From assembly GCA_964561945.1 (NCBI GenBank), contig CAZLQM010000004.1:1-63122 (forward strand): a stretch of 63,122 bases of DNA. Direction: 5' to 3'. Numbering within the stretch: position 1 is the stretch's first letter; every line of letters starts with the position of its first letter. The notes under the pieces were generated by a model. That model saw only the letters and a list, made by a program, of their open reading frames with translations. It did not search any database and was not told the origin of the DNA. This DNA comes from an uncultured Gammaproteobacteria bacterium (GTDB lineage Bacteria > Patescibacteriota > Microgenomatia > CAYXHB01). Below, piece after piece: positions 1-63,122 of the stretch. The position numbers and the translations under genes are program-made.

Positions 1-122
1 TGATCTACCAAGGTCCTCAACTCATCATGCAAATTAATCTTGATTTAATCGACCTTCTCCATCAGGACGGCTATACTTCTATCCATGAAGCCATCGGCGC
101 CGATCTCAAAAAAACCAAATAA
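1..122 (+). CDS. pyrD: dihydroorotate dehydrogenase, C-terminal fragment (gene begins upstream of the window)
   Basis: Reading from nt 3 gives IYQGPQLIMQINLDLIDLLHQDGYTSIHEAIGADLKKTK*. The GP..i...L...l...GY.SI.E.IG tail resembles class-1 DHOD C-termini. TAA at 120-122. Confidence 0.5.
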   Translation, partial: IYQGPQLIMQINLDLIDLLHQDGYTSIHEAIGADLKKTK

Positions 123-735
123 TTATTATTCCCAAGTCCGCCTAGATTTAATTGCATTAATCAAAAATCAACGCTTTACTAACATCCTCGAAATTGGTTG
201 TGGCCAAGGACTAACTCTCAAATATCTCCAAGATCATAATCTTGCCCAAACTACCTACGGCATCGAACTTGACCCACACCAATCCCAAATCGCCCGCACC
301 AACATCGACCACATATTCAATATCAACGTAGAAAACACCACCCTCCCCAAGGTCAAATTCGACCTTATTCTCTTACCTGACATTCTCGAGCATCTCCACG
401 ATCCTGCCAAATTATTAACCCAACTTCACTCCTCACTTGCCCCAAACGGAACAGTACTTATCTCCGTCCCCAACATCCAACACATTAGCGTTCTAAGACA
501 ACTCCTCCGCGGTCGTTGGGACTACGCCGACTCAGGCATCATGGATCGCACTCATCTCCATTTCTTTACCCAAAAAACTATTCTTGAAATGCTTAACCAA
601 ACAGGTTACAAAATCTTAGACATCCAACACAACGGCGGTTATCTGCCTCACTGGAAAAGCATTCTTAACTTCCTCACAGGCAACCGCCTCCGACCTTGGT
701 TCGTCCCACAGTGGCTAATCAAGACAAAAATATAA
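85..735 (+). CDS. class I SAM-dependent methyltransferase
   Basis: 216-aa ORF with motif I ILEIGCGQGL, DLILLPDILEHL and VLISVPN post-motifs. The start overlaps the pyrD tail, so the true start is uncertain. Confidence 0.85.
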   Translation: MKPSAPISKKPNNYYSQVRLDLIALIKNQRFTNILEIGCGQGLTLKYLQDHNLAQTTYGIELDPHQSQIARTNIDHIFNINVENTTLPKVKFDLILLPDILEHLHDPAKLLTQLHSSLAPNGTVLISVPNIQHISVLRQLLRGRWDYADSGIMDRTHLHFFTQKTILEMLNQTGYKILDIQHNGGYLPHWKSILNFLTGNRLRPWFVPQWLIKTKI

Positions 736-830
736 ATATAGTTTCCAACTCAAGCACTAACCTTTCTTACCTTTCTCTTACAAACCCTTCACGCACACGC
801 CCACCCTATTGTTATATTATCCTCATAATT

Positions 831-2339
831 ATGTCTATATTTACCACCAAACACGAAACTACACCTTTGGATTACTCGTCTATACCTGACCACTACAGAT
901 TAATACCTTATCATGCGCCCACTCCCAAAATAGACCGCATCAAGGGCTTTTTGTCTCGACTGCCTCTTCCTAAACCCTCACCTTCCCAAGCACCAAACAA
1001 CTCCCCATTACCAAACACCCCCTCACCCGACAATCCTCCCAACATCTCCCAACCATCCAATCCCGAGCTCCAATACATCCAAGCTCACACAGGCCTAACT
1101 TCTCAAGACTTAATTGAATCTATTCCCCGCAAACCCAAAGAACTATCTCAAGACCAAATCCAACCACGATACGAACAACTCCATCAATTTCTTCAAACCC
1201 GCGAATCTCTCCCCGATCGAATTGACACCTCAACTCAAACTCTCATAACCCAAGCCTTAGTTCTATTCCCCCATCAATCCAATCCCGACACAACCAAACT
1301 AGACGCTTCCGGTCGTCGAGCCACCAAGCTACTTTTCGACTCCCTTCCCAACCGCGCAGACATTCCTGAGCTTATCTCCCAAGCCCGAAATCTCAGCCAA
1401 CAACACAACATCACCCATATTCCATGGCACTTAATCCAAAAATCCCTCATCGGCCAACAAACATACCACCAAAAAATCACCCTACTCCGCCAAGCCAATA
1501 TTCCGACAGAAGGTCTATCCGCAATCCAAGTCAACCAAAAAATCAAAGATCTCAACGCATCTCCTTCACCCCAAACCATCCCAACTCCAAACATCAGACT
1601 TCCCCAGTTCAAAGAACAACTCAAACGAATAACTCAATACTTCCAACACCGCCATCCTGCACTAACCCGCATTGCTCTTGCTGGAGCCATGGCTTTTACC
1701 CTTAACAGTTGTACCCCACGCCACAATTATGAATCAGAAATTCCCACCAACCCCAACAATCACACCCAAATCATTCCTTCCTCCACCCAATATATGGACA
1801 TTCTCTTGGCCCAAAACAGTCACTATCAACCTCACGCAGAACTTCCCGCATCTCCACATACAACCACAGTTGAAACTAACGCGCCTCTTACTCCAACTCA
1901 ATTTTCTAACCTAGATCTCGACCCCGCTCGCATGTCTCGAATTGAAGACCGCGTCTCATCTCTCGAAACCCAAATTGATAATCGCATCTCAATTCTCGAG
2001 TCCCAAGTCATCGAGCTTACCCAAACACCCGAAGTTGCCCCCTCTCCTCCCACCCCCACTCCCGTTCCGATCGTTTTCAATATCCAACCAATTACTCGTC
2101 CCGACGCTCCGCCTCTTTCAATTCCCATTCCCGAAATCACTCCACCAGCCATCCATAATGCCGAACAATTACCTCAATCATATACCGTCCAAAAAGGCGA
2201 TTGCCTGTCTGCCATTGCTGTTAAATATTATGGCCAAGGCAATGGTCATCTATACACTTTGATAGCCCAAACTAACCATATTCCCAATCCCGACCTCATC
2301 TATCCGGGCCAAACCCTCTCTATACCCACCCTCAACTAG
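831..2339 (+). CDS. LysM domain-containing membrane protein with a Pro/Gln/Thr-rich N-terminal region
   Basis: C-terminal LysM motif YTVQKGDCLSAIAVKYYG...IPNPDLIYPGQTLSIP. Internal TM segment ALTRIALAGAMAFTLNSC. Coiled-coil-like segment RIEDRVSSLETQIDNRISILESQ. Start trimmed to the in-frame ATG at 831 (MSIFTTKHE), because the track start at 696 overlaps the previous gene. Confidence 0.75.
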   Translation: MSIFTTKHETTPLDYSSIPDHYRLIPYHAPTPKIDRIKGFLSRLPLPKPSPSQAPNNSPLPNTPSPDNPPNISQPSNPELQYIQAHTGLTSQDLIESIPRKPKELSQDQIQPRYEQLHQFLQTRESLPDRIDTSTQTLITQALVLFPHQSNPDTTKLDASGRRATKLLFDSLPNRADIPELISQARNLSQQHNITHIPWHLIQKSLIGQQTYHQKITLLRQANIPTEGLSAIQVNQKIKDLNASPSPQTIPTPNIRLPQFKEQLKRITQYFQHRHPALTRIALAGAMAFTLNSCTPRHNYESEIPTNPNNHTQIIPSSTQYMDILLAQNSHYQPHAELPASPHTTTVETNAPLTPTQFSNLDLDPARMSRIEDRVSSLETQIDNRISILESQVIELTQTPEVAPSPPTPTPVPIVFNIQPITRPDAPPLSIPIPEITPPAIHNAEQLPQSYTVQKGDCLSAIAVKYYGQGNGHLYTLIAQTNHIPNPDLIYPGQTLSIPTLN

Positions 2340-2372
2340 AAAACATTCCCTCTCTGCTAAAATAAATTCACC

Positions 2373-2819
2373 ATGGCCCAATTGCTTACGTTGTTTATCA
2401 TAGCCAATATCGTCATTTGGATTATCGCCATCTACAAGACGTCATTCCAACACCAGCCCTTCCACATTACTCCACTTCTCGCCCCTCTTGGCATCTTTGT
2501 CTGGGGAGATTCGGTTATCTTTAGCTTTTTCTGGTTTGCATCCGCTTCTCTCTGTCTTTATCTTAACGATTTTATTCTTTTTGGTTTAACTTTTTCTGTC
2601 TTTTGGGTTATCCGAGGCCTAGGTGAAACTATCTACTGGATATCAGAGCAATTTGCTACCAATCACCGCAATCATCCCCACACTCTCATCGGTTCTAGAA
2701 TTTTCCCCCAAGATTCCATCCACTTCGCCTATCAGATAATAGCCCAAACCATCACTATCATTGCAATTCTCACTTCCGTCTATTTTGCTCATCTCTGGCT
2801 CACTGTCTCACTTCATTGA
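2373..2819 (+). CDS. hypothetical integral membrane protein (about 4 TM segments)
   Basis: 148-aa ORF with hydrophobic helices. It is the only + strand gene in the window that ends in TGA. Confidence 0.55.
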   Translation: MAQLLTLFIIANIVIWIIAIYKTSFQHQPFHITPLLAPLGIFVWGDSVIFSFFWFASASLCLYLNDFILFGLTFSVFWVIRGLGETIYWISEQFATNHRNHPHTLIGSRIFPQDSIHFAYQIIAQTITIIAILTSVYFAHLWLTVSLH

Positions 2820-2845
2820 AAACTAACTCATCTCCAGAGTATAAT
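2816..2845 (+). promoter_or_regulatory. sigma70-like promoter candidate for the small-ORF cassette
   Basis: TTGAAA (2816-2821), an 18-nt spacer, then TATAAT (2840-2845), about 110 nt upstream of the ATG at 2956. Confidence 0.4.
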
Positions 2846-2955
2846 ATCCAACGTAGATCGTTTTCATATCACATTCGATATGAATCATCGACCTGCAAAA
2901 GTACATTTATAAGTCAAGCAGTTACTATTTTTTTCAAGCTCAAAGGAGAGCAACC

Positions 2956-3321
2956 ATGTCTGTATTGATTACTGACGACCGCATCAAATTCGGGGTCCAA
3001 GAAGCCTCCAAAATCCGCGCTCTTACCCCCGACACAATTGAATCAATTAATAATATTAGGATTCACACTCGCGGGATGGAACAAACACCCGAGGATTTGG
3101 CGCACCAAATCAATCGGTGCACCGCTCCCCAATCCAAGTCGGACGTCCTTCGGATTCTAGCAAACGCGTTCTCTGATCAACCAGATTTTGTTAAGCAAAC
3201 CAAGGGGCTGGTTTTCCCCAAGGTCACATCCCATGAAAACCAACCCACGGCCCCCAAGCGCACTCGACCTCTCCTGATGGATCTCAGCACTTTCTACCGC
3301 CGAACTGGTACTGGAAAATAG
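2956..3321 (+). CDS. hypothetical small protein (121 aa)
   Basis: ORF preceded by AAAGGAG 7 nt upstream of the ATG and followed by a strong intrinsic terminator. No motif recognised. Confidence 0.55.
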   Translation: MSVLITDDRIKFGVQEASKIRALTPDTIESINNIRIHTRGMEQTPEDLAHQINRCTAPQSKSDVLRILANAFSDQPDFVKQTKGLVFPKVTSHENQPTAPKRTRPLLMDLSTFYRRTGTGK

Positions 3322-3342
3322 TTAACTTCCCACGACTTCCCA

Positions 3343-3377
3343 AGTCTGGGCTCTTACCCAAGGGTCCAGACTTTTTT
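3343..3377 (+). terminator. rho-independent terminator
   Basis: A 13-bp stem (3343-3355 pairs with 3360-3372, including 2 G-U pairs), a 4-nt loop ACCC, then T6 at 3372-3377. Confidence 0.8.
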
Positions 3378-3461
3378 GTTGTATAATTCACTCCAAGTTC
3401 ACTAAAGCTACAACTGCGTAGCTCCACATGAAGCACATTCACAAACAGAAAGGTTAGACTG

Positions 3462-3704
3462 ATGTCACCTCGCAGAGCTCAATCTCGTTTTGTCGAACAA
3501 TACGAAAAAAATCCTGACGCCGCGCTAGAAGAAATAGAGGTCAGATTATCTAGTGTTATCGATGGCACAAAGATATGCCTAATAAGTGCCGTTGTTGATA
3601 ATGCTTTTGATGAAGCTCAAACATTTCTGGACACACTAAAAGGTTTGCAAAACATGGCCACCCGTCCACCACGTTCTCCTCAAGATTCCAACAACATTTC
3701 TTAA
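3462..3704 (+). CDS. hypothetical small protein (80 aa)
   Basis: ORF with GAAAGG 8 nt upstream of the ATG. No motif recognised. Confidence 0.45.
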   Translation: MSPRRAQSRFVEQYEKNPDAALEEIEVRLSSVIDGTKICLISAVVDNAFDEAQTFLDTLKGLQNMATRPPRSPQDSNNIS

Positions 3705-3728
3705 TATTCCCCAGAAAGGCAACTACTC

Positions 3729-4061
3729 ATGTCCAACTCAATCTTTAACAATGGATCTTTCCCCAGCGCCCAAGATCCAGACAGTAGTATTCCCCGAGAA
3801 ATCAAATCTGCTCAGGCAGAATACCTCGATTTACTCGAACAAGCTATCCGGCTAGCCCCTCAAGCAGATCGCAAATTTCAAGTAATCGTTCTCGAAGATC
3901 TTGCCAATCGAGTCCGGGTAGAAATGGGGATCCCCACTGCTCACATATTTCCACTTGAAATCACTTTGGCAAACATGCAAGACAGAGCAAGCAGATCAGA
4001 TCCCTCCATCTCTCGTATCTATCAAGAATTCGTAAAACAGACCCGCAAGGACCGTAACTAA
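3729..4061 (+). CDS. hypothetical small protein (110 aa)
   Basis: ORF with GAAAGG 9 nt upstream of the ATG, 24 nt after the previous ORF, followed by a terminator hairpin. Confidence 0.5.
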   Translation: MSNSIFNNGSFPSAQDPDSSIPREIKSAQAEYLDLLEQAIRLAPQADRKFQVIVLEDLANRVRVEMGIPTAHIFPLEITLANMQDRASRSDPSISRIYQEFVKQTRKDRN

Positions 4062-4075
4062 CCTTTCCGTTCTCA

Positions 4076-4105
4076 AGCCTCTCTCCTCCCGAGGGAGGCT
4101 TTTTT
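4076..4105 (+). terminator. rho-independent terminator
   Basis: CCTCC(4085-4089)/GGAGG(4094-4098) stem with a CGAG loop; an alternative outer AGCCTC/GAGGCT pairing exists. T6 follows at 4100-4105 and overlaps the stop of the convergent gene. Confidence 0.6.
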
Positions 4106-4775
4106 ATGCTTCCTTCCGATATATTGGTTTATCGGGTACCAGATAAATACTCCACGCTACCAATAACGAAACCACAATCTTCACAATTACATTCGTATAA
4201 AACATCTGCCCCAAAGCTCCCACGCTTACTACCCCTCCAAAAGCAATGATCGGAAATATAATACTATCCAACGGTATCGAAACTGCATTAGAGATCACTA
4301 CTCGCCACCACTGAGGTTTACCTTTACCAATTCCACTTACCCACCAACTATACACATACGTATCTGCCACCTCACTTATTAACCCCGCCACTACAGATCC
4401 AATTACAATCCGCATTTGTAACGAAAATATAAACGCCCACGCCACTTGTCCTCCGGCATCAGCCCAACTACTCTCAGCTGGCAAAATCACAACCAACTGA
4501 AAATAAAGTGCCGCCAAGAAATTAAGCAATCCACTCATATAAACCGTCGTCAACGCAGCTCTAGCCCCTAATTGTTTATGTATCAAATCCCGCAAGGTAA
4601 ACGTCAACGCATATATCAATCCGCCGTCCATCACCCAAGGCCCAAGATAAGTTACCTTAGTCGCCGATACATTCGCCACTAACCCCGCAAACACGTATAA
4701 AGTACTCACAATTATGGCCAACTCCATCCGCGTTGGCCTCACCAAATATTTCTTTATAAATCGCATAATCCTCAT
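4104..4775 (-). CDS. yhhQ: queuosine precursor transporter (YhhQ/DUF165, VUT family)
   Basis: 223-aa multi-TM protein with family-like segments TFTLRDLIHKQLG, SEVADTYVYSW and SNAVSIPLDSIIFPIIAFGG. Confidence 0.7.
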   Translation of the reverse strand: MRIMRFIKKYLVRPTRMELAIIVSTLYVFAGLVANVSATKVTYLGPWVMDGGLIYALTFTLRDLIHKQLGARAALTTVYMSGLLNFLAALYFQLVVILPAESSWADAGGQVAWAFIFSLQMRIVIGSVVAGLISEVADTYVYSWWVSGIGKGKPQWWRVVISNAVSIPLDSIIFPIIAFGGVVSVGALGQMFYTNVIVKIVVSLLVAWSIYLVPDKPIYRKEA

Positions 4776-4833
4776 ATTTTACTATAAATAATTTACCCCT
4801 TCGCAAAAATCCATTAATTTAATAAAATGAAGT

Positions 4834-5076
4834 ATGAGCAAAAAGTCCCGTCGCGCCCGCAAACTCGAACAAGACACTTCCACTCCAGACTCTTCCGACA
4901 CTCTTTCTCAACTAAACAGAATCTATCTCCGCCAAGACTCGCGTACTGGGGTTAATCGAGTCCACGATCCTTTCAACCCCCGCGAAAACAACGTATTTTA
5001 CAGACAAACTCCTCCAAGCCAATCATCCATCCCTACCTCGGCCCAAATCCAACGTTTCATTCGCGACCAATCATAA
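4834..5076 (+). CDS. hypothetical small hydrophilic protein
   Basis: 80-aa ORF of low complexity. Its end overlaps the convergent hydrolase gene by 6 nt. Confidence 0.3.
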   Translation: MSKKSRRARKLEQDTSTPDSSDTLSQLNRIYLRQDSRTGVNRVHDPFNPRENNVFYRQTPPSQSSIPTSAQIQRFIRDQS

Positions 5077-5949
5077 TTCTGCTACAAATTCACTTATTAA
5101 TTCTCCCAGCTCTTCCTCCCGATCTCCAAATCCATGACCTCCATCAGCAAATAATTTAGTCTTAACCTGTTTAATATATTTCTCAAATATCGCCATCGCC
5201 TCCTCAGGATCACTTGGATTACTCGAATGAAAAAACTCATCATCTCTTGATACCGCCACCAAAGTCGGCACCTCAATGCTTGTCAATGCAGGGAAATTAT
5301 ATTCTTTATGGCTCAAGTCAAACACTCTCCCCGCATCATCTTGGCCGTACCAACTCACAAAAGTCACAGCACTCATTCTCTCTTCTTTCGGAGCAAAATC
5401 AAACAAATTTCTCCCTCTTCCTTGATCAATTTGTTTCTGGGCCAAATCCAATAACTCTTCAATTGGCTTATCTGCTATCTGACGCAAAAACGCATTCTTA
5501 TCAAACGGTGCCAAAAGAATTAATCCCCTCACTCGATCTTTATATCTCCCTTCTTTCAAATACCGCACCACTTTCATCGTCCCCAACGAATGCCCCTGCA
5601 AAACAATCTCCACTTTAGTATTACAAATCCTATCAATCGCCTCTATCCAACTATCTATATCCCGATACGCATCTTCCAGTCTTTCATACCGCGCTCCCAA
5701 TGTTACATATTCATCATCACTAGTTCTAAAAACTTTTATCTTCTCAGCCCCCCTAGTATTCCCAGTCAAAAAACCCACTCCCTTGCCTACCAACTCTCTT
5801 CCCACAAACCCTATAAATTTATTCTCATAAAAATTCCCCTCGAATCCATGCACATGCAACACTACCATACTCACCTCTTTCCCTCCACTATAAACCCCGT
5901 GCAACACCAACTTGTCATCAGTTATCGTCTCGACTAATACTCCATCCAT
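5071..5949 (-). CDS. alpha/beta-fold hydrolase
   Basis: 292 aa with nucleophile elbow LQGHSLGT (GxSxG), an HG oxyanion-type HVHGFEGN and a C-terminal GGHGF. Confidence 0.8.
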   Translation of the reverse strand: MDGVLVETITDDKLVLHGVYSGGKEVSMVVLHVHGFEGNFYENKFIGFVGRELVGKGVGFLTGNTRGAEKIKVFRTSDDEYVTLGARYERLEDAYRDIDSWIEAIDRICNTKVEIVLQGHSLGTMKVVRYLKEGRYKDRVRGLILLAPFDKNAFLRQIADKPIEELLDLAQKQIDQGRGRNLFDFAPKEERMSAVTFVSWYGQDDAGRVFDLSHKEYNFPALTSIEVPTLVAVSRDDEFFHSSNPSDPEEAMAIFEKYIKQVKTKLFADGGHGFGDREEELGELISEFVAEL

Positions 5950-5996
5950 CGCTTACATTATAGTTCATCCAGTACAATTAATATAATATTTACACT

Positions 5997-7613
5997 ATGC
6001 AATCATCCAAACATTACTACCTAGCCACATTTCTCCGCATTACTTCTTATCTAGGCTTAAGTTTCGGACTCTTACTCATTATTCACGCCAAATCCACCAC
6101 TGGATTACTCCTCCTCGAACTCCCATCCCAAAACCAACAAAAAATTTACCTCATCTTTGCTGTCGCCTTTGGATTATTTATCATTTCCCAAATCATTTTC
6201 TCTTTTTCTCGACCCTCACACAACTCCAATCATCCTTCAGCTCCCTTATGGCGCAATCTTCTTTCTACCATTATAGCCAGCGCCATCATCATCTCTACCT
6301 CTACTCAACTAATTATCATTGGCAAACAAATCCAAAAAAACCTCGGTCAAGACATCATCGCTATCTCTGGAACTGGCTCCATGTATCCTACGTTTCCCAA
6401 AGGCAAATCCACTACTCAATCCGCCAAAGAATCTGAAATCGTCGCCCAAATCCCCATGCAACACTATCCCCAAGGTATCAGTATCGGATCTCACAAATTT
6501 TTTGATTATCAACTCAAGCGAGGCGATATCGTTTCATTTACCAACCCCAACACCTTCCTCCTTAACCTCGACTCGCCCTCAACAGGATTCGTTAAACGCG
6601 TCATTGCCTTACCCAATGATACCCTTGAACTCCGAGATGGCATTGTTTATCTAAACGGGACTCCCCAAAAAGAACCTTACGTTGCCCACGCGCGCTCAAC
6701 CTTCGGGGGCACCACCATCCAAGAATGCCAAACTTATACCGTACCTCCCAACCAAGCTATCGTCATGGGCGACAACCGCAAAGGCAGTCTTGATTCTCGC
6801 AGTGATCTAGGCTTTATTAACCTCCACGACATCACCCACGTCATCCCCTATCACCAGCAACAACCCTACTCCCAAAACTGGCACGACCCCCAAAATGATT
6901 TATCTCCCCAGTCCAAAATAACCCTAGATGTTAATCAATATCTCCAACTTCTCAACCAACTTCGCCAATCCCATTCCAAACCACCTCTCAAACTTAACTC
7001 CCAACTCACCACCTCCGCCAATCTTCGCAGTCAAAAAATACTTGAGTTTAACGATTTTTCTCCCGAAGCCACCATCAGTGGCTATCCCCTCAAAAAATCT
7101 CTTCAACAAGCCAATTACACCAATAATATTTGGGGCGAAACCTACATCCAAGGCTATTATGAAAGTTCCGAATTAATCGAAAACCAACAACTCCACCCCC
7201 AAACACTAGATCTCATCACCAACTCTGACTTCCAAGACATCGGTATCGCTCAACTTCAAGGCAACCTCAACAATTGTCCCACTCAAATCATCGTTATCCA
7301 ATTTGGCGGTTATAAACCACCCAATTACGATGCTGCCACTCTCACCTCTTGGCAACAAGCACTCACTAACCTAGAAAAAATTCAACCAGGATGGAACCAA
7401 CTCAAAGACAATCAAGATTTTTACTCCAATCATCAATCCGATGTAAATCGAATCAATGAAATTATTGATATCAGAATCAACCGCACCAAAATAATTGTAA
7501 ATAAAATTCAACAAAATCAATGGCTCTCATCAACCGAGCAAGACTGGATCACTCAAGACAAAACCTTATCCCAAGAACAATCCGCCCTTGCTATCCAACT
7601 TAACTCACGCTAA
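5997..7613 (+). CDS. lepB: signal peptidase I fused to a C-terminal CAP/SCP (YkwD-like) domain
   Basis: S26 motifs GTGSMYPTF, GDIVSF, VKRVIALPNDTLELRDGIVYLNG and VMGDNRKGSLDSR. This is followed by about 250 extra aa with a CAP-like pattern VNQYLQLLNQLRQ...PLKLNSQL...GETYIQG...DIGIA...IIVIQFGG. Confidence 0.85.
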   Translation: MQSSKHYYLATFLRITSYLGLSFGLLLIIHAKSTTGLLLLELPSQNQQKIYLIFAVAFGLFIISQIIFSFSRPSHNSNHPSAPLWRNLLSTIIASAIIISTSTQLIIIGKQIQKNLGQDIIAISGTGSMYPTFPKGKSTTQSAKESEIVAQIPMQHYPQGISIGSHKFFDYQLKRGDIVSFTNPNTFLLNLDSPSTGFVKRVIALPNDTLELRDGIVYLNGTPQKEPYVAHARSTFGGTTIQECQTYTVPPNQAIVMGDNRKGSLDSRSDLGFINLHDITHVIPYHQQQPYSQNWHDPQNDLSPQSKITLDVNQYLQLLNQLRQSHSKPPLKLNSQLTTSANLRSQKILEFNDFSPEATISGYPLKKSLQQANYTNNIWGETYIQGYYESSELIENQQLHPQTLDLITNSDFQDIGIAQLQGNLNNCPTQIIVIQFGGYKPPNYDAATLTSWQQALTNLEKIQPGWNQLKDNQDFYSNHQSDVNRINEIIDIRINRTKIIVNKIQQNQWLSSTEQDWITQDKTLSQEQSALAIQLNSR

Positions 7614-7642
7614 TCTTCCATGTCGATTTTAATATATCAAAG

Positions 7643-7651
7643 TGGTATAAT
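7643..7651 (+). promoter_or_regulatory. extended -10 promoter element candidate (TGgTATAAT)
   Basis: TGGTATAAT at 7643-7651, about 30 nt upstream of the adaptor gene start. Confidence 0.35.
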
Positions 7652-7681
7652 CACCCCCGTTAAATATCCTATACTATTTTT

Positions 7682-9070
7682 GTGCCAAAAATCAAAAACT
7701 TTATTCTTTCTCCAATTCGCAAATTCCCCCTCCTCACCTTCTATATCACCTTAGGAGTTCTTGTGACGTTGATCGTTTTAGGTCAATTCATCACCAAACC
7801 AGCTCCTATCCCACAATCCAATTCCATATCCCCTCGTAGCGTTTCTACATTTAACCTTAAAGATCCCATTACCATCTCACTTCCAGCTCAGGTTAACAAC
7901 CAAAGACTTATAACTATCAACTCTCAAACTCAAGGCATAATTACCAAAGTAAACATCAAAGAAGGACAAAAAATCAAACGTGGTCAAACTTTAATCTCAA
8001 TTGGCACGACCAATCTGGGAGGCAATCCAGCCACCATTGGTCGTATAATTGCTCAAGCCAATTTAGATTTCCAAAAAGATAATCAATCTCTTCAATCTGA
8101 CATCCTCAACCTCCAACGCAAGCTTAGCGATCTAAATAAAGATCTCAACGGCGAAAATCGTGACATAGCTAACCAATCCCTAACCGATACCCGAAATATG
8201 TTTAACGACACCCAAAAAATCTACAATCAAGTCACCGATCAACTTAACATTCTTCAAGCCAATCCAACCACAGCATCAAGCTCCGCCTCACTTCAACAAA
8301 CCAAACTCTCCCTTCAAGCCAATCTTAACCAACTATCCCAAGGCATCCGCGCCAGCCAGCTTCAAGTAGACGAAAATAAACCCCCAGCCCAAATCGCCGA
8401 CACTAGCCGCGAACTTACCCAAAAACAACTCGACCTTCAATCCCAATCCCAAGAACTCAACCAGACCCTAACAAAACTTAACTTAGAACTTGCTCGCATC
8501 AACGAAGCACTCTTCTATCCAGTCTCTCCTGTCAACGGCACTATCCAACTAGTTCACGTCAATCCCAACCAATCCATCTCCCCCGGTATGCCTATCGCCA
8601 CTATAATCGACGATCACCGCTCTCCACTCAAAATTACCTCTTCAATTCCATCATCGATTTATCCCTACATTGATTCATCTGCACCAATCACCATCAATCA
8701 CAACAACTCTATCCTAAAAGCCAACCTCCTCTATCTCTCAATCATTCCCGACGCCACCAACCTCCATCCTGCAATTCTCACCACCTCACAAATCATCAAT
8801 AACCCCCTACCTGCAAACATCCTCACCAATTTCACCCTTCAATCCGATCAACTCATCATTCCCATCGATTCCATCTATCAATCATCCAACGACAGTTATA
8901 TCTATCTTATTCAAAAAACTGACCAAGGTTTTATTGCCACCAAGCGAATAATTACCACTTCACGCATTATAGGCAATTATATAATCGTCACATCAGGGCT
9001 AAACAAAGACGACATCATCATCACTTCTCGATACGTCACCGACCAAAGCTTAGTAATTCCCAACAACTAA
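7682..9070 (+). CDS. efflux RND transporter periplasmic adaptor subunit (HlyD/MFP family)
   Basis: GTG start and an N-terminal TM. Lipoyl-like hairpin GIITKVNIKEGQKIKRGQTLISI. Long Q/N/L-rich coiled coil. Second hairpin half VSPVNGTIQLVHV...PGMPIATI. Located directly upstream of the RND permease. Confidence 0.7.
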   Translation: MPKIKNFILSPIRKFPLLTFYITLGVLVTLIVLGQFITKPAPIPQSNSISPRSVSTFNLKDPITISLPAQVNNQRLITINSQTQGIITKVNIKEGQKIKRGQTLISIGTTNLGGNPATIGRIIAQANLDFQKDNQSLQSDILNLQRKLSDLNKDLNGENRDIANQSLTDTRNMFNDTQKIYNQVTDQLNILQANPTTASSSASLQQTKLSLQANLNQLSQGIRASQLQVDENKPPAQIADTSRELTQKQLDLQSQSQELNQTLTKLNLELARINEALFYPVSPVNGTIQLVHVNPNQSISPGMPIATIIDDHRSPLKITSSIPSSIYPYIDSSAPITINHNNSILKANLLYLSIIPDATNLHPAILTTSQIINNPLPANILTNFTLQSDQLIIPIDSIYQSSNDSYIYLIQKTDQGFIATKRIITTSRIIGNYIIVTSGLNKDDIIITSRYVTDQSLVIPNN

Positions 9071-9094
9071 TTTTTTACTTTCCATCAATTTTAT

Positions 9095-12000
9095 ATGTCA
9101 AATTCCGACGCTTCATACCTTGATAAAATACAATTCCCCTCCTCTCTCAACCAATCCTTCATCGCCAAATATCTCAAGAACTTTAGAATTCCTCTCCTCA
9201 TTATTTTAACCCTAATTCTCGTCGGAGTTTCTAGTTACAACCTCCTCCCCAAACGTCTTAATCCAGAAGTCAAAATCCCCATAATCACTGTCATTACTTC
9301 AGCTCCAGGATCAAATGCCACCGACATCGAAGACTTAATCACCAACCCCTTAGAAAAACAAATCAAACAACTCTCCAACATCAGTGAATTCAACTCCATT
9401 TCCCAAGACAACTTATCATTAATTACTATACAGTTTGAGTCAAAAATCCTTGCCAAAGATGCCCAAAATGACGTCCAAAACAAAGTAAACCAAGCCAATC
9501 TCCAAGGAATCCTTACTACTCCCCAAGTCCAGGCTCTCGATTTTGAAGATCAACCCATCTGGACTTTAGCAATCACAGGACTCCCCTCTCAAGAACTCAA
9601 CCAACAAGCTCAATTACTCAAAGAAAATCTCGAAAATCTATCTCTAATTAATCGAGTTACCCTCTCAGGAGCTCCTCAAAATCAAATAAACATCAATCTT
9701 GACCTTCAAAAAATCCAAAACTACGGTCTTAATATACCTCAAATTTCCACAGCCATTTCCCAAAGTTTACAAATCACTCCTGCAGGTTCTGTTTCCAACA
9801 ACAAATATAATTTTACAGTTGCAATAGCCTCATCTATCAACAATCTAGACGAACTCAGGAATCTTCCAATTTCAGTAGGGAACCAAATTCTTCCATTAGG
9901 ATCAATTGCTCAAATTATCCAACAACCCAAACCCAACTCTTCTCTCACCTATATTTCCAACTCACAAATCAAAAACGAAGAAGCAGTCATCCTCTCCATT
10001 TACAAAAATTCCCAAAGTGATATCGTCGCCACAGGCAATCAAGCCCAAGCCTCAATCGATCAATTTATAACCCAAAATCCCCAAATCAAACTCACTACCC
10101 TAACCAACGTCAGCCAAGATATCAATCAACAGTTCAGTGATTTAATTCGTGAATTCCGCACCACAATTTTGCTTGTAGGCGGCACACTGTTACTCTTCTT
10201 AGGTGTCAGACAAGCCTTAATCAGCTCTCTTACGGTACCCCTCACTTTTCTTTCTGCCTTTGCTATCATGCAGGCCTTCGGTCAATCAATTAATTTCCTA
10301 TCTCTCTTTGCCTTTTTACTTGCCCTAGGATTACTCGTTGACGACACCATCGTCATCGTCTCTTCAATGACTTCATATTATCAAACAAAAAAATTTACTA
10401 CCCTCCAAACAGGACTTCTCGTTTGGCGCGACACCATAGTCCCAATTTGGTCAACCACCCTTACCACCATTTGGTCATTCGTCCCCCTACTTCTCAGTAG
10501 TGGCATTATTGGAGAATTCATCAAACCAATTCCCATTGTTGTCACCGCCACCATGCTATCTTCAACCGCCATTGCTGTATTTATCACTCTTCCATTAATG
10601 ATCGTCATTCTCAAACCTCGTATCCCAACTAGAGTTACAATTTTAATCAAACTCATAACTTGGATCGCACTTCTCACCGCCGTTATATTTATTAGTCGCA
10701 ACACCCCGCTCCTTCCTCTAATCATTACAATTTTCATTATCATTACCATCATCACCTTATTAATTCGCAACCAACTTCAAACTCATACATCACCGTTCCA
10801 AAAACAACCTTCAATCAAAAAAATCTCTTCTTTTGCCCAACAATTAATGGATAAGAGACTCATAAATATTCAACCTCTAAGCAACGGATACTATAATTTA
10901 ATCAAGCGAATTTTATCCAACAAATCAAGTCGTCGCAAAGTAGTCATTGCCAGCATCTCATACGCCCTGATTTGTTTTGCTCTCTTGCCTCTAGGTCTAG
11001 TCAAAAACGAATTTTTTCCCAAAACAGATAACGACATATTCTACATACAGCTCAAACTACCTTCAGGCACTTCAATCAATCAAACCAATACCAAAGCTCT
11101 TAACTTCATTGATACTCTATCATCTATACCTTATATAACTTTTATTACCACGGAAGTTGGCAAATCTCTTAGTGATCTCCAAGCCTTATCTTCCCAAGAT
11201 AACCAAATCCTTTATACATTGCGACTTGTACCTGAAAAGGACCGTCCATATAAATCTTATGAAATTACCGAGCATCTCCGAAATCAATTTCAAAATTATT
11301 CAGACACGATTCAAGTCCTCGAAGTAAGCGCAGGCCCCCCAGCTGGAGCTGACATTCAAGTTACATTTTTAGGAGATAATCTTAACGATTTAGAAACCAC
11401 CGCAGATAAAGCAGTTGCATATCTCAAACAACAACCCTCTGTTGCCAATCCCAACAAATCTCTTAACCCCAGCACCAGTCAAATCAATTTCCAAATAGAC
11501 TCTCTAGCCCTTCAACAATCTCAAATCTCCCGCAACCAAATTTCACAAGCCGTCAACCAAATCACCAAACCCCAAACTCTCGGCGCCCTTAGTTTAGCCA
11601 CCGAAACCACCGACCTTCCTCTGGTCCTTAATCTAACTTCCCAACCGCCTCAGGTAGAATTACTTAATCAAATCACCATTCCCAATTCAAAAGGACAACT
11701 TATTCCACTCTCTACTCTTGGTACATGGCAGGCTCAAATCAGCCCTCAAATTATCACCCACGACAACGCTACTAGATCAGTCACAGTTACAGCTGCCACT
11801 AGACCCAACTTCAATACAACCCAAGCCAACCAAGATTTACTTACTCAAATCCAATCATGGCAACTTCCTTCAAATGTTACATGGAAAACAGGCGGTGTAA
11901 ATCAAGAAAACGCTCGTTCTATTCAATCCATCCTCCTTGCTATGCTCTTATCCGCAGTCTTGATTCTCATCACCATGGTACTTCAATTCAGCTCTTTCCG

Positions 12001-12421
12001 CGCGGCTCTAATCGTTATTTTAGTTATTCCACTCGCTGTTTCTTCTGTCTTCCTAGCATTTGCTCTAACTCAAACTCCGGTATCATTTCCTGCCCTCATT
12101 GGTATCTTGTCACTTTTTGGAATTGTCGTAACTAACTCAATGTTTATCGTCGACAAAATTAATATAAACCTCAATCAAAAAATGCCTTTTATCGAAGCGA
12201 TCGCTGACGCAGGAGCTAGCCGCCTTGAGCCAATCATTCTTACCAAATTGTCAACTATCCTTGGCCTCCTTCCCATCACCCTAGCTGACCCCCTTTGGCG
12301 TGGACTTGGTGGTGCAATCATCTCAGGTATTGCCCTCGCTTCTATCATCATGCTTCTTTTCATCCCAGTCGTAACCTATGCCTGGCTCAAACCCAACTCC
12401 GCTAATCCCACAAATTCATAG
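9095..12421 (+). CDS. efflux RND transporter permease (AcrB/HAE family)
   Basis: 1108 aa with two 6-TM bundles. Typical segments include SLFAFLLALGLLVDDTIVIV and ILSLFGIVVTNSMFIVD, with large periplasmic loops. Confidence 0.9.
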   Translation: MSNSDASYLDKIQFPSSLNQSFIAKYLKNFRIPLLIILTLILVGVSSYNLLPKRLNPEVKIPIITVITSAPGSNATDIEDLITNPLEKQIKQLSNISEFNSISQDNLSLITIQFESKILAKDAQNDVQNKVNQANLQGILTTPQVQALDFEDQPIWTLAITGLPSQELNQQAQLLKENLENLSLINRVTLSGAPQNQININLDLQKIQNYGLNIPQISTAISQSLQITPAGSVSNNKYNFTVAIASSINNLDELRNLPISVGNQILPLGSIAQIIQQPKPNSSLTYISNSQIKNEEAVILSIYKNSQSDIVATGNQAQASIDQFITQNPQIKLTTLTNVSQDINQQFSDLIREFRTTILLVGGTLLLFLGVRQALISSLTVPLTFLSAFAIMQAFGQSINFLSLFAFLLALGLLVDDTIVIVSSMTSYYQTKKFTTLQTGLLVWRDTIVPIWSTTLTTIWSFVPLLLSSGIIGEFIKPIPIVVTATMLSSTAIAVFITLPLMIVILKPRIPTRVTILIKLITWIALLTAVIFISRNTPLLPLIITIFIIITIITLLIRNQLQTHTSPFQKQPSIKKISSFAQQLMDKRLINIQPLSNGYYNLIKRILSNKSSRRKVVIASISYALICFALLPLGLVKNEFFPKTDNDIFYIQLKLPSGTSINQTNTKALNFIDTLSSIPYITFITTEVGKSLSDLQALSSQDNQILYTLRLVPEKDRPYKSYEITEHLRNQFQNYSDTIQVLEVSAGPPAGADIQVTFLGDNLNDLETTADKAVAYLKQQPSVANPNKSLNPSTSQINFQIDSLALQQSQISRNQISQAVNQITKPQTLGALSLATETTDLPLVLNLTSQPPQVELLNQITIPNSKGQLIPLSTLGTWQAQISPQIITHDNATRSVTVTAATRPNFNTTQANQDLLTQIQSWQLPSNVTWKTGGVNQENARSIQSILLAMLLSAVLILITMVLQFSSFRAALIVILVIPLAVSSVFLAFALTQTPVSFPALIGILSLFGIVVTNSMFIVDKININLNQKMPFIEAIADAGASRLEPIILTKLSTILGLLPITLADPLWRGLGGAIISGIALASIIMLLFIPVVTYAWLKPNSANPTNS

Positions 12422-12860
12422 CTAATTTCCTAACCGCCACAGGCGTCATTCCCACAACCCATAATCGTAGCGACTCCCCCAACACAACTCGTATTTGGCC
12501 CAACCAACCCACCTTAGTCACCGAACTTCCAATTATTCCATCCAACTCCTTCAAACTCCCAAGTGTATCAATTTGATTAAATAAACTTGTAATTATTAAT
12601 AATCCCAATATCCAAATTACCAAAACTCCAAACATATATACCAATACATCTACCACTAACAATTTCCAACTTAGTACTCTTACTCTTTCTACCCACAACA
12701 TAGTATAAATTACCCCCAATCCCAACCATACAATCTCAGATCCCAAGCGCCAATTATCTCGTATATATTCAGGCTTAAACCACAAACCAACCAGTAGACT
12801 CACCACCCACAACACCGCTCCAATACTTACCATCCATCCCAAACTTCTCTTATTTAACAT
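12402..12860 (-). CDS. hypothetical membrane protein
   Basis: 152-aa ORF with several hydrophobic helices. No motif recognised. Confidence 0.45.
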   Translation of the reverse strand: MLNKRSLGWMVSIGAVLWVVSLLVGLWFKPEYIRDNWRLGSEIVWLGLGVIYTMLWVERVRVLSWKLLVVDVLVYMFGVLVIWILGLLIITSLFNQIDTLGSLKELDGIIGSSVTKVGWLGQIRVVLGESLRLWVVGMTPVAVRKLAMNLWD

Positions 12861-12863
12861 ACT

Positions 12864-13385
12864 TTATTTCTTACTCGACTCAAACCACCTTCGGCTAACT
12901 ACTCCAATCAAAACTAAACTTCCCAGAGCCATCACAAATCTCCATCTCATGTCCAACATATCATCCCCAGCAAATCGCATGTTCGCATAAAGCACGCTCA
13001 CCACTCCCCCAAACACCAATCCTTGTCTTACAGGCTCACTCAAATGCTTTATATAAAACACGCCACTCAATATCGCTAATAATCCCAAAACTGAAACTAT
13101 AATAAAGTTACGAGTCACATAAGGCACCACTTCAAGTCTCGCCGCCTCAAGACACTTCTCACGCTCATCATTTTGTAATTTATACTGCTCAGGACCCAAA
13201 TCACCGTAATTATCAAACTTCGTACATTGCTTATAAAAATCAGTATCTACTGGCAAAAAAGCCTCCACCCCAAATCCCACAGTTAATGGATAACTAACCA
13301 CCACCGCCAAAATCACCGCTATTTTTATAACCCAATCCATACCACCAATATACAACAATCCCAACTCACTCCTCAAGTTTGACAA
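12864..13385 (-). CDS. hypothetical membrane protein
   Basis: 173-aa ORF with TM helices. It is in the same frame as the downstream ORF 12402-12860, separated by TAA plus one codon. Confidence 0.45.
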   Translation of the reverse strand: MSNLRSELGLLYIGGMDWVIKIAVILAVVVSYPLTVGFGVEAFLPVDTDFYKQCTKFDNYGDLGPEQYKLQNDEREKCLEAARLEVVPYVTRNFIIVSVLGLLAILSGVFYIKHLSEPVRQGLVFGGVVSVLYANMRFAGDDMLDMRWRFVMALGSLVLIGVVSRRWFESSKK

Positions 13386-13809
13386 TCTGATTCACCCGTC
13401 TTTGGTGCCTCTCTTCCTGACTAAACGGTGTTTCTAAAAACTCATGCACAATCTCGGTTGCCATCTCAAAAGAAATATAATCTGCAGCCAATGCCAATAC
13501 CGTAATATCATCATCACTCCGAGCGCTTTTTATCTGTTCTTTATTCAACGCTTGGCCACACCTGACTCCCTCAATTTTATTCGCTACAATACACACGCCC
13601 ACCCCACTCCCGCACAACACAATTCCTCTTGCACTTGAATCTTCACTCACCACTCTTGAAACTCTCACAGCATACTCAGGATAATCATCCATAGGTTCCA
13701 TCTGATACGCTCCCATATCATTTACCTCATGCCCCTGACTTTGTAACCACTCAACTAATCTATGCTTTAATCCAAACCCTCTATGATCTGCTCCAATCAC
13801 AACCTTCAT
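13366..13809 (-). CDS. rpiB: ribose-5-phosphate isomerase B
   Basis: MKVVIGADHRGFGLK...GIVLCGSGVGVCIVANKIEGVRCG, the typical RpiB/LacAB signature. Confidence 0.9.
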   Translation of the reverse strand: MKVVIGADHRGFGLKHRLVEWLQSQGHEVNDMGAYQMEPMDDYPEYAVRVSRVVSEDSSARGIVLCGSGVGVCIVANKIEGVRCGQALNKEQIKSARSDDDITVLALAADYISFEMATEIVHEFLETPFSQEERHQRRVNQIVKLEE

Positions 13810-13890
13810 ACATTCATGATACTCGCAAACCCAACACTATTCCAGACATGCCAATCTCAAACCCACTCCTTAATTCTTTAAACTACCAAT

Positions 13891-14544
13891 TTACTCCCCA
13901 TACCCATCCAGCAATTCCCTTAACTTCCCTTCCGGATTTTCGCTAGTCATCACACTACTAGCCAACAAAAATCCCTTAGCTCCTAGTTCCAACCCTTTCT
14001 TGATATCACTCATCCCCTGAATTCCTGCACCAATCAAAAGTTGTGTTTCTCCACATTTCTCAATTGCAGCCACTACAACTTCAGGCTTAGCAGTCGCCAC
14101 AGATAATTCTTTATTTCCAATTAACTCAGGTGGTTCATAAGCTATCCAATCAGGATTAAACGGCAATACTCTCTCTACCTCTTCCAAACTATCCGCGCAT
14201 ATTCCAACCGCCAGCCCAACTTCCCGACATCTCAACACACTTGCCTCCAAATCTTCCATTGATAACTTTCTCTCAGCATGATTAAGCATTACTCCCCTAG
14301 CTCCATTTTGTTTTACATCTTCAGGCAACACACTTCCACTATGTGATCCATAACTTACCCCATCTGCATGCTGACACCAACTCCAATCTTGCTCCACTTG
14401 CGAAACTCTAAACACATCTCCCGCTTGCACCACAGGTACAACTTCAATTCCATATACCAAACTCACTCGCCTAATCATATCAGCCATCCCCCTTGCCTTA
14501 ACTCCCGTCCCCTGTTCATATGTCTTAAAATTTACATATATCAT
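13891..14544 (-). CDS. tpiA: triosephosphate isomerase, short archaeal type
   Basis: 217 aa. VNFKTYEQGTG, GSHSGSVLPEDVKQNGARGVMLNHAERK, AYEPPELIG and GAGI...GFLLASSV align by eye with archaeal TIMs (INFKTY.EATG, LLNHSENR, VEPPELIGTG). Confidence 0.8.
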   Translation of the reverse strand: MIYVNFKTYEQGTGVKARGMADMIRRVSLVYGIEVVPVVQAGDVFRVSQVEQDWSWCQHADGVSYGSHSGSVLPEDVKQNGARGVMLNHAERKLSMEDLEASVLRCREVGLAVGICADSLEEVERVLPFNPDWIAYEPPELIGNKELSVATAKPEVVVAAIEKCGETQLLIGAGIQGMSDIKKGLELGAKGFLLASSVMTSENPEGKLRELLDGYGE

Positions 14545-14575
14545 TTCCTTTTCATCTTAACCCCTCTACAAAATA

Positions 14576-15568
14576 CTATCCAGTCACAAATTCTTTCTTT
14601 ATCATGTTTTTACCCCCCAAATTAGGGTTTCTAGCAATCTTCGCAGCTCCCCATGCAGGCGAAACTCCCAGATCCACAAAACTCACCTCCGCAGTTACCT
14701 CAATAATCCTATTCTTTAATTCTTCTACAATATAATCATTTACTCTTAGCATTCCTCCTGCTAATTTAACTCCAAATTTTCCACTCAATTCCAATCTCTT
14801 CACCACAGTCCTATACGCCAAAACCAACTCATCAATCATCTCCCCAACAACCAATTTTACAAAAGTATCTTCTTTATAATCCGCCTCATACACAATTTGT
14901 CCCAAGCTTGCCACTTCATCCACTCGACCCTTTTCATCTCGATACACATACTCAAACAATTCCTCCAAACTAGATAAACCCAAAATATCCATCACCCGCA
15001 TACTTAATTTATTTACCTCACGACCATCATATTCTTTCATAGCCTGTTGTAGTATTTTCCTCCCCAGAGCATATCCTGATCCTTGATCTCCCAAAACATA
15101 ACCCCAATCTCCTGCCTTGGCTTCTTTATCATCACATATTCCATAACAATTTGCTCCAGTTCCAGAAATTAAACATACTCCTCGATTCTCTTCAATTCCA
15201 CTGCGCAACGCTACTACTCCATCATTAACCAAATATAATTCTCTCAGTCCCCACATTTCATCTTTATTTTGCAAATAATCTTCTATCCTACTTTTATCTA
15301 ACCGAGTGTCCAATCCCGCCAACCCAATACAACCAGATCTCAAAACATGTCCCGGAATCACAAAAGGATCACCAATTGTTTCCGCCAAATCAATTTTTGC
15401 TTGCCTTATTGCTTCTTCAATATTTCCAATCATATCTCCAAAAAGACAATTATGCAGATTTCCACCTTCAGACAAACCTCGCCCCCAAACCTGTCCCATC
15501 TCGTCCATAATTGCTACCTCAGTTTTTGTTCCTCCCACATCAATCCCCAAATAATAATTAGTTTCCAT
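14576..15568 (-). CDS. BadF/BadG/BcrA/BcrD-type ATPase (N-acetylglucosamine kinase-like sugar kinase)
   Basis: ASKHA phosphate-1 motif YYLGIDVGGTKTE, LISGTGANC and GDQGSGYALG. Confidence 0.75.
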   Translation of the reverse strand: METNYYLGIDVGGTKTEVAIMDEMGQVWGRGLSEGGNLHNCLFGDMIGNIEEAIRQAKIDLAETIGDPFVIPGHVLRSGCIGLAGLDTRLDKSRIEDYLQNKDEMWGLRELYLVNDGVVALRSGIEENRGVCLISGTGANCYGICDDKEAKAGDWGYVLGDQGSGYALGRKILQQAMKEYDGREVNKLSMRVMDILGLSSLEELFEYVYRDEKGRVDEVASLGQIVYEADYKEDTFVKLVVGEMIDELVLAYRTVVKRLELSGKFGVKLAGGMLRVNDYIVEELKNRIIEVTAEVSFVDLGVSPAWGAAKIARNPNLGGKNMIKKEFVTG

Positions 15569-15588
15569 ACTCTATTTATTCTATCAAA

Positions 15589-15921
15589 CTACCACATCCC
15601 CAATTCCATCTTAGCTTCTTCACTCATCATCCCCGCATGCCACAGTGGTTCAAAGGTTATTTCAATATCGCACCTTCCAACTCCATCAATTTTCCTGATT
15701 GGTCCCCCGACTAACTCATCAAACATTGCCACCAAAGGACAAGCAGGACTCGTCAAAGTCATCAAAATCCTTACTCTATCTCCCTTTGGCATCCACTCCT
15801 CACTAGCTTCATATTCCTCAACCTCAACCTTATAAATCAATCCCAAATCCACCAAATTAATCATTAACTCAGGATCCATCACAGTTTTGAGTTTGTCCCA
15901 AATCACCTCTTCAGCTACCAT
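15589..15921 (-). CDS. DUF59 (MIP18/SufT-like) metal-sulfur cluster assembly factor
   Basis: VIWDKLKTVMDPELMINLVDLGLIY...LMTLTSPACP. Start set at MVAEE (ATG 15921); the track ORF extends to 15957. Confidence 0.8.
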   Translation of the reverse strand: MVAEEVIWDKLKTVMDPELMINLVDLGLIYKVEVEEYEASEEWMPKGDRVRILMTLTSPACPLVAMFDELVGGPIRKIDGVGRCDIEITFEPLWHAGMMSEEAKMELGMW

Positions 15922-15943
15922 AATCTCTATATTGTACCAATTT

Positions 15944-16357
15944 ATGAAACTTCCCAAACTTATCCTTCAATTTTATTTAACTTTACTTATTCCCAGTATC
16001 TATTTGTTAGTCTTATATCTAATTGCCACTTACCCCAAAACTTTTCCCAATTTTAATTTTCTCAACTCACCAATTTTCCAAATCATCAACCTCTCAATCA
16101 GCTTACTAGGTATCTTCATTTGGATTTCTTCATATTTCTATCTCAAAAATTCATTTGGGGTTCTCCCCACCACCAAACCTCGTATTACCAAAGGTATTTA
16201 TCGCTATTTCTCCCATCCCATGTACTTAGGCATTTTCTTAACCTTTAACGGACTTGCTCTTACCACTCTTTCTCTCCTAGGCTTTCTAGTCAATTTATTT
16301 ATCCTCACTCCCATCAACATTTTCCGTGCCAAATCCGAAAGCCAATATCTAACTTAG
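15944..16357 (+). CDS. isoprenylcysteine carboxyl / phospholipid methyltransferase family membrane protein
   Basis: TKGIYRYFSHPMYLGIFLTFNG is a family motif, with a multi-TM topology. Start set at the ATG at 15944 (MKLPKL). Confidence 0.65.
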   Translation: MKLPKLILQFYLTLLIPSIYLLVLYLIATYPKTFPNFNFLNSPIFQIINLSISLLGIFIWISSYFYLKNSFGVLPTTKPRITKGIYRYFSHPMYLGIFLTFNGLALTTLSLLGFLVNLFILTPINIFRAKSESQYLT

Positions 16358-18885
16358 CTTACAAACTTCTCATCGATCATGATCTCCAAACCCCGCGTAT
16401 CCTCACGAGTTAACAGTATCTTGGCAATTTTTGACTCAACCACATTCTGAATATATCGTCTTATTGGTCGCGCACCCAGTTGCTCCTTTTCTGTTCTTTG
16501 TGCAATTAATAACACCACTTCATCGCTCCAACTAATCTTAATCTCTTTTTTCATTAATCTATCGGCTAGTTTTTGCATTTCCAATCTCACCACTTGCTGT
16601 AGTTGCTCCAAATCCAAAGGCGCAAATGGCACAATCCCATCAAATCTATTTATAAACTCCAATCGAAAAGTCTTGGCCAACTCACCGTTCAACTCATCTT
16701 TCATCTCCTCCACGCTCCTCCCCATTCTGATTTGCTCTTGAATAAAAGAAGTTACCGCGTTGCTCGTCGCAATCAAAATCGTATGACTAAAATCAACCGT
16801 CAACCCAGCTGCGTCAGTCAATCTCCCATCCTCCATAACTTGCAATAACAAATCCCACACTTTTGGATGCGCCTTTTCAATTTCATCCAAAAGTATCAAA
16901 CAAAAGGGCTGTCTTCTAACTTTTTCCGTCAACTCACCACCCTGACCAAAACCGCTCACGCCCACAGGCGAACCAATTAAACGATTAATCATCTGCAACT
17001 GCGAAAACTCGGTCATATCCAATCTAATCATTGCATCCGCACTACCAAAATAAACCTTTGCCAACTGTCTGGATAACTCAGTCTTACCAACTCCAGTTGG
17101 GCCCACAAACATAAAACTTCCAATCGGGCGCTCTCCGCTATTCACATCTAGCCTTGCCCTACGCAATGAATCCGCCACGCTCACTACAGCGCTATCTTGT
17201 CCCACAAACGCTTTATGTATCTCTGCTTCCAATTCCAACAATTTGCTTTTCTCGCTCAAATCTACCTTGTGTACAGGCACACCACTCTTAACACTAATCA
17301 ACTTGGCTACCATTTCCTCATCCACATATATCAATCCCGACATTTTTGCATTAGCTCCCGCCTCATCCAGAATCCTTTTAGCTTTATCGGGCAACAATCC
17401 TTCAGCCAAGTATCTCCGTGACAACACAACAGCATCTCGCAACGCTTTGTAGCTATACACCACTCCGTGTGTTACCTCCAAATCATGCACCAAATTTTGC
17501 AAAATCAAAATTGCACTTCCATCGTCAGGCTCCTCAATCTTCAGCAAATTAAACATCTTCGCAAATGACTCAACCGGCTCAATAAACCGTTTGAAATTCT
17601 TAATAGTCGTCGCCCCAATCAAAGCAATATCGCTCCGCCCAATAGCCTCCTGCAATACCGAAAACAAATTCATCCCTGAATCCAAACCCTCATTCGTCAT
17701 CAAAGTATGAATATCATCTATAAACAAAATAATATCCCGCGAAAACTTCACCTCATCCAACAAATGCACCAACCTAGACACAGACTCACTCTGAGTTTTG
17801 ACTCCCGCCAACAATCTCCCAATCTCAATTTTTACCAATCTCTTATTCCTTATCACCTCTGGAGCATTTCCATTCATAATCATCTTGGCTATCCCGCCAA
17901 TAAACGTAGATTTACCTACTCCACTTTCTCCTATAACCATAATATTTTCCCCACGGGACCGACCCAAGCCTGCAAACAATTCCTGATACTTCTCATCTCT
18001 CCCAATCGCCTCCGGCAAACTATTGGCATTAGCTGTCAAATCAATACTAAATCGATCCAACAAACTCGTCTTTACACTAGTCATCCCTCGATTAAAACCT
18101 GCCATTTCTCCAATTTGGTATTTCTTATGCCAAATTGGATACTTCTTCCACCACCGAATTTCATTCTCATACCAATCCAGAACCGCATCCAAATCCTCCA
18201 TCTCAATATATCTATTTCTCATTAAAGCTTTCATTCCTTCATCAAACTCGATAAACGACCGCAATAGAATCCCCACATGCACATCTCCACCCCTAACACC
18301 TACTCTCTTCCACACACTCGCACCCCAAACATTCCTATCAACACTTGTCTCCAACGGCAGATCATTTGCCCACAAACCCATCCTCAACAACCACCACTGC
18401 ACCTTAACATCTTTCCACCAAAAGCCAAAATTCCCATACTTCACCATTAATCCTCTTGTATCCCGATCACATACATCTTTCAATTTATCCCAAGTATAAG
18501 CTCCCTCCATTTCACTCCACGCCTGACCCATCTGCAATCTCACTCCAAACATCACTCCTACCATCACCAACCAGATCACACTAAAACCCAAATTAAATCC
18601 GCCTAACAAAAATCCCAACCATATCCACAAACCCAATATAATTCCTACCAAATATGTTATCAACACAAACAAATATCCACTCACAATAAAGATCAATCTA
18701 AAACTCACCGTTAACAAATACCCCACAAAAGTAGAATCATGAAACATTGGTTTAATAAACATCTGCCAATGCACCCCCACTCCAAACATTTCCAAAATAT
18801 ACTTACCCAAATTCCGTAATAATCGCCAATAACTTATGGGCAAATCCATTACAAACCATTTCACAAAATGTAATAATAAACTCAT
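16354..18885 (-). CDS. ClpA/ClpB-family double AAA+ ATPase with an N-terminal multi-TM domain
   Basis: NBD1 has Walker A GESGVGKST and Walker B ILFIDDIHTL. NBD2 has GPTGVGKTELSRQLA and LILLDEIEKAHPKVWDLLLQVMEDGRLTD. The first ~300 aa carry hydrophobic helices where a Clp-N domain would normally sit. Start set at MSLLLHF (ATG 18885). Confidence 0.85.
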   Translation of the reverse strand: MSLLLHFVKWFVMDLPISYWRLLRNLGKYILEMFGVGVHWQMFIKPMFHDSTFVGYLLTVSFRLIFIVSGYLFVLITYLVGIILGLWIWLGFLLGGFNLGFSVIWLVMVGVMFGVRLQMGQAWSEMEGAYTWDKLKDVCDRDTRGLMVKYGNFGFWWKDVKVQWWLLRMGLWANDLPLETSVDRNVWGASVWKRVGVRGGDVHVGILLRSFIEFDEGMKALMRNRYIEMEDLDAVLDWYENEIRWWKKYPIWHKKYQIGEMAGFNRGMTSVKTSLLDRFSIDLTANANSLPEAIGRDEKYQELFAGLGRSRGENIMVIGESGVGKSTFIGGIAKMIMNGNAPEVIRNKRLVKIEIGRLLAGVKTQSESVSRLVHLLDEVKFSRDIILFIDDIHTLMTNEGLDSGMNLFSVLQEAIGRSDIALIGATTIKNFKRFIEPVESFAKMFNLLKIEEPDDGSAILILQNLVHDLEVTHGVVYSYKALRDAVVLSRRYLAEGLLPDKAKRILDEAGANAKMSGLIYVDEEMVAKLISVKSGVPVHKVDLSEKSKLLELEAEIHKAFVGQDSAVVSVADSLRRARLDVNSGERPIGSFMFVGPTGVGKTELSRQLAKVYFGSADAMIRLDMTEFSQLQMINRLIGSPVGVSGFGQGGELTEKVRRQPFCLILLDEIEKAHPKVWDLLLQVMEDGRLTDAAGLTVDFSHTILIATSNAVTSFIQEQIRMGRSVEEMKDELNGELAKTFRLEFINRFDGIVPFAPLDLEQLQQVVRLEMQKLADRLMKKEIKISWSDEVVLLIAQRTEKEQLGARPIRRYIQNVVESKIAKILLTREDTRGLEIMIDEKFVS

Positions 18886-18964
18886 ATCTATATTGTAGTA
18901 GGCAATTGATTCCAATCCAAACGTAACCTGCAAAATGATATAGTGAAATAAGCCTTTCCTGCCC

Positions 18965-20101
18965 ATGGCCAACCTCAACGTTATCGGCGTATCCTACCAA
19001 TCTCAAACATCTCTCGCAATCACCGATTGCTTGGACCAAATTACCCAAGGACTAATGGGTCGCATGCCCAATTATTTACTTGTCTTTGCAGACTTAAACC
19101 TAGACCACAAAAACCTTGCTCTCGAATTAAAAAGTCGCGCACCACAGGCTCAAATAATTGGCATTACTACTTCTCATATTTCCCTAAACAACCAACGTCC
19201 TCACTTAGCCATCATTGGCCTCCATCTTGATAACACCAAAATCATCACCAGCATCGGCAACAACATTAGCCAAGACCCCATCACGGCTACTAATCAAATT
19301 ATCAACCAAATCATGGGCTCAACCAACAACCAATCCCCACTCGAAATCATTCTCCTCACTAGCCAACCCACCAACCTAGACATCGTCCTCAAACATCTCT
19401 ATTCCTCCCTACCAGCACCCATTCCTATTCACTCTTTAACTGCCTTTGGTTTTCCCCAAACCCATCCCCCATATATCTTTTATGACAACCAAATTCTGCC
19501 TGACGCCATTATAGCCATGGCCATTTATCAAACTCCATTCATAAATGCCACCACCTACCACACCACCACTCCCATAGGAGTACCTCTTCCTATTACCAAA
19601 CAAAAAGACAACCTTATTCAAGAAATCAACCACTTGCCTGCCTGCACCCTCTACGAACAATATTTACCAGCATACAAACTCAATCGCCTACCCCAAACCC
19701 AATTCATCAACCTAACCACTTCTTTTCCTCTCTGTTTATACACTCATCCAGACTTAACTATCGTTGCACCTCAATCAGCCAATGACGAAGCCCATCTTGT
19801 TCTCCCTATTCAAGTCCCGCTAGACTGTCAACTTGTCAGCCTAGCTACGCACGACCCCACTCAAATCGAAACCCACATCGCCCAATCTCTCACCAACCTC
19901 ATCAATTCTCAATGCACAATCTCTTTTACCTCATACAACCGCCACACTGACAACTCTTCCGAACAATCGGAAACCCAAGCCATCCAAAAAAACATCGATT
20001 CGCCTTCCCTTCTCACCATTACCCCCAATAGTTTCATTACTACCAAACAATCACCAATCTCAATTAGCCTTCCAGGCAGAACAGTTATCAATTTCTCATA
20101 A
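18965..20101 (+). CDS. FIST-like sensory domain protein (tentative)
   Basis: 378 aa. The N-terminal pattern (IGVSYQS...ITDCLDQI...NYLLVFADLN...IIGITTSHIS) resembles FIST_N. Located immediately upstream of the histidine kinase, with a 1-nt gap. Confidence 0.45.
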   Translation: MANLNVIGVSYQSQTSLAITDCLDQITQGLMGRMPNYLLVFADLNLDHKNLALELKSRAPQAQIIGITTSHISLNNQRPHLAIIGLHLDNTKIITSIGNNISQDPITATNQIINQIMGSTNNQSPLEIILLTSQPTNLDIVLKHLYSSLPAPIPIHSLTAFGFPQTHPPYIFYDNQILPDAIIAMAIYQTPFINATTYHTTTPIGVPLPITKQKDNLIQEINHLPACTLYEQYLPAYKLNRLPQTQFINLTTSFPLCLYTHPDLTIVAPQSANDEAHLVLPIQVPLDCQLVSLATHDPTQIETHIAQSLTNLINSQCTISFTSYNRHTDNSSEQSETQAIQKNIDSPSLLTITPNSFITTKQSPISISLPGRTVINFS

Positions 20102-20102
20102 T

Positions 20103-21572
20103 ATGAATCTTCGACTCATAACTGCTTTTATTTTTATCCTCAACCTATTTACAGCAATTTACCTATTAGTTACTGACTCCTCGCATCACCTTATAGTTGT
20201 CCCCTTAATTACTATCCCCACTCTCATCTACATGATTTATCTCTTTTTACAACTATCTCCTCTTAGTCAGTCTTCCAAATCAATCCTCAAATTTATCAGT
20301 CGCAAATCAAACGTCACCCGAAAAATCCATCTCAAACAAATTCTCATCCTCATTCCCCAAATCGAAACTTATCTCTCCTCTATCGAAAACATTTCCTTCA
20401 ACACCAGTCGCATTCTTATCAACCAAACACTAGACGTTCGCCTTACCAAACAAGAGCTAATCCAATCCCAACAAACTACCCAAGAAGAAAAAACCAAACT
20501 AACTACACTACTCGAAGGCATCAAAGACGGCGTCGTCGTCATTAATCACAGTCAAGAAGTAGTCATTATCAATCCTGCCGCAGCCTCTCTTACGGGCATG
20601 CCCATTAACCAAGCTATTGGCAAACCAGCCAACCAAGTCTTAATCCTCGAAGACCAAAACCAACCCTTCACCTGCCAAACTTATTGCACCGAAACCCAAC
20701 AATTATTTTTCAAAGAAAACGTCAAACTCATCGGCACCAATCACCAACTCCTCTATATCAACATTTCAGTCCACAAAATCATGGACCACTCCCAACTTGG
20801 TTGGATTATCACTCTTCACAATGTCACCGAAGAACAACAACTTATGCGCATGAAACTTGATTTCGCCTCTATGGCAGCTCACGAACTCCGTACCCCTCTA
20901 ACCACCATCCAAGGATATTTATCATTTCTCCAGACTCCTCAAACTCTAAACAAATTAAATCCTACAGAGCAAGAATTCATCGCCAAAGCGGGCATGTCTA
21001 CCACTAGACTCAACCGCCTCATCGAAAACGTCCTCTCCGTCTCCAAAATCGAACAGGGGGAACTTGGACTCACTCTCCAACCAGTTCTAACCGAGAAAAT
21101 CATCGAAAAACTCATTGCCGAATACACAGGCCTTGCCCAAACCAAAAATCTCAAACTCATCTTTACTCCACCACCAACACCTACCCCAAAAGTTATGGCT
21201 GACGCAAACAAAATCGAAGAAGTTGTCAGTAATCTCATCGGCAATGCCGTCAAATACTCTGAACGTGGCTATATTGAAATCAGCATCAGATCCCAAGGAG
21301 ATTTTGTTATTACCTCAATTACCGATACCGGCAAGGGCATCCCCTCTGAAGCCATTGGCAAATTATTTACCAAATTCTTCCGTGTCCAAGGCGAACTTAA
21401 ATCTGGATCCAAAGGCACAGGTCTTGGCTTATACATTTCCAAAACCATCATCGAATCTCATGGTGGCAAAATCTGGGTTGAAAGCGTAGTTAACCAAGGA
21501 TCTACCTTCTCATTTAGTCTACCGATTGCCACCGAAACTCAATCTACCGATAATCCCACCCAAAATACTTAA
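20103..21572 (+). CDS. sensor histidine kinase (TM, PAS-like, HisKA, HATPase_c)
   Basis: H-box MAAHELRTPLTTIQG, N-box LIGNAVKYS, G-boxes DTGKGIP and GTGLGLYISKTIIESHGGKIWVES. Confidence 0.95.
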   Translation: MNLRLITAFIFILNLFTAIYLLVTDSSHHLIVVPLITIPTLIYMIYLFLQLSPLSQSSKSILKFISRKSNVTRKIHLKQILILIPQIETYLSSIENISFNTSRILINQTLDVRLTKQELIQSQQTTQEEKTKLTTLLEGIKDGVVVINHSQEVVIINPAAASLTGMPINQAIGKPANQVLILEDQNQPFTCQTYCTETQQLFFKENVKLIGTNHQLLYINISVHKIMDHSQLGWIITLHNVTEEQQLMRMKLDFASMAAHELRTPLTTIQGYLSFLQTPQTLNKLNPTEQEFIAKAGMSTTRLNRLIENVLSVSKIEQGELGLTLQPVLTEKIIEKLIAEYTGLAQTKNLKLIFTPPPTPTPKVMADANKIEEVVSNLIGNAVKYSERGYIEISIRSQGDFVITSITDTGKGIPSEAIGKLFTKFFRVQGELKSGSKGTGLGLYISKTIIESHGGKIWVESVVNQGSTFSFSLPIATETQSTDNPTQNT

Positions 21573-21607
21573 TTGTAATCCATCCATTATTAATATATAT
21601 TCAATTC

Positions 21608-21991
21608 ATGGCCAAAAGAATTCTCCTAGTTGAAGACGAAGACATGATTCGCGAAATGTATCAGCTTGCTCTCTCCCAAGCAGGTTTTGAAGTTGAGTCA
21701 GTGGCTGATGGCCAGATCGCAGTCGAAACTCTCTCCCAAGATTCCAACTTTGATATTATCCTTCTGGATGTCATGCTTCCAGGACTAGATGGTATCAGCG
21801 TTCTCAAGGCTCTTCGAGACCAAAACTTACCAGCTGCTCAAATCCCAGTTTTCCTTCTTACTAACCTCGGACTTGAAGATCTCGTCAAAGAAGCCCTTGA
21901 ACTTGGAGCCAAGAAATACCTCATCAAATCCAACGTCCTTCCCCAACAAATCATCGAAGAAGTCAACGTCTTCTTCCAAACCGCCCAGTAA
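21608..21991 (+). CDS. single-domain response regulator (receiver only)
   Basis: ILLVEDEDMI, DIILLDVMLPGLDG, LTNL and KYLIKS; 127 aa with no output domain. Confidence 0.95.
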   Translation: MAKRILLVEDEDMIREMYQLALSQAGFEVESVADGQIAVETLSQDSNFDIILLDVMLPGLDGISVLKALRDQNLPAAQIPVFLLTNLGLEDLVKEALELGAKKYLIKSNVLPQQIIEEVNVFFQTAQ

Positions 21992-21996
21992 TTTTA

Positions 21997-22743
21997 CTAA
22001 CTAGCTTCTTTCTCTTCTTCTACAGATTTAACCAAAGCCTTAACCTCAGTTTTCGTCAATTCTCTCCATTGTCCTGTAGGCATTTTATCAAGTTTTATAG
22101 GTCCAAACTCTACTCTAATCAACTGAATTACTGACAATTTAACCGCAGCACACATTCGCCTGATTTGTCGATGCCGACCTTCTCTAATCACAAACTCCAA
22201 CCAAGTTCTATTCCTCATCGGCTGTACAATCTTTACTTCAGCTTCTTTCGTAACTCCATCAGCCAACTTAACTCCAGTTCGCAATCTATCCAACTTCCAC
22301 CGCAAAACTTCCCCTTGCACACAAACTCTATACTTCTTTGGAATATGAAATTTAGGGTGAGTCAGTTGATGAGTCAATGGTCCATCATTGGTCAACAAAA
22401 TCAACCCTTCAGAATCCAAGTCCAATCTCCCCACAGGATACACTCGTCTTTCGCTATCAACCAAATCACTCACCACCCGTCTTCCGCTTGGATCTTGAGT
22501 CGTTGATAACACTCCCACAGGTTTATTGACCGCATAATAAACCACCTCGGGACTTTCTTCGATTTCTTCTCCCTCAATTTTAATCTTATCAATTCCGGGT
22601 AAAATTTTGTGTCCTTTATCCTTAATTATTTGCCCATTAACCATAATTTTACCTTCGTCTACCCACTTCTCGACCAACCTCCTCGATCCATAGCCATGAT
22701 AAGCCAAATACTTTGCAATTCTTACTGCTTCAACTTTATCCAT
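21997..22743 (-). CDS. pseudouridine synthase, RsuA/RluB family, with an S4 domain
   Basis: The N-terminal S4-like region is RIAKYLAYHGYGSRR. The catalytic motif is GRLDLDSEGLILLTNDG. Confidence 0.9.
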   Translation of the reverse strand: MDKVEAVRIAKYLAYHGYGSRRLVEKWVDEGKIMVNGQIIKDKGHKILPGIDKIKIEGEEIEESPEVVYYAVNKPVGVLSTTQDPSGRRVVSDLVDSERRVYPVGRLDLDSEGLILLTNDGPLTHQLTHPKFHIPKKYRVCVQGEVLRWKLDRLRTGVKLADGVTKEAEVKIVQPMRNRTWLEFVIREGRHRQIRRMCAAVKLSVIQLIRVEFGPIKLDKMPTGQWRELTKTEVKALVKSVEEEKEAS

Positions 22744-22826
22744 ATTTACCTATTATACTCGACTTTATCATCCTAATTATCAAAACAATCTTGCATTTAA
22801 ATTCCAAACTGCGTATTCTCTTCCTC

Positions 22827-23129
22827 ATGGCAACCAAATATCAAGAAATTTACAAAGAAATGCTCTCTCTACACAAACCTCTCTTTGATAGGTTTAGACT
22901 GGTTCATGATTCCTACGTGCGTTCTCCCGCACTCCATCAAAAAGAATTTAACGAAGTCGGTGATTCTATCTTAGAAATTATCCAAAAATTTGACCAAAGA
23001 CTATGCGGCAAATCAGAACGCACTGGTTACGGTAGCTACACCAGTAAGTTATCAGAAAAATTCTGGGAAACCATCCGCAAAGACTTCCCCAAGATTGATT
23101 CTGTGGGATTGAAAGTAAGCTCGACATAA
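22827..23129 (+). CDS. hypothetical protein
   Basis: Start trimmed to the ATG at 22827 (MATKYQEIYKEML). 100 aa with no motif recognised. Confidence 0.4.
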   Translation: MATKYQEIYKEMLSLHKPLFDRFRLVHDSYVRSPALHQKEFNEVGDSILEIIQKFDQRLCGKSERTGYGSYTSKLSEKFWETIRKDFPKIDSVGLKVSST

Positions 23130-23156
23130 TCAAAATTTTCCCTAATTTCCACCCAC

Positions 23157-23672
23157 CTACAAAAACATTTTTATCCAAGCTCCCACCCCATAAGCCACAC
23201 CAGCAGCCAAAGACCCAATTGCCAGCATCTCCACTCCATTACGCAACCAATTATCACGCGTTACCAACGATCTTGCACTTCCCACGAGAAACAATGTCCC
23301 TAGTGTCGCCACAATTGAAATTAAAAAATCATTTCCGCCCAAATTCACACCCAACCACTTCATATAATAAGGCAATAACGGCATCGATCCTGCTATTAGA
23401 AAAGCTACAAAAGTTACTACTCCCGTATGCCAAATACCCTTGACTTTCTTACGTCTGTTCGTCAACCTCTCCAGCCTCAACTCTGATTTCGCACCCAAAT
23501 AATCACCCAATCCCATACTCAGTCCATCAGCCATAAGATTAGCTATTCCCATAATTAGCACAATCGTTACTGACAATTTAGCTCCAGCCACTCCTGCCAC
23601 CACCGCAAACGTCGTCACAATCCCATCATTTGCACCAAACACCATCGCCTTTAGAATCCGCGGACTGATCAT
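23157..23672 (-). CDS. VIT1/CCC1-family iron/manganese transporter
   Basis: FGANDGIVTTFAVVAGVAGA, GIANLMADGLSMGLGDY and a 5-TM layout. Confidence 0.8.
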   Translation of the reverse strand: MISPRILKAMVFGANDGIVTTFAVVAGVAGAKLSVTIVLIMGIANLMADGLSMGLGDYLGAKSELRLERLTNRRKKVKGIWHTGVVTFVAFLIAGSMPLLPYYMKWLGVNLGGNDFLISIVATLGTLFLVGSARSLVTRDNWLRNGVEMLAIGSLAAGVAYGVGAWIKMFL

Positions 23673-23715
23673 CCCTTAATCGTAGCACTCTCTTAACCAC
23701 CATCAATACAGCTAA

Positions 23716-25566
23716 TTAATCGTATCTGTCCTTCTCCCTTGCAACCAATTGCCCATACAACTCACTTGGCCTTGCTTCTCCCGACGTACCATCCGTATGC
23801 ACATTCCCCAAAGCACTATCCCCAAACTCTGTTTGCCATTTACCCGCACTATTTTTCTCAAACCAAGGATCATCTGTCTTAGTGTTTACCAATACTTCCA
23901 GCGCCATCTCTATAACATCTCTCCACTCTCGTTTTTCAATTTCAACTTTACCATTCACATTTGTCCAACGTCTCTCAATTTGATCCAAAGATTCCCTACC
24001 ACCCAAACAATTCGCCAAAAAGGCTCTCATCGGCATCATGTTGCCATATCCTTTTCTGTCATTGTAATCCTCAATCGGTCCCTTCTGATACAGATATACA
24101 CCATCTCTCTTTTGCACCAACGTATAATCCACATTTTTCCAATCAACCCCACCTTCTTCATCTCTTGGCCAATCCTGAAAAAATTGCTCCTCTCCTTTTG
24201 GTATATTCATAGTCAAACCTTGCTTAACTTCTTCCACTTGCTCTGCCACACCATTTCCCACACTCATTAACCTTATTAACTCCACCATATTTCTATAGCT
24301 TGGATTCTCTCGATCCCCATCAGAAAAATAAAAATCAGCATACCCTTTTACAATTCTTTTTACCCCCGCCTCATCCACCAAACTATCTTCTTCCCCAAAC
24401 GTCAATTCTTCCTTCACCCAACCAACTAATTCATCTGCCAACCATATTGCTCCACTATTCTTTGCATTATATGCTTCACTCTTTACAAACTTTTCCCAAA
24501 CTCCATGTGCCAATTTCCGGTTCTCTGCCGTTTCCTGCATCCCCAAAATCTCTTCCTCAATTCCCACTAACAATTCTTGATCACTATCGTGAACCTCTCC
24601 AATTGCAATATCTACTACCGACTTAGTTTTATCGCCTACATTAATTTCAAACGCCATCTTTGCTTTATTCCATACCCAATCGCTTTTATCCAAAGTTTCA
24701 GCCTCTCCAACTACCTTTCCAACTAACTCATTCAAACTACCTCCCCCAGACCTTTTACAAATTTCACCATCCACAGAATTTTTAGCCAACCCCAACATCA
24801 CAGCTCGTACGGGCTTATACTTTCTCTTATCCCACTCAGCATCTCGCTCTACACTTACAATTCCCTTCTCATCTTTCACTACTTGTCTATAATCTACAGT
24901 ATTTTCATCTAGTTGCTCAACTAAGTCATCAGTTTTACCACTCATTTCAAGCTCGTCGAATTGTCCTTGATTAGACTTCACAATCTCTCCTGCCCAATAT
25001 CCTCCAGCGATATTCTCCACAAACAACTTTTCTAATGTCTCTCGTGTCACATCTCCTCCCAACATCGCATACCAAACTCTATCCAATCCAAAATCAAACG
25101 ACATTGCTTCATCCATATCTCTGTCCAATTTCCACGCCCAAGACTCTTGCAATTTATGTGATATCTCACCAAATCCATCTATTCCCTTATCTTTCAAATT
25201 CGTCAAATATTCATAATTCAAACTCCCGATCAAATCTTGCGACACTTCTTTCAACGCATCAATCACTCCATCATATTCTAATGATTTAATCACCTCTCCA
25301 ACATGGAGCGTCTCACTATCTCCCAATACCTTCTCATCCACCAAGTCACTATTCGCTTGCACCCGTGATTCCCCACCAATCCCAGAAGCCGCCAGACCTA
25401 CTCCAATAGCCACTCCACCTGCAACCTTCAAGAAATCTCTCCTTGATTGATTTACGGTCCTCCCCGCTTCTTCAGGTTTTTTATCACCCCAACCTCCCAC
25501 TCCAATATCCTCATTCCACCCCAAAGCTTTTGCTATATCACCATTGTTTCCTTGTTGCTCAGACAT
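23716..25566 (-). CDS. hypothetical exported protein with a consensus twin-arginine signal
   Basis: SRRDFLKVAGGVAIGVGLAASG at residues ~41-62 matches S/T-R-R-x-F-L-K followed by an h-region. The remaining 550 aa have no motif I recognise. Confidence 0.6.
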   Translation of the reverse strand: MSEQQGNNGDIAKALGWNEDIGVGGWGDKKPEEAGRTVNQSRRDFLKVAGGVAIGVGLAASGIGGESRVQANSDLVDEKVLGDSETLHVGEVIKSLEYDGVIDALKEVSQDLIGSLNYEYLTNLKDKGIDGFGEISHKLQESWAWKLDRDMDEAMSFDFGLDRVWYAMLGGDVTRETLEKLFVENIAGGYWAGEIVKSNQGQFDELEMSGKTDDLVEQLDENTVDYRQVVKDEKGIVSVERDAEWDKRKYKPVRAVMLGLAKNSVDGEICKRSGGGSLNELVGKVVGEAETLDKSDWVWNKAKMAFEINVGDKTKSVVDIAIGEVHDSDQELLVGIEEEILGMQETAENRKLAHGVWEKFVKSEAYNAKNSGAIWLADELVGWVKEELTFGEEDSLVDEAGVKRIVKGYADFYFSDGDRENPSYRNMVELIRLMSVGNGVAEQVEEVKQGLTMNIPKGEEQFFQDWPRDEEGGVDWKNVDYTLVQKRDGVYLYQKGPIEDYNDRKGYGNMMPMRAFLANCLGGRESLDQIERRWTNVNGKVEIEKREWRDVIEMALEVLVNTKTDDPWFEKNSAGKWQTEFGDSALGNVHTDGTSGEARPSELYGQLVAREKDRYD

Positions 25567-25589
25567 ATTTTATTTTATTATACCCCGAC

Positions 25590-26945
25590 TTAACACTTAT
25601 CTGTCCACGCTCCATATCCTTCTTTTTCTAATTCTTCTTTAGGAATAAATCGTAGTGCCGCACTATTTATACAATATCTCATCCCACCTTTCTCACTTGG
25701 TCCATCCCCAAACACATGTCCCAAATGAGATCCCGACCTAGCACTTTTAACCTCAATACGTTTTATAAATCCACTATCATCTTGATTTTCAATGACGTTA
25801 TCACTAACCATTGGAGCCGTAAAACTCGGCCATCCAGTCCCCGAATCATACTTATCTTTCGAACTAAACAAAACATCTCCCGACACCACATCTACATAAA
25901 TTCCCTCTCGCTTCTCATCCCAATACTCATTTCCAAATGGCGGTTCCGTTCCACATTCCTGAGTCACTTGACGTTGCATCGAATTTAACTTAGCTATTTT
26001 TTCTTTATAATCATTTTTCAACTTTTTCTTGTCTTCCAAATTCTCAACGGTCTTTACTTTCTTATCGTTTTGGGCTACCGATTTTTTCTCATTCTTCTCC
26101 TCACTTATTTCCCTATTATTTTTCTCCCCAAACCTTACTACTGTTACCTTTTCAACATCACTCTCATCCTCAACCTCCACCTTTTTATTTTCAAAATCAT
26201 CATCAACCGCTTTCTCTCCTTCCAACCCCCTCTTCTCAATTTCAGCTTCTGCCTGCTCCATCTCCTCTTCGATACCAACCACCAAATCCTTAGTCTCTAG
26301 CTCATTTTTCTCAACCGCTACTTGCAACAAATCTTCTTTGTTATTTTCATTTTCTAATTCATTTTTTAAATCCTCCTCAATCTTTGTAATCTCCATCCGC
26401 GCATTAACCTGCCCCTCACTCCACAATTTCTCCAAACCATTTAATCTTCCCGATCCCCATACATATAACTTATATCTGCCAGGAAACTTCTTATCATACT
26501 CTTGATGATATTCTTCAGCAGGATAGAAGATACTCGCATTTTTAACCTCCGTTACAATAGGTTTTTTAAATCGCGTATCCAACCCCAGTTTCCGTTTCGA
26601 CTCCTCCACCACTTCTTTTTGCTCTTTAGAATGAACAAAAATCACAGTTCTATACTGAGACCCTCTATCTACGAACTGACCCCCGTTATCCGTAGGATCA
26701 ACATTTAACCAATACCTCTCCAATAATTCCTCATAACTAACAACACTCTCGTCATACTCAATCTCAACCGCTTCCACATGTCCCGTTCCACCTTCACAAA
26801 CATCCTGATAACTCGGATTCGGAATCGTACCACCAGTATACCCGCTCATCACACGAATTACGCCCTTCATGTCTCGAAAAGCAGACTCCAAACACCAAAA
26901 ACATCCACCCGCAAAAGTTGCCAATTTTTTATTTTTTTCTTCCAT
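25590..26945 (-). CDS. msrAB: bifunctional methionine sulfoxide reductase MsrA/MsrB with a long acidic/basic linker
   Basis: MsrA motifs are [11 protein letters not shown] and GYTGG. MsrB motifs are [27 protein letters not shown] and RYCINSAAL. Start set at MEEKNKK (ATG 26945), because the track ORF runs into mutL. Confidence 0.9.
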
Positions 26946-26983
26946 AAAACTTATTCCACGATAACATTTTGTACTAATCAAAT

Positions 26984-28753
26984 CTACATTCCAACCCGCA
27001 AAAACATCTTCTCCATTTCTTTCCATGTAATCAATATCTCTACAGGTCTGCCATGCGGACACGTAAAAGGTAATTTACACTTGCGCAAATCCTCAACCAA
27101 ATACTCCATCTCTCTCTGAGTCAATCGTTGTCCCCCTTTAATTGCGCTACGACACGACAAATACGTCAAAACCTTCAACTGCTCATCACTTACTCCATCC
27201 ACATTTGATTCCTCTATCAAATCCCCCGCCATCTCTACCAATGCTCGTCTCATATTCACTTCCTCCCATCCGCTTGGGACACTCAAAACACGCACCTCAT
27301 CTTCCACAAAATCTAATTCAATTCCTATCTTTTTCAACAATTCTCTTTGTTCATAAAGAGCTTCTCTTTCTCTCAAGTCAACCTCTATCTTTACTGGCAA
27401 CAGCACGTCCACTCTTCTACTTATCTTTTCCTTCAATCCCTCCATTAACTTCTCATACCTTATTCTTTCGTGAGCTGCATGCTGATCAATCAACGCCATC
27501 CCTCGCTCCTCCTCAAACACTATATACAAATTGTGCATCTGCACAAATTTATTACCTAAATTGCGATCACTCGTTCCCGTCTCATCATTAACCACGTCAC
27601 CCAACCCTAACAACTCCAAATTCAAATCCAAATTTACCGCCCTCTTTTCCCCTTGCCATCTCTCCCGATTTATCGCCAAACCCCCTCCCCCACCTCTCAA
27701 TCCTGATTTCCAGTCAAATTCTTCTATTACTCTAGAATCTTCTTCCCCCCGCACAAATTTCAGGTCTTCTTTCTTTATCTCGCCATCAATCATCTTTGTA
27801 ATCGCACTATAAACCCCAAACGGGTTCACATATCTAACTTCTTCCTTCCTCGGATGGACATTTATATCCACCATATCTCCAGGCATAACCAAATACAAAA
27901 TCCACGGCACCTGATATCTTGGTGGCAACAGACTTCCCAAGGCTTCTTTTACACTTCGCATAATCCCTCGATCTATCACCACTCGATCATTCACAATTAC
28001 CACCTGCCTTGAGCCTTTCTCCTTGCCCAGTTGTGGCTTACCCACCATCCCCCATATTTTCCAATGCAAATGATCATATCCGACTTCAAACATTTGTTTC
28101 ACCACTTCCGAACCATAAATACTTCTAATTCTTTCTTTAATATCTCCACCGCTTACCAAGTCCAAAAACAACTTCCCGTTATGCCAGAGCCTTATTCCCA
28201 CACTAGGACACGCCAACGACAGTCGCTCAACCATTTCCAAGCAATATCTCCATTCCGTGCTTCCCGTCCGCAAAAACTTCCTCCTTGCAGGTACATTAAA
28301 AAACAAATCTTCTACCACTACTCTCGTCCCTCTACTCATTCCAATCTCTCTTTTAGTTATTAATTTTCCTCCTTCAACTACAACTTCCCAACCCCCTACT
28401 TGTTTTTCAACCTTGCTTGCAATCCTAAATTTTGACACAGCACAAATACTCGCCAACGCTTCCCCCCGAAACCCCATCGTCTTAACTGCCAACAAATCCT
28501 CAATCTTACCAATCTTGCTTGTTCCATATCTCACAATCGCCAATTCCAAATCCGATTTTCCCATACCACCACCATTATCAATTATTTCTATCTTATCTAT
28601 TCCTCCATTTTCTAATCGAATCTCTATCTCATTTGCTCCTGCATCAACTGCATTATCCAATAATTCTTTGACAATTGAGGCGGGCCTCTCCACTACTTCA
28701 CCCGCCGCAATCTGATCCGCTACCTCACTTGATAATATTTTTATCTTTCCCAT
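26984..28753 (-). CDS. mutL: DNA mismatch repair protein MutL
   Basis: [34 protein letters not shown] and [10 protein letters not shown]. The C-terminal region contains [11 protein letters not shown] and TCPHGRP. Confidence 0.95.
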
Positions 28754-28773
28754 ATTACAGCCATCATACCAAA

Positions 28774-31368
28774 CTAAATCTTCTCCTTAATCCGAGCTAT
28801 CCAGTTCAAAGCCTCAACCGGAGTCATCTCATTTATTTTAATGTCCCTTAATTCATCAATTACTGCCTCTTCTCGTTCACTCTCCAACCCCATCTGCACT
28901 ACCATTTGCGGTTTCTTAATTGCCATTTTTTCCTTACCTTCCAATAAAGACAACACCTCTTTAGCTCGAGTTATTACTTCCTCTGGCAAACCCGCCATTT
29001 CTCCCACAGCTACACCATAACTGTGCGAAGCTCCACCACTCACCACTTTATGCAAAAATATCGGCACCCCCTTATCATCAGCCACAGTCGCCTGATAATT
29101 TACAATCTGCTTATACTCATTCGCCAATTGTTGCAATTCATGATAATGAGTTGCAAATAATGTCAATGGTCCACAATTACTCCATTTTTTCGATACCAAA
29201 TACTCACTTATAGCCCACGCAATACTTATCCCATCAAACGTACTTGTACCTCGCCCAATTTCATCCATCACCACCAAACTTCTCTCTGTCGCATTTGCTA
29301 AAATAGTTGAAGTCTCAACCATTTCCACCATAAAAGTAGACAATCCTTTTCCCATTGCATCGCTTGCACCACTCCTTACAAAAACTCGATCCCCCAACGA
29401 CCATTCCATCTTCTTTGCTGGCACAAAAGATCCCATCTGTGCCATTAATACCAAAATCGCCACTTGTCGCAAATACACAGACTTACCGGCCATGTTTGGA
29501 CCAGTCAAAATTATTACATTTTTATCACAATCCAAACTCACATCATTGGACACAAACCTCCCTTGATTTATCTTTTCTACCACTGGATGTCTACCTTCCT
29601 TGATATTCAAACCTTTACTATTAATCAAAATTGGCCGTACATATCTATTTTTCACTCCAATCTCAGCCAAATTACTTATCACATCAATTACTCCTATCGC
29701 ATGCGAAAACTCTTGTATAACTCGCAAATTATCACTAATCAACGCTACCATTCTCTCATAAATCCTCGATTCAATTACTAATATTTTCTCATCAGCTTCC
29801 AACACTTTAATTTCATGTTTCTTCAAATCATTCGTAATAAATCTCTCACCGTTAACTAACGTTTGTTTCCGTTCATAGTCTTCAGGCACCAAATTCAAAT
29901 TTGCATTACTTATCTCAATATAAAAACCAAACACTCGATTATATTTTACCTTCAGTGAATTAATCCCTGTTCTTTTTCTCTCTTGCTGTTGATACATTTC
30001 TAACCATTCCTTGCCTCCTTTTTTAACTAAACGCAAATCATCCAATTCTTTATCAACACCATCTTTGATTAAACCACCAGATTTTACATCTCCTGCAGGT
30101 TCATCAACCAATATTCTATCCAATTCCTTCCACAAAATACCCAAATTTTTCTCATCTATTTTTTTCACCTGCTCACCCAACAACTCCGTCGCACCTCCCA
30201 ACAACTCTCGTAAAACCAATCCTTCTTTAATCGAATCTCGAATACCCGCCATATCCCGTCCATTCCCCCACCCAGTCAACAACCTTGTGGCCATCCGTTC
30301 TCCATCTCGTATTTTTCCCAAACTTTCTCTTATACTTCTTCGTAAATCACTATTTTTCACCAAACTCCAAACCGCATTAAGCCGTTGATTAATTAGTTCC
30401 TCATCTACCAAAGGCCGTCCCAGCCAATTCCGTAGCAATCTACCACCCATCGAAGTTTTCGTTTCATCCAAAACACTAATCACACTTTCTCCTTTCTCCC
30501 CGCCCAAAACCCCAAACAACTCAAGATTAAGAATCGTCGCCCTATCCAAGTTCATTAACTTATTGTTACCCCATTTACCAATCGCCCGCACCTGAACTGC
30601 AGACTTTTTCTGCGTATACTCCAAATAATCAAGCAAGGCTCCGCTTGCTTCAATTGCCAAATCATCTCTTCCTCTCTCAAGTTCCCATACCTCCAGTGGC
30701 TTACCCAAAACACTTCTTATTTTCTCGCTAGTTTTCGCCACACCACTCTTCCATTCTCTAAACAGAAAAATATTCGCATTCGTATGCAATTTGATAAAAG
30801 CCAATAAATCAGTATTTTCATATATCTTTGCGGGCAATATGCACTCAACAATATTTATGACTCCCAGCTCATTTACCAATCCCGACATTCCATCTCCTAG
30901 TAATTTTTGATTGCACAAAAACTCTCCCGTTCCCGCATCAATCATCGCCATCCCAAAACTTTTCTTCTCTATCACCAAGCTCACAATATAATTAGACCTC
31001 TTCACTTTCTCGACATCTCCCAACATCGTTCCGGCACTCACCACTCTCACGACTTCTCTCTTTACCAATCCAGGTAAATTCGGATCACTAACCTGCTCCG
31101 CAATAGCCACCCTATACCCTTTGCTAATTAATTTTGAAATATATCCCTCAGCAGCATGATACGGCACTCCTGCCATCGCAATCTTGCCATCCTTGCCCTT
31201 GTGTCGACTCGTCAAAGTAATATCCAATATTTTTGCTCCAATCCGAGCATCATCCATAAACATTTCATAAAAATCTCCCAACCTAAAAAACAAAACACAC
31301 TCAGGGTATTGCTCCTTAATCTCCATGTATTGCTTCATCATTGGAGTCGAAAACTCATCACTGCTCAT
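28774..31368 (-). CDS. mutS: DNA mismatch repair protein MutS
   Basis: TPMMKQYMEIKEQYP, FFRLGDFYEMF, Walker A GPNMAGKSVYLRQ, DEIGRGTSTFDG and THYHEL. Start set at the ATG at 31368; a GTG at 31392 is also open. Confidence 0.95.
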   Translation of the reverse strand: MSSDEFSTPMMKQYMEIKEQYPECVLFFRLGDFYEMFMDDARIGAKILDITLTSRHKGKDGKIAMAGVPYHAAEGYISKLISKGYRVAIAEQVSDPNLPGLVKREVVRVVSAGTMLGDVEKVKRSNYIVSLVIEKKSFGMAMIDAGTGEFLCNQKLLGDGMSGLVNELGVINIVECILPAKIYENTDLLAFIKLHTNANIFLFREWKSGVAKTSEKIRSVLGKPLEVWELERGRDDLAIEASGALLDYLEYTQKKSAVQVRAIGKWGNNKLMNLDRATILNLELFGVLGGEKGESVISVLDETKTSMGGRLLRNWLGRPLVDEELINQRLNAVWSLVKNSDLRRSIRESLGKIRDGERMATRLLTGWGNGRDMAGIRDSIKEGLVLRELLGGATELLGEQVKKIDEKNLGILWKELDRILVDEPAGDVKSGGLIKDGVDKELDDLRLVKKGGKEWLEMYQQQERKRTGINSLKVKYNRVFGFYIEISNANLNLVPEDYERKQTLVNGERFITNDLKKHEIKVLEADEKILVIESRIYERMVALISDNLRVIQEFSHAIGVIDVISNLAEIGVKNRYVRPILINSKGLNIKEGRHPVVEKINQGRFVSNDVSLDCDKNVIILTGPNMAGKSVYLRQVAILVLMAQMGSFVPAKKMEWSLGDRVFVRSGASDAMGKGLSTFMVEMVETSTILANATERSLVVMDEIGRGTSTFDGISIAWAISEYLVSKKWSNCGPLTLFATHYHELQQLANEYKQIVNYQATVADDKGVPIFLHKVVSGGASHSYGVAVGEMAGLPEEVITRAKEVLSLLEGKEKMAIKKPQMVVQMGLESEREEAVIDELRDIKINEMTPVEALNWIARIKEKI

Positions 31369-31421
31369 ATTAGGCTCTATCCTACCACGCACTTAACAAA
31401 CAGGAGTACAATCAAAACCAA

Positions 31422-32648
31422 ATGCGATTTAATCGGATTGTAACCGTTTTTTTAGTCCTATTTTTATTTTTTTATTTCTCACAATCTCTCTCAGCCCAAG
31501 ACTCTCCGTCCCCCGTTCAAGTTGAAATTTTTTCTCGCCCAGATTGTAGCCACTGCCAAAAACTAGAACTTTTCCTCCAAGATCTAAGCCAACAGCCGAC
31601 ACCACCTAACTTCAAATACACCCAATACAATATCTACGACCCAAATAATCTTCAACTTTTTCAAAAATTTACATCTCAAAACAACTTACCTCAAGCCACT
31701 CCCATTATTCTCATCGGTCAAACTATTCTTCAAGGATTCGACCGTCCCTCAACTACAGGTCAAACAATCATCGATCTTATTCAAAGTAACCAAACTACTC
31801 CTAGAACTACTTTTCAATCTCATCTTTCAGAGGCTAACACAAACCTCTATCTCTCCACATCCAAGATCCAAACACCAACACCAAACACCACTCCACCATC
31901 TTATTACCTCACCATTCCCCTAACTAATCATCACATCAATGTCATGCAATACTCTCTTCCATCAATGTCATTTATTCTTGGATTAATTGATGGCTTTAAC
32001 CCTTGCGCTATGTGGGTCTTAATCTCCTTTGTCATCATTCTCTCCCAACTTGGATCGCGCAAAAAAATGATTCTCTTTTCTACTATTTTCATTTTGGCCG
32101 AAACCATCATGTACTATCTCATTCTCACTCTTTGGTTTAATACTTGGAACTTCATTGGGCTAGACAATATTATCACTCCTGTCGTGGGCATCATTGCCAT
32201 TGGTGGAGGTCTGTTTTTCCTCTATGAATACCGCAATTCTGACGGTCAATGCAAAATCACCAACCTCAAACAAAGAACCCAAACCACCAACAAAATCAAA
32301 ACCCTCGCGACCCAACCCTTAACCTTCTTAACCATACTTGGCATCATCACCATTGCTTTTTCAGTCAATATCGTCGAATTTGCCTGTTCTATCGGCATCC
32401 CTCAAGCCTTTACCAAAATACTTGAACTCAAACAACTCTCACCTCTCATAAATCACCTTTACATCACCATTTACATCTTTGGCTACATGCTTGATGATTT
32501 TCTAATTTTTGGTCTGGCCATTTTCAGTTTTGAAAAAATTGGTCTTACCACCAAATACTCTAAAATATGCCAACTCATTGGTGGCCTCATCATGATCACT
32601 CTTGGTTTAATTATGATCTTCAAACCCCAACTCCTCCAAAATTTTTAA
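31422..32648 (+). CDS. thioredoxin/glutaredoxin-fold domain fused to a CcdA/DsbD-like membrane domain
   Basis: Signal peptide, then a CxxC motif (PDCSHCQKLELFL), then a multi-TM region with the DsbD/CcdA-type motif LIDGFNPCAMWVL. Confidence 0.55.
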   Translation: MRFNRIVTVFLVLFLFFYFSQSLSAQDSPSPVQVEIFSRPDCSHCQKLELFLQDLSQQPTPPNFKYTQYNIYDPNNLQLFQKFTSQNNLPQATPIILIGQTILQGFDRPSTTGQTIIDLIQSNQTTPRTTFQSHLSEANTNLYLSTSKIQTPTPNTTPPSYYLTIPLTNHHINVMQYSLPSMSFILGLIDGFNPCAMWVLISFVIILSQLGSRKKMILFSTIFILAETIMYYLILTLWFNTWNFIGLDNIITPVVGIIAIGGGLFFLYEYRNSDGQCKITNLKQRTQTTNKIKTLATQPLTFLTILGIITIAFSVNIVEFACSIGIPQAFTKILELKQLSPLINHLYITIYIFGYMLDDFLIFGLAIFSFEKIGLTTKYSKICQLIGGLIMITLGLIMIFKPQLLQNF

Positions 32649-32723
32649 TTTATAATTAAAATCTCAAACCACCAAAAAAGGCAACTAAATATAGTTGCCT
32701 CTTCTGAGAAGTTAGACAAAAGT

Positions 32724-33344
32724 CTACCAACGGCTACCACCTCGGTCGCCACCTCCTCGGTAACCACCTCGGTCGCTTCCACCGCCACCTCCTCGGTAAC
32801 CACCTCGGTCACCGCCACCACCGCCTCGGTAACCGCCTCGGTCTCCTCCGCCACGGTTATATCCGCCACGGTCTCCACCTCCTCGATAACCTCCACGATC
32901 TCCGCCACCACCGAATTCACGGCGTTCTGGCTTTGGTTGAGCAATATTAACTTGCATTGGCCTATCAGCCAAAACATAATTGTTAAATTGTTTAACAGCA
33001 GCTTCAGCTTCACTTGGGCTTGAAAATTCTACAAATCCAAATCCCTTGGACCAATCCTGTTTGAATTTGTCCATGATAATGACAGCATCAACAACTTTAC
33101 CAACTTGCGAAAATAATTCTCGCAAATCTTCAGCTCTTACAGTGTATGCAAGATTACCGACATAAAGTTTGGCATTGTTAGATCCCGCAGATTGCGCTAC
33201 CGCATCTTGGTCACCAGCCATACCACGTTGTGTTTCTTCGTCTACAGTCATGTCATCTGACACAACTCCATCGTCAGCTACAACAGTTCCATTGTCATCA
33301 GCTACTACTACTTCATCTTCTTCTTGAGTGTTTGTATCGTTCAT
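32724..33344 (-). CDS. RRM-type RNA-binding protein with an acidic N-terminus and an RGG-repeat tail
   Basis: RNP-2 is LYVGNL and RNP-1 is KGFGFVEF. The tail carries six GDRGGY(R/N)-type repeats. GGAGG lies 11 nt upstream of the ATG at 33344; the track GTG at 33356 lies inside the SD. Confidence 0.9.
   Translation of the reverse strand: MNDTNTQEEDEVVVADDNGTVVADDGVVSDDMTVDEETQRGMAGDQDAVAQSAGSNNAKLYVGNLAYTVRAEDLRELFSQVGKVVDAVIIMDKFKQDWSKGFGFVEFSSPSEAEAAVKQFNNYVLADRPMQVNIAQPKPERREFGGGGDRGGYRGGGDRGGYNRGGGDRGGYRGGGGGDRGGYRGGGGGSDRGGYRGGGDRGGSRW
32727..32912 (-). repeat. in-frame tandem repeats encoding the (G)nDRGGYRGG tail
   Basis: Repeated cctcggtaacc/acctcggtc units on the + strand. The protein tail reads GGGGDRGGYRGGGDRGGYNRGGGDRGGYRGGGGGDRGGYRGGGGGSDRGGYRGGGDRGGSRW. 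Confidence 0.85.
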
Positions 33345-33527
33345 GAAAAAAGTCACCTCCTCCCCAATCCTCTTCTGTCAACTTTCCTCTCCAATGTTAA
33401 TTTCGATGCCGAAAGCTCTCCAAAACTAAAAGATTGTAATCTTATTATATCACAACCTGCCTCTTGCTCCTGAGCAATTAGTTAGATAAGCTAAATATGC
33501 GCACATCTATCACCACCAATTCTGCCC

Positions 33528-35207
33528 ATGAATCAATCAATCGCCTATTTTTCGATGGAAATCGGACTAACCCAAGAGATTCCCACTTACAGTGGCGGTT
33601 TGGGGATTCTCGCTGGAGACACCATCAAATCCGCAGCTGATCTTTCCATCCCCATGGTGGCCGTCACCCTCCTCTACCACAAAGGCTATTTTAGTCAATC
33701 TTTCACATCCGACCACCGCCAACAATCTCAAGAAACCATTTGGGATCCCAAATCCAAACTCGAACTTCTCCCCAATAGAGTTACAGTCGAAATTGAAGGA
33801 CGCACCGTCCACCTCCAAGCTTGGCAATACCAAGTCAAAGGTGTCAAAGGTCACGAAGTCCCCGTTATCTTCCTAGACTCACACCTCCCCGAAAACTCAC
33901 AATACGACCAAACTCTAACTGATAACCTCTATGGCGGTGACCATTGGTATCGCATGTGTCAAGAAATTGTCCTTGGCATCGGAGGTCTCCGCATGCTCAA
34001 AAATCTCGGTCTTAATATAACCAAATATCACATGAATGAGGGCCATGCGGCCTTCTTAGTCCTAGAACTCAATCGTCTTTATCGTGACCTCATGAACAAG
34101 ACTACTTGCGATCACGAATGCGTTATCTCAATCAAGAAAAACTGCGTCTTCACCACTCACACTCCTGTTCCCGCAGGCCACGACATGTTCGAACTCGAAT
34201 GGGTCCATCGAGCCTTAGGACCTGATTACTCAATTGACAATCTCAACTGTCTTCAGGATGACAAACTCAACATGACTCTCCTTGCCATGAATCACTCAGC
34301 CTACACTAACGGAGTGGCCAAGAAACATGGCGAAGTCTCATCCCAAATGTTTCCTGGCTACGAAATCAATGCCATCACCAATGGAGTCCATGCCAACACT
34401 TGGATTTGCGACCCATTCCAAAACTTGTTCGATCAATATATCGAAGGTTGGCGCGAAGACAATTTTATGCTCCGATACGCACTCAATATTCCAGATCGAG
34501 ACGTTTGGCATGCTCATGAAACCGCCAAATCTACTCTCATAGACTACATCAACCAACAAACCGATGCTAAATTCAAGAAAGACGTTCTCACCATCGGCTT
34601 TGCCCGTCGCTTCGCAGTCTACAAAAGAGCTGATCTCATTTTCTATGATATTGACCGTCTCATCAAAATTAGCCAAACAGTTGGCGAGCTACAAATTGTC
34701 ATGGCAGGCAAAGCCCACCCTCACGACAACCAAGGCATCGATAAACTCAAATACATCCTCGACCTCATGACAACCCAAAAAAACAACATCCGCCTAATTT
34801 TCCTTCCCAGCTACGAAATAAACATCGCCAAACTTTTAGTTTCAGGAGCAGACATCTGGCTCAACACCCCCATGCGTCCGTATGAAGCCTCAGGCACTTC
34901 AGGCATGAAAGCTACTCTTAACGGAGTTCTTAATTTCTCAGTTCTTGATGGCTGGTGGATCGAGGGATGGGTCGAAAGTGTTACCGGCTGGGCCATCGGG
35001 CCTATGCCTACCAACATGATTGCCGACGATGCTTCACAAGACGACGAAGATCTCTACGAAAAACTCAAACACAAAATCATTCCCACCTATTACCAAGATC
35101 GTTCCCACTGGATTTATATGATGAAACACTCAATCTCTCACAACGGCGCCTTCTTTAACACCCAAAGAATGGTTAGCCAATACCTCACCAATAGTTGGAT
35201 GGTTTAA
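33528..35207 (+). CDS. alpha-glucan (glycogen/maltodextrin) phosphorylase, short GT35 type
   Basis: AYFSMEIGL...YSGGLGILAGD, TTHTPVPAGHD and the PLP-lysine motif EASGTSGMKA. 559 aa. Confidence 0.9.
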   Translation: MNQSIAYFSMEIGLTQEIPTYSGGLGILAGDTIKSAADLSIPMVAVTLLYHKGYFSQSFTSDHRQQSQETIWDPKSKLELLPNRVTVEIEGRTVHLQAWQYQVKGVKGHEVPVIFLDSHLPENSQYDQTLTDNLYGGDHWYRMCQEIVLGIGGLRMLKNLGLNITKYHMNEGHAAFLVLELNRLYRDLMNKTTCDHECVISIKKNCVFTTHTPVPAGHDMFELEWVHRALGPDYSIDNLNCLQDDKLNMTLLAMNHSAYTNGVAKKHGEVSSQMFPGYEINAITNGVHANTWICDPFQNLFDQYIEGWREDNFMLRYALNIPDRDVWHAHETAKSTLIDYINQQTDAKFKKDVLTIGFARRFAVYKRADLIFYDIDRLIKISQTVGELQIVMAGKAHPHDNQGIDKLKYILDLMTTQKNNIRLIFLPSYEINIAKLLVSGADIWLNTPMRPYEASGTSGMKATLNGVLNFSVLDGWWIEGWVESVTGWAIGPMPTNMIADDASQDDEDLYEKLKHKIIPTYYQDRSHWIYMMKHSISHNGAFFNTQRMVSQYLTNSWMV

Positions 35208-36649
35208 TCATTTATTTTCTTCAATCTTTCATACATCACTCGCGCCTGCTGATAATTAACTACCCATCCATTGTTAATAATACTGCGATAAAAACCTGTT
35301 CTGTATATTCTTCCACTGGGTCGTAACACCTCAGGATAACCTTGATTCTCCTCCATTATTTTGCAATACATATCCAAATAAATTCCTGACTTCTCCAAAT
35401 AATCCTTCTCTTTCGTAACTTCATACAAACCCAATAATAGCTTTATATACTCAATTCCCCAATGACTCCAAATCGCCCTTGATCCATACCATTTAGCCCC
35501 CAATCTAACTGGCCAATGCAGTTGCTCTAACCTCAAGTCATGATGATACGCAAGGGGCACCGGTTTATCTAACTTCATTTCTTCCATTTTATTTACCGCC
35601 CTTTTTAACATTTCTACATCTCGTTTATCTTTAACAGACAGCATTCCCGTCTGCACCCCAATCAACCAATCCGACGAATACCGACTCTCTCCTTCCGACT
35701 CTTCTCTCCACCAATTATTATCCTCATCCCAGTACTTCTCAATCAATCTTTCTTTATATTCATTCCAATAATCGCTCCCCATATCCCCCACTCCAAGCCT
35801 ATCAGCTAGCATTCCTGTTGCCCATACCATTACCGCATCATAAAAAGCACTTCTCCTCTTAGCCATATCCTTCGTCCCCGATAAATACAAATCATTTCTC
35901 ACCCATCCAGTTTCCCGATCAACCACCCTAGCATAATATCTCTTCCAATGCCTACGCAAACTACTCCTATATTTCTCTACCAATTCATCACTCACATCTT
36001 GCGTTTTTAATTTATATTTACTATTTTCTTTATCTTCACGCCTCATACTATCTAGCGCAAATAAAATACTGTACAACGAATCACTCGGATATGCATATAT
36101 TTGTAATGGCACAACACCAGATCCTCCAACAGGCACCAACGTGGTAAACATATCTTCACACTTGCTAGCCGCTTCCAAAACCAGAATGGTTGTTTTGAGA
36201 TAAACCAATTGCCTCCATTCCCAATCATCTTGATTCAAAGCTGTTCGCGCGTCCAACAAACTGGCATAAAAAATCCCCAAAGACCTTACATACAACACAC
36301 TAAAATGATCACCACTAATCAAAAAAGGTGTCTTCTCTCCAAACCTTAACTTATGAATCTTAGCAATAATCTCATCATGATCCATTCGCACCTTTCTCGG
36401 ACGAGGCACTTTAACCACTCCGGCCAAAATATGCCAACCTGCCTTAAATAATGCCACATTATTCCAGTACCAATTAGCTCTCACATCAACCCGAGGATAA
36501 GTCACAATTCTCCACTGTCTTCCACTTCTCTCAATCTCCATCCTCCACCCAACTCGTGACCACCTCATAAACGGATTCGTAAACCGAGCATACAGCCCCA
36601 AGGCCACCCCCATCGACCCCAAAGTTCTACCTACCAAATCCATATCCAT
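35204..36649 (-). CDS. hypothetical protein (possibly glycoside-hydrolase-like; function not supported by motifs)
   Basis: 481-aa W/Y/D/E-rich soluble protein, convergent with the phosphorylase; the two stop codons overlap in TTAA. No catalytic motif recognised. Confidence 0.5.
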   Translation of the reverse strand: MDMDLVGRTLGSMGVALGLYARFTNPFMRWSRVGWRMEIERSGRQWRIVTYPRVDVRANWYWNNVALFKAGWHILAGVVKVPRPRKVRMDHDEIIAKIHKLRFGEKTPFLISGDHFSVLYVRSLGIFYASLLDARTALNQDDWEWRQLVYLKTTILVLEAASKCEDMFTTLVPVGGSGVVPLQIYAYPSDSLYSILFALDSMRREDKENSKYKLKTQDVSDELVEKYRSSLRRHWKRYYARVVDRETGWVRNDLYLSGTKDMAKRRSAFYDAVMVWATGMLADRLGVGDMGSDYWNEYKERLIEKYWDEDNNWWREESEGESRYSSDWLIGVQTGMLSVKDKRDVEMLKRAVNKMEEMKLDKPVPLAYHHDLRLEQLHWPVRLGAKWYGSRAIWSHWGIEYIKLLLGLYEVTKEKDYLEKSGIYLDMYCKIMEENQGYPEVLRPSGRIYRTGFYRSIINNGWVVNYQQARVMYERLKKIND

Positions 36650-36677
36650 AGCTCATCTTACTACAAACATTCTCATC

Positions 36678-37142
36678 TCAATAGTTCCTCTCTAACGCCA
36701 ACAAATACTCTTTTCTCCACAACTCTCCACTATATCCACCCATCATCCCATTCGATCTCACAACTCGATGACACGGCCCCACTATCACTACTGGATTACA
36801 TCCGCAAGCCCGTCCCACAGCTCGAGCTCCACCCTTACAATTTATTAGCTTTGCAATCTCTCCATAACTCATAGTTATTCCATAAGGAATCTTCGCCATC
36901 ACCTGCCACACATTCTTTTGAAACTTACTCCCTCTTAATTCTAAAGGTAAACTAAATCCCTGACGCACACCCTCCAAATATTCATTTATCTCAGTTTTTG
37001 CTTGTATCACTATCCGATCATTTCTCCCATCTCCACCCTTTTCCTCAATTGCCCCAAATCCAATCCCAACAATTTTTCCATTCTCTACTTCAACCCACAT
37101 AACTCCAATTTTAGTCTCGAAATTACTTCTCATACCAATCAT
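36678..37142 (-). CDS. ogt: methylated-DNA--protein-cysteine methyltransferase
   Basis: Active site VGPCHRVV, plus VWQVMAKIPYGITMSYGEIA. Its ATG overlaps the upstream gene's TGA (ATGA). Confidence 0.9.
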   Translation of the reverse strand: MIGMRSNFETKIGVMWVEVENGKIVGIGFGAIEEKGGDGRNDRIVIQAKTEINEYLEGVRQGFSLPLELRGSKFQKNVWQVMAKIPYGITMSYGEIAKLINCKGGARAVGRACGCNPVVIVGPCHRVVRSNGMMGGYSGELWRKEYLLALERNY

Positions 37143-37897
37143 CTTTTAACAGCTACTATTGCCATAAACAATGGAATCTCAGCTCTCGCTCTATTTTCCA
37201 TTTTCGCAGCCCTGCCTTCACTTTGCTTATCACTCGTCCATTCCTCAATTAACTCAATTACAAGCCCTGCACTCGCCAAAGCTTGGGAGTAATAACTAAT
37301 CGGTACATGATAAGACCATGTCAAACCGCTCTTCTCCTGACTAGGGTGCATTGTAATCGGTATTTCCAACGGTTCCAAATAACGATTCACGTATCGATAT
37401 TGAATCTTGTTTGGATGCTCTCCCCATCCACTTTGTCGTGGAATTCTAAATGCTGGATGATTCAAAACTATCACCAATCTCCCATTCTGTTCCAAAGAAG
37501 CCGCCATATTACTAATTACCCGATCTTGCCTTTGCATATTTTGTAACGCCAATACACAGCTTACATGAGTAAATAACTCCTCTTGCCTTAAGTTCTCACC
37601 ATTGCCCACAACATACGAATGCTCCACTCCTTCATCCAATTCCTTAGCATAAGCAATTAACGACTTAGATATATCTACTCCTACATACTTCATCTCAGAA
37701 TCTACGGCTCTGCCCAAAACTCCTTGTCCGCACCCTACATCCAACAGGCTACTTGATTGATCCAATTTCAACAATCTCAAAACTCCAGGAATAACTATCT
37801 GCTGATGATAGTAATGCCCCGATCTACCTACCGATTTATTATAATGTCGACTATCTTTCTCCCACGATGTATTTCTTCTACCTCTCCTGTGATTCAT
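37139..37897 (-). CDS. class I SAM-dependent methyltransferase
   Basis: Motif I is LLDVGCGQGVLG, with GRLVIVLNHP also present. Start set at the ATG at 37897 (MNHRRG); the track start at 37915 is TTG. Confidence 0.85.
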   Translation of the reverse strand: MNHRRGRRNTSWEKDSRHYNKSVGRSGHYYHQQIVIPGVLRLLKLDQSSSLLDVGCGQGVLGRAVDSEMKYVGVDISKSLIAYAKELDEGVEHSYVVGNGENLRQEELFTHVSCVLALQNMQRQDRVISNMAASLEQNGRLVIVLNHPAFRIPRQSGWGEHPNKIQYRYVNRYLEPLEIPITMHPSQEKSGLTWSYHVPISYYSQALASAGLVIELIEEWTSDKQSEGRAAKMENRARAEIPLFMAIVAVKR

Positions 37898-37966
37898 ACT
37901 CCCAAGTATAACCAAAAATTAATTATCCTGCTTGCCATTAATCCAATAATCGTCCAAAATCAACCA

Positions 37967-38653
37967 ATGCTAAATTTTCAATTCATATCCCAAACCATTG
38001 CCTGGCTCGAAAACCTCGCCACTCAAATATCTCCTCCTTATTTCGTATTCATCGGCTCACTAGCAGAAGAAATCATCTCCCCCATCCCTTCACCTCTAGT
38101 CCTCACCCTTGCAGGCTCGATCTCAGCCACCCAAGACAAACCCCATCTTTACCTAATCATACTTGCACTAGTCGGTAGCCTCGCCAAAACTCTTGCATCC
38201 TGGATTTTCTATGTTTTTGCGGACAAGATTGAAGACATCTTCAGTGGTCGCTGGGCCAAGTTTCTAGGTATAAATAAACACCAAATTGAAAAAATCGGCA
38301 CCTCCCTCAATCAATACAAACAAAAAACTCTCATCCTCACCCTAATCCGTGCCTTTCCTGCATCTCCCAGTCTCCCTATATCACTAGTTTGTGGTTTTAT
38401 CAAAATTGATCTCAAATCCTATCTCTTTTCTACTTACATAGGCTATACCCTCAGAAATATATTCTACCTCTACGTCGGCTATCTAGGCATCACATCTATC
38501 ACATCACAACTTGATAGCCTCCAAAGCATCATCAAACTTGGTTTCGTAATTATCTCCATTGCTATTATCATTTACCTATATTACTTAAGAAGCCAAGGCA
38601 AAACCTTCACTTCTCTCTTCAAATCCACATCTCAAAACAACTCCAATGATTAA
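37967..38653 (+). CDS. DedA/VTT-like membrane protein (tentative)
   Basis: Start trimmed to the ATG at 37967. EEIISPIPSPLVLTLAGS resembles the DedA N-terminal motif. Multi-TM. Confidence 0.4.
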   Translation: MLNFQFISQTIAWLENLATQISPPYFVFIGSLAEEIISPIPSPLVLTLAGSISATQDKPHLYLIILALVGSLAKTLASWIFYVFADKIEDIFSGRWAKFLGINKHQIEKIGTSLNQYKQKTLILTLIRAFPASPSLPISLVCGFIKIDLKSYLFSTYIGYTLRNIFYLYVGYLGITSITSQLDSLQSIIKLGFVIISIAIIIYLYYLRSQGKTFTSLFKSTSQNNSND

Positions 38654-40912
38654 CCGTTTAATCAAAACTCTCAAAACTCATCAATTAATCACCGTCACAA
38701 TATTTTTCTTCACCCTTACACTAATTTTCTACTATCAAATCTTCCAGTCAAAAATTCCTATGCCGGCAGACCTACTAACTGGCGCATATCTGCCATGGTT
38801 AGAACAAAACTATGGCCACCCGATAGGAGTGCCTGTCAAAAATCCACTTTTATCTGACATCTTTTCTCAATTCTATATTTGAAAGAGTCTCATCGGTGAA
38901 TCGTACAGAAACCTACAATGGCCATTGTGGAACCCATATTCTTTCAGCGGATATCCTCTTCTTGCTACATTTCATAGTGCAACTCTCAATCCTGCCAATA
39001 TCTTCTTTGTTATATTCAACGATCAAAACGGCTGGCTTTTCTATACCATTCTACCCACCTTTCTTATGGCCATCACAATGTTTATCTTTCTCAAAAATCT
39101 CAACCTTAATTTCACATCTAGTCTAATAGGATCAATTGCATATTCATTTAGCGGGTTTGCCATCACCTGGAGTCAATTTGGAACCATGACATATACAATG
39201 CTTTACCTTCCTATTATTCTCTACTTAATTAACAAATTTAAATCTCAAAACAAAACTTATTACCTCATTCTGCCATTCGTAGTCTTTTTATTCATAACTT
39301 CAGGCAATTTTCAAGGCATTATATACAGTGCCTTAATCGCATTTTTTTACTGGCTATATACCCAATTTTCTGACATAACTCGCAAACAATTATTATGGTT
39401 CATTTCATCCCTTTTTCTTGGAATCTTACTATCTGCAATTCAAATATTACCAACAATCGAACTAGGTCAACATTCTATTAGATATGAAGAAAAATACGCA
39501 TCAACCTATAATTACGGGCTTTTACCTATAGCTAAAATTATCACCACTCTTGCTCCCGACTATTTTGGAAACCCCGCAACCTATAACTACTGGGGATTCT
39601 TTAACTACCATGAAACAATACTATATCTTGGGGTGATCTCAACAGTTGCTTTCATTTCTACACTAGCCAACTATAAATACAACTCAAAAAATGAAATTTT
39701 TTTCTTATTACCGGACTTGTTTCATTACTATTCATATTTGACTCTCCAATCAGTCGCCTCATCTATGAACTTAATGTCCCCGGCTTATCAACAAGCGTCG
39801 CAGGAAGAGTATCACTAATCTATACATTTTCTGGTTCTGTAATTCTCGGATTCTGGTTCAATAATCTGAACAACAGATATCGCACCAATCTCAAAACCAT
39901 TATCTATATACTAATTGCAATCTGCGTTGTAATTTTAATTACCTATTTTTCAATTCAGTATTTACAAGCTCCATCATTTCCTGATACTCATGAATACTCA
40001 ATAAAAATACAAGTCTCGCTCCGCAATCTTGTTATTCCAACTGGAATATTAATCACCATCTTTGGGATCAGCCTCCTTAATCATCTATATAAACCCGCTA
40101 AATATCTCCTCATCTTGTTGCTAGTTGCAGATTTGTTTAGATTTGGTTGGAAATATCTTCCCATGAGTGATCGGAATTTAGTATTCCCCACAACCATACA
40201 AACAGACTTCCTCTCCCATAATTCTACCAATTATAGAATTGATCGAGAAAAAGCAGAAATATTGCCACCCAATACTTGGGCCTATTATCGCTTGAGATCA
40301 CCATCAGGGTATGATCCTATGGCCATAAAAAATTACACCCAAAAATATTTCGACATTCTTCATAACCCTCAAACTCCAAGTCGCTACGCGGAGCTTCCAG
40401 TATATGATGCAACTGCATCAGGCGAACTAAGTATTAAGTATCTACTTACCGTTGCCAGAAATGATAAAGGAGAAATAAAAGGTAATCTCACATCTCATAG
40501 AATAGATAAAAACATATGGCAACCAGTCCTCCAAACTAGTTCTACCATTATTTTCCAAAATCCATTGGCCAAACCAAGAATAGAAATTATCCCAACGCCT
40601 TCATTAACAAACATTATTGAAGACAATCCTCGCAAAATTCAAGTCCAGTACCAAGGAAACGAGCCTATGAATTTAATAATAAGAGACACCAACTTCCCAG
40701 GCTGGCAAGCAAAAATTAATAATCAAATTATACCCATAACAAATTATAATAATATCTATAGACAAATTCAGCTCCCCGATTCCTCTAACAATATCACCAT
40801 TGAATATAATCCATTCAGTTTCATTATTGGTAAATACCTTTCTCTCACAGCTTGCATCATCATAACTTTCCTTGTCTCAAAGCGCATCTTTTTTTTATTA
40901 AAGAAATCTTAA
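38646..40912 (+). pseudogene. YfhO-like GT-C membrane protein gene interrupted by an in-frame TGA and a 1-nt frameshift
   Basis: ORFs 38646-38882 and 38925-39818 share a frame and are joined by a single TGA (38880-38882): ...SDIFSQFYI[TGA]KSLIGESYRNLQWPLWNPYSFSGYPLL. At the T7 run 39697-39703 the open frame moves to the frame of ORF 40115-40912; with T8 it reads ...NEIFFLITGLVSLLFIF.... Confidence 0.7.
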
Positions 40913-42330
40913 CCCACCCGAAACCAATTCTCTCCCGACACCAAATAAATTCTCCACACTGACATCCCAATCACCGCAACTAATAATAAATATAAAGCTG
41001 AACTCAACCATCTTTTTTGTCTAGCATTCACCAACATCATCCCCATTCCCAAAGACCCCACTACCAATAACTTCCAAATATTCACGTACAAACTTCTTAA
41101 CTCATATTTGACATTCAACTCTATTAACCAACCCAAAGTCATCCAAAGAAGAATTAGCAATACTAATAAATTAAACTTTTCATACTTCAGTTTACTAAAC
41201 AAGCTTCCTACTCCTATCATCAAAAACGGATAGAACGGCACATGATACCAGCCATATGGATAACTCCCAACAAATAAATAAATTATCAAATAACTACATA
41301 TTCCCAAATGGACTATGCCTTCTTTCCAATTATCGCCCCTCCATCTAAACAATAGAATTAACCATCCTAGCCAACCCATAAAAACAATTGGATCAGTTAA
41401 AAAAACCGTATTAGTTACTTTACCTTTCGTAATCAAATTATAAATTGCCTCATATCCTATTCCATAAACTCGACCACTATTACTTTGTAATATTAGCCAA
41501 AATTGATTCCAATCAATTACATATCCATATATCACCCAAAACCCCAAACTTATCAATCCAAAACCAAGTATCGGACTCATCCACTCCTTATAACTTAACG
41601 CCATCATTTTTCCATATCTCAAACCCCAAAAAACCAAAAACACCAAGCTCACTATTCCTGTCATTTTAAACCACAATCCTAAAGACCCAATCACAGCAGC
41701 CAAATACCAAAACACTTTCCGGTATTTCTCAATTTTCATTGACAAGGCTACCATTAATACCGTGCCTAAATACATCACAACAAATCCATTCTCCGCCTGC
41801 ACTAATCGTCCAACTATCACCACCAATGGTGAAGCCATCATCAACCCTCCACTAACAATCATCGCCCATCTGTCATACACAATTCCTGCTACAGTCATAG
41901 TCAAAATTAATGCAATAAGACTCAACACCAACATCGGTTTTCTTATCATTCCTATAGATACATCCTCAAACACCCGAGCTCCCTTCATATAGCTCCATCC
42001 GCCTACAACAATTGGAAGTCCAGGAGGATGATCAAACCAGGGATAATTAATAACCAAAGCTCCTGACTCATTAGTCATTTGAAAAATCTTATCTGGGTTT
42101 ATATAAGCATATTCAGTATTTGCATACCCAGGCAAACCAGATATTCCCACAGGATAACCAAGCTGAATTAAACTCATTCCCACCCAAGTATAACTATATT
42201 CATCCAAAGTTTGTCCAGGAAAGGGTATTTTTTCATACTCAAAGCTTCTCAACCTCCACCCCCCTATTACAATTACAACTATTAACACCCCAAAAAAAAT
42301 ATTTGATAACCTAAAATTAAACTTCTTCAT
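40909..42330 (-). CDS. GT-C-fold membrane glycosyltransferase-like protein (ArnT/PMT-like, tentative)
   Basis: About 12 TM segments. The N-terminal loop has DEYSYTWVGMSL, similar to DE-containing first loops of GT-C enzymes. Start set at MKKFNF (ATG 42330). Confidence 0.5.
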   Translation of the reverse strand: MKKFNFRLSNIFFGVLIVVIVIGGWRLRSFEYEKIPFPGQTLDEYSYTWVGMSLIQLGYPVGISGLPGYANTEYAYINPDKIFQMTNESGALVINYPWFDHPPGLPIVVGGWSYMKGARVFEDVSIGMIRKPMLVLSLIALILTMTVAGIVYDRWAMIVSGGLMMASPLVVIVGRLVQAENGFVVMYLGTVLMVALSMKIEKYRKVFWYLAAVIGSLGLWFKMTGIVSLVFLVFWGLRYGKMMALSYKEWMSPILGFGLISLGFWVIYGYVIDWNQFWLILQSNSGRVYGIGYEAIYNLITKGKVTNTVFLTDPIVFMGWLGWLILLFRWRGDNWKEGIVHLGICSYLIIYLFVGSYPYGWYHVPFYPFLMIGVGSLFSKLKYEKFNLLVLLILLWMTLGWLIELNVKYELRSLYVNIWKLLVVGSLGMGMMLVNARQKRWLSSALYLLLVAVIGMSVWRIYLVSGENWFRVG

Positions 42331-42862
42331 ACTTACACAAAACACGAGCTTGATTTAGTAATAAATAATTCCCTTCATTAATTCTATTTTTATCATGATA
42401 ACAATTCCATTCATGCTTATCATCATTAACCCAATTTCCCATTCTAATTGGTAATCCATCATCACCAAATTCAATTTGAAATTTATTCACACGAGCCAGC
42501 AATCTCATATTCTCATATAAATTACGTTTACTCACAACCCGCGCATCAAGTGAATTTATAGTTTTCTTTTCCCCACAAACCAATTCTATTTTTATATACT
42601 CACTTGTCGGTGGATTCCCTAACACATGATTTGCACAAGGATCCCCCTCCAAAAATGTAACTTGTGCACTCCCCGTTATCATCTCCTCTAAACTATTCGA
42701 CTCCAAATTACTCTGCTGATATTTAATCCCCAGCATCCCAAATACAAATAATACAATTATCCCCAAAGATATACCCCTAATCATGTTAGCAATCATTTTA
42801 TTTCTATAAATTTTATCAATATCTCTACACAATATCACCTTCAAAAATACTAATTCATCCAT
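42317..42862 (-). CDS. hypothetical membrane-anchored protein
   Basis: 181-aa ORF with a single N-terminal TM (GISLGIIVLFVFGML). No motif recognised; the true start may be internal. Confidence 0.4.
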   Translation of the reverse strand: MDELVFLKVILCRDIDKIYRNKMIANMIRGISLGIIVLFVFGMLGIKYQQSNLESNSLEEMITGSAQVTFLEGDPCANHVLGNPPTSEYIKIELVCGEKKTINSLDARVVSKRNLYENMRLLARVNKFQIEFGDDGLPIRMGNWVNDDKHEWNCYHDKNRINEGNYLLLNQARVLCKYEEV

Positions 42863-43055
42863 TCACACAACTTCATCGAAGTTTTAACTCAATTTAAAAT
42901 ATTGTTTTATTAATTAAAATAAAATCATCCTCTATTATCAATTACTTAATTTAAGATGATAAAATCTGATATTCAAAATTAAAACCTACCAAGTAAAATT
43001 CTAAACTAATAATCAATCCGCATTTCTGATACCCTCTAACTAGTATTATTTTTAC

Positions 43056-44327
43056 ATGAACATCAAACTCCCCTCTCAACTCAAAACTCACGGCATCAAA
43101 AACAGCCTCATCCTAACTTCAGGTAATTTCATCAGTAGTGCTATTGCTGCTTTAACCTTTATAATTACTTCACGTGTCTTATCTCCTTCAGAATTTGGTA
43201 ATTTCTCTGCTCACCTTGCCATTCTTCTCCTTTTTACACGGATAACTGATCTTGGCTTAAATATTGCCATCCAACGCCAGATTGCCAGAGAATCCTCCGC
43301 CTCAATCATCTCCAAAATTATTACTACAGGAGTCCTTCTCAAACTAATCTCTTGGGTCACCCTTCTCATCCTAGGCTCTATCTTAGCCCCATATATCACT
43401 ACTCATTTTCTCCAAAACATCTCAACTCCCAATTTAATAATTATATTCTCCTTAGTTGCCATCACCTTATTTTTTGATCTCTCCATGGTAATCATCCAAG
43501 GACTCCAAAAATTTACAACTAATAGCCTCTATTCCATTTCCCTGTCTTTTCTCAAACTTATCGGAATTTTACTTTTTATCTTCATTGGAAAAACTACCAG
43601 CCACAACTTTTTCTACATTTTTGCCATCACCCCACTCATTCCCACTTTACTCAATCTCAAAAACATTCGTTACTCACTTAACTACAATCTTGCAGATTTC
43701 AAATTCCACGCTAAATCTCTAATTCAAATCTCCAAATGGACCGGTCTTGCCATGATCGCAGCTGCAGCAGCTGACAATTTTGACATCATTCTTATCCAAA
43801 CATATCTTAACAACGAACAAACAGGACTCTACGCTGCTGCCAGCCGACTTGCCGTTTTTTTCAGCTTATTTGGCATGTCTATAGGTACAGTTCTAAGCAT
43901 CCAAGTCGCCAAATACAAATTCTCTAACCAAATCTCTCTTTATCTTCGCAAGGCTCACCTTTTTGCCCTTTTAAGTATCTTTGGTCTTATTCTAATTTCT
44001 TTCTTCAGTTACTGGGGCATCTACTTAACCTCTGGTCAAGCATATCTTCCCGCCACCCCAGCTCTTGCTATTCTCCTTATTGCAACCGGCTTTGACATTG
44101 CAGCCAGTCCCTTCATCGCCCTTTTCTATCTGTACAATCATCCCCGCTACTACTTTTATGCTGGGATTCTTTTATTAATTACTCTAATTACTACCAACTA
44201 CATCCTTATTCCTATCTATGGCATCAATGGAGCTGCCACTGCCAAACTCGTCACTCGTCTCACCTTATTTGTCTTCACTATTTTTTACACTCTTCAAGCC
44301 ACCAAACATCACCTCAAATCCTCCTAA
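43056..44327 (+). CDS. oligosaccharide/polysaccharide flippase (Wzx, MOP superfamily)
   Basis: 423 aa and about 12 TM. The N-terminal pattern is KNSLILTSGNFISSAIAALTFIITSRVLSPSEFGNFS. Confidence 0.7.
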   Translation: MNIKLPSQLKTHGIKNSLILTSGNFISSAIAALTFIITSRVLSPSEFGNFSAHLAILLLFTRITDLGLNIAIQRQIARESSASIISKIITTGVLLKLISWVTLLILGSILAPYITTHFLQNISTPNLIIIFSLVAITLFFDLSMVIIQGLQKFTTNSLYSISLSFLKLIGILLFIFIGKTTSHNFFYIFAITPLIPTLLNLKNIRYSLNYNLADFKFHAKSLIQISKWTGLAMIAAAAADNFDIILIQTYLNNEQTGLYAAASRLAVFFSLFGMSIGTVLSIQVAKYKFSNQISLYLRKAHLFALLSIFGLILISFFSYWGIYLTSGQAYLPATPALAILLIATGFDIAASPFIALFYLYNHPRYYFYAGILLLITLITTNYILIPIYGINGAATAKLVTRLTLFVFTIFYTLQATKHHLKSS

Positions 44328-46554
44328 ACAACCAGTACCCACCCTCCTCAAACACAACAACATAATTAAAATCATTCTTTAACTCTTCAACTAAGTCCTT
44401 CTCATATTCCAAATCAATTACTCTTCCCACAATTCTTTCCTCAGTCAAAATCGCCACATAATCAGCTTCTTGCGCTTGAGAGGGAAACACGTGTGCATCC
44501 CTCCTGTGAGTCACATGAGGTCTTATATTTCCCGAAGAAGCCACGCTTTTATCACTAGGAATCTGACTTAACAGTTGCTCAAATTTAACATCACTTTCAC
44601 TCGGCTCAAACATCCACTTCCAATGTGATGGAGTAATTGGTGTCGGTCCATAAAAATACCCAGCACGCAAACTCCCAACTAACACAACCCCCACCAATCC
44701 GTACATGCTAATGTTTTGTATTATTTTTCTTCCAAAAACATATCCCAATAACCTACTCGCCCAACTTACCCCAAACACTATAGCAATCACCAATGCTGGC
44801 ACAATCGCACTATCATAATGTTGTTCCATACCTCTCATTTGTCCATGGGTGCTTAACATATTAATACCCACATCTCCAACAGCCAGTAAAATCCACGGCA
44901 ATCCCAACAACGGAACATATCCCCACACAAACACCAATTGTTTTAAATAATCCACTACTTCACCTAAATTAATTGCTTTAACTTTATCAATAACATTAAT
45001 TACTAAATTAGCATTACTTGTCTGTGACTTTTCACCTATCCCATACCACGCCCAAGCCCAATGTTTTTCCGAGCTAGGTGTAAAAAAGGGCATTATCCCA
45101 AACACCATTGCCCCAAACCATCCTCCTCCCACCACTACAGATCCAATTCCTTGCCTCCAATTTCTATGTAAAATTATCCACACTCCTCCCATCATAATTA
45201 ACCATAAACCAATCTGCTCTTTCGTAAATAACGCCAAAACGGCCCAAAACCAATACCCTCTTACGTTTTTCTTCAAAATACAATAAAAAGCTGCCAACAG
45301 CAACGGCATCGCCAATGCGACAGGGTGAAAATCATAAAACAAAGTCCATAAGATCCATGGATTAACTAAATAAGACACCGCTAGCATCAACCCCAACTCT
45401 TCTCTTTTCCAAACTTCGCAAGCTAACAAATAAACACCTACTGCCCCCATTGCTACAAACAATACTTGTAAAACAAGCAACATCCTCACATCACTCCAAA
45501 CCCAATAAAACGGTGCTAATAATACCAAAATAACATCTGCATGAATTGCAAATCTCTTTACATTATTATCCCCACTCGTCAGTTCAAACAACCGCCCCTG
45601 ACTCGTATTCCATACCGTCTGATCCATATTCCCCAAATCAAAATTAGAATAAAAGCTCTCATGTCTCAAAATCACCCAATGGCTTACCGCTACGGTATAT
45701 CCAACAATCATCACTCCCAACACAACCCTCATTAATCGCTTATCCACCAATCGTCGTCCAAATTTCGTTATTCCCGCCACCACCAAATAATTACCTATTT
45801 CAATCAATATCTGCCAGACTCTTATCAACATAACCAACAACAACAAACCCCCGCCCCCGCCCAACAACCAAGTCAAAACAGATTCTCTCACTCCTACCCC
45901 TAAGGGCACAAAACTAACTAATCCTACAACCCACGCTAATCCCGCACCACTAATTACTTGCCAATTATCACTTCCCAACCAATAATAATGTGCCAAACCA
46001 AAACACACCCAAGCCAACACTAATAATCCAAAACTCAACCCCACCTTGCCAAACCATTTCTTAATTATTAATATCATCACCCCACTTACCACCAAACCAA
46101 ACCACCAATACCACCAACTGCCAACCCATATCCCAGCCACAATTGTTAATCCCAACTCATACATCACACTTTTTTTCCCGCTTCCACCATTCTCACTCAT
46201 CCTCACCCCTCTGCTCATCCACGACCAAATACTTCCAGGAATAAACCTCATTAATTCACTCCCGAACCAAACCTTCACATCCCTAATTCTTAAACGATCC
46301 CTCCGCATAAATACCCAAGCCAGTCCCCGCATATATAAATAAATCACAAAAAAACCACTTCCTAATACCAAATTCTTAACTCCAACCATATTCAAATAAT
46401 TTCCTGTTTCTTGCCATGCTATGTCTTGTTTAAAGATATAAACTAAAGCCAAACCCAAACCCAACAATCCCAATACACCCCCATACTTATTAACCAAACT
46501 CAATCCTTTCTCAACCTGCTTCAAAAATTTACTATTCATCAATTGGAAGTTCAT
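44314..46554 (-). CDS. fusion of a UPF0104 (LPG-synthase-TM/flippase-like) domain and a DUF2079 membrane domain
   Basis: The N-terminal ~280 aa are multi-TM with RFIPGSIWSWMSRG. The C-terminal part has the DUF2079-like FYSNFDLGNMDQTVWNTSQGRLF...HADVILVLLAPFYW. Confidence 0.55.
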   Translation of the reverse strand: MNFQLMNSKFLKQVEKGLSLVNKYGGVLGLLGLGLALVYIFKQDIAWQETGNYLNMVGVKNLVLGSGFFVIYLYMRGLAWVFMRRDRLRIRDVKVWFGSELMRFIPGSIWSWMSRGVRMSENGGSGKKSVMYELGLTIVAGIWVGSWWYWWFGLVVSGVMILIIKKWFGKVGLSFGLLVLAWVCFGLAHYYWLGSDNWQVISGAGLAWVVGLVSFVPLGVGVRESVLTWLLGGGGGLLLLVMLIRVWQILIEIGNYLVVAGITKFGRRLVDKRLMRVVLGVMIVGYTVAVSHWVILRHESFYSNFDLGNMDQTVWNTSQGRLFELTSGDNNVKRFAIHADVILVLLAPFYWVWSDVRMLLVLQVLFVAMGAVGVYLLACEVWKREELGLMLAVSYLVNPWILWTLFYDFHPVALAMPLLLAAFYCILKKNVRGYWFWAVLALFTKEQIGLWLIMMGGVWIILHRNWRQGIGSVVVGGGWFGAMVFGIMPFFTPSSEKHWAWAWYGIGEKSQTSNANLVINVIDKVKAINLGEVVDYLKQLVFVWGYVPLLGLPWILLAVGDVGINMLSTHGQMRGMEQHYDSAIVPALVIAIVFGVSWASRLLGYVFGRKIIQNISMYGLVGVVLVGSLRAGYFYGPTPITPSHWKWMFEPSESDVKFEQLLSQIPSDKSVASSGNIRPHVTHRRDAHVFPSQAQEADYVAILTEERIVGRVIDLEYEKDLVEELKNDFNYVVVFEEGGYWLFRRI

Positions 46555-47458
46555 CAGAAGACATCTTCATATTAACCATCATCTCTGCTAAGAAACCAAA
46601 TGATACCATCTGTATCCCCACCACTACCAATAACACAGCCAAATTCAATAATGGCCTTCCACCAATTTTTTCTCCCATAAACCAAACATAGGTTAAATAA
46701 CTTCCCGTCCCCACCCCCATCAAAGTAAACACACTTCCAATTATTCCAAAATATTGCCCAGGCCTCCTCCCAAATCTAATCAAAAACAACAACGTCATCA
46801 AATCATATAAACCCACAAACATTCGCTTCCATCCATATTTACTCACACCATACTTTCTCGGTGCATGTTGCACAACTATCTCCCGCACCCTAAATCCCCT
46901 CTCATGCGCCAACAACGGCACAAAACGATGCAACTCACCATACAAAATCAACTCATCCGCTACCTTTCTCTTCATTACCTTCAGTCCGCAGTTAAGATCA
47001 TGCACCTTTAATCCCGTCGTCTTACTCACCATCCAATTAAAAACTCTCGATGGCCAAACCTTAGTCCAATCATCATACCGTGATTTTTTCCACCCCACCA
47101 CCAAATCTGCATTCTTCAATTCCCTAAGCATACTTGGCAAATTCTCTGGCTCATCTTGCAAATCACCATCCATCGTCACCACAATATCTCCCTTCACCCG
47201 AGCCAATCCTGCCCGCAATGCCCATGTCTTACCCAAATTCTTCCGCAATTTCAAATAACGAAAATTTTTGCTAGATTTCTTAAGATCTTCCACCACATCC
47301 TTAATATTATCTTTTGATCCATCGTCTATTAACCAAACTTCCCAATCATTAATCTTCGAATCCTCCAGCACAGACCTCAATCGATCATATAACTCAGCAA
47401 TAGATTTACTTTCGTTATAAATAGGTATAATAATTGATAGTTTCATTCTTATCAGCAA
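46532..47458 (-). CDS. family 2 glycosyltransferase (polyprenyl-phosphate sugar transferase, DPM1/ArnC-like)
   Basis: LSIIIPIYNE, LIDDGSKD and MDGDLQDEP, with two C-terminal TM helices. Confidence 0.9.
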   Translation of the reverse strand: MLIRMKLSIIIPIYNESKSIAELYDRLRSVLEDSKINDWEVWLIDDGSKDNIKDVVEDLKKSSKNFRYLKLRKNLGKTWALRAGLARVKGDIVVTMDGDLQDEPENLPSMLRELKNADLVVGWKKSRYDDWTKVWPSRVFNWMVSKTTGLKVHDLNCGLKVMKRKVADELILYGELHRFVPLLAHERGFRVREIVVQHAPRKYGVSKYGWKRMFVGLYDLMTLLFLIRFGRRPGQYFGIIGSVFTLMGVGTGSYLTYVWFMGEKIGGRPLLNLAVLLVVVGIQMVSFGFLAEMMVNMKMSSDELPIDE

Positions 47459-47496
47459 GTATAAACAAATTTTCTATTCACACCTAATTATATTCT

Positions 47497-48258
47497 ATGA
47501 CCATATTTCATTCCATCATCCTCGGCATCATCGAAGGCATTACTGAATTTTTGCCTATTTCCTCTACTTCACATCTTTTACTAATAAATCAATTTTTAAA
47601 AATTAACAATAATCCCCAAATCGAACTTTTCAACGTCGCCATCCAAGGCGCTGCCATTCTTGCCGTGCTTACCATCTATACAAAAAAAATCCTCTCCGCC
47701 CCCCACCTCCTTATCCCCCTTACACTTGCTTTTACTCCAGTTGCTATCATTGGCTTAATTCTTGAACTTAATCACATCCCCCTTCAGGATAATCTATATA
47801 TAGTTATCGCCAGCACTTTTATAGTCGGCATTTTTATGCTTTTTTGGAATCACATTCCTTATCTTAATCGCAACCAAATTACATCACTTCAAGACCTCAC
47901 TCTCAAACAATCTCTCATCGTTGGCACCATTCATTGCTTAGCCCTAATTCCAGGCTTTTCGCGTGCAGGCGCTGCTATCTTAGGGGGATTAATCATCGGC
48001 ACCAATCGCAAAACTGCCATCGAATTCTCATTCCTACTTGCTCTACCCACTCTCCTTTCTGCCAGTGTTCTCAAACTTACCACAGATGTCCCTAGTTTAA
48101 TTGCTATTTGGCCTCAACTTTTAATTGGCAGTCTATTTGCTCTTGCAACTAGTTTAATTTCCATGCGCCTTTTCCTCAATCTTACACATCAACTCAACTG
48201 GACCACCTTTGGAATTTATCGCATCATCTTCGGAATCATCTTTGTTCTTACCCTTTAA
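47497..48258 (+). CDS. uppP: undecaprenyl-diphosphate phosphatase
   Basis: GIIEGITEFLPISSTSHL and PGFSRAGAAILGG motifs. 253 aa and 8 TM. Confidence 0.9.
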   Translation: MTIFHSIILGIIEGITEFLPISSTSHLLLINQFLKINNNPQIELFNVAIQGAAILAVLTIYTKKILSAPHLLIPLTLAFTPVAIIGLILELNHIPLQDNLYIVIASTFIVGIFMLFWNHIPYLNRNQITSLQDLTLKQSLIVGTIHCLALIPGFSRAGAAILGGLIIGTNRKTAIEFSFLLALPTLLSASVLKLTTDVPSLIAIWPQLLIGSLFALATSLISMRLFLNLTHQLNWTTFGIYRIIFGIIFVLTL

Positions 48259-48261
48259 TTC

Positions 48262-49704
48262 ATGCTCAAATTACTTCGTCAGTCCCCACTTATTCTTGTT
48301 ACCACTCTAATTACAGCTATTCTCTTACTTCGGATCAACAGTCCCCAAGTTCCCTTTACCGATGAACTGCTCTTTGAAGAAGCTAGCTTTAATGCAGCCC
48401 ATGGCAAATGGCTAATCCCCCACCTCAAAGACCAACCCTGGCTAGAAAAACCGCCCCTCTATTTTTGGCTCACCGCTCCTATCTTCCATTTGGCCAAACC
48501 CTTCCTCTCTCATAACCCTCTCGACCTTACCAAGTCTTTAGACCACCAACATATCTATTACTATCCTTGGATTCGCAGATTCATCGGTAATCTTTTTGCC
48601 ATTGGAGCAGTAATTACAACAGCTTACTTATCCAAAAAAATCTTCCCCTCCACCCCTCCCTTCATCGCGCCCCTAATTTTAATTGCCACTCCAGGCTTCA
48701 TCTACACAGCTCTTGCAGCCAATCTAGACATTCCCGCTGCCACTTGTATCGCAATTTCTTACTTGAGTTTACTCTATCTAAAAACCCATCCCAAAATTTC
48801 ATTCTTCGCCTTCATTCTCTCCACTGCTTCTGCCATTATGTTTCGCTCTATCTTCGGGCTTATTCCTTTCATCTTTCTCATTTATTATTTTTTCAATCAC
48901 CAAATCAATCTCAAAAAAACCCTTCTTCTTACACTTACTATTCTTGCTCTCATCCTTCCTTGGCACATCTACACCTACCTTCAATTTCCCCAAGATTTCC
49001 TCGACACCTATCTTGGCTTTAATATCGTTGGGCACAGCCTTCATCTTCCTTCAGGCTACGAACCAACTAGCATTTACTACTATGCCATTCTTCTCTCTCT
49101 TCCCCCTTGGTTTGCAACCATTTGTATCTATGGTTTATACAGAATCTTCCAAACCAAACTCCATCTCCACTTATCTCATCCAATCACCCTTCTTATCCTT
49201 TATTTCACAATTCCCTTCGTTTTTCTATCTCTTTCAGCCACTCGCCATCCTTGGTATTCTGCCCAACTTACAATCCCTCTCTCAATTCTTGCCAACTACG
49301 TTATCTACCAAATGTATCTAACCTTCACCAAATCCACTCACCAAGATCTTGCCAAAATTGCATTCTTAGCCCTCATCCTTACTCCTCTTACTCTCATCAT
49401 TGGGAGCTCAGATAATAGCACCTCAAGCGTCCAAGCTCTCCATTACGCCATTGCTCAATCACCAAACCAAATCATTTATAGCTACAAGCAGCCATATCTT
49501 CCCCATTCCCCACTCTATCATCCAGCTCCAGTTCAGACTATCGACGATGATTTCCTCCTTCAAAACACCCAAAACCTAATAATCTATATTAATCAATCCC
49601 AACTCGACTCACCCATCCTTAATCAATACCAACTTAAACCTCTAAAATCTTTTTCTCCAGGAGGTATTTACCAAATCACCCCTCCTAATCCAAATAATCC
49701 CTAA
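48262..49704 (+). CDS. family 39 (ArnT/PMT-type) glycosyltransferase
   Basis: First-loop motif [14 protein letters not shown]...[10 protein letters not shown], with a multi-TM topology. Confidence 0.75.
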
Positions 49705-50770
49705 GCTTCATCCTCCGTGTAGGATGTTTAAGCTTGCGCAAAGCTTTCGCCTCAATTTGCCTTATTCTCTCACGCGTTACCCCAAACTCACGCCCCACCT
49801 CTTCCAAGGTCTTTGCTGTATCTCCATCTAATCCAAATCTCATAATAAGAACCTTTGCTTCTCGCTCTGACAAAGTCCGTAACACTTCCTCAATGTTATC
49901 CTTCAATAATTCCTTACTGGCTACGTCATAAGGCGACGCTTGACGTTTGTCCGCAATAAAATCTCCCAACATCGAATCTTCCTCATCTCCCACAGGGGCC
50001 TCCAGCGAAGTTGTATCCTGCGCTATCTTAAGAATCTCACGCACTCGAGCAGGTGGCATCTCCAACGCCAACCCAATCTCTTCAACCGCAGGCTCTCTTC
50101 CCAACTCTTGCATCAACTGCCTGCTAGTTCTAATTAATTTATTAATCGTCTCTACCATATGTACGGGGATCCGAATTGTCCTAGCCTGATCAGCAATTGC
50201 CCGTGTTATTGCTTGTCTAATCCACCAAGTAGCATACGTCGAAAACTTAAATCCCTTACGCCAATCATATTTCTCCACCGCACGGGATAATCCGATATTT
50301 CCCTCTTGTATCAAATCCAAGAAACTCATTCCACGTCCCACGTATTTCTTTGCAATCGAAACCACCAATCGCAAATTACTCTCAGTTAATTTCTTGCGTG
50401 CTCGCATATCACCCTTTTCAATCTTCTGAGCCAAATCCACTTCTTGCTCAGCAGTTAACAAAGGAATCCTCCCAATTTCCTTCAAATACATCCTCACAGG
50501 ATCAGTAGTCACTCCCTCCCCAATCACCGAAAGAGCTTCCAACTCCTTAGCCAAAGCATTCACTGTTTCATCTGCAACTGCCGCCTCGTCCTGACTCACT
50601 GTTTCAAACACATCCACTCCCGCAGTTATCAATGCATCATAAAACATATCCAACTCTTCCAACCTATCCTCAGCATCGCTAAATATCGCCAACACCTCAT
50701 CTTGCACCAAAAAACCCTGCTCTTGTCCTTTATCAATTAATTTTTTTACTAAAGGTCGTACGGCTGCCAT
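49685..50770 (-). CDS. rpoD: RNA polymerase sigma factor RpoD (sigma-70)
   Basis: Region 2 is [41 protein letters not shown] and [17 protein letters not shown]. Region 4 is [27 protein letters not shown]. Confidence 0.95.
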
Positions 50771-50996
50771 TAAACAACAAAAATTGACCGCTTTCTGTCT
50801 TTCTTATTCAAAAAGATAAAAACCGGCTCGAATAACTTTTTGTAGTATACCTCAAAACCCCAACCTTTCACACCCCTAGAACTTGATATTAGCCAATCCT
50901 TATTTTACACTCAACACCATGAGCATATTCTTTGACGAAGTTTACGTTATTCATCAATTCAAACCTACCAAATAGGCCATTTTTACCGCAGTCTTA

Positions 50997-51164
50997 ATGC
51001 ATTTAGTTATTATATTTTTGGGTCACACAGAAAAAGGTGGCTACGCCATTCCTTACATTTCTTGGTACTCATTGCTAATACTCTGTTTACTCTTATTCTT
51101 TGCCATTCTTATTTTCCATTTATGGATTTGGTTCCGCAACTTTATGGCTCCTCCTATAAAATAA
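50997..51164 (+). CDS. possible small membrane protein (55 aa), low confidence
   Basis: MHLVIIFLGHTEKGGYAIPYISWYSLLILCLLLFFAILIFHLWIWFRNFMAPPIK. It is in frame with an upstream 18-codon ORF (ATG 50919) through a TAG at 50973-50975. Below the track length cutoff. Confidence 0.25.
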   Translation: MHLVIIFLGHTEKGGYAIPYISWYSLLILCLLLFFAILIFHLWIWFRNFMAPPIK

Positions 51165-51166
51165 TT

Positions 51167-52846
51167 TTACTTCAACTTTGCCTTCATTTGATTTAGCCTA
51201 CCCGATTCTTTCGCCATCTCCTCATCATCCAAATTAGACAATCTTAACTTCAATATTTTTTTATTTATAGCTTCCCCGAATATCACATTTTTCCATTTTC
51301 TAGCCGTTTCGCTTTTCAAACCCACCATATCCGCTCTCATTATAGCTTCTTCCACATTATCATTTATCTCCGCTGGCAAATTGTCCTTGTTCCACTCATT
51401 TTGTTCCAAATACTCAATCATTTTCCCAAACCATCCCAAACTAATCAGCTCTTTCCATTCAGGTTTCTTAAAATCCTCAATTTCATTTTGCAAATACCAC
51501 CCCACTACCGCCACAATTCTTTCATTTCCACTTTCATTTCCCACTACCGCTTCCTCTTCTAGCGGACGCAAAACACTTCCCATACTTCGCATCTGTCTCC
51601 AAACCAAATTCTCATCAACTCCAGTTCTTCGAGCTAGCTCTCCCACCCAATGAGCCTGCAAAATCTCATTATCAATCTCTCGCCACAACGGCACTAATTC
51701 TTCAAAAATTTTCTTCTTCCCATACCCGCTATTTACATCATATCTTTCCAAACTTGAATCTAACCAAAATTCATACACATCCACCGCCTCTTCCACCAAT
51801 CGCTTCCACAACGCAGAATCTTCTCGAGCAATATCATCAGGGTCTTTACCCTCGGGCAGTCTTACCATCTTTACCGACAGCCCCGCTTTCTCAGCCATTC
51901 CCATTCCACGCCGCGCCGCCTTATCCCCTGCAAAATCCATATCCAAAGCCAAAATCACTTCCTCAGCATAACGCTTAACCAAACTCACTTGTGCATCAGT
52001 CAAAGCCGTTCCTTTCAACGCCACTACATTTTGCACCCCAGCTTGATAACTACTAATCATGTCCAGTTCACCTTCTACAATTATCATCATCTTACTATTT
52101 CTCACCTGATTCTTAGTCAAATCCAATCCATATAGCAACTCTCCCTTATGATACACAGCAGTTTCAGGTGAATTAATATACTTAGGAGCATCAGTTTTTG
52201 CTTCCAAAATCCTCCCTGCAACTCCCACCACTTGTCCCCTACCATTACGCAACTCAAACACAACTCTCCCTCTAAACCGATCATAATAACCACCGCTTTC
52301 TCTCCTCATCACCAACCCTGCCATTTCCATCGTCTCAACCTTCACACCTTTTGCTCCAAGGGCTCTCTGCAATCCATCCCAATCATCAGGCGCCCAACCC
52401 AACCCAAACGCTACCATCGACTCATAACTCACACCCCTATTCTGCAAATATTCTTTAGCTTTAGCTCCTACCTTATGTTTAGTTAATAAATAATGATAAA
52501 ACTTCCCCGCCATCGCCAAACATTCAAGCACTTCCTGTCGCAAACTATCAGCCTTGTCATCGATCCGCCCTGACAACTTTACTCCAGCCTCCTTAGCCAA
52601 ATATCGCAACGCCTCCCCAAAACTCATTCCCTCTGTCTTCATCATCCATGCAAAACAATCTCCACCTTCTCCACACCCAAAACACTTAAAAATCCCCAAC
52701 TCAGGATTCACCATAAACGAAGGCGACTTCTCATGATGAAATGGACACAATCCCTTGAAATTAGCTCCTGCTTGTTTCAAGCTCACCACACTCCCCACCA
52801 AAGTCACCATATCTGTCTTCTGTCTTACAATTTCTTTCTCATCCAT
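51167..52846 (-). CDS. dnaG: DNA primase
   Basis: Zinc ribbon CPFHHEKSPSFMVNPELGIFKCFGCGEGGD, with TOPRIM motifs IIVEGELDMIS and LALDMDFAGDKA. Confidence 0.95.
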   Translation of the reverse strand: MDEKEIVRQKTDMVTLVGSVVSLKQAGANFKGLCPFHHEKSPSFMVNPELGIFKCFGCGEGGDCFAWMMKTEGMSFGEALRYLAKEAGVKLSGRIDDKADSLRQEVLECLAMAGKFYHYLLTKHKVGAKAKEYLQNRGVSYESMVAFGLGWAPDDWDGLQRALGAKGVKVETMEMAGLVMRRESGGYYDRFRGRVVFELRNGRGQVVGVAGRILEAKTDAPKYINSPETAVYHKGELLYGLDLTKNQVRNSKMMIIVEGELDMISSYQAGVQNVVALKGTALTDAQVSLVKRYAEEVILALDMDFAGDKAARRGMGMAEKAGLSVKMVRLPEGKDPDDIAREDSALWKRLVEEAVDVYEFWLDSSLERYDVNSGYGKKKIFEELVPLWREIDNEILQAHWVGELARRTGVDENLVWRQMRSMGSVLRPLEEEAVVGNESGNERIVAVVGWYLQNEIEDFKKPEWKELISLGWFGKMIEYLEQNEWNKDNLPAEINDNVEEAIMRADMVGLKSETARKWKNVIFGEAINKKILKLRLSNLDDEEMAKESGRLNQMKAKLK

Positions 52847-52940
52847 CTCCCCTATATTAACGTAGATAATCCTCGCTTACTATATAATTACAAATTCACC
52901 TCTTGACACACCTCTTTGCCTTTTGTTTATAGTTATATAA

Positions 52941-53855
52941 ATGGTTAATAAACCTTTTATCGGCACCCTCGTTGCAGGCCTCGCACTCCTCGCCTCACCA
53001 CTCCCTCTTTTGGCATCCTCTGCCAATCACCTCCTAATCTCCGAAATTAAGCACGGTGCAAGTACAGAGCAAGAATTCATCGAACTCTACAATCCCACCA
53101 GCACGCCCATATCCATTGCCAACTGGAAACTCTCCTCCAAGAATTCTTCAGGCACCCAAGTTAATCTCGTCACAGATTTTGCTGATGGAACCACAGTTCC
53201 AGCTTACGGATTCTTTCTCATTACTCCCGAGAACTACTCAGCCACCATTTCAGCCGACTACAACTACTCAACCGCCAATAGACTTACTAACAACTACACC
53301 GTTCTTCTCTACGATGACTCAACCCCCGACAAACTCCTCATAGACAAAGTCGGATTTGGCACCGCCTCAGATTTTGAAGCCAGTGCTTCAGCTAATCCTA
53401 ATACAAACCAAAGCATTGAGCGCAAGGCTCTCTCCACCTCAACCGCAGAGTCCATGACCACAGGTAGCGATGTCCTCCAAGGCAATAGCCACGACTCAGA
53501 CAACAACTGGGACGACTTCATCCTCCGAGACACTCCCAACCCCCAAAATCACACCATTACAGAACAACCCAATTCTGTATCTCCAACTCCTACTAATAAT
53601 CCAACCCCCACCCCAACCATTATTGTTTCCCCCACCCCTACCCCAACACCACAACTCACTCCAACTCCAAACGCCCCCACACCAACACCAACTTCAAACC
53701 CCACTCCTACTCCAACCCCAACTACACCACCTACTCCCACTCCCAAGCTTTTGGTTGAATTCATCAACTCAACCAAAAAATGCTACCTTGGATCCAAAAC
53801 ATACACCATCATGGGCATAGACTTCAGTCGCCCATACTTCTTCTGCACCAAATAA
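52941..53855 (+). CDS. secreted lamin-tail-domain (LTD) protein with a Pro/Thr-rich linker
   Basis: Signal peptide, the LTD signature HLLISEIKHG...EFIELYNPTSTPISIANWKLS, then PT repeats. Confidence 0.7.
   Translation: MVNKPFIGTLVAGLALLASPLPLLASSANHLLISEIKHGASTEQEFIELYNPTSTPISIANWKLSSKNSSGTQVNLVTDFADGTTVPAYGFFLITPENYSATISADYNYSTANRLTNNYTVLLYDDSTPDKLLIDKVGFGTASDFEASASANPNTNQSIERKALSTSTAESMTTGSDVLQGNSHDSDNNWDDFILRDTPNPQNHTITEQPNSVSPTPTNNPTPTPTIIVSPTPTPTPQLTPTPNAPTPTPTSNPTPTPTPTTPPTPTPKLLVEFINSTKKCYLGSKTYTIMGIDFSRPYFFCTK
53580..53747 (+). repeat. in-frame (PT)n low-complexity repeat
   Basis: Encodes SPTPTNNPTPTPTIIVSPTPTPTPQLTPTPNAPTPTPTSNPTPTPTPTTPPTPTPK. Confidence 0.85.
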
Positions 53856-53899
53856 CATCTTTCCAACAACTTCTCAAATAATGTTAAAATCAAGTTCAC

Positions 53900-53986
53900 G
53901 GAGGAGTGCGAGAGCGGTCTAATCGGCACGCCTGGAAAGCGTTGCGGGGGGAAACTCCCACAAGGGTTCGAACCCCTTCTCCTCCG
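53900..53986 (+). tRNA. tRNA-Ser (anticodon GGA)
   Basis: Acceptor GGAGGAG/CTCCTCC, anticodon loop CTGGAAA, long variable arm, T arm AAGGG-TTCGAAC-CCCTT. CCA is not encoded. Confidence 0.85.
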
Positions 53987-54017
53987 CCCTCACCAAATCC
54001 ACCAAAACATACCCCAA

Positions 54018-55250
54018 GTGAAGCCTTCAAACCTCGAATCAATCTACCAAGAATTCACACCTCAATACCTTACCTTAAACAAACACTTAGATTTAAAATA
54101 TATCAAAGACCTTTCAAACAAAATAATTCTCCACGCCAGTCAGCAATATTCTTCCTTGCCATTCCCCAAGATCACAGACCTTAATACCTATATTACTTAT
54201 TGTTTAAGAGCCGCATTTCAAGCTGATCAAATTAACAAAACATCCAGTTCACAAACAAACTACAATTCCTATTCCAAAGCTATAAATAATTATTTTCAAA
54301 TCCTTCCCCCCGACAAAGATCTTACCTACAATTCTCTATGGAAAACAATTAATGATGATCTCAAAAACAAAGACGAAGACATTATCATCAACTCACATAT
54401 TAGCCCTCTAACAAAATCATGCATAAAACCATTCGCACACACAATCAAAGAACGTAACAAACTCCCAATAAACCAAAAATTCAAAACTACTTTCGATTTC
54501 TATTCAACAGTTATTCACAAAATTCCACCCCAAGATATTAAATTATTCTTTAAACACAAAGATCAAGCAATCAAATACTGCCAAACTCAATTCTCTAATA
54601 CCAAAATCCCTGCACGCTTTTATCCTCAATTTAATAACCATTACTTTCTTTGCGCCCTTTCAAAATATCCCCAAATCAATTTCCCCAAGGAAATCCTAGA
54701 TTTCGCTACCGCTCAATACCCCATTCTAAATAAATTTCGTTCCAAAATAATCATCGAACTAGGCAACATTTCAACAACCACATACCTTCATAAATCTGAT
54801 AATTTCCTCATAACAATAAGAAAAGACTACAACCTGCGACACAAAACTACCACACTCCTGCACGAACTCGCTCATGTCATCTCTATGCTTAACAATTTCA
54901 AAAAAGGCATTGATCCATTAACCAACGGCAGATATCTCAACGAGCTAGAAGCAGCCAAAATAGAATTTAAATTACTACAAATATTCTCTCCCTCATTTCA
55001 CCAAGCAATAATAGTCAATCTTCTAGAAACCTTCTATTCAACTATGTTTAAAATAGAAGCTCACAAAAACCCAAATCAAGACTTGTCCCTCCTTTCTGCA
55101 AAATTATATAAACAATGCTATCCTCAATTTAACCATATCCATTCATACACATACCTGTTAAATCACGAATTCATTACTCGTCCTTTTCGAACCCTCCCAT
55201 ATTCAATGGCTTATGTAAAATTATTTAGCAAACTAAACAAAACCAATTAA
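54018..55250 (+). CDS. putative HExxH zinc metallopeptidase (gluzincin-like), otherwise uncharacterised
   Basis: LLHELAHVISML with downstream glutamates (NELEAAK) about 23-25 residues later. GTG start, 410 aa. Confidence 0.45.
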   Translation: MKPSNLESIYQEFTPQYLTLNKHLDLKYIKDLSNKIILHASQQYSSLPFPKITDLNTYITYCLRAAFQADQINKTSSSQTNYNSYSKAINNYFQILPPDKDLTYNSLWKTINDDLKNKDEDIIINSHISPLTKSCIKPFAHTIKERNKLPINQKFKTTFDFYSTVIHKIPPQDIKLFFKHKDQAIKYCQTQFSNTKIPARFYPQFNNHYFLCALSKYPQINFPKEILDFATAQYPILNKFRSKIIIELGNISTTTYLHKSDNFLITIRKDYNLRHKTTTLLHELAHVISMLNNFKKGIDPLTNGRYLNELEAAKIEFKLLQIFSPSFHQAIIVNLLETFYSTMFKIEAHKNPNQDLSLLSAKLYKQCYPQFNHIHSYTYLLNHEFITRPFRTLPYSMAYVKLFSKLNKTN

Positions 55251-55263
55251 TTACTAATCCCAT

Positions 55264-55713
55264 ATGCCCTACACCAAAATCCGCCTCAGACTAATCATCA
55301 TAAACCAAAACAAACTTCTCACCACCTATGCCAAAGACCAAGATTTCTACTTCTATGTCGGCGGCAAACTTGAATACGGAGAAACCATCGCCCAAGGTGC
55401 AATGCGTGAAATTGCAGAAGAATGTGGCGCTGATACTACTTTCAAACTTAACAAATTTTTGTATGTTAGAGATTACATCATCCCAGAGGAAGGCGAACAC
55501 AGCGTAGAACTCTATATCTTAGGCTCAATTAATAAATTCCACGAAATTGAAGGCTACGAAGATCCTCAAGACCATGGCAATCACATACTAGCTTGGCTAG
55601 ATCTAGACAAGCTACCACACAATCTCTATCCTCACCAACTTAGTTCTATTCTGCTCCAAGACTATCAATCCAATTTCAATTCTCCCATTCAATACATAGG
55701 GATACTCAAATAA
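55264..55713 (+). CDS. NUDIX hydrolase
   Basis: Nudix box GGKLEYGETIAQGAMREIAEECG. Confidence 0.9.
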   Translation: MPYTKIRLRLIIINQNKLLTTYAKDQDFYFYVGGKLEYGETIAQGAMREIAEECGADTTFKLNKFLYVRDYIIPEEGEHSVELYILGSINKFHEIEGYEDPQDHGNHILAWLDLDKLPHNLYPHQLSSILLQDYQSNFNSPIQYIGILK

Positions 55714-55753
55714 ATATTCTAACTGCTACCTTCTTTCTGTTATTCTTATTACA

Positions 55754-56767
55754 GTGAAACCGCTCTCCTCATCATATATCTCTATTCTCCGCGCCTACGC
55801 CATTATCGCTGTCCTTATTATTCATTTCCTCTGGCTCTTTGGCTGGGATGTTTTCTATAACTCTACCACTCGCTTCCCCGCCGTTGCACTTGACCAGCTT
55901 GTCCGCTTTTGCGTTCCTCTTTTTATCGCAATTTCAGGATATACTCTCATGCTCGGTTATGGAAAAGGCAAATTTCCCATTCTCAAATTCTTCTCTCGGC
56001 GCATTCTCAAAATTCTCCCTCTCTATCTTCTCTGGTCTGCCATTTACGTCATCCAAGGCTGGATCATAAGCAACCAAATTCCATCAATTTCTCAACTCCC
56101 ATCCCAAACACTTAATTTCCTCAGTCTCCTACTAAAAGGTCAATCTTACTACCATCTCTACTTCGTTCCCTTAATCATCCAACTCTATCTCCTCTTTCCT
56201 ATCTTACGCATTTCTCTCAATACCAAACCCCATCTAACTCTAGCACTCGCTACCATCTTTCAGACAGGATTTTATATTTTTCTTTTCCTCGGACGACTAA
56301 CACAATCATCTGCTCTCATTTTTAATAGCGACTATCACCAATATGTCTTATTTATCAGCTTCATCGGCTACTTCGTCCTTGGTATGTATCTAACCAAATT
56401 CAAAATTACCCAAACATCATTCTTAACTAAAACCTTAATACTTGGATTAATTCTTACTATAATTGACAGCTACTTATCAATTACCCAAGGCTATTCACCC
56501 CTCCTTTCTACCACCTATACCAGACTCTCCATGATGCCATTACTTTACCCTTTAATTATTCTTCTCTTCCAGCCCAATCATATTATGAAATTCCAACCCC
56601 AATGGCTCATTTGGCTCGGCAATCAATCTTATCTTATATTCCTAGCGCACGCCGCTTTCCTGCGCATTTTAGTTGCATCATACCAACAACCCACCCTGTC
56701 ACTCCTTCCCGCCTTAATCCTCCCATTGATTATTTTAATAATCAACCTACGTCCCTCTAAGGGATAA
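55754..56767 (+). CDS. acyltransferase family 3 (membrane O-acyltransferase)
   Basis: GTG start. LRAYAIIAVLIIHF, about 10 TM, and C-terminal SYLIFLAHAAF. Confidence 0.75.
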   Translation: MKPLSSSYISILRAYAIIAVLIIHFLWLFGWDVFYNSTTRFPAVALDQLVRFCVPLFIAISGYTLMLGYGKGKFPILKFFSRRILKILPLYLLWSAIYVIQGWIISNQIPSISQLPSQTLNFLSLLLKGQSYYHLYFVPLIIQLYLLFPILRISLNTKPHLTLALATIFQTGFYIFLFLGRLTQSSALIFNSDYHQYVLFISFIGYFVLGMYLTKFKITQTSFLTKTLILGLILTIIDSYLSITQGYSPLLSTTYTRLSMMPLLYPLIILLFQPNHIMKFQPQWLIWLGNQSYLIFLAHAAFLRILVASYQQPTLSLLPALILPLIILIINLRPSKG

Positions 56768-56795
56768 ACTAACTATTTCTTCAAATCTATCATTT

Positions 56796-57878
56796 TTACA
56801 AGTTTTCCTCTCTTTCAAATCTCTCTATCGCCAATCCAATTAGCTGATCAATTAATTCATGATATTTAATTCCACTTGCCTCCCACAATCGTGGATACAT
56901 ACTATTTTTAGTAAATCCTGGAATCGTATTTATCTCAATCACAATCAACTCCCCATCATCTTTCAAAAAGAAATCGACTCGACCCATCTCCTCACATTCC
57001 AATACTTTAAAAGCTTTAATTGCCAAATCCTGAACTTTCCCAGCTTCTTCACTCGAAATATCCGCAGGTATCATTAAAGATACTCCCTTTTCATCGACAT
57101 ATTTAGCTTCATAAGAATAAAACTCATCATGATTCAAAATAATCTCACCCGGAACAGAAGCTCGTGGACTTTGATTCCCAAGGACAGAACATTCAATTTC
57201 TCGACCTTTAATTAATTCTTCAATTAAAATTTTTGTATCATACAAAAAAGCATTATTCACAGCCCTTTCAAACTCCCGTTTATTATTAACTTTACTTATT
57301 CCTACAGAAGAACCAAGATTAGATGGTTTAATAAACACTGGCAAACCCAATTCCCTTCTTACCAAACCAAAATCAATCCTTTCACCTTTCTTAAAAACTA
57401 AAAACTTAGCAATTGGAATCCCTGCATCTCGCAACAAACGCTTCATCACATCCTTATCCATACCAATCGCTGAACCCAATACACCTGCCCCCACATACGG
57501 TACATTTATTAATTTAAACAATCCTTGCATTGTTCCATCTTCACCAAATGGTCCGTGTAAAATCGGAAAAACCACATCAAGTTTTAACTTAAATTTTTCA
57601 TTCATTAAACTAACCAATTCCCCTTCACCTTGAGGAACAAACACAACTTCTCTTTCTTTTCCTATATTTAATTTTATTAACTTTGGATCACTTTCATTTA
57701 ATAAGAAATCAGGTTCCTCCAAAAGATACCATTTACCCGTTTTTTCTATTCCAATCAACCAAACCTCATATTTATGATTATCTATAGCATCTAAAATATT
57801 TTTCGCACTTAGAAGAGAAACTTCATGCTCAGCAGATTTACCTCCAAATATTAATCCTACTCTAATTTTTTTATTCAT
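56796..57878 (-). CDS. ddl: D-alanine--D-alanine ligase
   Basis: RVGLIFGGKSAEHEVSLLSA, HGPFGEDGTMQGL, FIKPSNLGSSVGISKV and IEINTIPGFT. Confidence 0.95.
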   Translation of the reverse strand: MNKKIRVGLIFGGKSAEHEVSLLSAKNILDAIDNHKYEVWLIGIEKTGKWYLLEEPDFLLNESDPKLIKLNIGKEREVVFVPQGEGELVSLMNEKFKLKLDVVFPILHGPFGEDGTMQGLFKLINVPYVGAGVLGSAIGMDKDVMKRLLRDAGIPIAKFLVFKKGERIDFGLVRRELGLPVFIKPSNLGSSVGISKVNNKREFERAVNNAFLYDTKILIEELIKGREIECSVLGNQSPRASVPGEIILNHDEFYSYEAKYVDEKGVSLMIPADISSEEAGKVQDLAIKAFKVLECEEMGRVDFFLKDDGELIVIEINTIPGFTKNSMYPRLWEASGIKYHELIDQLIGLAIERFEREENL

Positions 57879-57898
57879 AAATCAACATATCATATTTG

Positions 57899-57970
57899 CG
57901 CTCCCAGAGGGAATCGAACCCCCATCCTCGGTTCCGGAAACCGATGCTCTATCCATTAAACTATAGGAGC
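57899..57970 (-). tRNA. tRNA-Arg (anticodon CCG)
   Basis: The reverse complement folds with acceptor GCTCCTA/TGGGAGC, anticodon arm TCGGT-TTCCGGA-ACCGA and T loop TTCGATT. Confidence 0.85.
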
Positions 57971-58127
57971 TTATTATTTATGGAACTACTTTTTGCTAAT
58001 AAATAATAATTTCTTCTGCTCTCCAAATTATTTTTAGTATATCATTAACGATAGTTCCCACCACCAAGTCTACTACCACCACTGGATTATAAATATTCTA
58101 ATCATCATCCTACAAAGAAATTCCAAT

Positions 58128-58682
58128 TCATTTTTTACTCAGTATTTGCCTTTGATATATTGTTGCAACAACTTGAACCCCACCCATTATCACAAACAAA
58201 ACATCAAACGATGCATAACTTACAATATATCCCCCAACCACAATCGCAACTCCAGTAATAATATTCGCTTCTCCTCCTGCCAAACCCCATACAAGTCCAT
58301 TATTTTTCCAGTTATCATGTTTCGAATACAATGCATCCCACGTAGGAGTTGCCAACGCAGCTGCCACTCCCAATCCAGCTTGCACCACAAACAAATGCCA
58401 AGGAGTGTCAACGAATAAATATCCAAAAGTAAATAAAGCATTCAACCCATATCCCCAAACCATAACCTTCTCTTTATTGTCAAATTTATCAGTTATCCTT
58501 CCCACAACGATATACAAAAATCCAGAAAAAATAAGATAGGTTGCCCACGCCCAAGAAATGTCAAGAATATCTCCACCTACCCTTTGAGCAAATGTTGCCA
58601 AGAGTGGACCAAACAGCCCTTCACCGAAGTACCAAATATTTGCGCCATAAAGCAACACTTTAATATGTCGATTCAATACCAT
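58128..58682 (-). CDS. short (6-TM) MFS-like membrane protein
   Basis: 184 aa. The motif-A-like loop is VGRITDKFDNKEKVM, between TM2 and TM3. Half the size of a canonical MFS transporter. Confidence 0.45.
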   Translation of the reverse strand: MVLNRHIKVLLYGANIWYFGEGLFGPLLATFAQRVGGDILDISWAWATYLIFSGFLYIVVGRITDKFDNKEKVMVWGYGLNALFTFGYLFVDTPWHLFVVQAGLGVAAALATPTWDALYSKHDNWKNNGLVWGLAGGEANIITGVAIVVGGYIVSYASFDVLFVIMGGVQVVATIYQRQILSKK

Positions 58683-58688
58683 TATTAA

Positions 58689-59123
58689 TCATTTTATATT
58701 AAACCCATCACCCAACCAACTCATATCCTTTAATAATTCACTTATTTTATCAGACAAATCAACCAAATCCTCATAATAAACAACTTTTCGAGTACATGGG
58801 ATTCCTGTAATCATTATCGAAGGTTCAACATTTTTCTTACAAATCGCTATACACAGAATATTGTTTTCTTGTGCCATCTGAAACTCCATCCCTACCCCCA
58901 TCGAAGGACTCGAAACCTCCCCAATAAATAAACTACATTTAGTAATTACCCTATAAGTCCGATCATAAAATTCACGAGGAGTCTCTTTGCTGTCCCAAAA
59001 ATCAGGATATGTCCCAATAACCTTATCAAAATATGGCTCACACAACTTCATGAGATGTCTATAAATAGGCAAATAATCTTGTCCAAACAAATGAATCGGT
59101 CCAAATATATATACAGATTTCAT
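58689..59123 (-). CDS. nucleoside 2-deoxyribosyltransferase-like protein (native, skewed composition)
   Basis: 144 aa. The N-terminal strand is KSVYIFGP. SSPSMGVGMEFQMAQENNILCI resembles the NDT-fold Glu-containing motif. Confidence 0.45.
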   Translation of the reverse strand: MKSVYIFGPIHLFGQDYLPIYRHLMKLCEPYFDKVIGTYPDFWDSKETPREFYDRTYRVITKCSLFIGEVSSPSMGVGMEFQMAQENNILCIAICKKNVEPSIMITGIPCTRKVVYYEDLVDLSDKISELLKDMSWLGDGFNIK

Positions 59124-59364
59124 AATATGTTAAACGTACCACTCCAAGCACTCTGGCGGCGTTTCTTGGACAAAGTTCAAACTCTTCACGAGGAAAGTCC
59201 CAATGAATTTGAAGACTGATTCGCGCGCCTCGCGACGTTTTGTGGTAGTGCGAAAGTCCGCTCACACACTCCATCAACTCCGCATTGCTTGTTCATTCCG
59301 CTATAGCGACTTCACGCTGGCTGCTTCGGCGTTTGTAGTGTGTTCGCTTTGTGGCTTCGATGAC
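59124..59364. other. GC-balanced, hairpin-rich non-coding segment (candidate small RNA or island junction)
   Basis: No credible ORF. Stems are TCCAAG/CTTGGA (59143-59170), TTCAAA/TTTGAA (59176-59212) and TCGCG/CGCGA (59221-59235). Also contains the palindrome CGCTATAGCG (59299-59308), GAGGAAAGTCC at 59190-59200 and GAAAGTCC again at 59252-59259. Confidence 0.3.
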
Positions 59365-59814
59365 CTACCCAATCAAGCTCAAATCACCCTCAAGAACTAC
59401 TGGTTGCATTCCAAGTATTTCTTCCTTGAAAGCAGACTCTTTGGGTAAGCTGTTTAAAATGAAAATCTTTTTATCTTTTCCAAACGCGTAACCGATCTCC
59501 AAGAAAGTATTGCCACCGATGTAATCCTCAACTCCACGCTTTTCGTAGTTGGTAATTAAAACTGCGTCAGATTCGTCAATCTTTTTAAGATGTGCTTTTA
59601 TCGCCTTACCTTTCTTTTTCCAAACTTCATGACCTTGTGGAAATGCGTCAACTCCACCGTGACGATCAAAAAAGCTACCGACCGAAGTATCATCGCCTTT
59701 AGTTTCAAATTCCAGTTCTGGAGCCACAACTGTATGCCCAAGTTTTTCGAGCTTCTTCTTCACCTCTTGAAATTGATGATAGAAAGCCATTGATGAGCAG
59801 ATGCAGATTTTCAC
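59365..59814 (-). CDS. nucleoside 2-deoxyribosyltransferase-like protein (islet copy)
   Basis: 149 aa. MKICICSSMAF... and GGNTFLEIGYAFGKDKKIFILN resemble the NDT-fold catalytic-Glu motif. Confidence 0.5.
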   Translation of the reverse strand: MKICICSSMAFYHQFQEVKKKLEKLGHTVVAPELEFETKGDDTSVGSFFDRHGGVDAFPQGHEVWKKKGKAIKAHLKKIDESDAVLITNYEKRGVEDYIGGNTFLEIGYAFGKDKKIFILNSLPKESAFKEEILGMQPVVLEGDLSLIG

Positions 59815-59817
59815 AAT

Positions 59818-60381
59818 TCAAAAATTAAAATGATTAACAATTAACTCGGCAGACTCATTTGCAGAATGTCTGGTCGTGTCAATTCTTAGATGATTAGGAA
59901 AAGGAAATTCATCCTCTTCAGAGTTCATTCTGTAATTCTCAGTGTCAGCAAGTAAGTTGTTATTTGACCACTCAACATTTCTTTTCGAGGTTTTATGTTG
60001 CAAGCGGTTTTCGGTGGCGTTTCGCTCCAACCGAGTATCTTTATCACCCAGAAGTTCAACGTAGTAAACACTATGACCACCTGCAATAAATTTATCATTA
60101 AATTCTCTTACTTTTCCCCAGTCGCTTTCAAGATCAAAAGCCCATATCATGGTGAATATAAAACCCCCCAGATCTTTTGAAGTAGCTACCTCGTTAATGA
60201 TTTCTGTTCGAAAAAGGTTCACCAATCTTTTTCCCGCTGTAGTGAAGTAATCGAAAAAGTGCGAAACCAAATCAATTGTCATATGATTATGGAGTAAAGG
60301 ATAGCCAGTCAATTTAAACAATTCTTGTGCTATGGTCATCTTACCTACTGCATGGGGAGCAAATATAAATACACTATTCAT
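59818..60381 (-). CDS. P-loop NTPase / small-molecule kinase-like protein
   Basis: 187 aa. The Walker-A-like motif is IFAPHAVGKMT, in a compact kinase-sized fold. It overlaps the upstream HIT gene by 8 nt. Confidence 0.45.
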   Translation of the reverse strand: MNSVFIFAPHAVGKMTIAQELFKLTGYPLLHNHMTIDLVSHFFDYFTTAGKRLVNLFRTEIINEVATSKDLGGFIFTMIWAFDLESDWGKVREFNDKFIAGGHSVYYVELLGDKDTRLERNATENRLQHKTSKRNVEWSNNNLLADTENYRMNSEEDEFPFPNHLRIDTTRHSANESAELIVNHFNF

Positions 60382-60874
60382 AACTTTGTTTAATTTTTCC
60401 TGCTAATTCTTTCAAATCTTCAGGGTTTGCCATCGGTCCACTACCCGAAGAAATCCAACCCTCATAATTATCAAACCAGAATTCTTTTTCACTTAATACC
60501 TGTTTCCATTCACCTTGTTTTAAATATTCAGTGCCGTGCATAGGAACAAGCTTTACGTGAGCATAGTTAATGCCCGTGCCCTCCATTATTAGTCCAACTC
60601 TCCCAACATCATCAAAATAATTTTCAAGAACTTGTGCTACTTTTTTGGAGGCAATAATAAATTTTTGCAAAATATTATCAGGCATTTTTAGTACATCACT
60701 ATCGAAATGCTTTTTGGGTATTACACAACTAAATCCTTCTGTGTTTGGATCAATGGAAAGGAAAGCCATAAACTCTTCATCTTCCCAGAATTTTCCCGCA
60801 GTTTCTATATTTCCTGTAACGATCTCACAGAAAATACATTTATTGTCTTTTGTTGTTGGTTCGTATTTGCTCAT
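60374..60874 (-). CDS. HIT-superfamily protein with a degenerate histidine triad
   Basis: N-terminal KCIFCEIVTGN, typical of HIT proteins. The triad position reads NYAHVKLVPMHG instead of HxHxHxx. Confidence 0.55.
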   Translation of the reverse strand: MSKYEPTTKDNKCIFCEIVTGNIETAGKFWEDEEFMAFLSIDPNTEGFSCVIPKKHFDSDVLKMPDNILQKFIIASKKVAQVLENYFDDVGRVGLIMEGTGINYAHVKLVPMHGTEYLKQGEWKQVLSEKEFWFDNYEGWISSGSGPMANPEDLKELAGKIKQSYE

Positions 60875-60887
60875 GTTTATTCTTTGA

Positions 60888-61514
60888 TTAGTCTTTTATT
60901 ATATCCTTGCTCAACCCAAAATTCATACGCTTTCCATACATTACATCATCAGGTATTTCTTGTTCAATCTGAAAACCTTTAGCTGGATACTCTTTGATTC
61001 GTTGCAAGCCTCCAACCATTGCATTTAGCCAGTGTTCGTCTTTACCGTTTGATTTATTTGGATATTCAGTTACAGGAATAGGTGGCGAAGTTACAATTAG
61101 CTCCACTTCTTTGGGCAAATGTACTTTTCCAGTCGCATAAGTTCGTCATTCCATATACGGTTCTTGCACTGCGATAATTGTTTTCGGACTTATGCCTCTT
61201 TACGCTAACAGATTAAGAGCAAATTTATAATTTTCACCAGTATTTTGAGATTTGTTCTCAGTCAAAATTACTTCATCAGGTACACCTAGTTTTCGTGCGA
61301 CATTGGCAAAAACTTCTACTTCGGCGCTTCCTACAAATTGCTCGCGACCTGGCTTGTGATTATAGACATCACCAGAACCAGAAAACAAAACAGTTGGGGC
61401 TAATCCGTCAAAATAAAGTTTTACCGCATATTCCGTAACTCGAATATCACGCTTCCCAAGCACAAAAATTACATCAGCTTTTTTAGCTCGTGATTTATGT
61501 GCATATAGTCCCAA
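60888..61514 (-). pseudogene. YdcF/DUF218-family gene with two in-frame stop codons
   Basis: A single frame reads ...KADVIFVLGKRD...SAEVEVFANVARKLGVPDEVILTENKSQNTGENYKFALNLLA[TAA 61200-61202]RGISPKTIIAVQEPYME[TGA 61146-61148]RTYATGKVHLPKEVELIVTSPP.... No frameshift. Confidence 0.7.
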
Positions 61515-61545
61515 GTTTTCTCAATTGCTTCTTGTTTATTCATAA

Positions 61546-61750
61546 TTATTCAAGTAATTCATCACTCGTTACCTCAAGCGCGGCAATTTTTTCAATAGTC
61601 ACCAATGTTGGATTATTTTTACCAGCTTCAATGTTGCTCACATATGCACGGGTCCAAGCCCGTCTTTCGGCAAACGTCGCCTTGCGTCATCTGCTTCTCC
61701 TCACGGATACGTTTGATATTGTTTCCCAACTTTATTGACGGATTTTTCAT
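61546..61750 (-). pseudogene. XRE-family (Cro/C1-type) HTH regulator with a 1-nt insertion frameshift
   Basis: MKNPSIKLGNNIKRIREEKQMTQGDVCRKTGLD, then a shift at the GGG/CCC run (61650-61652). With one base removed it reads RAYVSNIEAGKNNPTLVTIEKIAALEVTSDELLE*. Total length is 205 nt, i.e. 3n+1. Confidence 0.65.
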
Positions 61751-61972
61751 ATCTGTAAGTACAGCATATTACTAGTTGTTGTTTGCTACAATCATGACAA
61801 CCTCTTCAAAGCGACGAAGCCAAAACCATAAAATTTCCTATCATTTTTAGTGCGGCTCCCCCAGACCCCCCGCCGGAAAAATAATTGTAAGGAAATTTTT
61901 GGTTTTGGTTAGCGACCGAAGGGAGCGCGAGACGACACGATCGCTCCTGCAGTTTCAGGCAAAAGTGAAAAT

Positions 61973-62063
<91 letters not shown>

Positions 62064-62081
62064 CTAAAGTTACAAATACGG

Positions 62082-62155
62082 TGCACCCAGGGGGATTCGA
62101 ACCTCCGACCTACAGTTCCGCAAACTGTCGCTCTATCCAACTGAGCTATAGGTGC
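62082..62155 (-). tRNA. tRNA-Arg (anticodon GCG)
   Basis: The reverse complement is GCACCTA-TA-GCTC-AGTTGGATA-GAGC-G-ACAGT-TTGCGGA-ACTGT-AGGTC-GGAGG-TTCGAAT-CCCCC-TGGGTGC-A. There is one A-C mismatch in the T stem. Confidence 0.8.
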
Positions 62156-62213
62156 ATTAAGCCTATTTTACCTCATTTATCACTTTTTATACTATTTTCG
62201 CTTCAACCTAAAT

Positions 62214-62807
62214 CTACTTTACACTCCATTTAATTCTTCGTTCCAACCATTTAGCCGATTTATCCACCCAATTAGGCAAAGGCTCATCCTCAACCAAAAA
62301 CTCAACCAATACCTCTCTCAACACCGCCTCAGTTTCATCACTATCAATCATCACTCGCAAATGTCGTGGCCACACCTGCAACAACTCAATCACCAGCATC
62401 CGATTACCCTCTTTACCTTCAACCCAAAACCGCGTCATGCTCTCCCAATAATAAATTTTATTACTAGTTTCAATTCCCCAAGTCAACAATTTGTGAGTCG
62501 CTTTTTGGGGTTTTACCGTCCCCAAGACATACCAAAGAAACACAAAACTCGCAAGCATAATCACAGGAATAATTCCTTCAATAAAAAACAATATCACTCC
62601 CAATAACAACACTCCCGCCAAAATCGTACTAAACACTTCTCTATTTAACTGAGTAAACGGCCGATCATAAGCACTCCACTCCATTATCAATTCTTTCTGA
62701 ACAGGTCCACCAACCCGTGGTGAAATTTCCAGTCCTCCATCTTCCTCATCCATCAACACATCTTCTAATTCCTCTTCTTTTACTCCAGTTTCTTTAGTTG
62801 TTGCCAT
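62214..62807 (-). CDS. hypothetical membrane protein (acidic N-terminus, two TM helices)
   Basis: Start trimmed to MATTKETGVKEEE (ATG 62807). TM pair VFSTILAGVLLLGVILFFIEGIIPVIMLASFVFLWYVLG. Confidence 0.5.
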   Translation of the reverse strand: MATTKETGVKEEELEDVLMDEEDGGLEISPRVGGPVQKELIMEWSAYDRPFTQLNREVFSTILAGVLLLGVILFFIEGIIPVIMLASFVFLWYVLGTVKPQKATHKLLTWGIETSNKIYYWESMTRFWVEGKEGNRMLVIELLQVWPRHLRVMIDSDETEAVLREVLVEFLVEDEPLPNWVDKSAKWLERRIKWSVK

Positions 62808-62912
62808 AAAACGACTATACCAGAAATTAACTCCCAAGATAAGCTGACACAAACACAAACAACAGGTATAATTCACCTAAAGTTTTCAAAAAACTTACAC
62901 ATTAATAAATCA

Positions 62913-63003
62913 GGAGGAGTCGCATAGCTCGGTCCATTGCGGGGGATTGCTAATCCCCTGAGTCGTAAGACTCACGTGGGTTCGAATCCCACCTCCTCCG
63001 CCA
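62913..63003 (+). tRNA. tRNA-Ser (anticodon GCU), CCA encoded
   Basis: Acceptor GGAGGAG/CTCCTCC, anticodon arm GGGGA-TTGCTAA-TCCCC, variable arm GAGTC-GTAA-GACTC, T arm GTGGG-TTCGAAT-CCCAC. Confidence 0.9.
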
Positions 63004-63122
63004 ATCAAGTGGGATGAGAAGCTATAGTCCAGCAAGCGCAAGCGTGATGGAAATCCCACCTCCTCCACCAATCAAGTGGGATGAGAAGCTATAGTCCAGC
63101 AAGCGCAAGCGTGATGGAAATC
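63004..63122 (+). repeat. 67-bp tandem direct repeat, each unit ending in a copy of the tRNA-Ser(GCU) 3' end (att-like); truncated by the window edge
   Basis: Unit 1 is 63004-63070. Unit 2 begins at 63071 and its 52 visible nt are identical to unit 1. The tRNA 3' 19-mer aatcccacctcctccgcca (62985-63003) recurs at 63052-63070 with one change (g->a at 63067). Confidence 0.85.

Follow-up and report, generated by a model that had tools for sequence, protein, structure and literature searches.

The window analysed here, a C-rich and G-poor stretch of chromosome of 63,122 nt (positions 1 to 63,122), raises the question of how one strand can come to hold so little G, and of whether this shortage belongs to the DNA strand or to the direction of its genes. 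The base count of the + strand is A 18920, C 18891, T 18444 and G 6867, i.e., 10.9% G versus 29.9% C or nearly three times as much C as G (binomial z = -75), at a GC content of 40.8%, a GC skew of -0.467 and an AT skew of +0.013. The skew is negative in 21/21 bins of 3 kb, ranging from -0.25 to -0.59 with no sign change among them, its cumulative value falls near-linearly across the window, and no positional trend was found over these 63 kb, which make up less than 10% of the likely genome. A window of this length alone leaves room for a sign flip elsewhere in the genome, and no origin, terminus, dnaA or DnaA-box cluster was found within it. The window holds about 50 genes, whose coding bases are divided 45% to 55% between the + and - strands, and both coding sequence (GC skew -0.49) and intergenic DNA (GC skew -0.40, AT skew 0.003) are skewed. 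The three 60-nt lines that a sequence-only reading had counted by hand (C17/G6, C15/G6 and C15/G2) were exact on recount, and its claim of a skew far beyond the ordinary bacterial range holds against 160 unrelated mutS and dnaG control loci, in which the absolute skew has a median of 0.07, a 99th percentile of 0.207 and a maximum of 0.243.

The sign of the bias is that of the DNA strand. In the coding sense, third-position skew is negative in 22/22 of the + genes (-0.27 to -0.85) and strongly positive (+0.62 to +0.96) in 27/31 of the - genes, the four exceptions being three genes of a low-skew island, with values near 0, and the gene of an RRM-type protein (-0.33). The coding-sense sign reverses between + and - genes and is therefore constant on the DNA strand. 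When fourfold-degenerate sites are read in the + orientation, their GC skew amounts to -0.86 under + genes (A.225, C.425, G.033, T.317) and to -0.77 under - genes (A.299, C.335, G.044, T.322), and because it is negative under both gene orientations, the skew follows the strand and not transcription. The third-position and fourfold values thus agree in supporting what had been proposed from the letters. A transcription-coupled or purine-loading skew, the sign of which goes with the coding strand, was rejected on the same reversal. The two sets of genes differ somewhat in their use of C and A at fourfold sites.

The strength of the skew depends on the class of site, decreasing from fourfold sites through whole coding sequence and intergenic DNA to tRNA, and being greater at codon position 3 than at positions 1 and 2. 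This gradient fits a mutation pressure held back by selection, as the sequence-only reading had claimed, and the three motifs that it quoted (GDNRKGSLDSR in LepB, HELRTPL in the kinase and EASGTSGMKA in the phosphorylase) are all present. Structured RNA genes escape the skew: the five tRNA genes identified by ARAGORN and Rfam, namely tRNA-Ser(GGA) on the + strand (53899..53989) and those at 57898-57970, 61973-62063, 62080-62155 and 62913-63003, have a pooled GC skew of -0.07. A second exception is the 2.8-kb island bordered by tRNA genes (59124..61972), with a skew of -0.154 versus -0.49 in coding sequence and a third-position skew of about 0 for its ORFs at 59365-59814, 59818-60381 and 60374-60874. 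One island ORF exhibits 69-73% DNA identity to AAA ATPase genes on Bacillus and Priestia plasmids. The island is probably recently acquired DNA which has not yet taken on the skew of its host, and it is therefore usable as an internal control. The RRM-type RNA-binding protein with Arg/Gly repeats (32724..33356, - strand; Pfam RRM_1) is encoded with a codon usage that resists the strand bias, its third-position value standing against about +0.8 in neighbouring - genes, and the protein shares 100% amino-acid identity with a sister lineage, versus 68-94% for neighbouring proteins.

The bias is also reflected in the proteins, the strand of encoding pulling them in opposite compositional directions. 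The amino acids which differ more than twofold between the two sets of genes are T, Q and P, raised in + genes, and V, E, G, M, W and R, raised in - genes, with usage ratios (+ genes/- genes) of 2.5 for T, 2.5 for Q, 2.3 for P, 0.37 for V, 0.36 for E and 0.43 for G. The AcrB-type RND permease (9095..12421; Pfam ACR_tran), encoded on the C-rich + strand with a third-position skew of -0.74, is pushed towards T, Q, P, I, H and N and away from V, E, G, M, W and R; its amino-acid index is -0.262, versus -0.043 +/- 0.028 in 112 orthologues (z = -7.9). MutS, whose gene lies on the G-rich - strand (28774..31368; NCBIfam MutS, 903.9 bits, cut-off 480), is shifted the opposite way, with an index of +0.146 versus -0.028 +/- 0.040 in its orthologues (z = +4.4). 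The division into two codon and amino-acid classes by strand, put forward earlier, is thereby established in terms of usage ratios and relative to orthologues. Equally sound was the statement that the repair genes are intact, since mutS, mutL (26984..28753, - strand; TIGR00585, 461 bits, cut-off 180) and ogt, coding for O6-methylguanine-DNA methyltransferase (36678..37142, - strand; Pfam DNA_binding_1; TIGR00589, 99.3 bits, cut-off 46.4), all score above their NCBIfam cut-offs.

As to the mutations involved, G leaves the C-rich strand by transitions as well as transversions, and the 5' neighbour is without effect. At twofold sites of the + strand G/(G+A) is about 0.1 versus about 0.5 for C/(C+T), and at fourfold sites the purine:pyrimidine ratio is 0.30:0.70. 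When replacements at conserved sites are polarised, G turns out to be lost on balance through G>A, G>C and G>T changes in genes of both strands, the net loss in the RND permease being 25 G. A context-specific cytosine deaminase (APOBEC-like) was rejected, the G (+ genes) or C (- genes) that is left at fourfold sites amounting to 2-7% alike after T, C or G. The mitochondrial pattern, in which C>T plus A>G deamination of an exposed strand leaves A in excess of T on the C-rich strand, was likewise rejected: at fourfold sites that strand has AT skews of -0.17 (+ genes) and -0.04 (- genes). At fourfold sites of the G-rich strand A is at least equal to T, an observation which goes against simple cytosine deamination, as this predicts more T than A there.

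The same skew occurs in identical or related sequence from at least seven other independent assemblies. ENA ERZ795037 and ERZ795034 are 99.97-99.99% identical to the window, the same sequence having been assembled from three samples, and the identical MutS protein is present on ENA contigs from two samples besides that of the window. Related sequence with the skew is found in the NCBI MAGs GCA_964444295.1 (+0.46) and GCA_964464795.1 (+0.46) and in Logan SRR13612670 (+0.43), and the skew is common to diverged relatives found in NCBI, Logan and JGI data, with protein identities of 62-87%. Among relatives the skew forms a graded series, from +0.03 (L006) through 0.17 (Beckwithbacteria, L088), 0.27 (Microgenomates Gr01-1014_16, L089/L090), 0.34 (L087), 0.43 (L091) and 0.46 to 0.49 (L095), and it is positive in all of the loci L087-L091 and L095 when these are oriented with dnaG on +. 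The closest named DnaG matches are from Beckwithbacteria (49-52%), Candidatus Microgenomates and the Microgenomates group (45-51%) and Amesbacteria, and those of the RND pump from Woesebacteria, Roizmanbacteria and Microgenomates. The source is an uncultured Microgenomates (Patescibacteria/CPR) chromosome, apparently in or near GTDB order UBA1400, a placement suggested by the names of best matches and not by phylogeny. In the window dnaG (51167-52846; Pfam) and rpoD (49685-50770; Pfam) lie on the - strand, which is the G-rich one; dnaG does so in every strongly skewed relative sampled, with rpoD following on the same strand, and dnaG and mutS are both so placed in the window and in 7/7 strongly skewed relative lineages sampled. 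Among the ordinary-bacteria controls dnaG is on the G-rich strand in 69/80 loci and mutS in 56/80.

An ordinary bacterial replication skew always changes sign at origin and terminus, and in most cases a TA skew goes along with it. The window resembles it in its strand-tied imbalance of G versus C and in the placement of dnaG and mutS on the G-rich strand, and differs in its magnitude and in showing no concordant TA skew on that strand. The typical size of ordinary skew is given as about 2.5% in the SkewDB paper (PMC8941118), and the range taken as ordinary, from a few percent to about 0.2, falls well short of the 0.467 of the window. Strand-bound codon and amino-acid classes like those of the window, where usage splits by strand and also departs from orthologues, are known from Borrelia burgdorferi, Chlamydia and Lawsonia intracellularis (PMC2671203, PMC2089121), yet in those genomes the skew is generally described as several times weaker, as changing sign at ori/ter and as accompanied by TA skew. 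A GC skew of comparable size and of one sign over the molecule is seen in animal mtDNA and in the Galdieria sulphuraria mitogenome, for which one-directional or rolling-circle replication has been invoked (PMC4316638), and in mitochondria amino-acid composition is likewise dragged along with the skew (PMC2779903). Unlike these, the window is part of a bacterial chromosome with rpoD, dnaG, mutSL and ddl, has no AT skew of mitochondrial sign at neutral sites and gives no evidence of a gradient of exposure time over its 63 kb.

The closest precedent was described by Kadnikov et al. 2020, who reported a whole-strand G/C disparity in members of order UBA1400, among them Ca. Chazhemtobacterium aquaticus Ch65, and proposed unidirectional replication for these organisms (PMC7143001). 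The closed Ch65 chromosome has a skew of -0.33 all round (G 14.97, C 29.83), no AT skew and a near-linear cumulative curve, and weaker values are given for Beckwithbacteria (-0.16) and Collierbacteria (-0.14). In three closed genomes of the related group the single-strand totals of G and C are unequal and the cumulative skew is monotonic, with no flip (PMC7143001); the sign flip at ori/ter that the sequence-only reading expected is thus absent from published closed relatives. The same disparity was flagged as the outlier among 17,873 complete genomes (PMC11514846). Like these chromosomes, which come from the same broad CPR group, the window has far more C than G over a long distance whatever the gene orientation, no A/T disparity, a linear cumulative fall and genes on both strands. 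Unlike Ch65, it is known from 63 kb only, searches having turned up no longer contig of its lineage, and is more extreme, at -0.47 versus -0.33. The novelty implied earlier has therefore to be given up, as a disparity without AT skew is already on record for related Microgenomates (PMC7143001; PMC11514846), and the window adds a further, more extreme case to a published phenomenon. No mention of a proteome-level effect, of a decomposition by codon class or of a graded series across lineages was found in the accessible text of PMC7143001. The rRNA genes of Ch65, and 449/838 of its genes, are located on the C-rich strand (PMC7143001), an arrangement that fits a G-rich leading strand poorly.

The most probable explanation (roughly 0.62) is a heritable strand-specific mutational bias in a Microgenomates chromosome whose replication runs entirely, or nearly so, in a single direction, the G-rich strand probably being the leading one. 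Such a bias would strip G from one strand, and hence C from its partner, at sites of every kind, and may have driven near-neutral sites of the C-rich strand to about 3-4% G versus 34-43% C, while selection would restrain codon positions 1 and 2, tRNAs and catalytic motifs. Since the sign is constant over 63 kb and around the published closed chromosomes of relatives, the difference between strands is most likely that of leading and lagging strand in one-direction replication, with the - strand probably leading and the fork travelling towards lower window coordinates. The earlier identification of the - strand as leading is plausible from the position of dnaG and mutS here, in relatives and in controls; the rRNA genes and slight gene majority of Ch65 weigh against it. 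The link to replication, its single direction, the leading-strand identity and the chemistry of the bias are what we infer from these patterns. Unidirectional replication accounts for a constant sign, not for a magnitude some tenfold the ordinary.

Ordinary bidirectional replication, with an extraordinarily strong asymmetry of leading and lagging strands and the flip lying outside the window, could produce the same picture locally, as most 63-kb windows would hold neither of the two points of sign change if the genome measures about 0.8-1 Mb, and dnaG and mutS are placed as in ordinary bacteria. It is nevertheless unlikely: symmetric bidirectional copying cannot yield unequal G and C on one strand together with a monotonic cumulative skew, as reported for the three closed related genomes (PMC7143001), and the roughly 100 kb of strongly skewed relative loci that were sampled include low-skew patches but no true sign reversal. 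Rather improbable, too, is strand-asynchronous replication of the strand-displacement or rolling-circle-like type proposed for mitochondria, in which one parental strand would stay single-stranded for long and accumulate damage. Both in its base composition (A 30, C 30, T 29, G 11%) and in how strongly it is skewed, the window does recall animal and Galdieria mitochondrial DNA (PMC4316638), and the roughly 9:1 transition asymmetry at twofold sites is what single-strand deamination leads one to expect, but a conventional replisome is suggested by the conserved DnaG primase, which is complete and includes its DnaB-binding domain, the gradient predicted by exposure-time models appears neither in the window nor in the near-linear curve of Ch65, and the neutral-site AT skew is opposite in sign to what C>T plus A>G deamination alone would leave.

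Explanations that dispense with a mutational bias fare worse. Selection or transcription might maintain the asymmetry, for instance if mRNAs are loaded with purines, if certain codons are preferred or if one strand avoids G-rich structures; fourfold sites are indeed more skewed than intergenic DNA (-0.8 vs -0.40), and the different C and A use of + and - genes at these sites implies a secondary component linked to transcription or translation. This reading is very improbable, being largely refuted by a sign that is identical under both gene orientations and in intergenic DNA. Moreover, + mRNAs are pyrimidine-rich and - mRNAs purine-rich, so that no single coding-strand preference explains the skew, and conserved proteins are compositionally degraded relative to orthologues. 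For an artefact of sequencing, library or assembly, such as chemical base conversion, no support was found, and its probability is negligible: double-stranded shotgun data are incapable of creating a one-strand bias, the skew recurs across the three samples and the diverged relatives, ORFs are intact, motifs conserved and family matches full-length, and the tRNAs and the island are unskewed inside the same contig. An artefact is refuted for practical purposes.

The skew is thus real and inherited, and it goes with the DNA strand. As a trait of the clade it is graded, and the proteins of its bearers are reshaped by it. Under a strand-specific bias restrained by selection, the proteins of the two strands would therefore drift in opposite compositional directions.

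The + strand of the 63,122-base window contains 18,920 A, 18,891 C, 18,444 T and 6,867 G, such that G alone is depleted and the other three bases are about equal. At a GC content of 40.8%, this corresponds to a GC skew, (G-C)/(G+C), of -0.467 (binomial z = -75 for G versus C) and an AT skew of +0.013. Cut into 3-kb bins, the window has a negative skew in each of the 21 (-0.25 to -0.59), and the cumulative GC skew therefore drops almost linearly; the skew is weaker only in the final 4 kb. Genes were taken as the longest non-overlapping ORFs, the majority of which are backed by Pfam. At codon position 3, read in the coding sense, the skew ranges from -0.27 to -0.85 in 22 of 22 + genes and from +0.62 to +0.96 in 27 of 31 - genes. 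It thus flips with the coding strand, and its sign is constant on the DNA strand, independent of the direction of transcription. Fourfold-degenerate sites read on the + strand exhibit the same sign under genes of both orientations, with A.225, C.425, G.033 and T.317 in + genes (GC skew -0.86) and A.299, C.335, G.044 and T.322 in - genes (-0.77). Coding sequence has a skew of -0.49 and intergenic DNA, leaving out tRNAs and the island, -0.40, while the five tRNA genes (-0.07) and the 2.8-kb island at 59,124-61,972 (-0.15) serve as internal controls. The sequence-only reading had proposed an asymmetry that follows the DNA strand rather than gene direction, from hand counts that proved exact on recount, and had interpreted it as mutation pressure restrained by selection. 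The strand asymmetry is biologically real and that observation is fully confirmed; the interpretation is supported.

The bias is also reflected in the encoded proteins. In those of + genes, T, Q and P are enriched 2.3-2.5-fold and I, H and N 1.6-1.7-fold relative to those of - genes, which in turn show a 2.1-2.8-fold enrichment in V, E, G, M, W and R. An index of residue fractions, (V+E+G+M+W+R) minus (T+Q+P+I+H+N), was compared with that of orthologues, which controls for protein function. The RND pump (+ strand) has an index of -0.262 versus -0.043 +/- 0.028 in its orthologues (z -7.9), and MutS (- strand) +0.146 versus -0.028 +/- 0.040 (z +4.4). For the phosphorylase (+ strand) the values are -0.055 versus +0.043 +/- 0.069 (z -1.4), a small shift that fits its high conservation. 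The suggested division of the proteome into two composition classes by strand thus holds, for the RND pump and MutS also against orthologues, and provides a natural experiment on the limits of mutation pressure on protein composition with function retained. The tRNAs of the window include Ser-CGA and Arg-CCG for G-ending codons and Ser-GGA, Ser-GCU and Arg-GCG for C/U-ending codons, which fits two codon dialects served by a single translation apparatus. The tRNA-Arg with anticodon GCG (ARAGORN; 62080-62155, - strand) adjoins tRNA-Ser(CGA), and tRNA-Arg(CCG) is located at 57898-57970. The usual bacterial anticodon at this tRNA-Arg is ACG, and the GCG form may be relevant to CGN decoding in a two-dialect genome. 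The gene for an RRM protein (32724-33356, - strand) runs against the strand trend, with a position-3 skew of -0.33 where about +0.8 is expected. Its product has an Arg/Gly-rich repeat tail (12-33 nt tandem repeats at 32736-32909) and 100% amino-acid identity to the sister lineage, versus 68-94% for neighbouring genes; here strong purifying and codon selection appears to outweigh the strand bias.

An origin in sequencing, library preparation or assembly has a next to negligible probability. The window's MutS occurs with identical sequence on SPAdes contigs of two further ENA samples (ERZ795037 and ERZ795034), which share 99.97-99.99% DNA identity with the window. In the comparison of samples for polymorphism, the loci L001 and L002 differ from the window by one base each, too few for a spectrum. 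The catalytic motifs quoted in the sequence-only reading (GDNRKGSLDSR, HELRTPL and EASGTSGMKA) are all present, and MutS, MutL and Ogt exceed their NCBIfam cut-offs and are intact, as had been claimed. A library or assembly effect is disfavoured because, within one contig, the tRNAs and the island are unskewed, the ORFs are intact and the motifs are conserved; a bisulfite-type conversion artefact is ruled out by A = T together with the intact ORFs. As controls, 160 unrelated mutS- and dnaG-centred loci were used, from among the matches listed by a scan of genome contigs with a MutS alignment and of metagenome contigs with a DnaG alignment, only distant relatives being among the matches listed. 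Their absolute skew has a median of 0.07, a 99th percentile of 0.207 and a maximum of 0.243, and the skew of the window is about twice the maximum of these 160 listed loci.

The gene content of the window is CPR-like, coding for a LysM protein, LepB, an HlyD/AcrB pump, a ClpB-like ATPase, RpiB, TIM, FIST, a histidine kinase, a response regulator, MsrAB, MutL, MutS, Ogt, an RRM protein, glucan phosphorylase, an envelope set (PMT-like, DUF2079 and GT2 proteins and UppP), RpoD, DnaG and Ddl. The best named matches of DnaG are Candidatus Beckwithbacteria, Candidatus Microgenomates, Microgenomates group bacterium and Amesbacteria, and those of the RND pump are Woesebacteria, Roizmanbacteria and Microgenomates. 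From these sequence matches we infer that the host probably belongs to the Microgenomates (GTDB class Microgenomatia), in or near order UBA1400. A member of this order, Ca. Chazhemtobacterium aquaticus (Ch65), provides the precedent. As described in the strand-composition account of Kadnikov et al. 2020 (Microorganisms 8:320, PMC7143001), its closed genome of 801,504 bp has 14.97% G, 29.83% C, 27.87% A and 27.33% T on one strand (skew -0.33), with a near-linear decrease of cumulative GC skew around the entire chromosome and no AT trend. The same account gives weaker disparities for closed Collierbacteria (19.44/25.51) and Beckwithbacteria (20.66/28.26) genomes and describes the more distant family PJMF01 as lacking strand disparity. 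In a later survey of 17,873 complete genomes, Ch65 was picked out as the clear outlier (Zhang 2024, PMC11514846); the literature search found no later mechanistic work on this type of disparity. As a kind, the phenomenon is therefore not novel, and the unprecedented size claimed for it has to be read against this precedent: a related lineage had been reported to show such a disparity in 2020, and the window is a new and more extreme case (-0.47 versus -0.33), with 3-4% G at neutral sites.

Relatives of the window, measured with mutS or dnaG oriented onto the + strand, form a graded series. The sister locus L003 (NCBI MAG GCA_964444295.1; MutS 85% identical to that of the window) has a GC skew of +0.46, L004/L091 (Logan SRR13612670; MutS 64%, DnaG 69%) +0.43/+0.43, and L005 (NCBI MAG GCA_964464795.1; MutS 62%) +0.46. 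The values then descend through L087 (Logan SRR24236059; DnaG 51%), at +0.34, L089/L090 of Microgenomates group bacterium Gr01-1014_16 (DnaG 45%), at +0.28/+0.26, and L088, a Beckwithbacteria MAG (DnaG about 52% over 74% of its length), at +0.17, to L006, a JGI contig (MutS 50%), at +0.03. The amino-acid index of DnaG correlates with local skew (r = 0.91 across six lineages), and this relationship led to L095 (Ga0452208_010559, positions 1-18485, JGI 3300041082; DnaG about 52%), a second lineage whose skew of +0.49, at 49% GC, is at least that of the window. Both the window and L095 surpass Ch65, the published record holder. Three DnaG orthologues (P0133, P0208 and P0228) have G-codon amino-acid indices that are higher still, and may derive from further extreme genomes. 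Beyond the precedent, the present analysis thus adds the graded series across lineages, an equally extreme independent second lineage, the shift of protein composition measured against orthologues, the separation of transition from transversion asymmetries, and internal controls in the form of tRNAs and the island.

At twofold-degenerate sites, silent changes are transitions only. On the + strand, G/(G+A) is about 0.1, in NNR codons of + genes as well as in NNY codons of - genes, and C/(C+T) is about 0.45-0.5, so that the transition equilibrium is about 9:1 against G and about 1:1 for C. Since purines and pyrimidines at fourfold sites of the + strand stand at about 0.30:0.70, transversions are asymmetric as well. 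Single-nucleotide amino-acid replacements, polarised at positions where at least 70% of orthologues agree and read on the + strand, show G lost via all three changes, in small and selection-filtered counts: the RND pump has a net loss of 25 G (G>A 24, G>C 6, G>T 4) and MutS of 15 G (G>C 11, G>T 7, G>A 2). No direction could be extracted from comparison with L003 (81% identical), because both are at the same stationary composition, with 51% difference at fourfold sites, symmetric counts and near saturation. An APOBEC-like dependence on 5' context was looked for at fourfold sites in the window and none was found, residual G or C being 2-7% regardless of the 5' neighbour, which makes a context-specific deaminase unlikely. 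If the only process were cytosine deamination on the G-rich strand, that strand should be T-rich, yet A is at least equal to T at its fourfold sites. The pattern requires either guanine damage on the C-rich strand (alkylation or oxidation) or an asymmetry of polymerase or repair that extends to transversions. Among the proteins of the 63-kb window, no domain of the UDG, MutY, Fpg or deaminase type was found. A small NUDIX hydrolase (55264-55713, + strand; intact Nudix box GGKLEYGETIAQGAMREIAEECG), the only one in the window, bears weak similarity, far under cut-offs, to MutT (8-oxo-dGTPase), and two skewed relatives likewise carry a NUDIX gene no more than a few kb upstream of dnaG (L088 2563-3030 and L089 1416-1787).

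The favoured explanation, with a probability of roughly 60%, is a heritable mutational asymmetry linked to the replication strand and graded across the Microgenomates group, in which one strand would keep the same replicative role along the whole chromosome, i.e., unidirectional replication, as proposed for Ch65. Selection or transcription as the origin is very improbable, being excluded as the main cause by a sign that follows the DNA strand. Bidirectional replication, with a sign flip lying beyond the window, is considered unlikely. A strand-asynchronous or rolling-circle mode, as in mitochondria, is distinctly unlikely, given a complete and conserved DnaG, a neutral-site AT skew of the wrong sign and no skew gradient along the 63 kb.

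Gene placement bears on the replicative role of each strand. In the window, the G-rich strand carries both dnaG-rpoD and mutS-mutL, and the same holds for all the strongly skewed relatives that were sampled; dnaG occupies a mildly C-rich strand only in the weakly skewed L093/L094 contig (-0.11), outside the skewed series. Among the control matches listed, the locally G-rich strand carries dnaG in 69 of 80 loci and mutS in 56 of 80, and in the window the G-rich strand holds 55% of coding bases. This placement and coding share support the proposal that the - strand may be the leading one. Ch65 speaks against it, as its C-rich strand holds the rRNA genes and slightly more than half of all genes (449 versus 389; same account, PMC7143001). 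No DnaA-box cluster was found in the window (35 matches versus 28 expected). A skewed genome with mutS or dnaG on its C-rich strand would have offered a natural experiment; the two candidate orthologues (P0008 and P0134) were rejected, their genomes being only weakly skewed (-0.15 and -0.11) and one of them low-GC.

The island, with a position-3 skew of about 0, lies between tRNA-Arg (57898-57970) and tRNA-Ser/tRNA-Arg (61973-62155). Its ORFs (59365-59814, 59818-60381 and 60374-60874, with fragments at 60888-61118 and 61200-61514) code for nucleoside 2-deoxyribosyltransferase-like, P-loop/AAA-like and HIT proteins, and the next 1 kb or so lacks long ORFs. The P-loop ORF shares 69-73% DNA identity with AAA ATPase genes of Bacillus and Priestia plasmids. 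The island is probably a recent horizontal transfer that has yet to acquire the host skew, and might thus be used as a clock of the mutation pressure. In L089 (15000-20000), a 4-6 kb patch with a skew of 0.00 to -0.07, coding for MerR, DUF4325/HATPase-like and DUF4256 proteins, lies inside a contig of about +0.4 and looks like another, probably foreign, island. At the contig end (62985-63122), a 67-bp unit is present in 2.1 copies of 98% identity, starting in the 3' end of tRNA-Ser(GCU) (62913-63003); it could be an att-type duplication of an integrated element or a repeat that broke the assembly.

Debate over what causes GC skew in bacteria goes back about thirty years, since the usual signal amounts to only a few percent. 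In the present case it is roughly tenfold stronger, in related lineages spanning every intermediate strength, such that metagenome data alone can address which replication and repair genes track the skew, the strand-specific mutation spectrum and copying in one direction. It also calls for caution with tools for binning, gene calling, phylogenetics and origin finding, all of which presume Chargaff's second rule. A more far-reaching and tentative possibility is that fundamentally asymmetric chromosome copying in this group of Microgenomates, strictly unidirectional or strand-asynchronous, is combined with a tunable defect or enzyme, specific to the lineage, by which G (or C) is destroyed on one template only, giving the strongest strand asymmetry known among cellular chromosomes, with about 3-4% G at neutral sites. 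If this is true, the graded relatives (0.03 to 0.49) would make the responsible replication or repair gene findable by comparative genomics, and its identification would lead to the chemical cause of GC skew generally.

Follow-up and report, generated by a model that had tools for sequence, protein, structure and literature searches.

Whole-chromosome disparity between the strands in G and C content has been described in the Microgenomatia order UBA1400 (Ch65 bacterium, Ca. Collierbacteria and Ca. Beckwithbacteria; Kadnikov et al. 2020, PMC7143001). A genome of this type has 29.8% C and 15.0% G, and the cause of the disparity was left open in that work (PMC7143001). The words 'horizontal' and 'island' were absent from the paper in a term search, so unskewed segments apparently were not discussed there as acquired DNA. 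The second system to which our locus is close is that of the genomic islands and islets associated with tRNA genes (PMC2704930), which share with it the position at a tRNA 3' end, an atypical composition, variability between strains and a decaying accessory cargo.

Here, we describe a segment at positions 59125 to 61974 of a contig of 63,122 nt; by 'the window' we mean the whole of that stretch. Unlike the tRNA-associated islands (PMC2704930), the segment is tiny (2.85 kb), it has no integrase, direct repeats or mobility genes, and it replaces a 33-nt spacer with no target duplication. Our preferred reading, to which we assign a probability of roughly 80%, is that DNA of Parcubacteria type was recently acquired here, as a genomic islet that varies between strains, by a bioreactor Patescibacterium whose skew is old. 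The islet is an ordinary, small, integrase-less, decaying acquired segment of a known kind, and it can be recognised with unusual ease.

Strand disparity of the host genome

On the + strand, the whole window has a GC skew of -0.467 (islet -0.154, remainder -0.482), with 29.9% C, 10.9% G and an AT skew of 0.013; native blocks of 60 nt hold on average 6.3 G and 18.2 C. As in UBA1400, C makes up about 30% of one strand and G is scarce on it, there is no A/T disparity, and genes lie on both strands, but the skew of the host, which is known from 63 kb alone, is stronger (-0.47 versus about -0.33). At the four-fold degenerate sites of native genes on both strands, the + strand skew is -0.6 to -1.0 and G stands at about 3-4%. 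Gene orientation does not affect the disparity, genes on the + and - strands having the same four-fold skew. It is unbroken across the 63 kb and across contigs (5-13 kb) of three relatives; relatives with MutS identities of 85, 64 and 62%, from GCA_964444295.1, GCA_964464795.1 and SRR13612670, have a skew of 0.43-0.46 and a four-fold skew of 0.6-0.95. Below these, MutS matches are at most 48% identical and come from mixed Patescibacteria. The strand disparity of the host is old, being common to relatives at 62-85% MutS identity.

Strand asymmetry is a known trait of vertebrate mitochondrial DNA. By analogy, the host may be likened to it in the size and form of the skew, G being equally scarce (about 3-4%) in the four-fold positions of the C-rich strand, and in an asymmetry that holds irrespective of coding orientation, although here the disparity is that of a bacterial chromosome. 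On the mitochondrial case, see also PMC3269012.

A segment without the host skew

The locus takes in Ddl and MFS genes, the 144-aa gene, tRNA-Ser and tRNA-Arg; the segment and its immediate surroundings comprise the following features.

Islet, 59125-61974, 2850 nt: strain-variable foreign segment; the sister strain has a 33-nt spacer instead
Left edge of the islet, 59125-59364: unskewed and non-coding (G 56, C 64)
Native flanking gene, 58689-59123, - strand: 144 aa, four-fold skew -0.85, ATG 1 nt from the left junction
tRNA-Ser(CGA), 61973-62063, - strand (ARAGORN): its 3' end is the right junction, with the empty-site joint at 61975

An earlier note on this DNA had called the segment unskewed on the basis of base counts in 60-nt blocks, and those counts are exact (59161-59220, G12/C11; 59281-59340, G16/C16; 60001-60060, G13/C17). 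It had proposed sliding-window skew and k-mer composition as the check, and the islet is the top outlier in both. Windows of 2849 nt slid along the whole contig (mean -0.471, sd 0.091) reach their maximum skew, -0.143, at a start of 59151, and the strand-specific 3-mer distance peaks at the islet with 0.369 (median 0.175, 95th percentile 0.255). A G-versus-C likelihood segmentation gives 58976-62161 as its strongest segment, with a score of 79 compared with 26 for the next. Four of the islet genes have four-fold skews of -0.20, +0.10, +0.17 and 0.00, and the pooled four-fold G:C ratio is 32:32 in the islet versus 137:1147 in native minus-strand genes (Fisher p = 5e-14). The residual islet skew of -0.15 is the ordinary coding-strand G excess seen from the opposite strand; the HIT-family gene of the islet has a coding-strand skew of +0.25, and its relatives have +0.19 +/- 0.06.

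The non-coding edges of the islet are likewise unskewed by base counts. The native 144-aa gene now has the left edge as its 5' leader, and searches of this edge with Rfam, and with Pfam on its translated frames, recognised no gene or RNA. A non-coding RNA in the islet edges was considered and rejected, Rfam (gathering and E-value thresholds) matching tRNAs only, as was a structured RNA in the 241-nt left edge, which folds no better than its shuffles (z = +0.46).

Native genes can escape the skew too. The native, conserved RRM_1 gene at 32724-33356 shows no skew and a high AT content at its four-fold sites, here as well as in two to three relatives, and for this reason lack of skew alone is no proof of recency. 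That the islet genes are themselves native and, as the RRM gene seems to do, resist the skew because their codon usage or protein sequence is under selection, is nevertheless extremely improbable: two of the five are pseudogenes, the non-coding edges are as unskewed as the genes, and the sister strain lacks the segment. Other low-skew native patches (33.5-35.2, 21.6-22.0, 40.1-40.9 and 55.3-55.7 kb) are fully skewed at their four-fold sites (-0.78 to -0.89), and their low skew is a matter of amino-acid constraint, not acquisition. The 'partly skewed cassette' that the earlier note had placed at 2.8-4.1 kb shrinks to an intermediate stretch at 2956-3321 (four-fold skew -0.37, n = 62), its neighbours standing at -0.64 and -0.68.

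In a host with about 3-4% G at the neutral sites of one strand, recent imports are visible base by base and their limits can be fixed to the nucleotide, which the empty site bears out in this case. A survey of complete genomes for unskewed and half-skewed segments would record gene flow into Patescibacteria cheaply and with no need for alignments, with the conserved unskewed RRM gene as a warning that selection can mimic the import signal. The idea that the degree of skew could act as a clock for acquired DNA survives as a yes/no marker; the islet has no measurable amelioration, and the clock is uncalibrated and reads zero.

Empty site, junctions and strain variation

A sister-strain contig of about 97% identity, from one bioreactor run (X2), joins 59124 to 61975 via the 33-nt spacer and represents the empty site; it is a single Logan contig with a depth of 3.96x that ends 30 nt into the tRNA. 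The tRNA-Ser stands there directly beside the 58689-59123 gene, which is the arrangement that had been predicted for an empty site, and the joint places the insertion exactly between the start of that gene and the 3' end of tRNA-Ser(CGA), where it had been proposed to lie. We looked for the 33-nt spacer within the islet and rejected its retention there, the similarity being not above chance.

The left junction, 59124/59125, lies in unique sequence and is found in four independent assemblies; the window, L001, L002, L003 and Logan contigs in X1 and X3 all cross it, and L002 also carries the right junction through the entire tRNA-Ser(CGA). Read depth in the islet equals that of the flanks. These observations count against an assembly chimera, in which an unskewed Parcubacterium contig would have been joined to the skewed genome via the shared tRNA-Ser 3' end. 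Such an artefact could be suspected from the last ~30 nt of the tRNA, which are common to many community members and have a depth of 119-177x compared with 4-8x for the flanks, and from the JGI contig L001, where the islet is joined to another, tRNA-Ser(GCT)-like 5' half, the switch falling exactly at this point; we give it next to no credence. Contig L004 was rejected as a source of islet polymorphisms, all 13 of its mismatches being confined to its last 63 nt and for that reason treated as an end artefact.

Between the two strains, positions 58832-59123, which make up the 5' part of the native 144-aa gene, are about 13% divergent, with 32 nt differences listed and 11 at the aa level; the sister allele, as reconstructed, has an intact ORF, and both alleles are natively skewed. 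Because these islet-adjacent 290 nt are so divergent, the presence/absence polymorphism probably also involves allelic exchange between diverged skewed lineages. The protein is predicted to have a DNPH1/MilB/NDT-like fold, its model (pLDDT 69) giving Foldseek matches to DNPH1/MilB with TM 0.68-0.79. Its relatives were rejected as a route to syntenic empty sites (28 of 28 loci lie in unskewed, unrelated contexts), as was its paralogy with the 149-aa gene of the islet (no sequence similarity, E = 4.3).

At the right junction, the CCA end of tRNA-Ser(CGA) abuts the islet, as had been noted earlier. A comparison of the 3' ends of all five tRNA genes found an encoded CCA in the islet-bearing allele (...CCG-CCA) and none in the empty allele (...CCG-C-AGATGG) or in three other native tRNA genes. 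Since the encoded CCA is foreign to the native tRNA genes and came with the islet allele, we place the right junction inside the tRNA gene. The window holds a second tRNA-Ser (GCT) at 62913-63003, and behind it its last 19 nt occur a second time.

Mobility features and route of entry

The earlier note had seen no integrase, transposase or clear direct repeat, and none emerged from the ORFs, the profile scans or the repeat search. ORFs of at least 40 aa were listed and the larger ones scanned with Pfam, NCBIfam, PADLOC or PHROGs, each on a subset; among the larger ORFs scanned there was no tyrosine or serine integrase or recombinase. Aligning the tRNA with 58900-59500 revealed neither an att repeat nor a left-edge copy of the tRNA 3' end above chance, the scores being 15-16 versus a null median of 17. 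From the 'classical integration' suggested earlier we retain the site at the tRNA 3' end; the integrase route has no direct support, and an exchange whose junction falls within the tRNA gene explains the data no less well than an integrase does.

We propose that foreign DNA took the place of the 33-nt spacer that had separated tRNA-Ser(CGA) from the next gene. The right-hand junction would lie inside the tRNA 3' end and the left would be an illegitimate join 1 nt upstream of the neighbour's ATG, and entry would have been by recombination with the widely shared 3' sequence of tRNA-Ser as its anchor. As the tRNA-proximal module of the islet, made up of the palindromic element, the C-protein-like XRE gene and YdcF, recurs in the phage-like contig L099 and the Parcubacteria-like contig L097, the carrier may have been a phage or a mobile cassette.

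A different history would make the segment the remnant of an integrase-mediated element or prophage in the 3' end of tRNA-Ser(CGA), from which the integrase, the far att site and most genes were later deleted. The position at the tRNA 3' end would suit such an element, and so would the CCA that the islet allele carries, which is what a tRNA fragment borne on an attP would bring; the occurrence of the palindrome-plus-XRE module in a phage-like contig with a portal gene and the duplicated 19 nt behind the tRNA-Ser (GCT) also point this way. Against this stand the lack of an integrase or recombinase among the ORFs, the chance-level score of the tRNA 3'-end copy at the left edge, and the native spacer, which is missing and has not been moved to the far end of the islet. 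This history also requires a later deletion ending exactly 1 nt before an ATG, and we consider it improbable. Replacement of the spacer by recombination at the tRNA remains our preferred account.

Gene content and decay of the islet

The islet contains five genes, all on the - strand as the earlier note had stated and the ORF listing confirms, and one palindromic element.

149-aa ORF, 59365-59814, - strand: intact, weakly nucleoside 2-deoxyribosyltransferase-like (Pfam PF05014, E = 5e-5, below the curated cut-off); four-fold skew -0.20
187-aa ORF, 59818-60381, - strand: intact, small P-loop NMP-kinase-like, Walker A APHAVGKM; four-fold skew +0.10
166-aa HIT-family ORF, 60374-60874, - strand: intact (Pfam HIT, E = 7.6e-8)
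YdcF/DUF218 pseudogene, 60877-61543, - strand (Pfam DUF218, E = 2e-12; reading frames and alignments to homologs)
XRE-type HTH regulator, 61546-61750, - strand: restriction-modification C-protein-like, broken (reading frames; HTH_3 and PADLOC matches)
Palindromic element upstream of the XRE gene, 61822-61906: arms AAAACCAAAAATTTCCTT / AAGGAAATTTTATGGTTTT, G/C-rich loop (inverted-repeat search)

The cargo thus appears to be a regulator and nucleotide-related enzymes, with no evident function conferred. A single-sequence structure model of the 149-aa protein was unusable (pLDDT 37). The 187-aa ORF has 1660 relatives in the library, the best at 51% identity; the islet protein itself has no Pfam match, whereas among 40 aligned sequences of the family (the ORF and 39 relatives) AAA_18 is matched in 25 and AAA_33 in 13, and the family profile gives weak matches to adenylate and shikimate kinases. 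The read-through protein of the XRE gene matches HTH_3 (E = 6e-13) and the PADLOC 'control protein' (E = 6e-15), which likens it to the C-protein modules of restriction-modification systems. Unlike in those controller modules, the islet gene is frameshifted, it precedes YdcF, HIT, kinase-like and NDT-like genes, and no restriction-modification genes are present. A known defence system was rejected, PADLOC yielding only generic HIT and HTH matches.

That two islet genes are broken and the element is decaying had been claimed earlier, and the decay proves to be greater than claimed, with four lesions in YdcF, one in the XRE regulator and a mutated HIT motif. In YdcF, the reading frames, a protein alignment with 12 homologs and a nucleotide alignment with four reveal two frameshifts (1 nt lost from an A-run close to the N-terminus, and the 5 nt ATGTA duplicated close to the C-terminus) and two in-frame stops (TAA where the closest relatives have CAA for Gln, and TGA at an invariant Arg). 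No intact DUF218 ORF of about 220 aa is left, and the domain is still recognisable. The XRE lesion is a frameshift. The HIT ORF carries D103N, H104Y and I107V within the otherwise invariant motif GIDHAHIKLVP; H104Y, which turns the first His of DHAHIK into Tyr, occurs in none of the relatives displayed in the alignment excerpt, and in sets of 46 and of 119 relatives this position is conserved to at least 85%. We suppose that the cargo decays under relaxed selection, with YdcF and XRE dead and HIT without an invariant motif histidine. The insertion would be so recent relative to the directional mutation of the host that neutral sites show no start of the host skew, and for this reason the islet would still have the composition of its donor.

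At conserved YdcF positions, six changes can be polarised, and each of them, read on the - strand, is C>T or A>G and follows the host bias; the CAA>TAA stop is a seventh; intact YdcF homologs have five changes with the host bias and three against. At the nucleotide level, with four homologs, 16 islet-specific changes go with the host bias and seven against, which is not clearly different from the homolog controls (43 to 34 in total), and this polarisation was rejected as evidence. Because the nucleotide-level counts resemble those of the homologs, the argument from a mutational signature rests on few sites.

Pseudogenes within such segments could read out the mutational process behind the strand disparity. 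A further-reaching interpretation, which we offer tentatively and hold to be rather doubtful, is that the islet serves as a zero-time reference whose dead YdcF records the raw mutational spectrum of the host, and that the palindrome-plus-XRE module belongs to an undescribed family of small mobile cassettes moving between Patescibacteria and phages. Changes of C>T and A>G in the G-rich strand are what deamination would be expected to leave in a strand that is single-stranded for long times; if the record is true, the YdcF pattern would favour replication that is unidirectional or strongly asymmetric as the origin of UBA1400-type disparity.

Relatives of the islet genes and the palindrome-XRE module

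By sequence comparison, the islet genes resemble genes of unskewed Parcubacteria. The HIT ORF has 70-79% amino acid identity to many Parcubacteria/Patescibacteria proteins; its relatives, at most 79% identical, belong to Nomura-, Yonath- and Staskawicz-bacteria and similar groups, and all lie on unskewed contigs. YdcF is 85% identical at the nucleotide level and 78% at the amino acid level to a Kaiserbacteria gene. We found no donor above 85% nucleotide identity and no sampled genome with all five islet genes together, and for this reason the islet may be a mosaic or its donor unsampled. A conserved cassette in the donor lineage was rejected, as other islet genes stand beside HIT in 0 of 58 HIT-bearing genomes. 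Similarity at the DNA level likewise gave no case for a phage or plasmid origin, with no phage match and short, weak plasmid matches (69-73% over 130-170 nt) to AAA ATPase genes of Bacillus/Priestia.

A covariance-model search for the palindromic element returned one copy in the window, with no second copy at the left edge of the islet or elsewhere in the window. An integron gene cassette (attC) was rejected: the palindromes show no GTTRRRY core by eye, an integrase was not seen, and there is a single copy of the palindrome in the window. The element together with an XRE gene is also found in the phage-like contig L099 and three times in L097, which is Parcubacteria-like and has the XRE-YdcF gene pair as well. 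In L099, which has a portal gene, a close relative of the XRE gene with the same upstream palindrome heads a pair formed by a C5-methyltransferase and a putative nuclease. In L097, a cassette is flanked by inverted palindromes whose arms are conserved in sequence (AAAACCAAAAATTTCCTT).

Composition of the segment

The stretch lying against the 3' end of tRNA-Ser(CGA) is a real feature, and the earlier note was correct in reading it as an acquired islet. This genomic islet is small, recent and strain-variable, carries no integrase and consists of Parcubacteria-type DNA; it lies at a tRNA-Ser gene of a host whose strand disparity is UBA1400-like.

Features of the islet and its edges
58689-59123, minus strand: native 144-aa gene, left flank
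Left end of the islet: 240 nt of unskewed non-coding DNA
59365-59814, minus strand: 149-aa ORF, sub-threshold match to Nuc_deoxyrib_tr
59818-60381, minus strand: P-loop gene, 187 aa
60374-60874, minus strand: HIT gene
60877-61543, minus strand: YdcF/DUF218 pseudogene
61546-61750, minus strand: XRE-type HTH gene with one frameshift; the read-through product matches HTH_3 (6e-13) and the PADLOC 'control protein' (6e-15)
61822-61906: palindromic element, tRNA-proximal
61973-62063, minus strand: tRNA-Ser(CGA), CCA end toward the islet

On the forward strand of the window C makes up 29.9% and G 10.9%; the resulting GC skew, -0.467, keeps its sign along all 63 kb, and the AT skew is nearly nil. The segment 59124-61972 has a skew of -0.154. 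Over all 2849-nt sliding windows the mean is -0.471 (sd 0.091), and the highest value, -0.143, belongs to the window starting at 59151. Segmentation by G-versus-C likelihood and strand-specific 3-mer distance also rank the segment first by a wide margin; the base counts per 60 nt reported earlier proved exact on recount.

The sharpest test is provided by four-fold degenerate sites. Native genes of both strands have a forward-strand skew of approximately -0.6 to -1.0 at these sites, with about 3-4% G, and the four larger islet ORFs have values of -0.20, +0.10, +0.17 and 0.00. Pooled G:C counts are 32:32 in the islet versus 137:1147 in native minus-strand genes (Fisher p = 5e-14). The composition of the segment is foreign. 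We considered whether its residual skew of -0.15 represents partial amelioration and rejected this: it is the normal G excess of coding strands seen from the opposite strand, which amounts to +0.19 +/- 0.06 in 46 unskewed HIT homologs and to +0.25 in the islet HIT gene. The window has other low-skew patches, at 33.5-35.2, 21.6-22.0, 40.1-40.9 and 55.3-55.7 kb; their four-fold sites are fully skewed, and the patches reflect protein constraint.

Insertion polymorphism and the empty site

Logan contigs from three bioreactor runs were aligned to 57.0-63.1 kb, and one run, X2, yielded, in a sister strain, the empty site for which the earlier note had proposed to look. The sister-strain contig has one mismatch over its first 830 nt, then diverges by ~13% at 58832-59124, and finally joins 59124 to 61975 via 33 unrelated letters. 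The limits of the islet are thereby set at 59125 and 61974: on the left it begins 1 nt upstream of the 144-aa gene's ATG, and on the right it ends inside the tRNA CCA. These limits bear out the edges first assigned to it, at a native gene start and the 3' end of tRNA-Ser(CGA). A second X2 contig runs from the tRNA into the right flank and differs only in the spacer between two tRNA genes (62071-62080). The left junction occurs in four independent assemblies (JGI, two ENA and Logan), and one ENA contig continues from the islet across the entire tRNA-Ser(CGA). The islet has the same depth as its flanks, indicating that there is no second free copy. As the 33-nt spacer of the empty site is not retained in the islet, the event was a spacer replacement.

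In the sister strain the 144-aa gene has an intact allele with 11 mostly conservative residue differences; its skew is native, as is that of the window allele. The haplotypes thus differ in a further way, by allelic exchange between diverged lineages of one skewed organism, over ~58832-62080; either of the two strains could be the recombinant.

The junction in the tRNA gene and the route of entry

We compared tRNA 3' ends at 53975-53989, 57898-57912, 61973-61987, 62080-62094 and 62989-63003 with that of the empty-site tRNA-Ser(CGA). The islet allele ends in CTCTCCG-CCA and the empty allele reads CTCTCCG-C-AGATGG; an encoded CCA is also absent from three more native tRNA genes (Ser-GGA, Arg-CCG and Arg-GCG). 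The foreign DNA thus carried its own tRNA 3' terminus, and the right-hand crossover lies inside the tRNA gene. The final ~30 nt of this tRNA are common to many organisms in the samples (depth 119-177, versus 4-8 for the flanks) and are suitable as a short homology anchor.

The absence of an integrase, transposase or clear direct repeat, remarked on earlier, was confirmed by ORF, domain and repeat searches of the islet, which also revealed no terminal inverted repeat; the islet is without mobility genes and att repeats. Entry would have been by recombination, with the shared tRNA-Ser sequence as the anchor on one side and an illegitimate join on the other; a phage or cassette-type element may have delivered the DNA beforehand. 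Later spread or loss among strains would have proceeded via homologous exchange of a ~3.2-kb tract. Integrase-mediated integration followed by deletion is a possible route to the same islet, but it requires extra steps.

The JGI contig bearing the islet (L001) is 100% identical to the window across 11.6 kb, except that at its end (1-105) the islet runs on, via the shared 33-nt 3' end, into the body of another, tRNA-Ser(GCT)-like gene. It switches at this point because the tRNA end is shared by many organisms; the contig end is probably chimeric, and an alternative arrangement is a lesser possibility.

An encoded CCA is found only in two tRNA-Ser genes with foreign-looking DNA behind them. The interval 62913-63122 holds tRNA-Ser(GCT) and, behind it, a 67-nt unit that is repeated twice with one mismatch; the contig ends within this array. 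Each unit opens with the tRNA's final 19 nt (AATCCCACCTCCTCCGCCA, then CCACCA), and the DNA is G-rich, in contrast to native sequence. An att-like scar is one possible reading of the array; a second variable insertion next to the 3' end of a tRNA-Ser gene is another.

Gene content and origin

Hundreds of Parcubacteria/Patescibacteria proteins match the islet HIT protein at 70-79% identity. The surroundings of the HIT gene in 58 representative genomes (Nomura-, Yonath-, Staskawicz- and Terrybacteria among them) are unskewed, and none of the other islet genes lies next to it there. A Candidatus Kaiserbacteria gene shares 85% nucleotide identity with the YdcF pseudogene. The searches turned up no close donor, and phage and plasmid collections gave no DNA matches beyond trivial ones.

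The HTH-YdcF gene pair is found again in a Parcubacteria-like contig (L097). The palindromic element and XRE gene recur in a phage-like IMG/VR contig (L099) that carries an SPP1-type portal gene, at ~75-90% identity as judged by eye from the alignment; there they head a low-GC pair of C5-methyltransferase and putative nuclease genes. Given these recurrences, the tRNA-proximal end looks like a portable regulatory and cassette module common to Patescibacteria and a phage. In L097 the palindromic element is present in three copies, and an HTH-YdcF-peptidase cassette is bounded by perfect 113-nt inverted copies. The arms are conserved in sequence and do not covary. A covariance model found no further copy in the window and one weak extra match in 0.88 Mb of related Parcubacteria loci. 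The element, located upstream of XRE genes, spans ~85-110 nt, its 18-nt arms enclosing a loop that is variable and G/C-rich (61822-61906 in the window; 9824-9925 in L099; 330-436, 742-853 and 3139-3249 in L097).

For the 187-aa P-loop protein, 1660 relatives were detected, with identities of up to 51%. Most of 40 aligned family sequences (the ORF and 39 relatives) match AAA_18 or AAA_33. Adenylate and shikimate kinases are only weak matches of the family profile. The protein is accordingly described as a small, NMP-kinase-like P-loop protein. The 240-nt non-coding left edge gave no RNA or protein signal. The native gene at 58689-59123 (minus strand), with a predicted DNPH1/MilB/NDT-like fold, lies next to the foreign gene at 59365-59814 (minus strand), with its weak NDT Pfam match; the two share no sequence similarity. 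By fold prediction and profile match, they would be two adjacent nucleotide N-glycosidase or transferase-like genes.

Decay of the islet genes

Two genes were said to be broken and the element to be decaying, and both points stand: YdcF has four lesions, XRE has one frameshift and a HIT motif is changed. Scored against 12 protein and 4 nucleotide homologs, the YdcF lesions are a 1-nt deletion within an A-run, a TAA at a codon that reads CAA in the two closest relatives, a TGA in place of an invariant arginine (encoded by CGA, CGT or AGA in relatives) and a tandem duplication of 5 nt. The HIT ORF is intact, with D103N, H104Y and I107V within GIDHAHIKLVP, a motif unchanged in all relatives of the alignment excerpt; conservation at the changed positions is at least 85% (46 relatives with DNA; 119 protein matches).

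In the in-frame YdcF core, 7 of 90 conserved columns are changed; in four intact homologs the number is 1-3. Six of the changes can be polarised, and every one is C>T or A>G on the minus strand, the direction of the host bias (the minus strand loses C and gains G); intact homologs have five changes with the bias and three against. This comparison is suggestive of mutation following the host bias (p about 0.01, few sites). The nucleotide-level count, 16 with the bias and 7 against, is not clearly unlike controls. In the P-loop gene the trend is reversed (1 with, 4 against), and as its relatives are so distant these changes are probably older than the transfer.

Skew as a marker and the host strand disparity

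Local skew had been proposed as a clock for acquired DNA. It works extremely well as a marker; as a clock it is uncalibrated and reads zero, and with no measurable amelioration it can say only that the islet is young. An exception among resident genes is the conserved RRM_1 gene (32724-33356, minus strand), AT-rich and unskewed at four-fold sites here and in two skewed relatives (L091, 5852-6469; L093, 178-798). Selection can thus keep a resident gene off mutational equilibrium, here possibly because the gene is highly expressed and its codons are under selection.

Three relatives of the host MutS are 85, 64 and 62% identical to it (next at most 48%), and their contigs are as skewed as the window (overall 0.43-0.46, four-fold 0.6-0.95), making the disparity an old trait of the lineage. 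By composition it resembles the published disparity of order UBA1400, for which unidirectional replication has been proposed as the cause (PMC7143001); a term search of that paper gave no hit for 'horizontal' or 'island', and acquired segments do not appear to be discussed there. Such islets could inform on the host mutational process and on gene flow in Patescibacteria. MutS is intact in the host (28774-31392) and in the skewed relatives, so simple mismatch-repair loss does not explain the extreme bias. MutL is called directly downstream in two relatives, and the ORF at 26984-28753 (minus strand) occupies the corresponding position in the window.

The cassette at 2.8-4.1 kb, previously described as partly skewed, is so in one ORF: at 2956-3321 the four-fold skew, -0.37, takes an intermediate value (G 18%, n = 62), but its neighbours are close to native (3462-3704, -0.64; 3729-4061, -0.68). 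The three small ORFs of this low-skew patch (2837-4136) have no Pfam or PHROGs match and are preceded by good Shine-Dalgarno sites; the patch may be an older acquisition.
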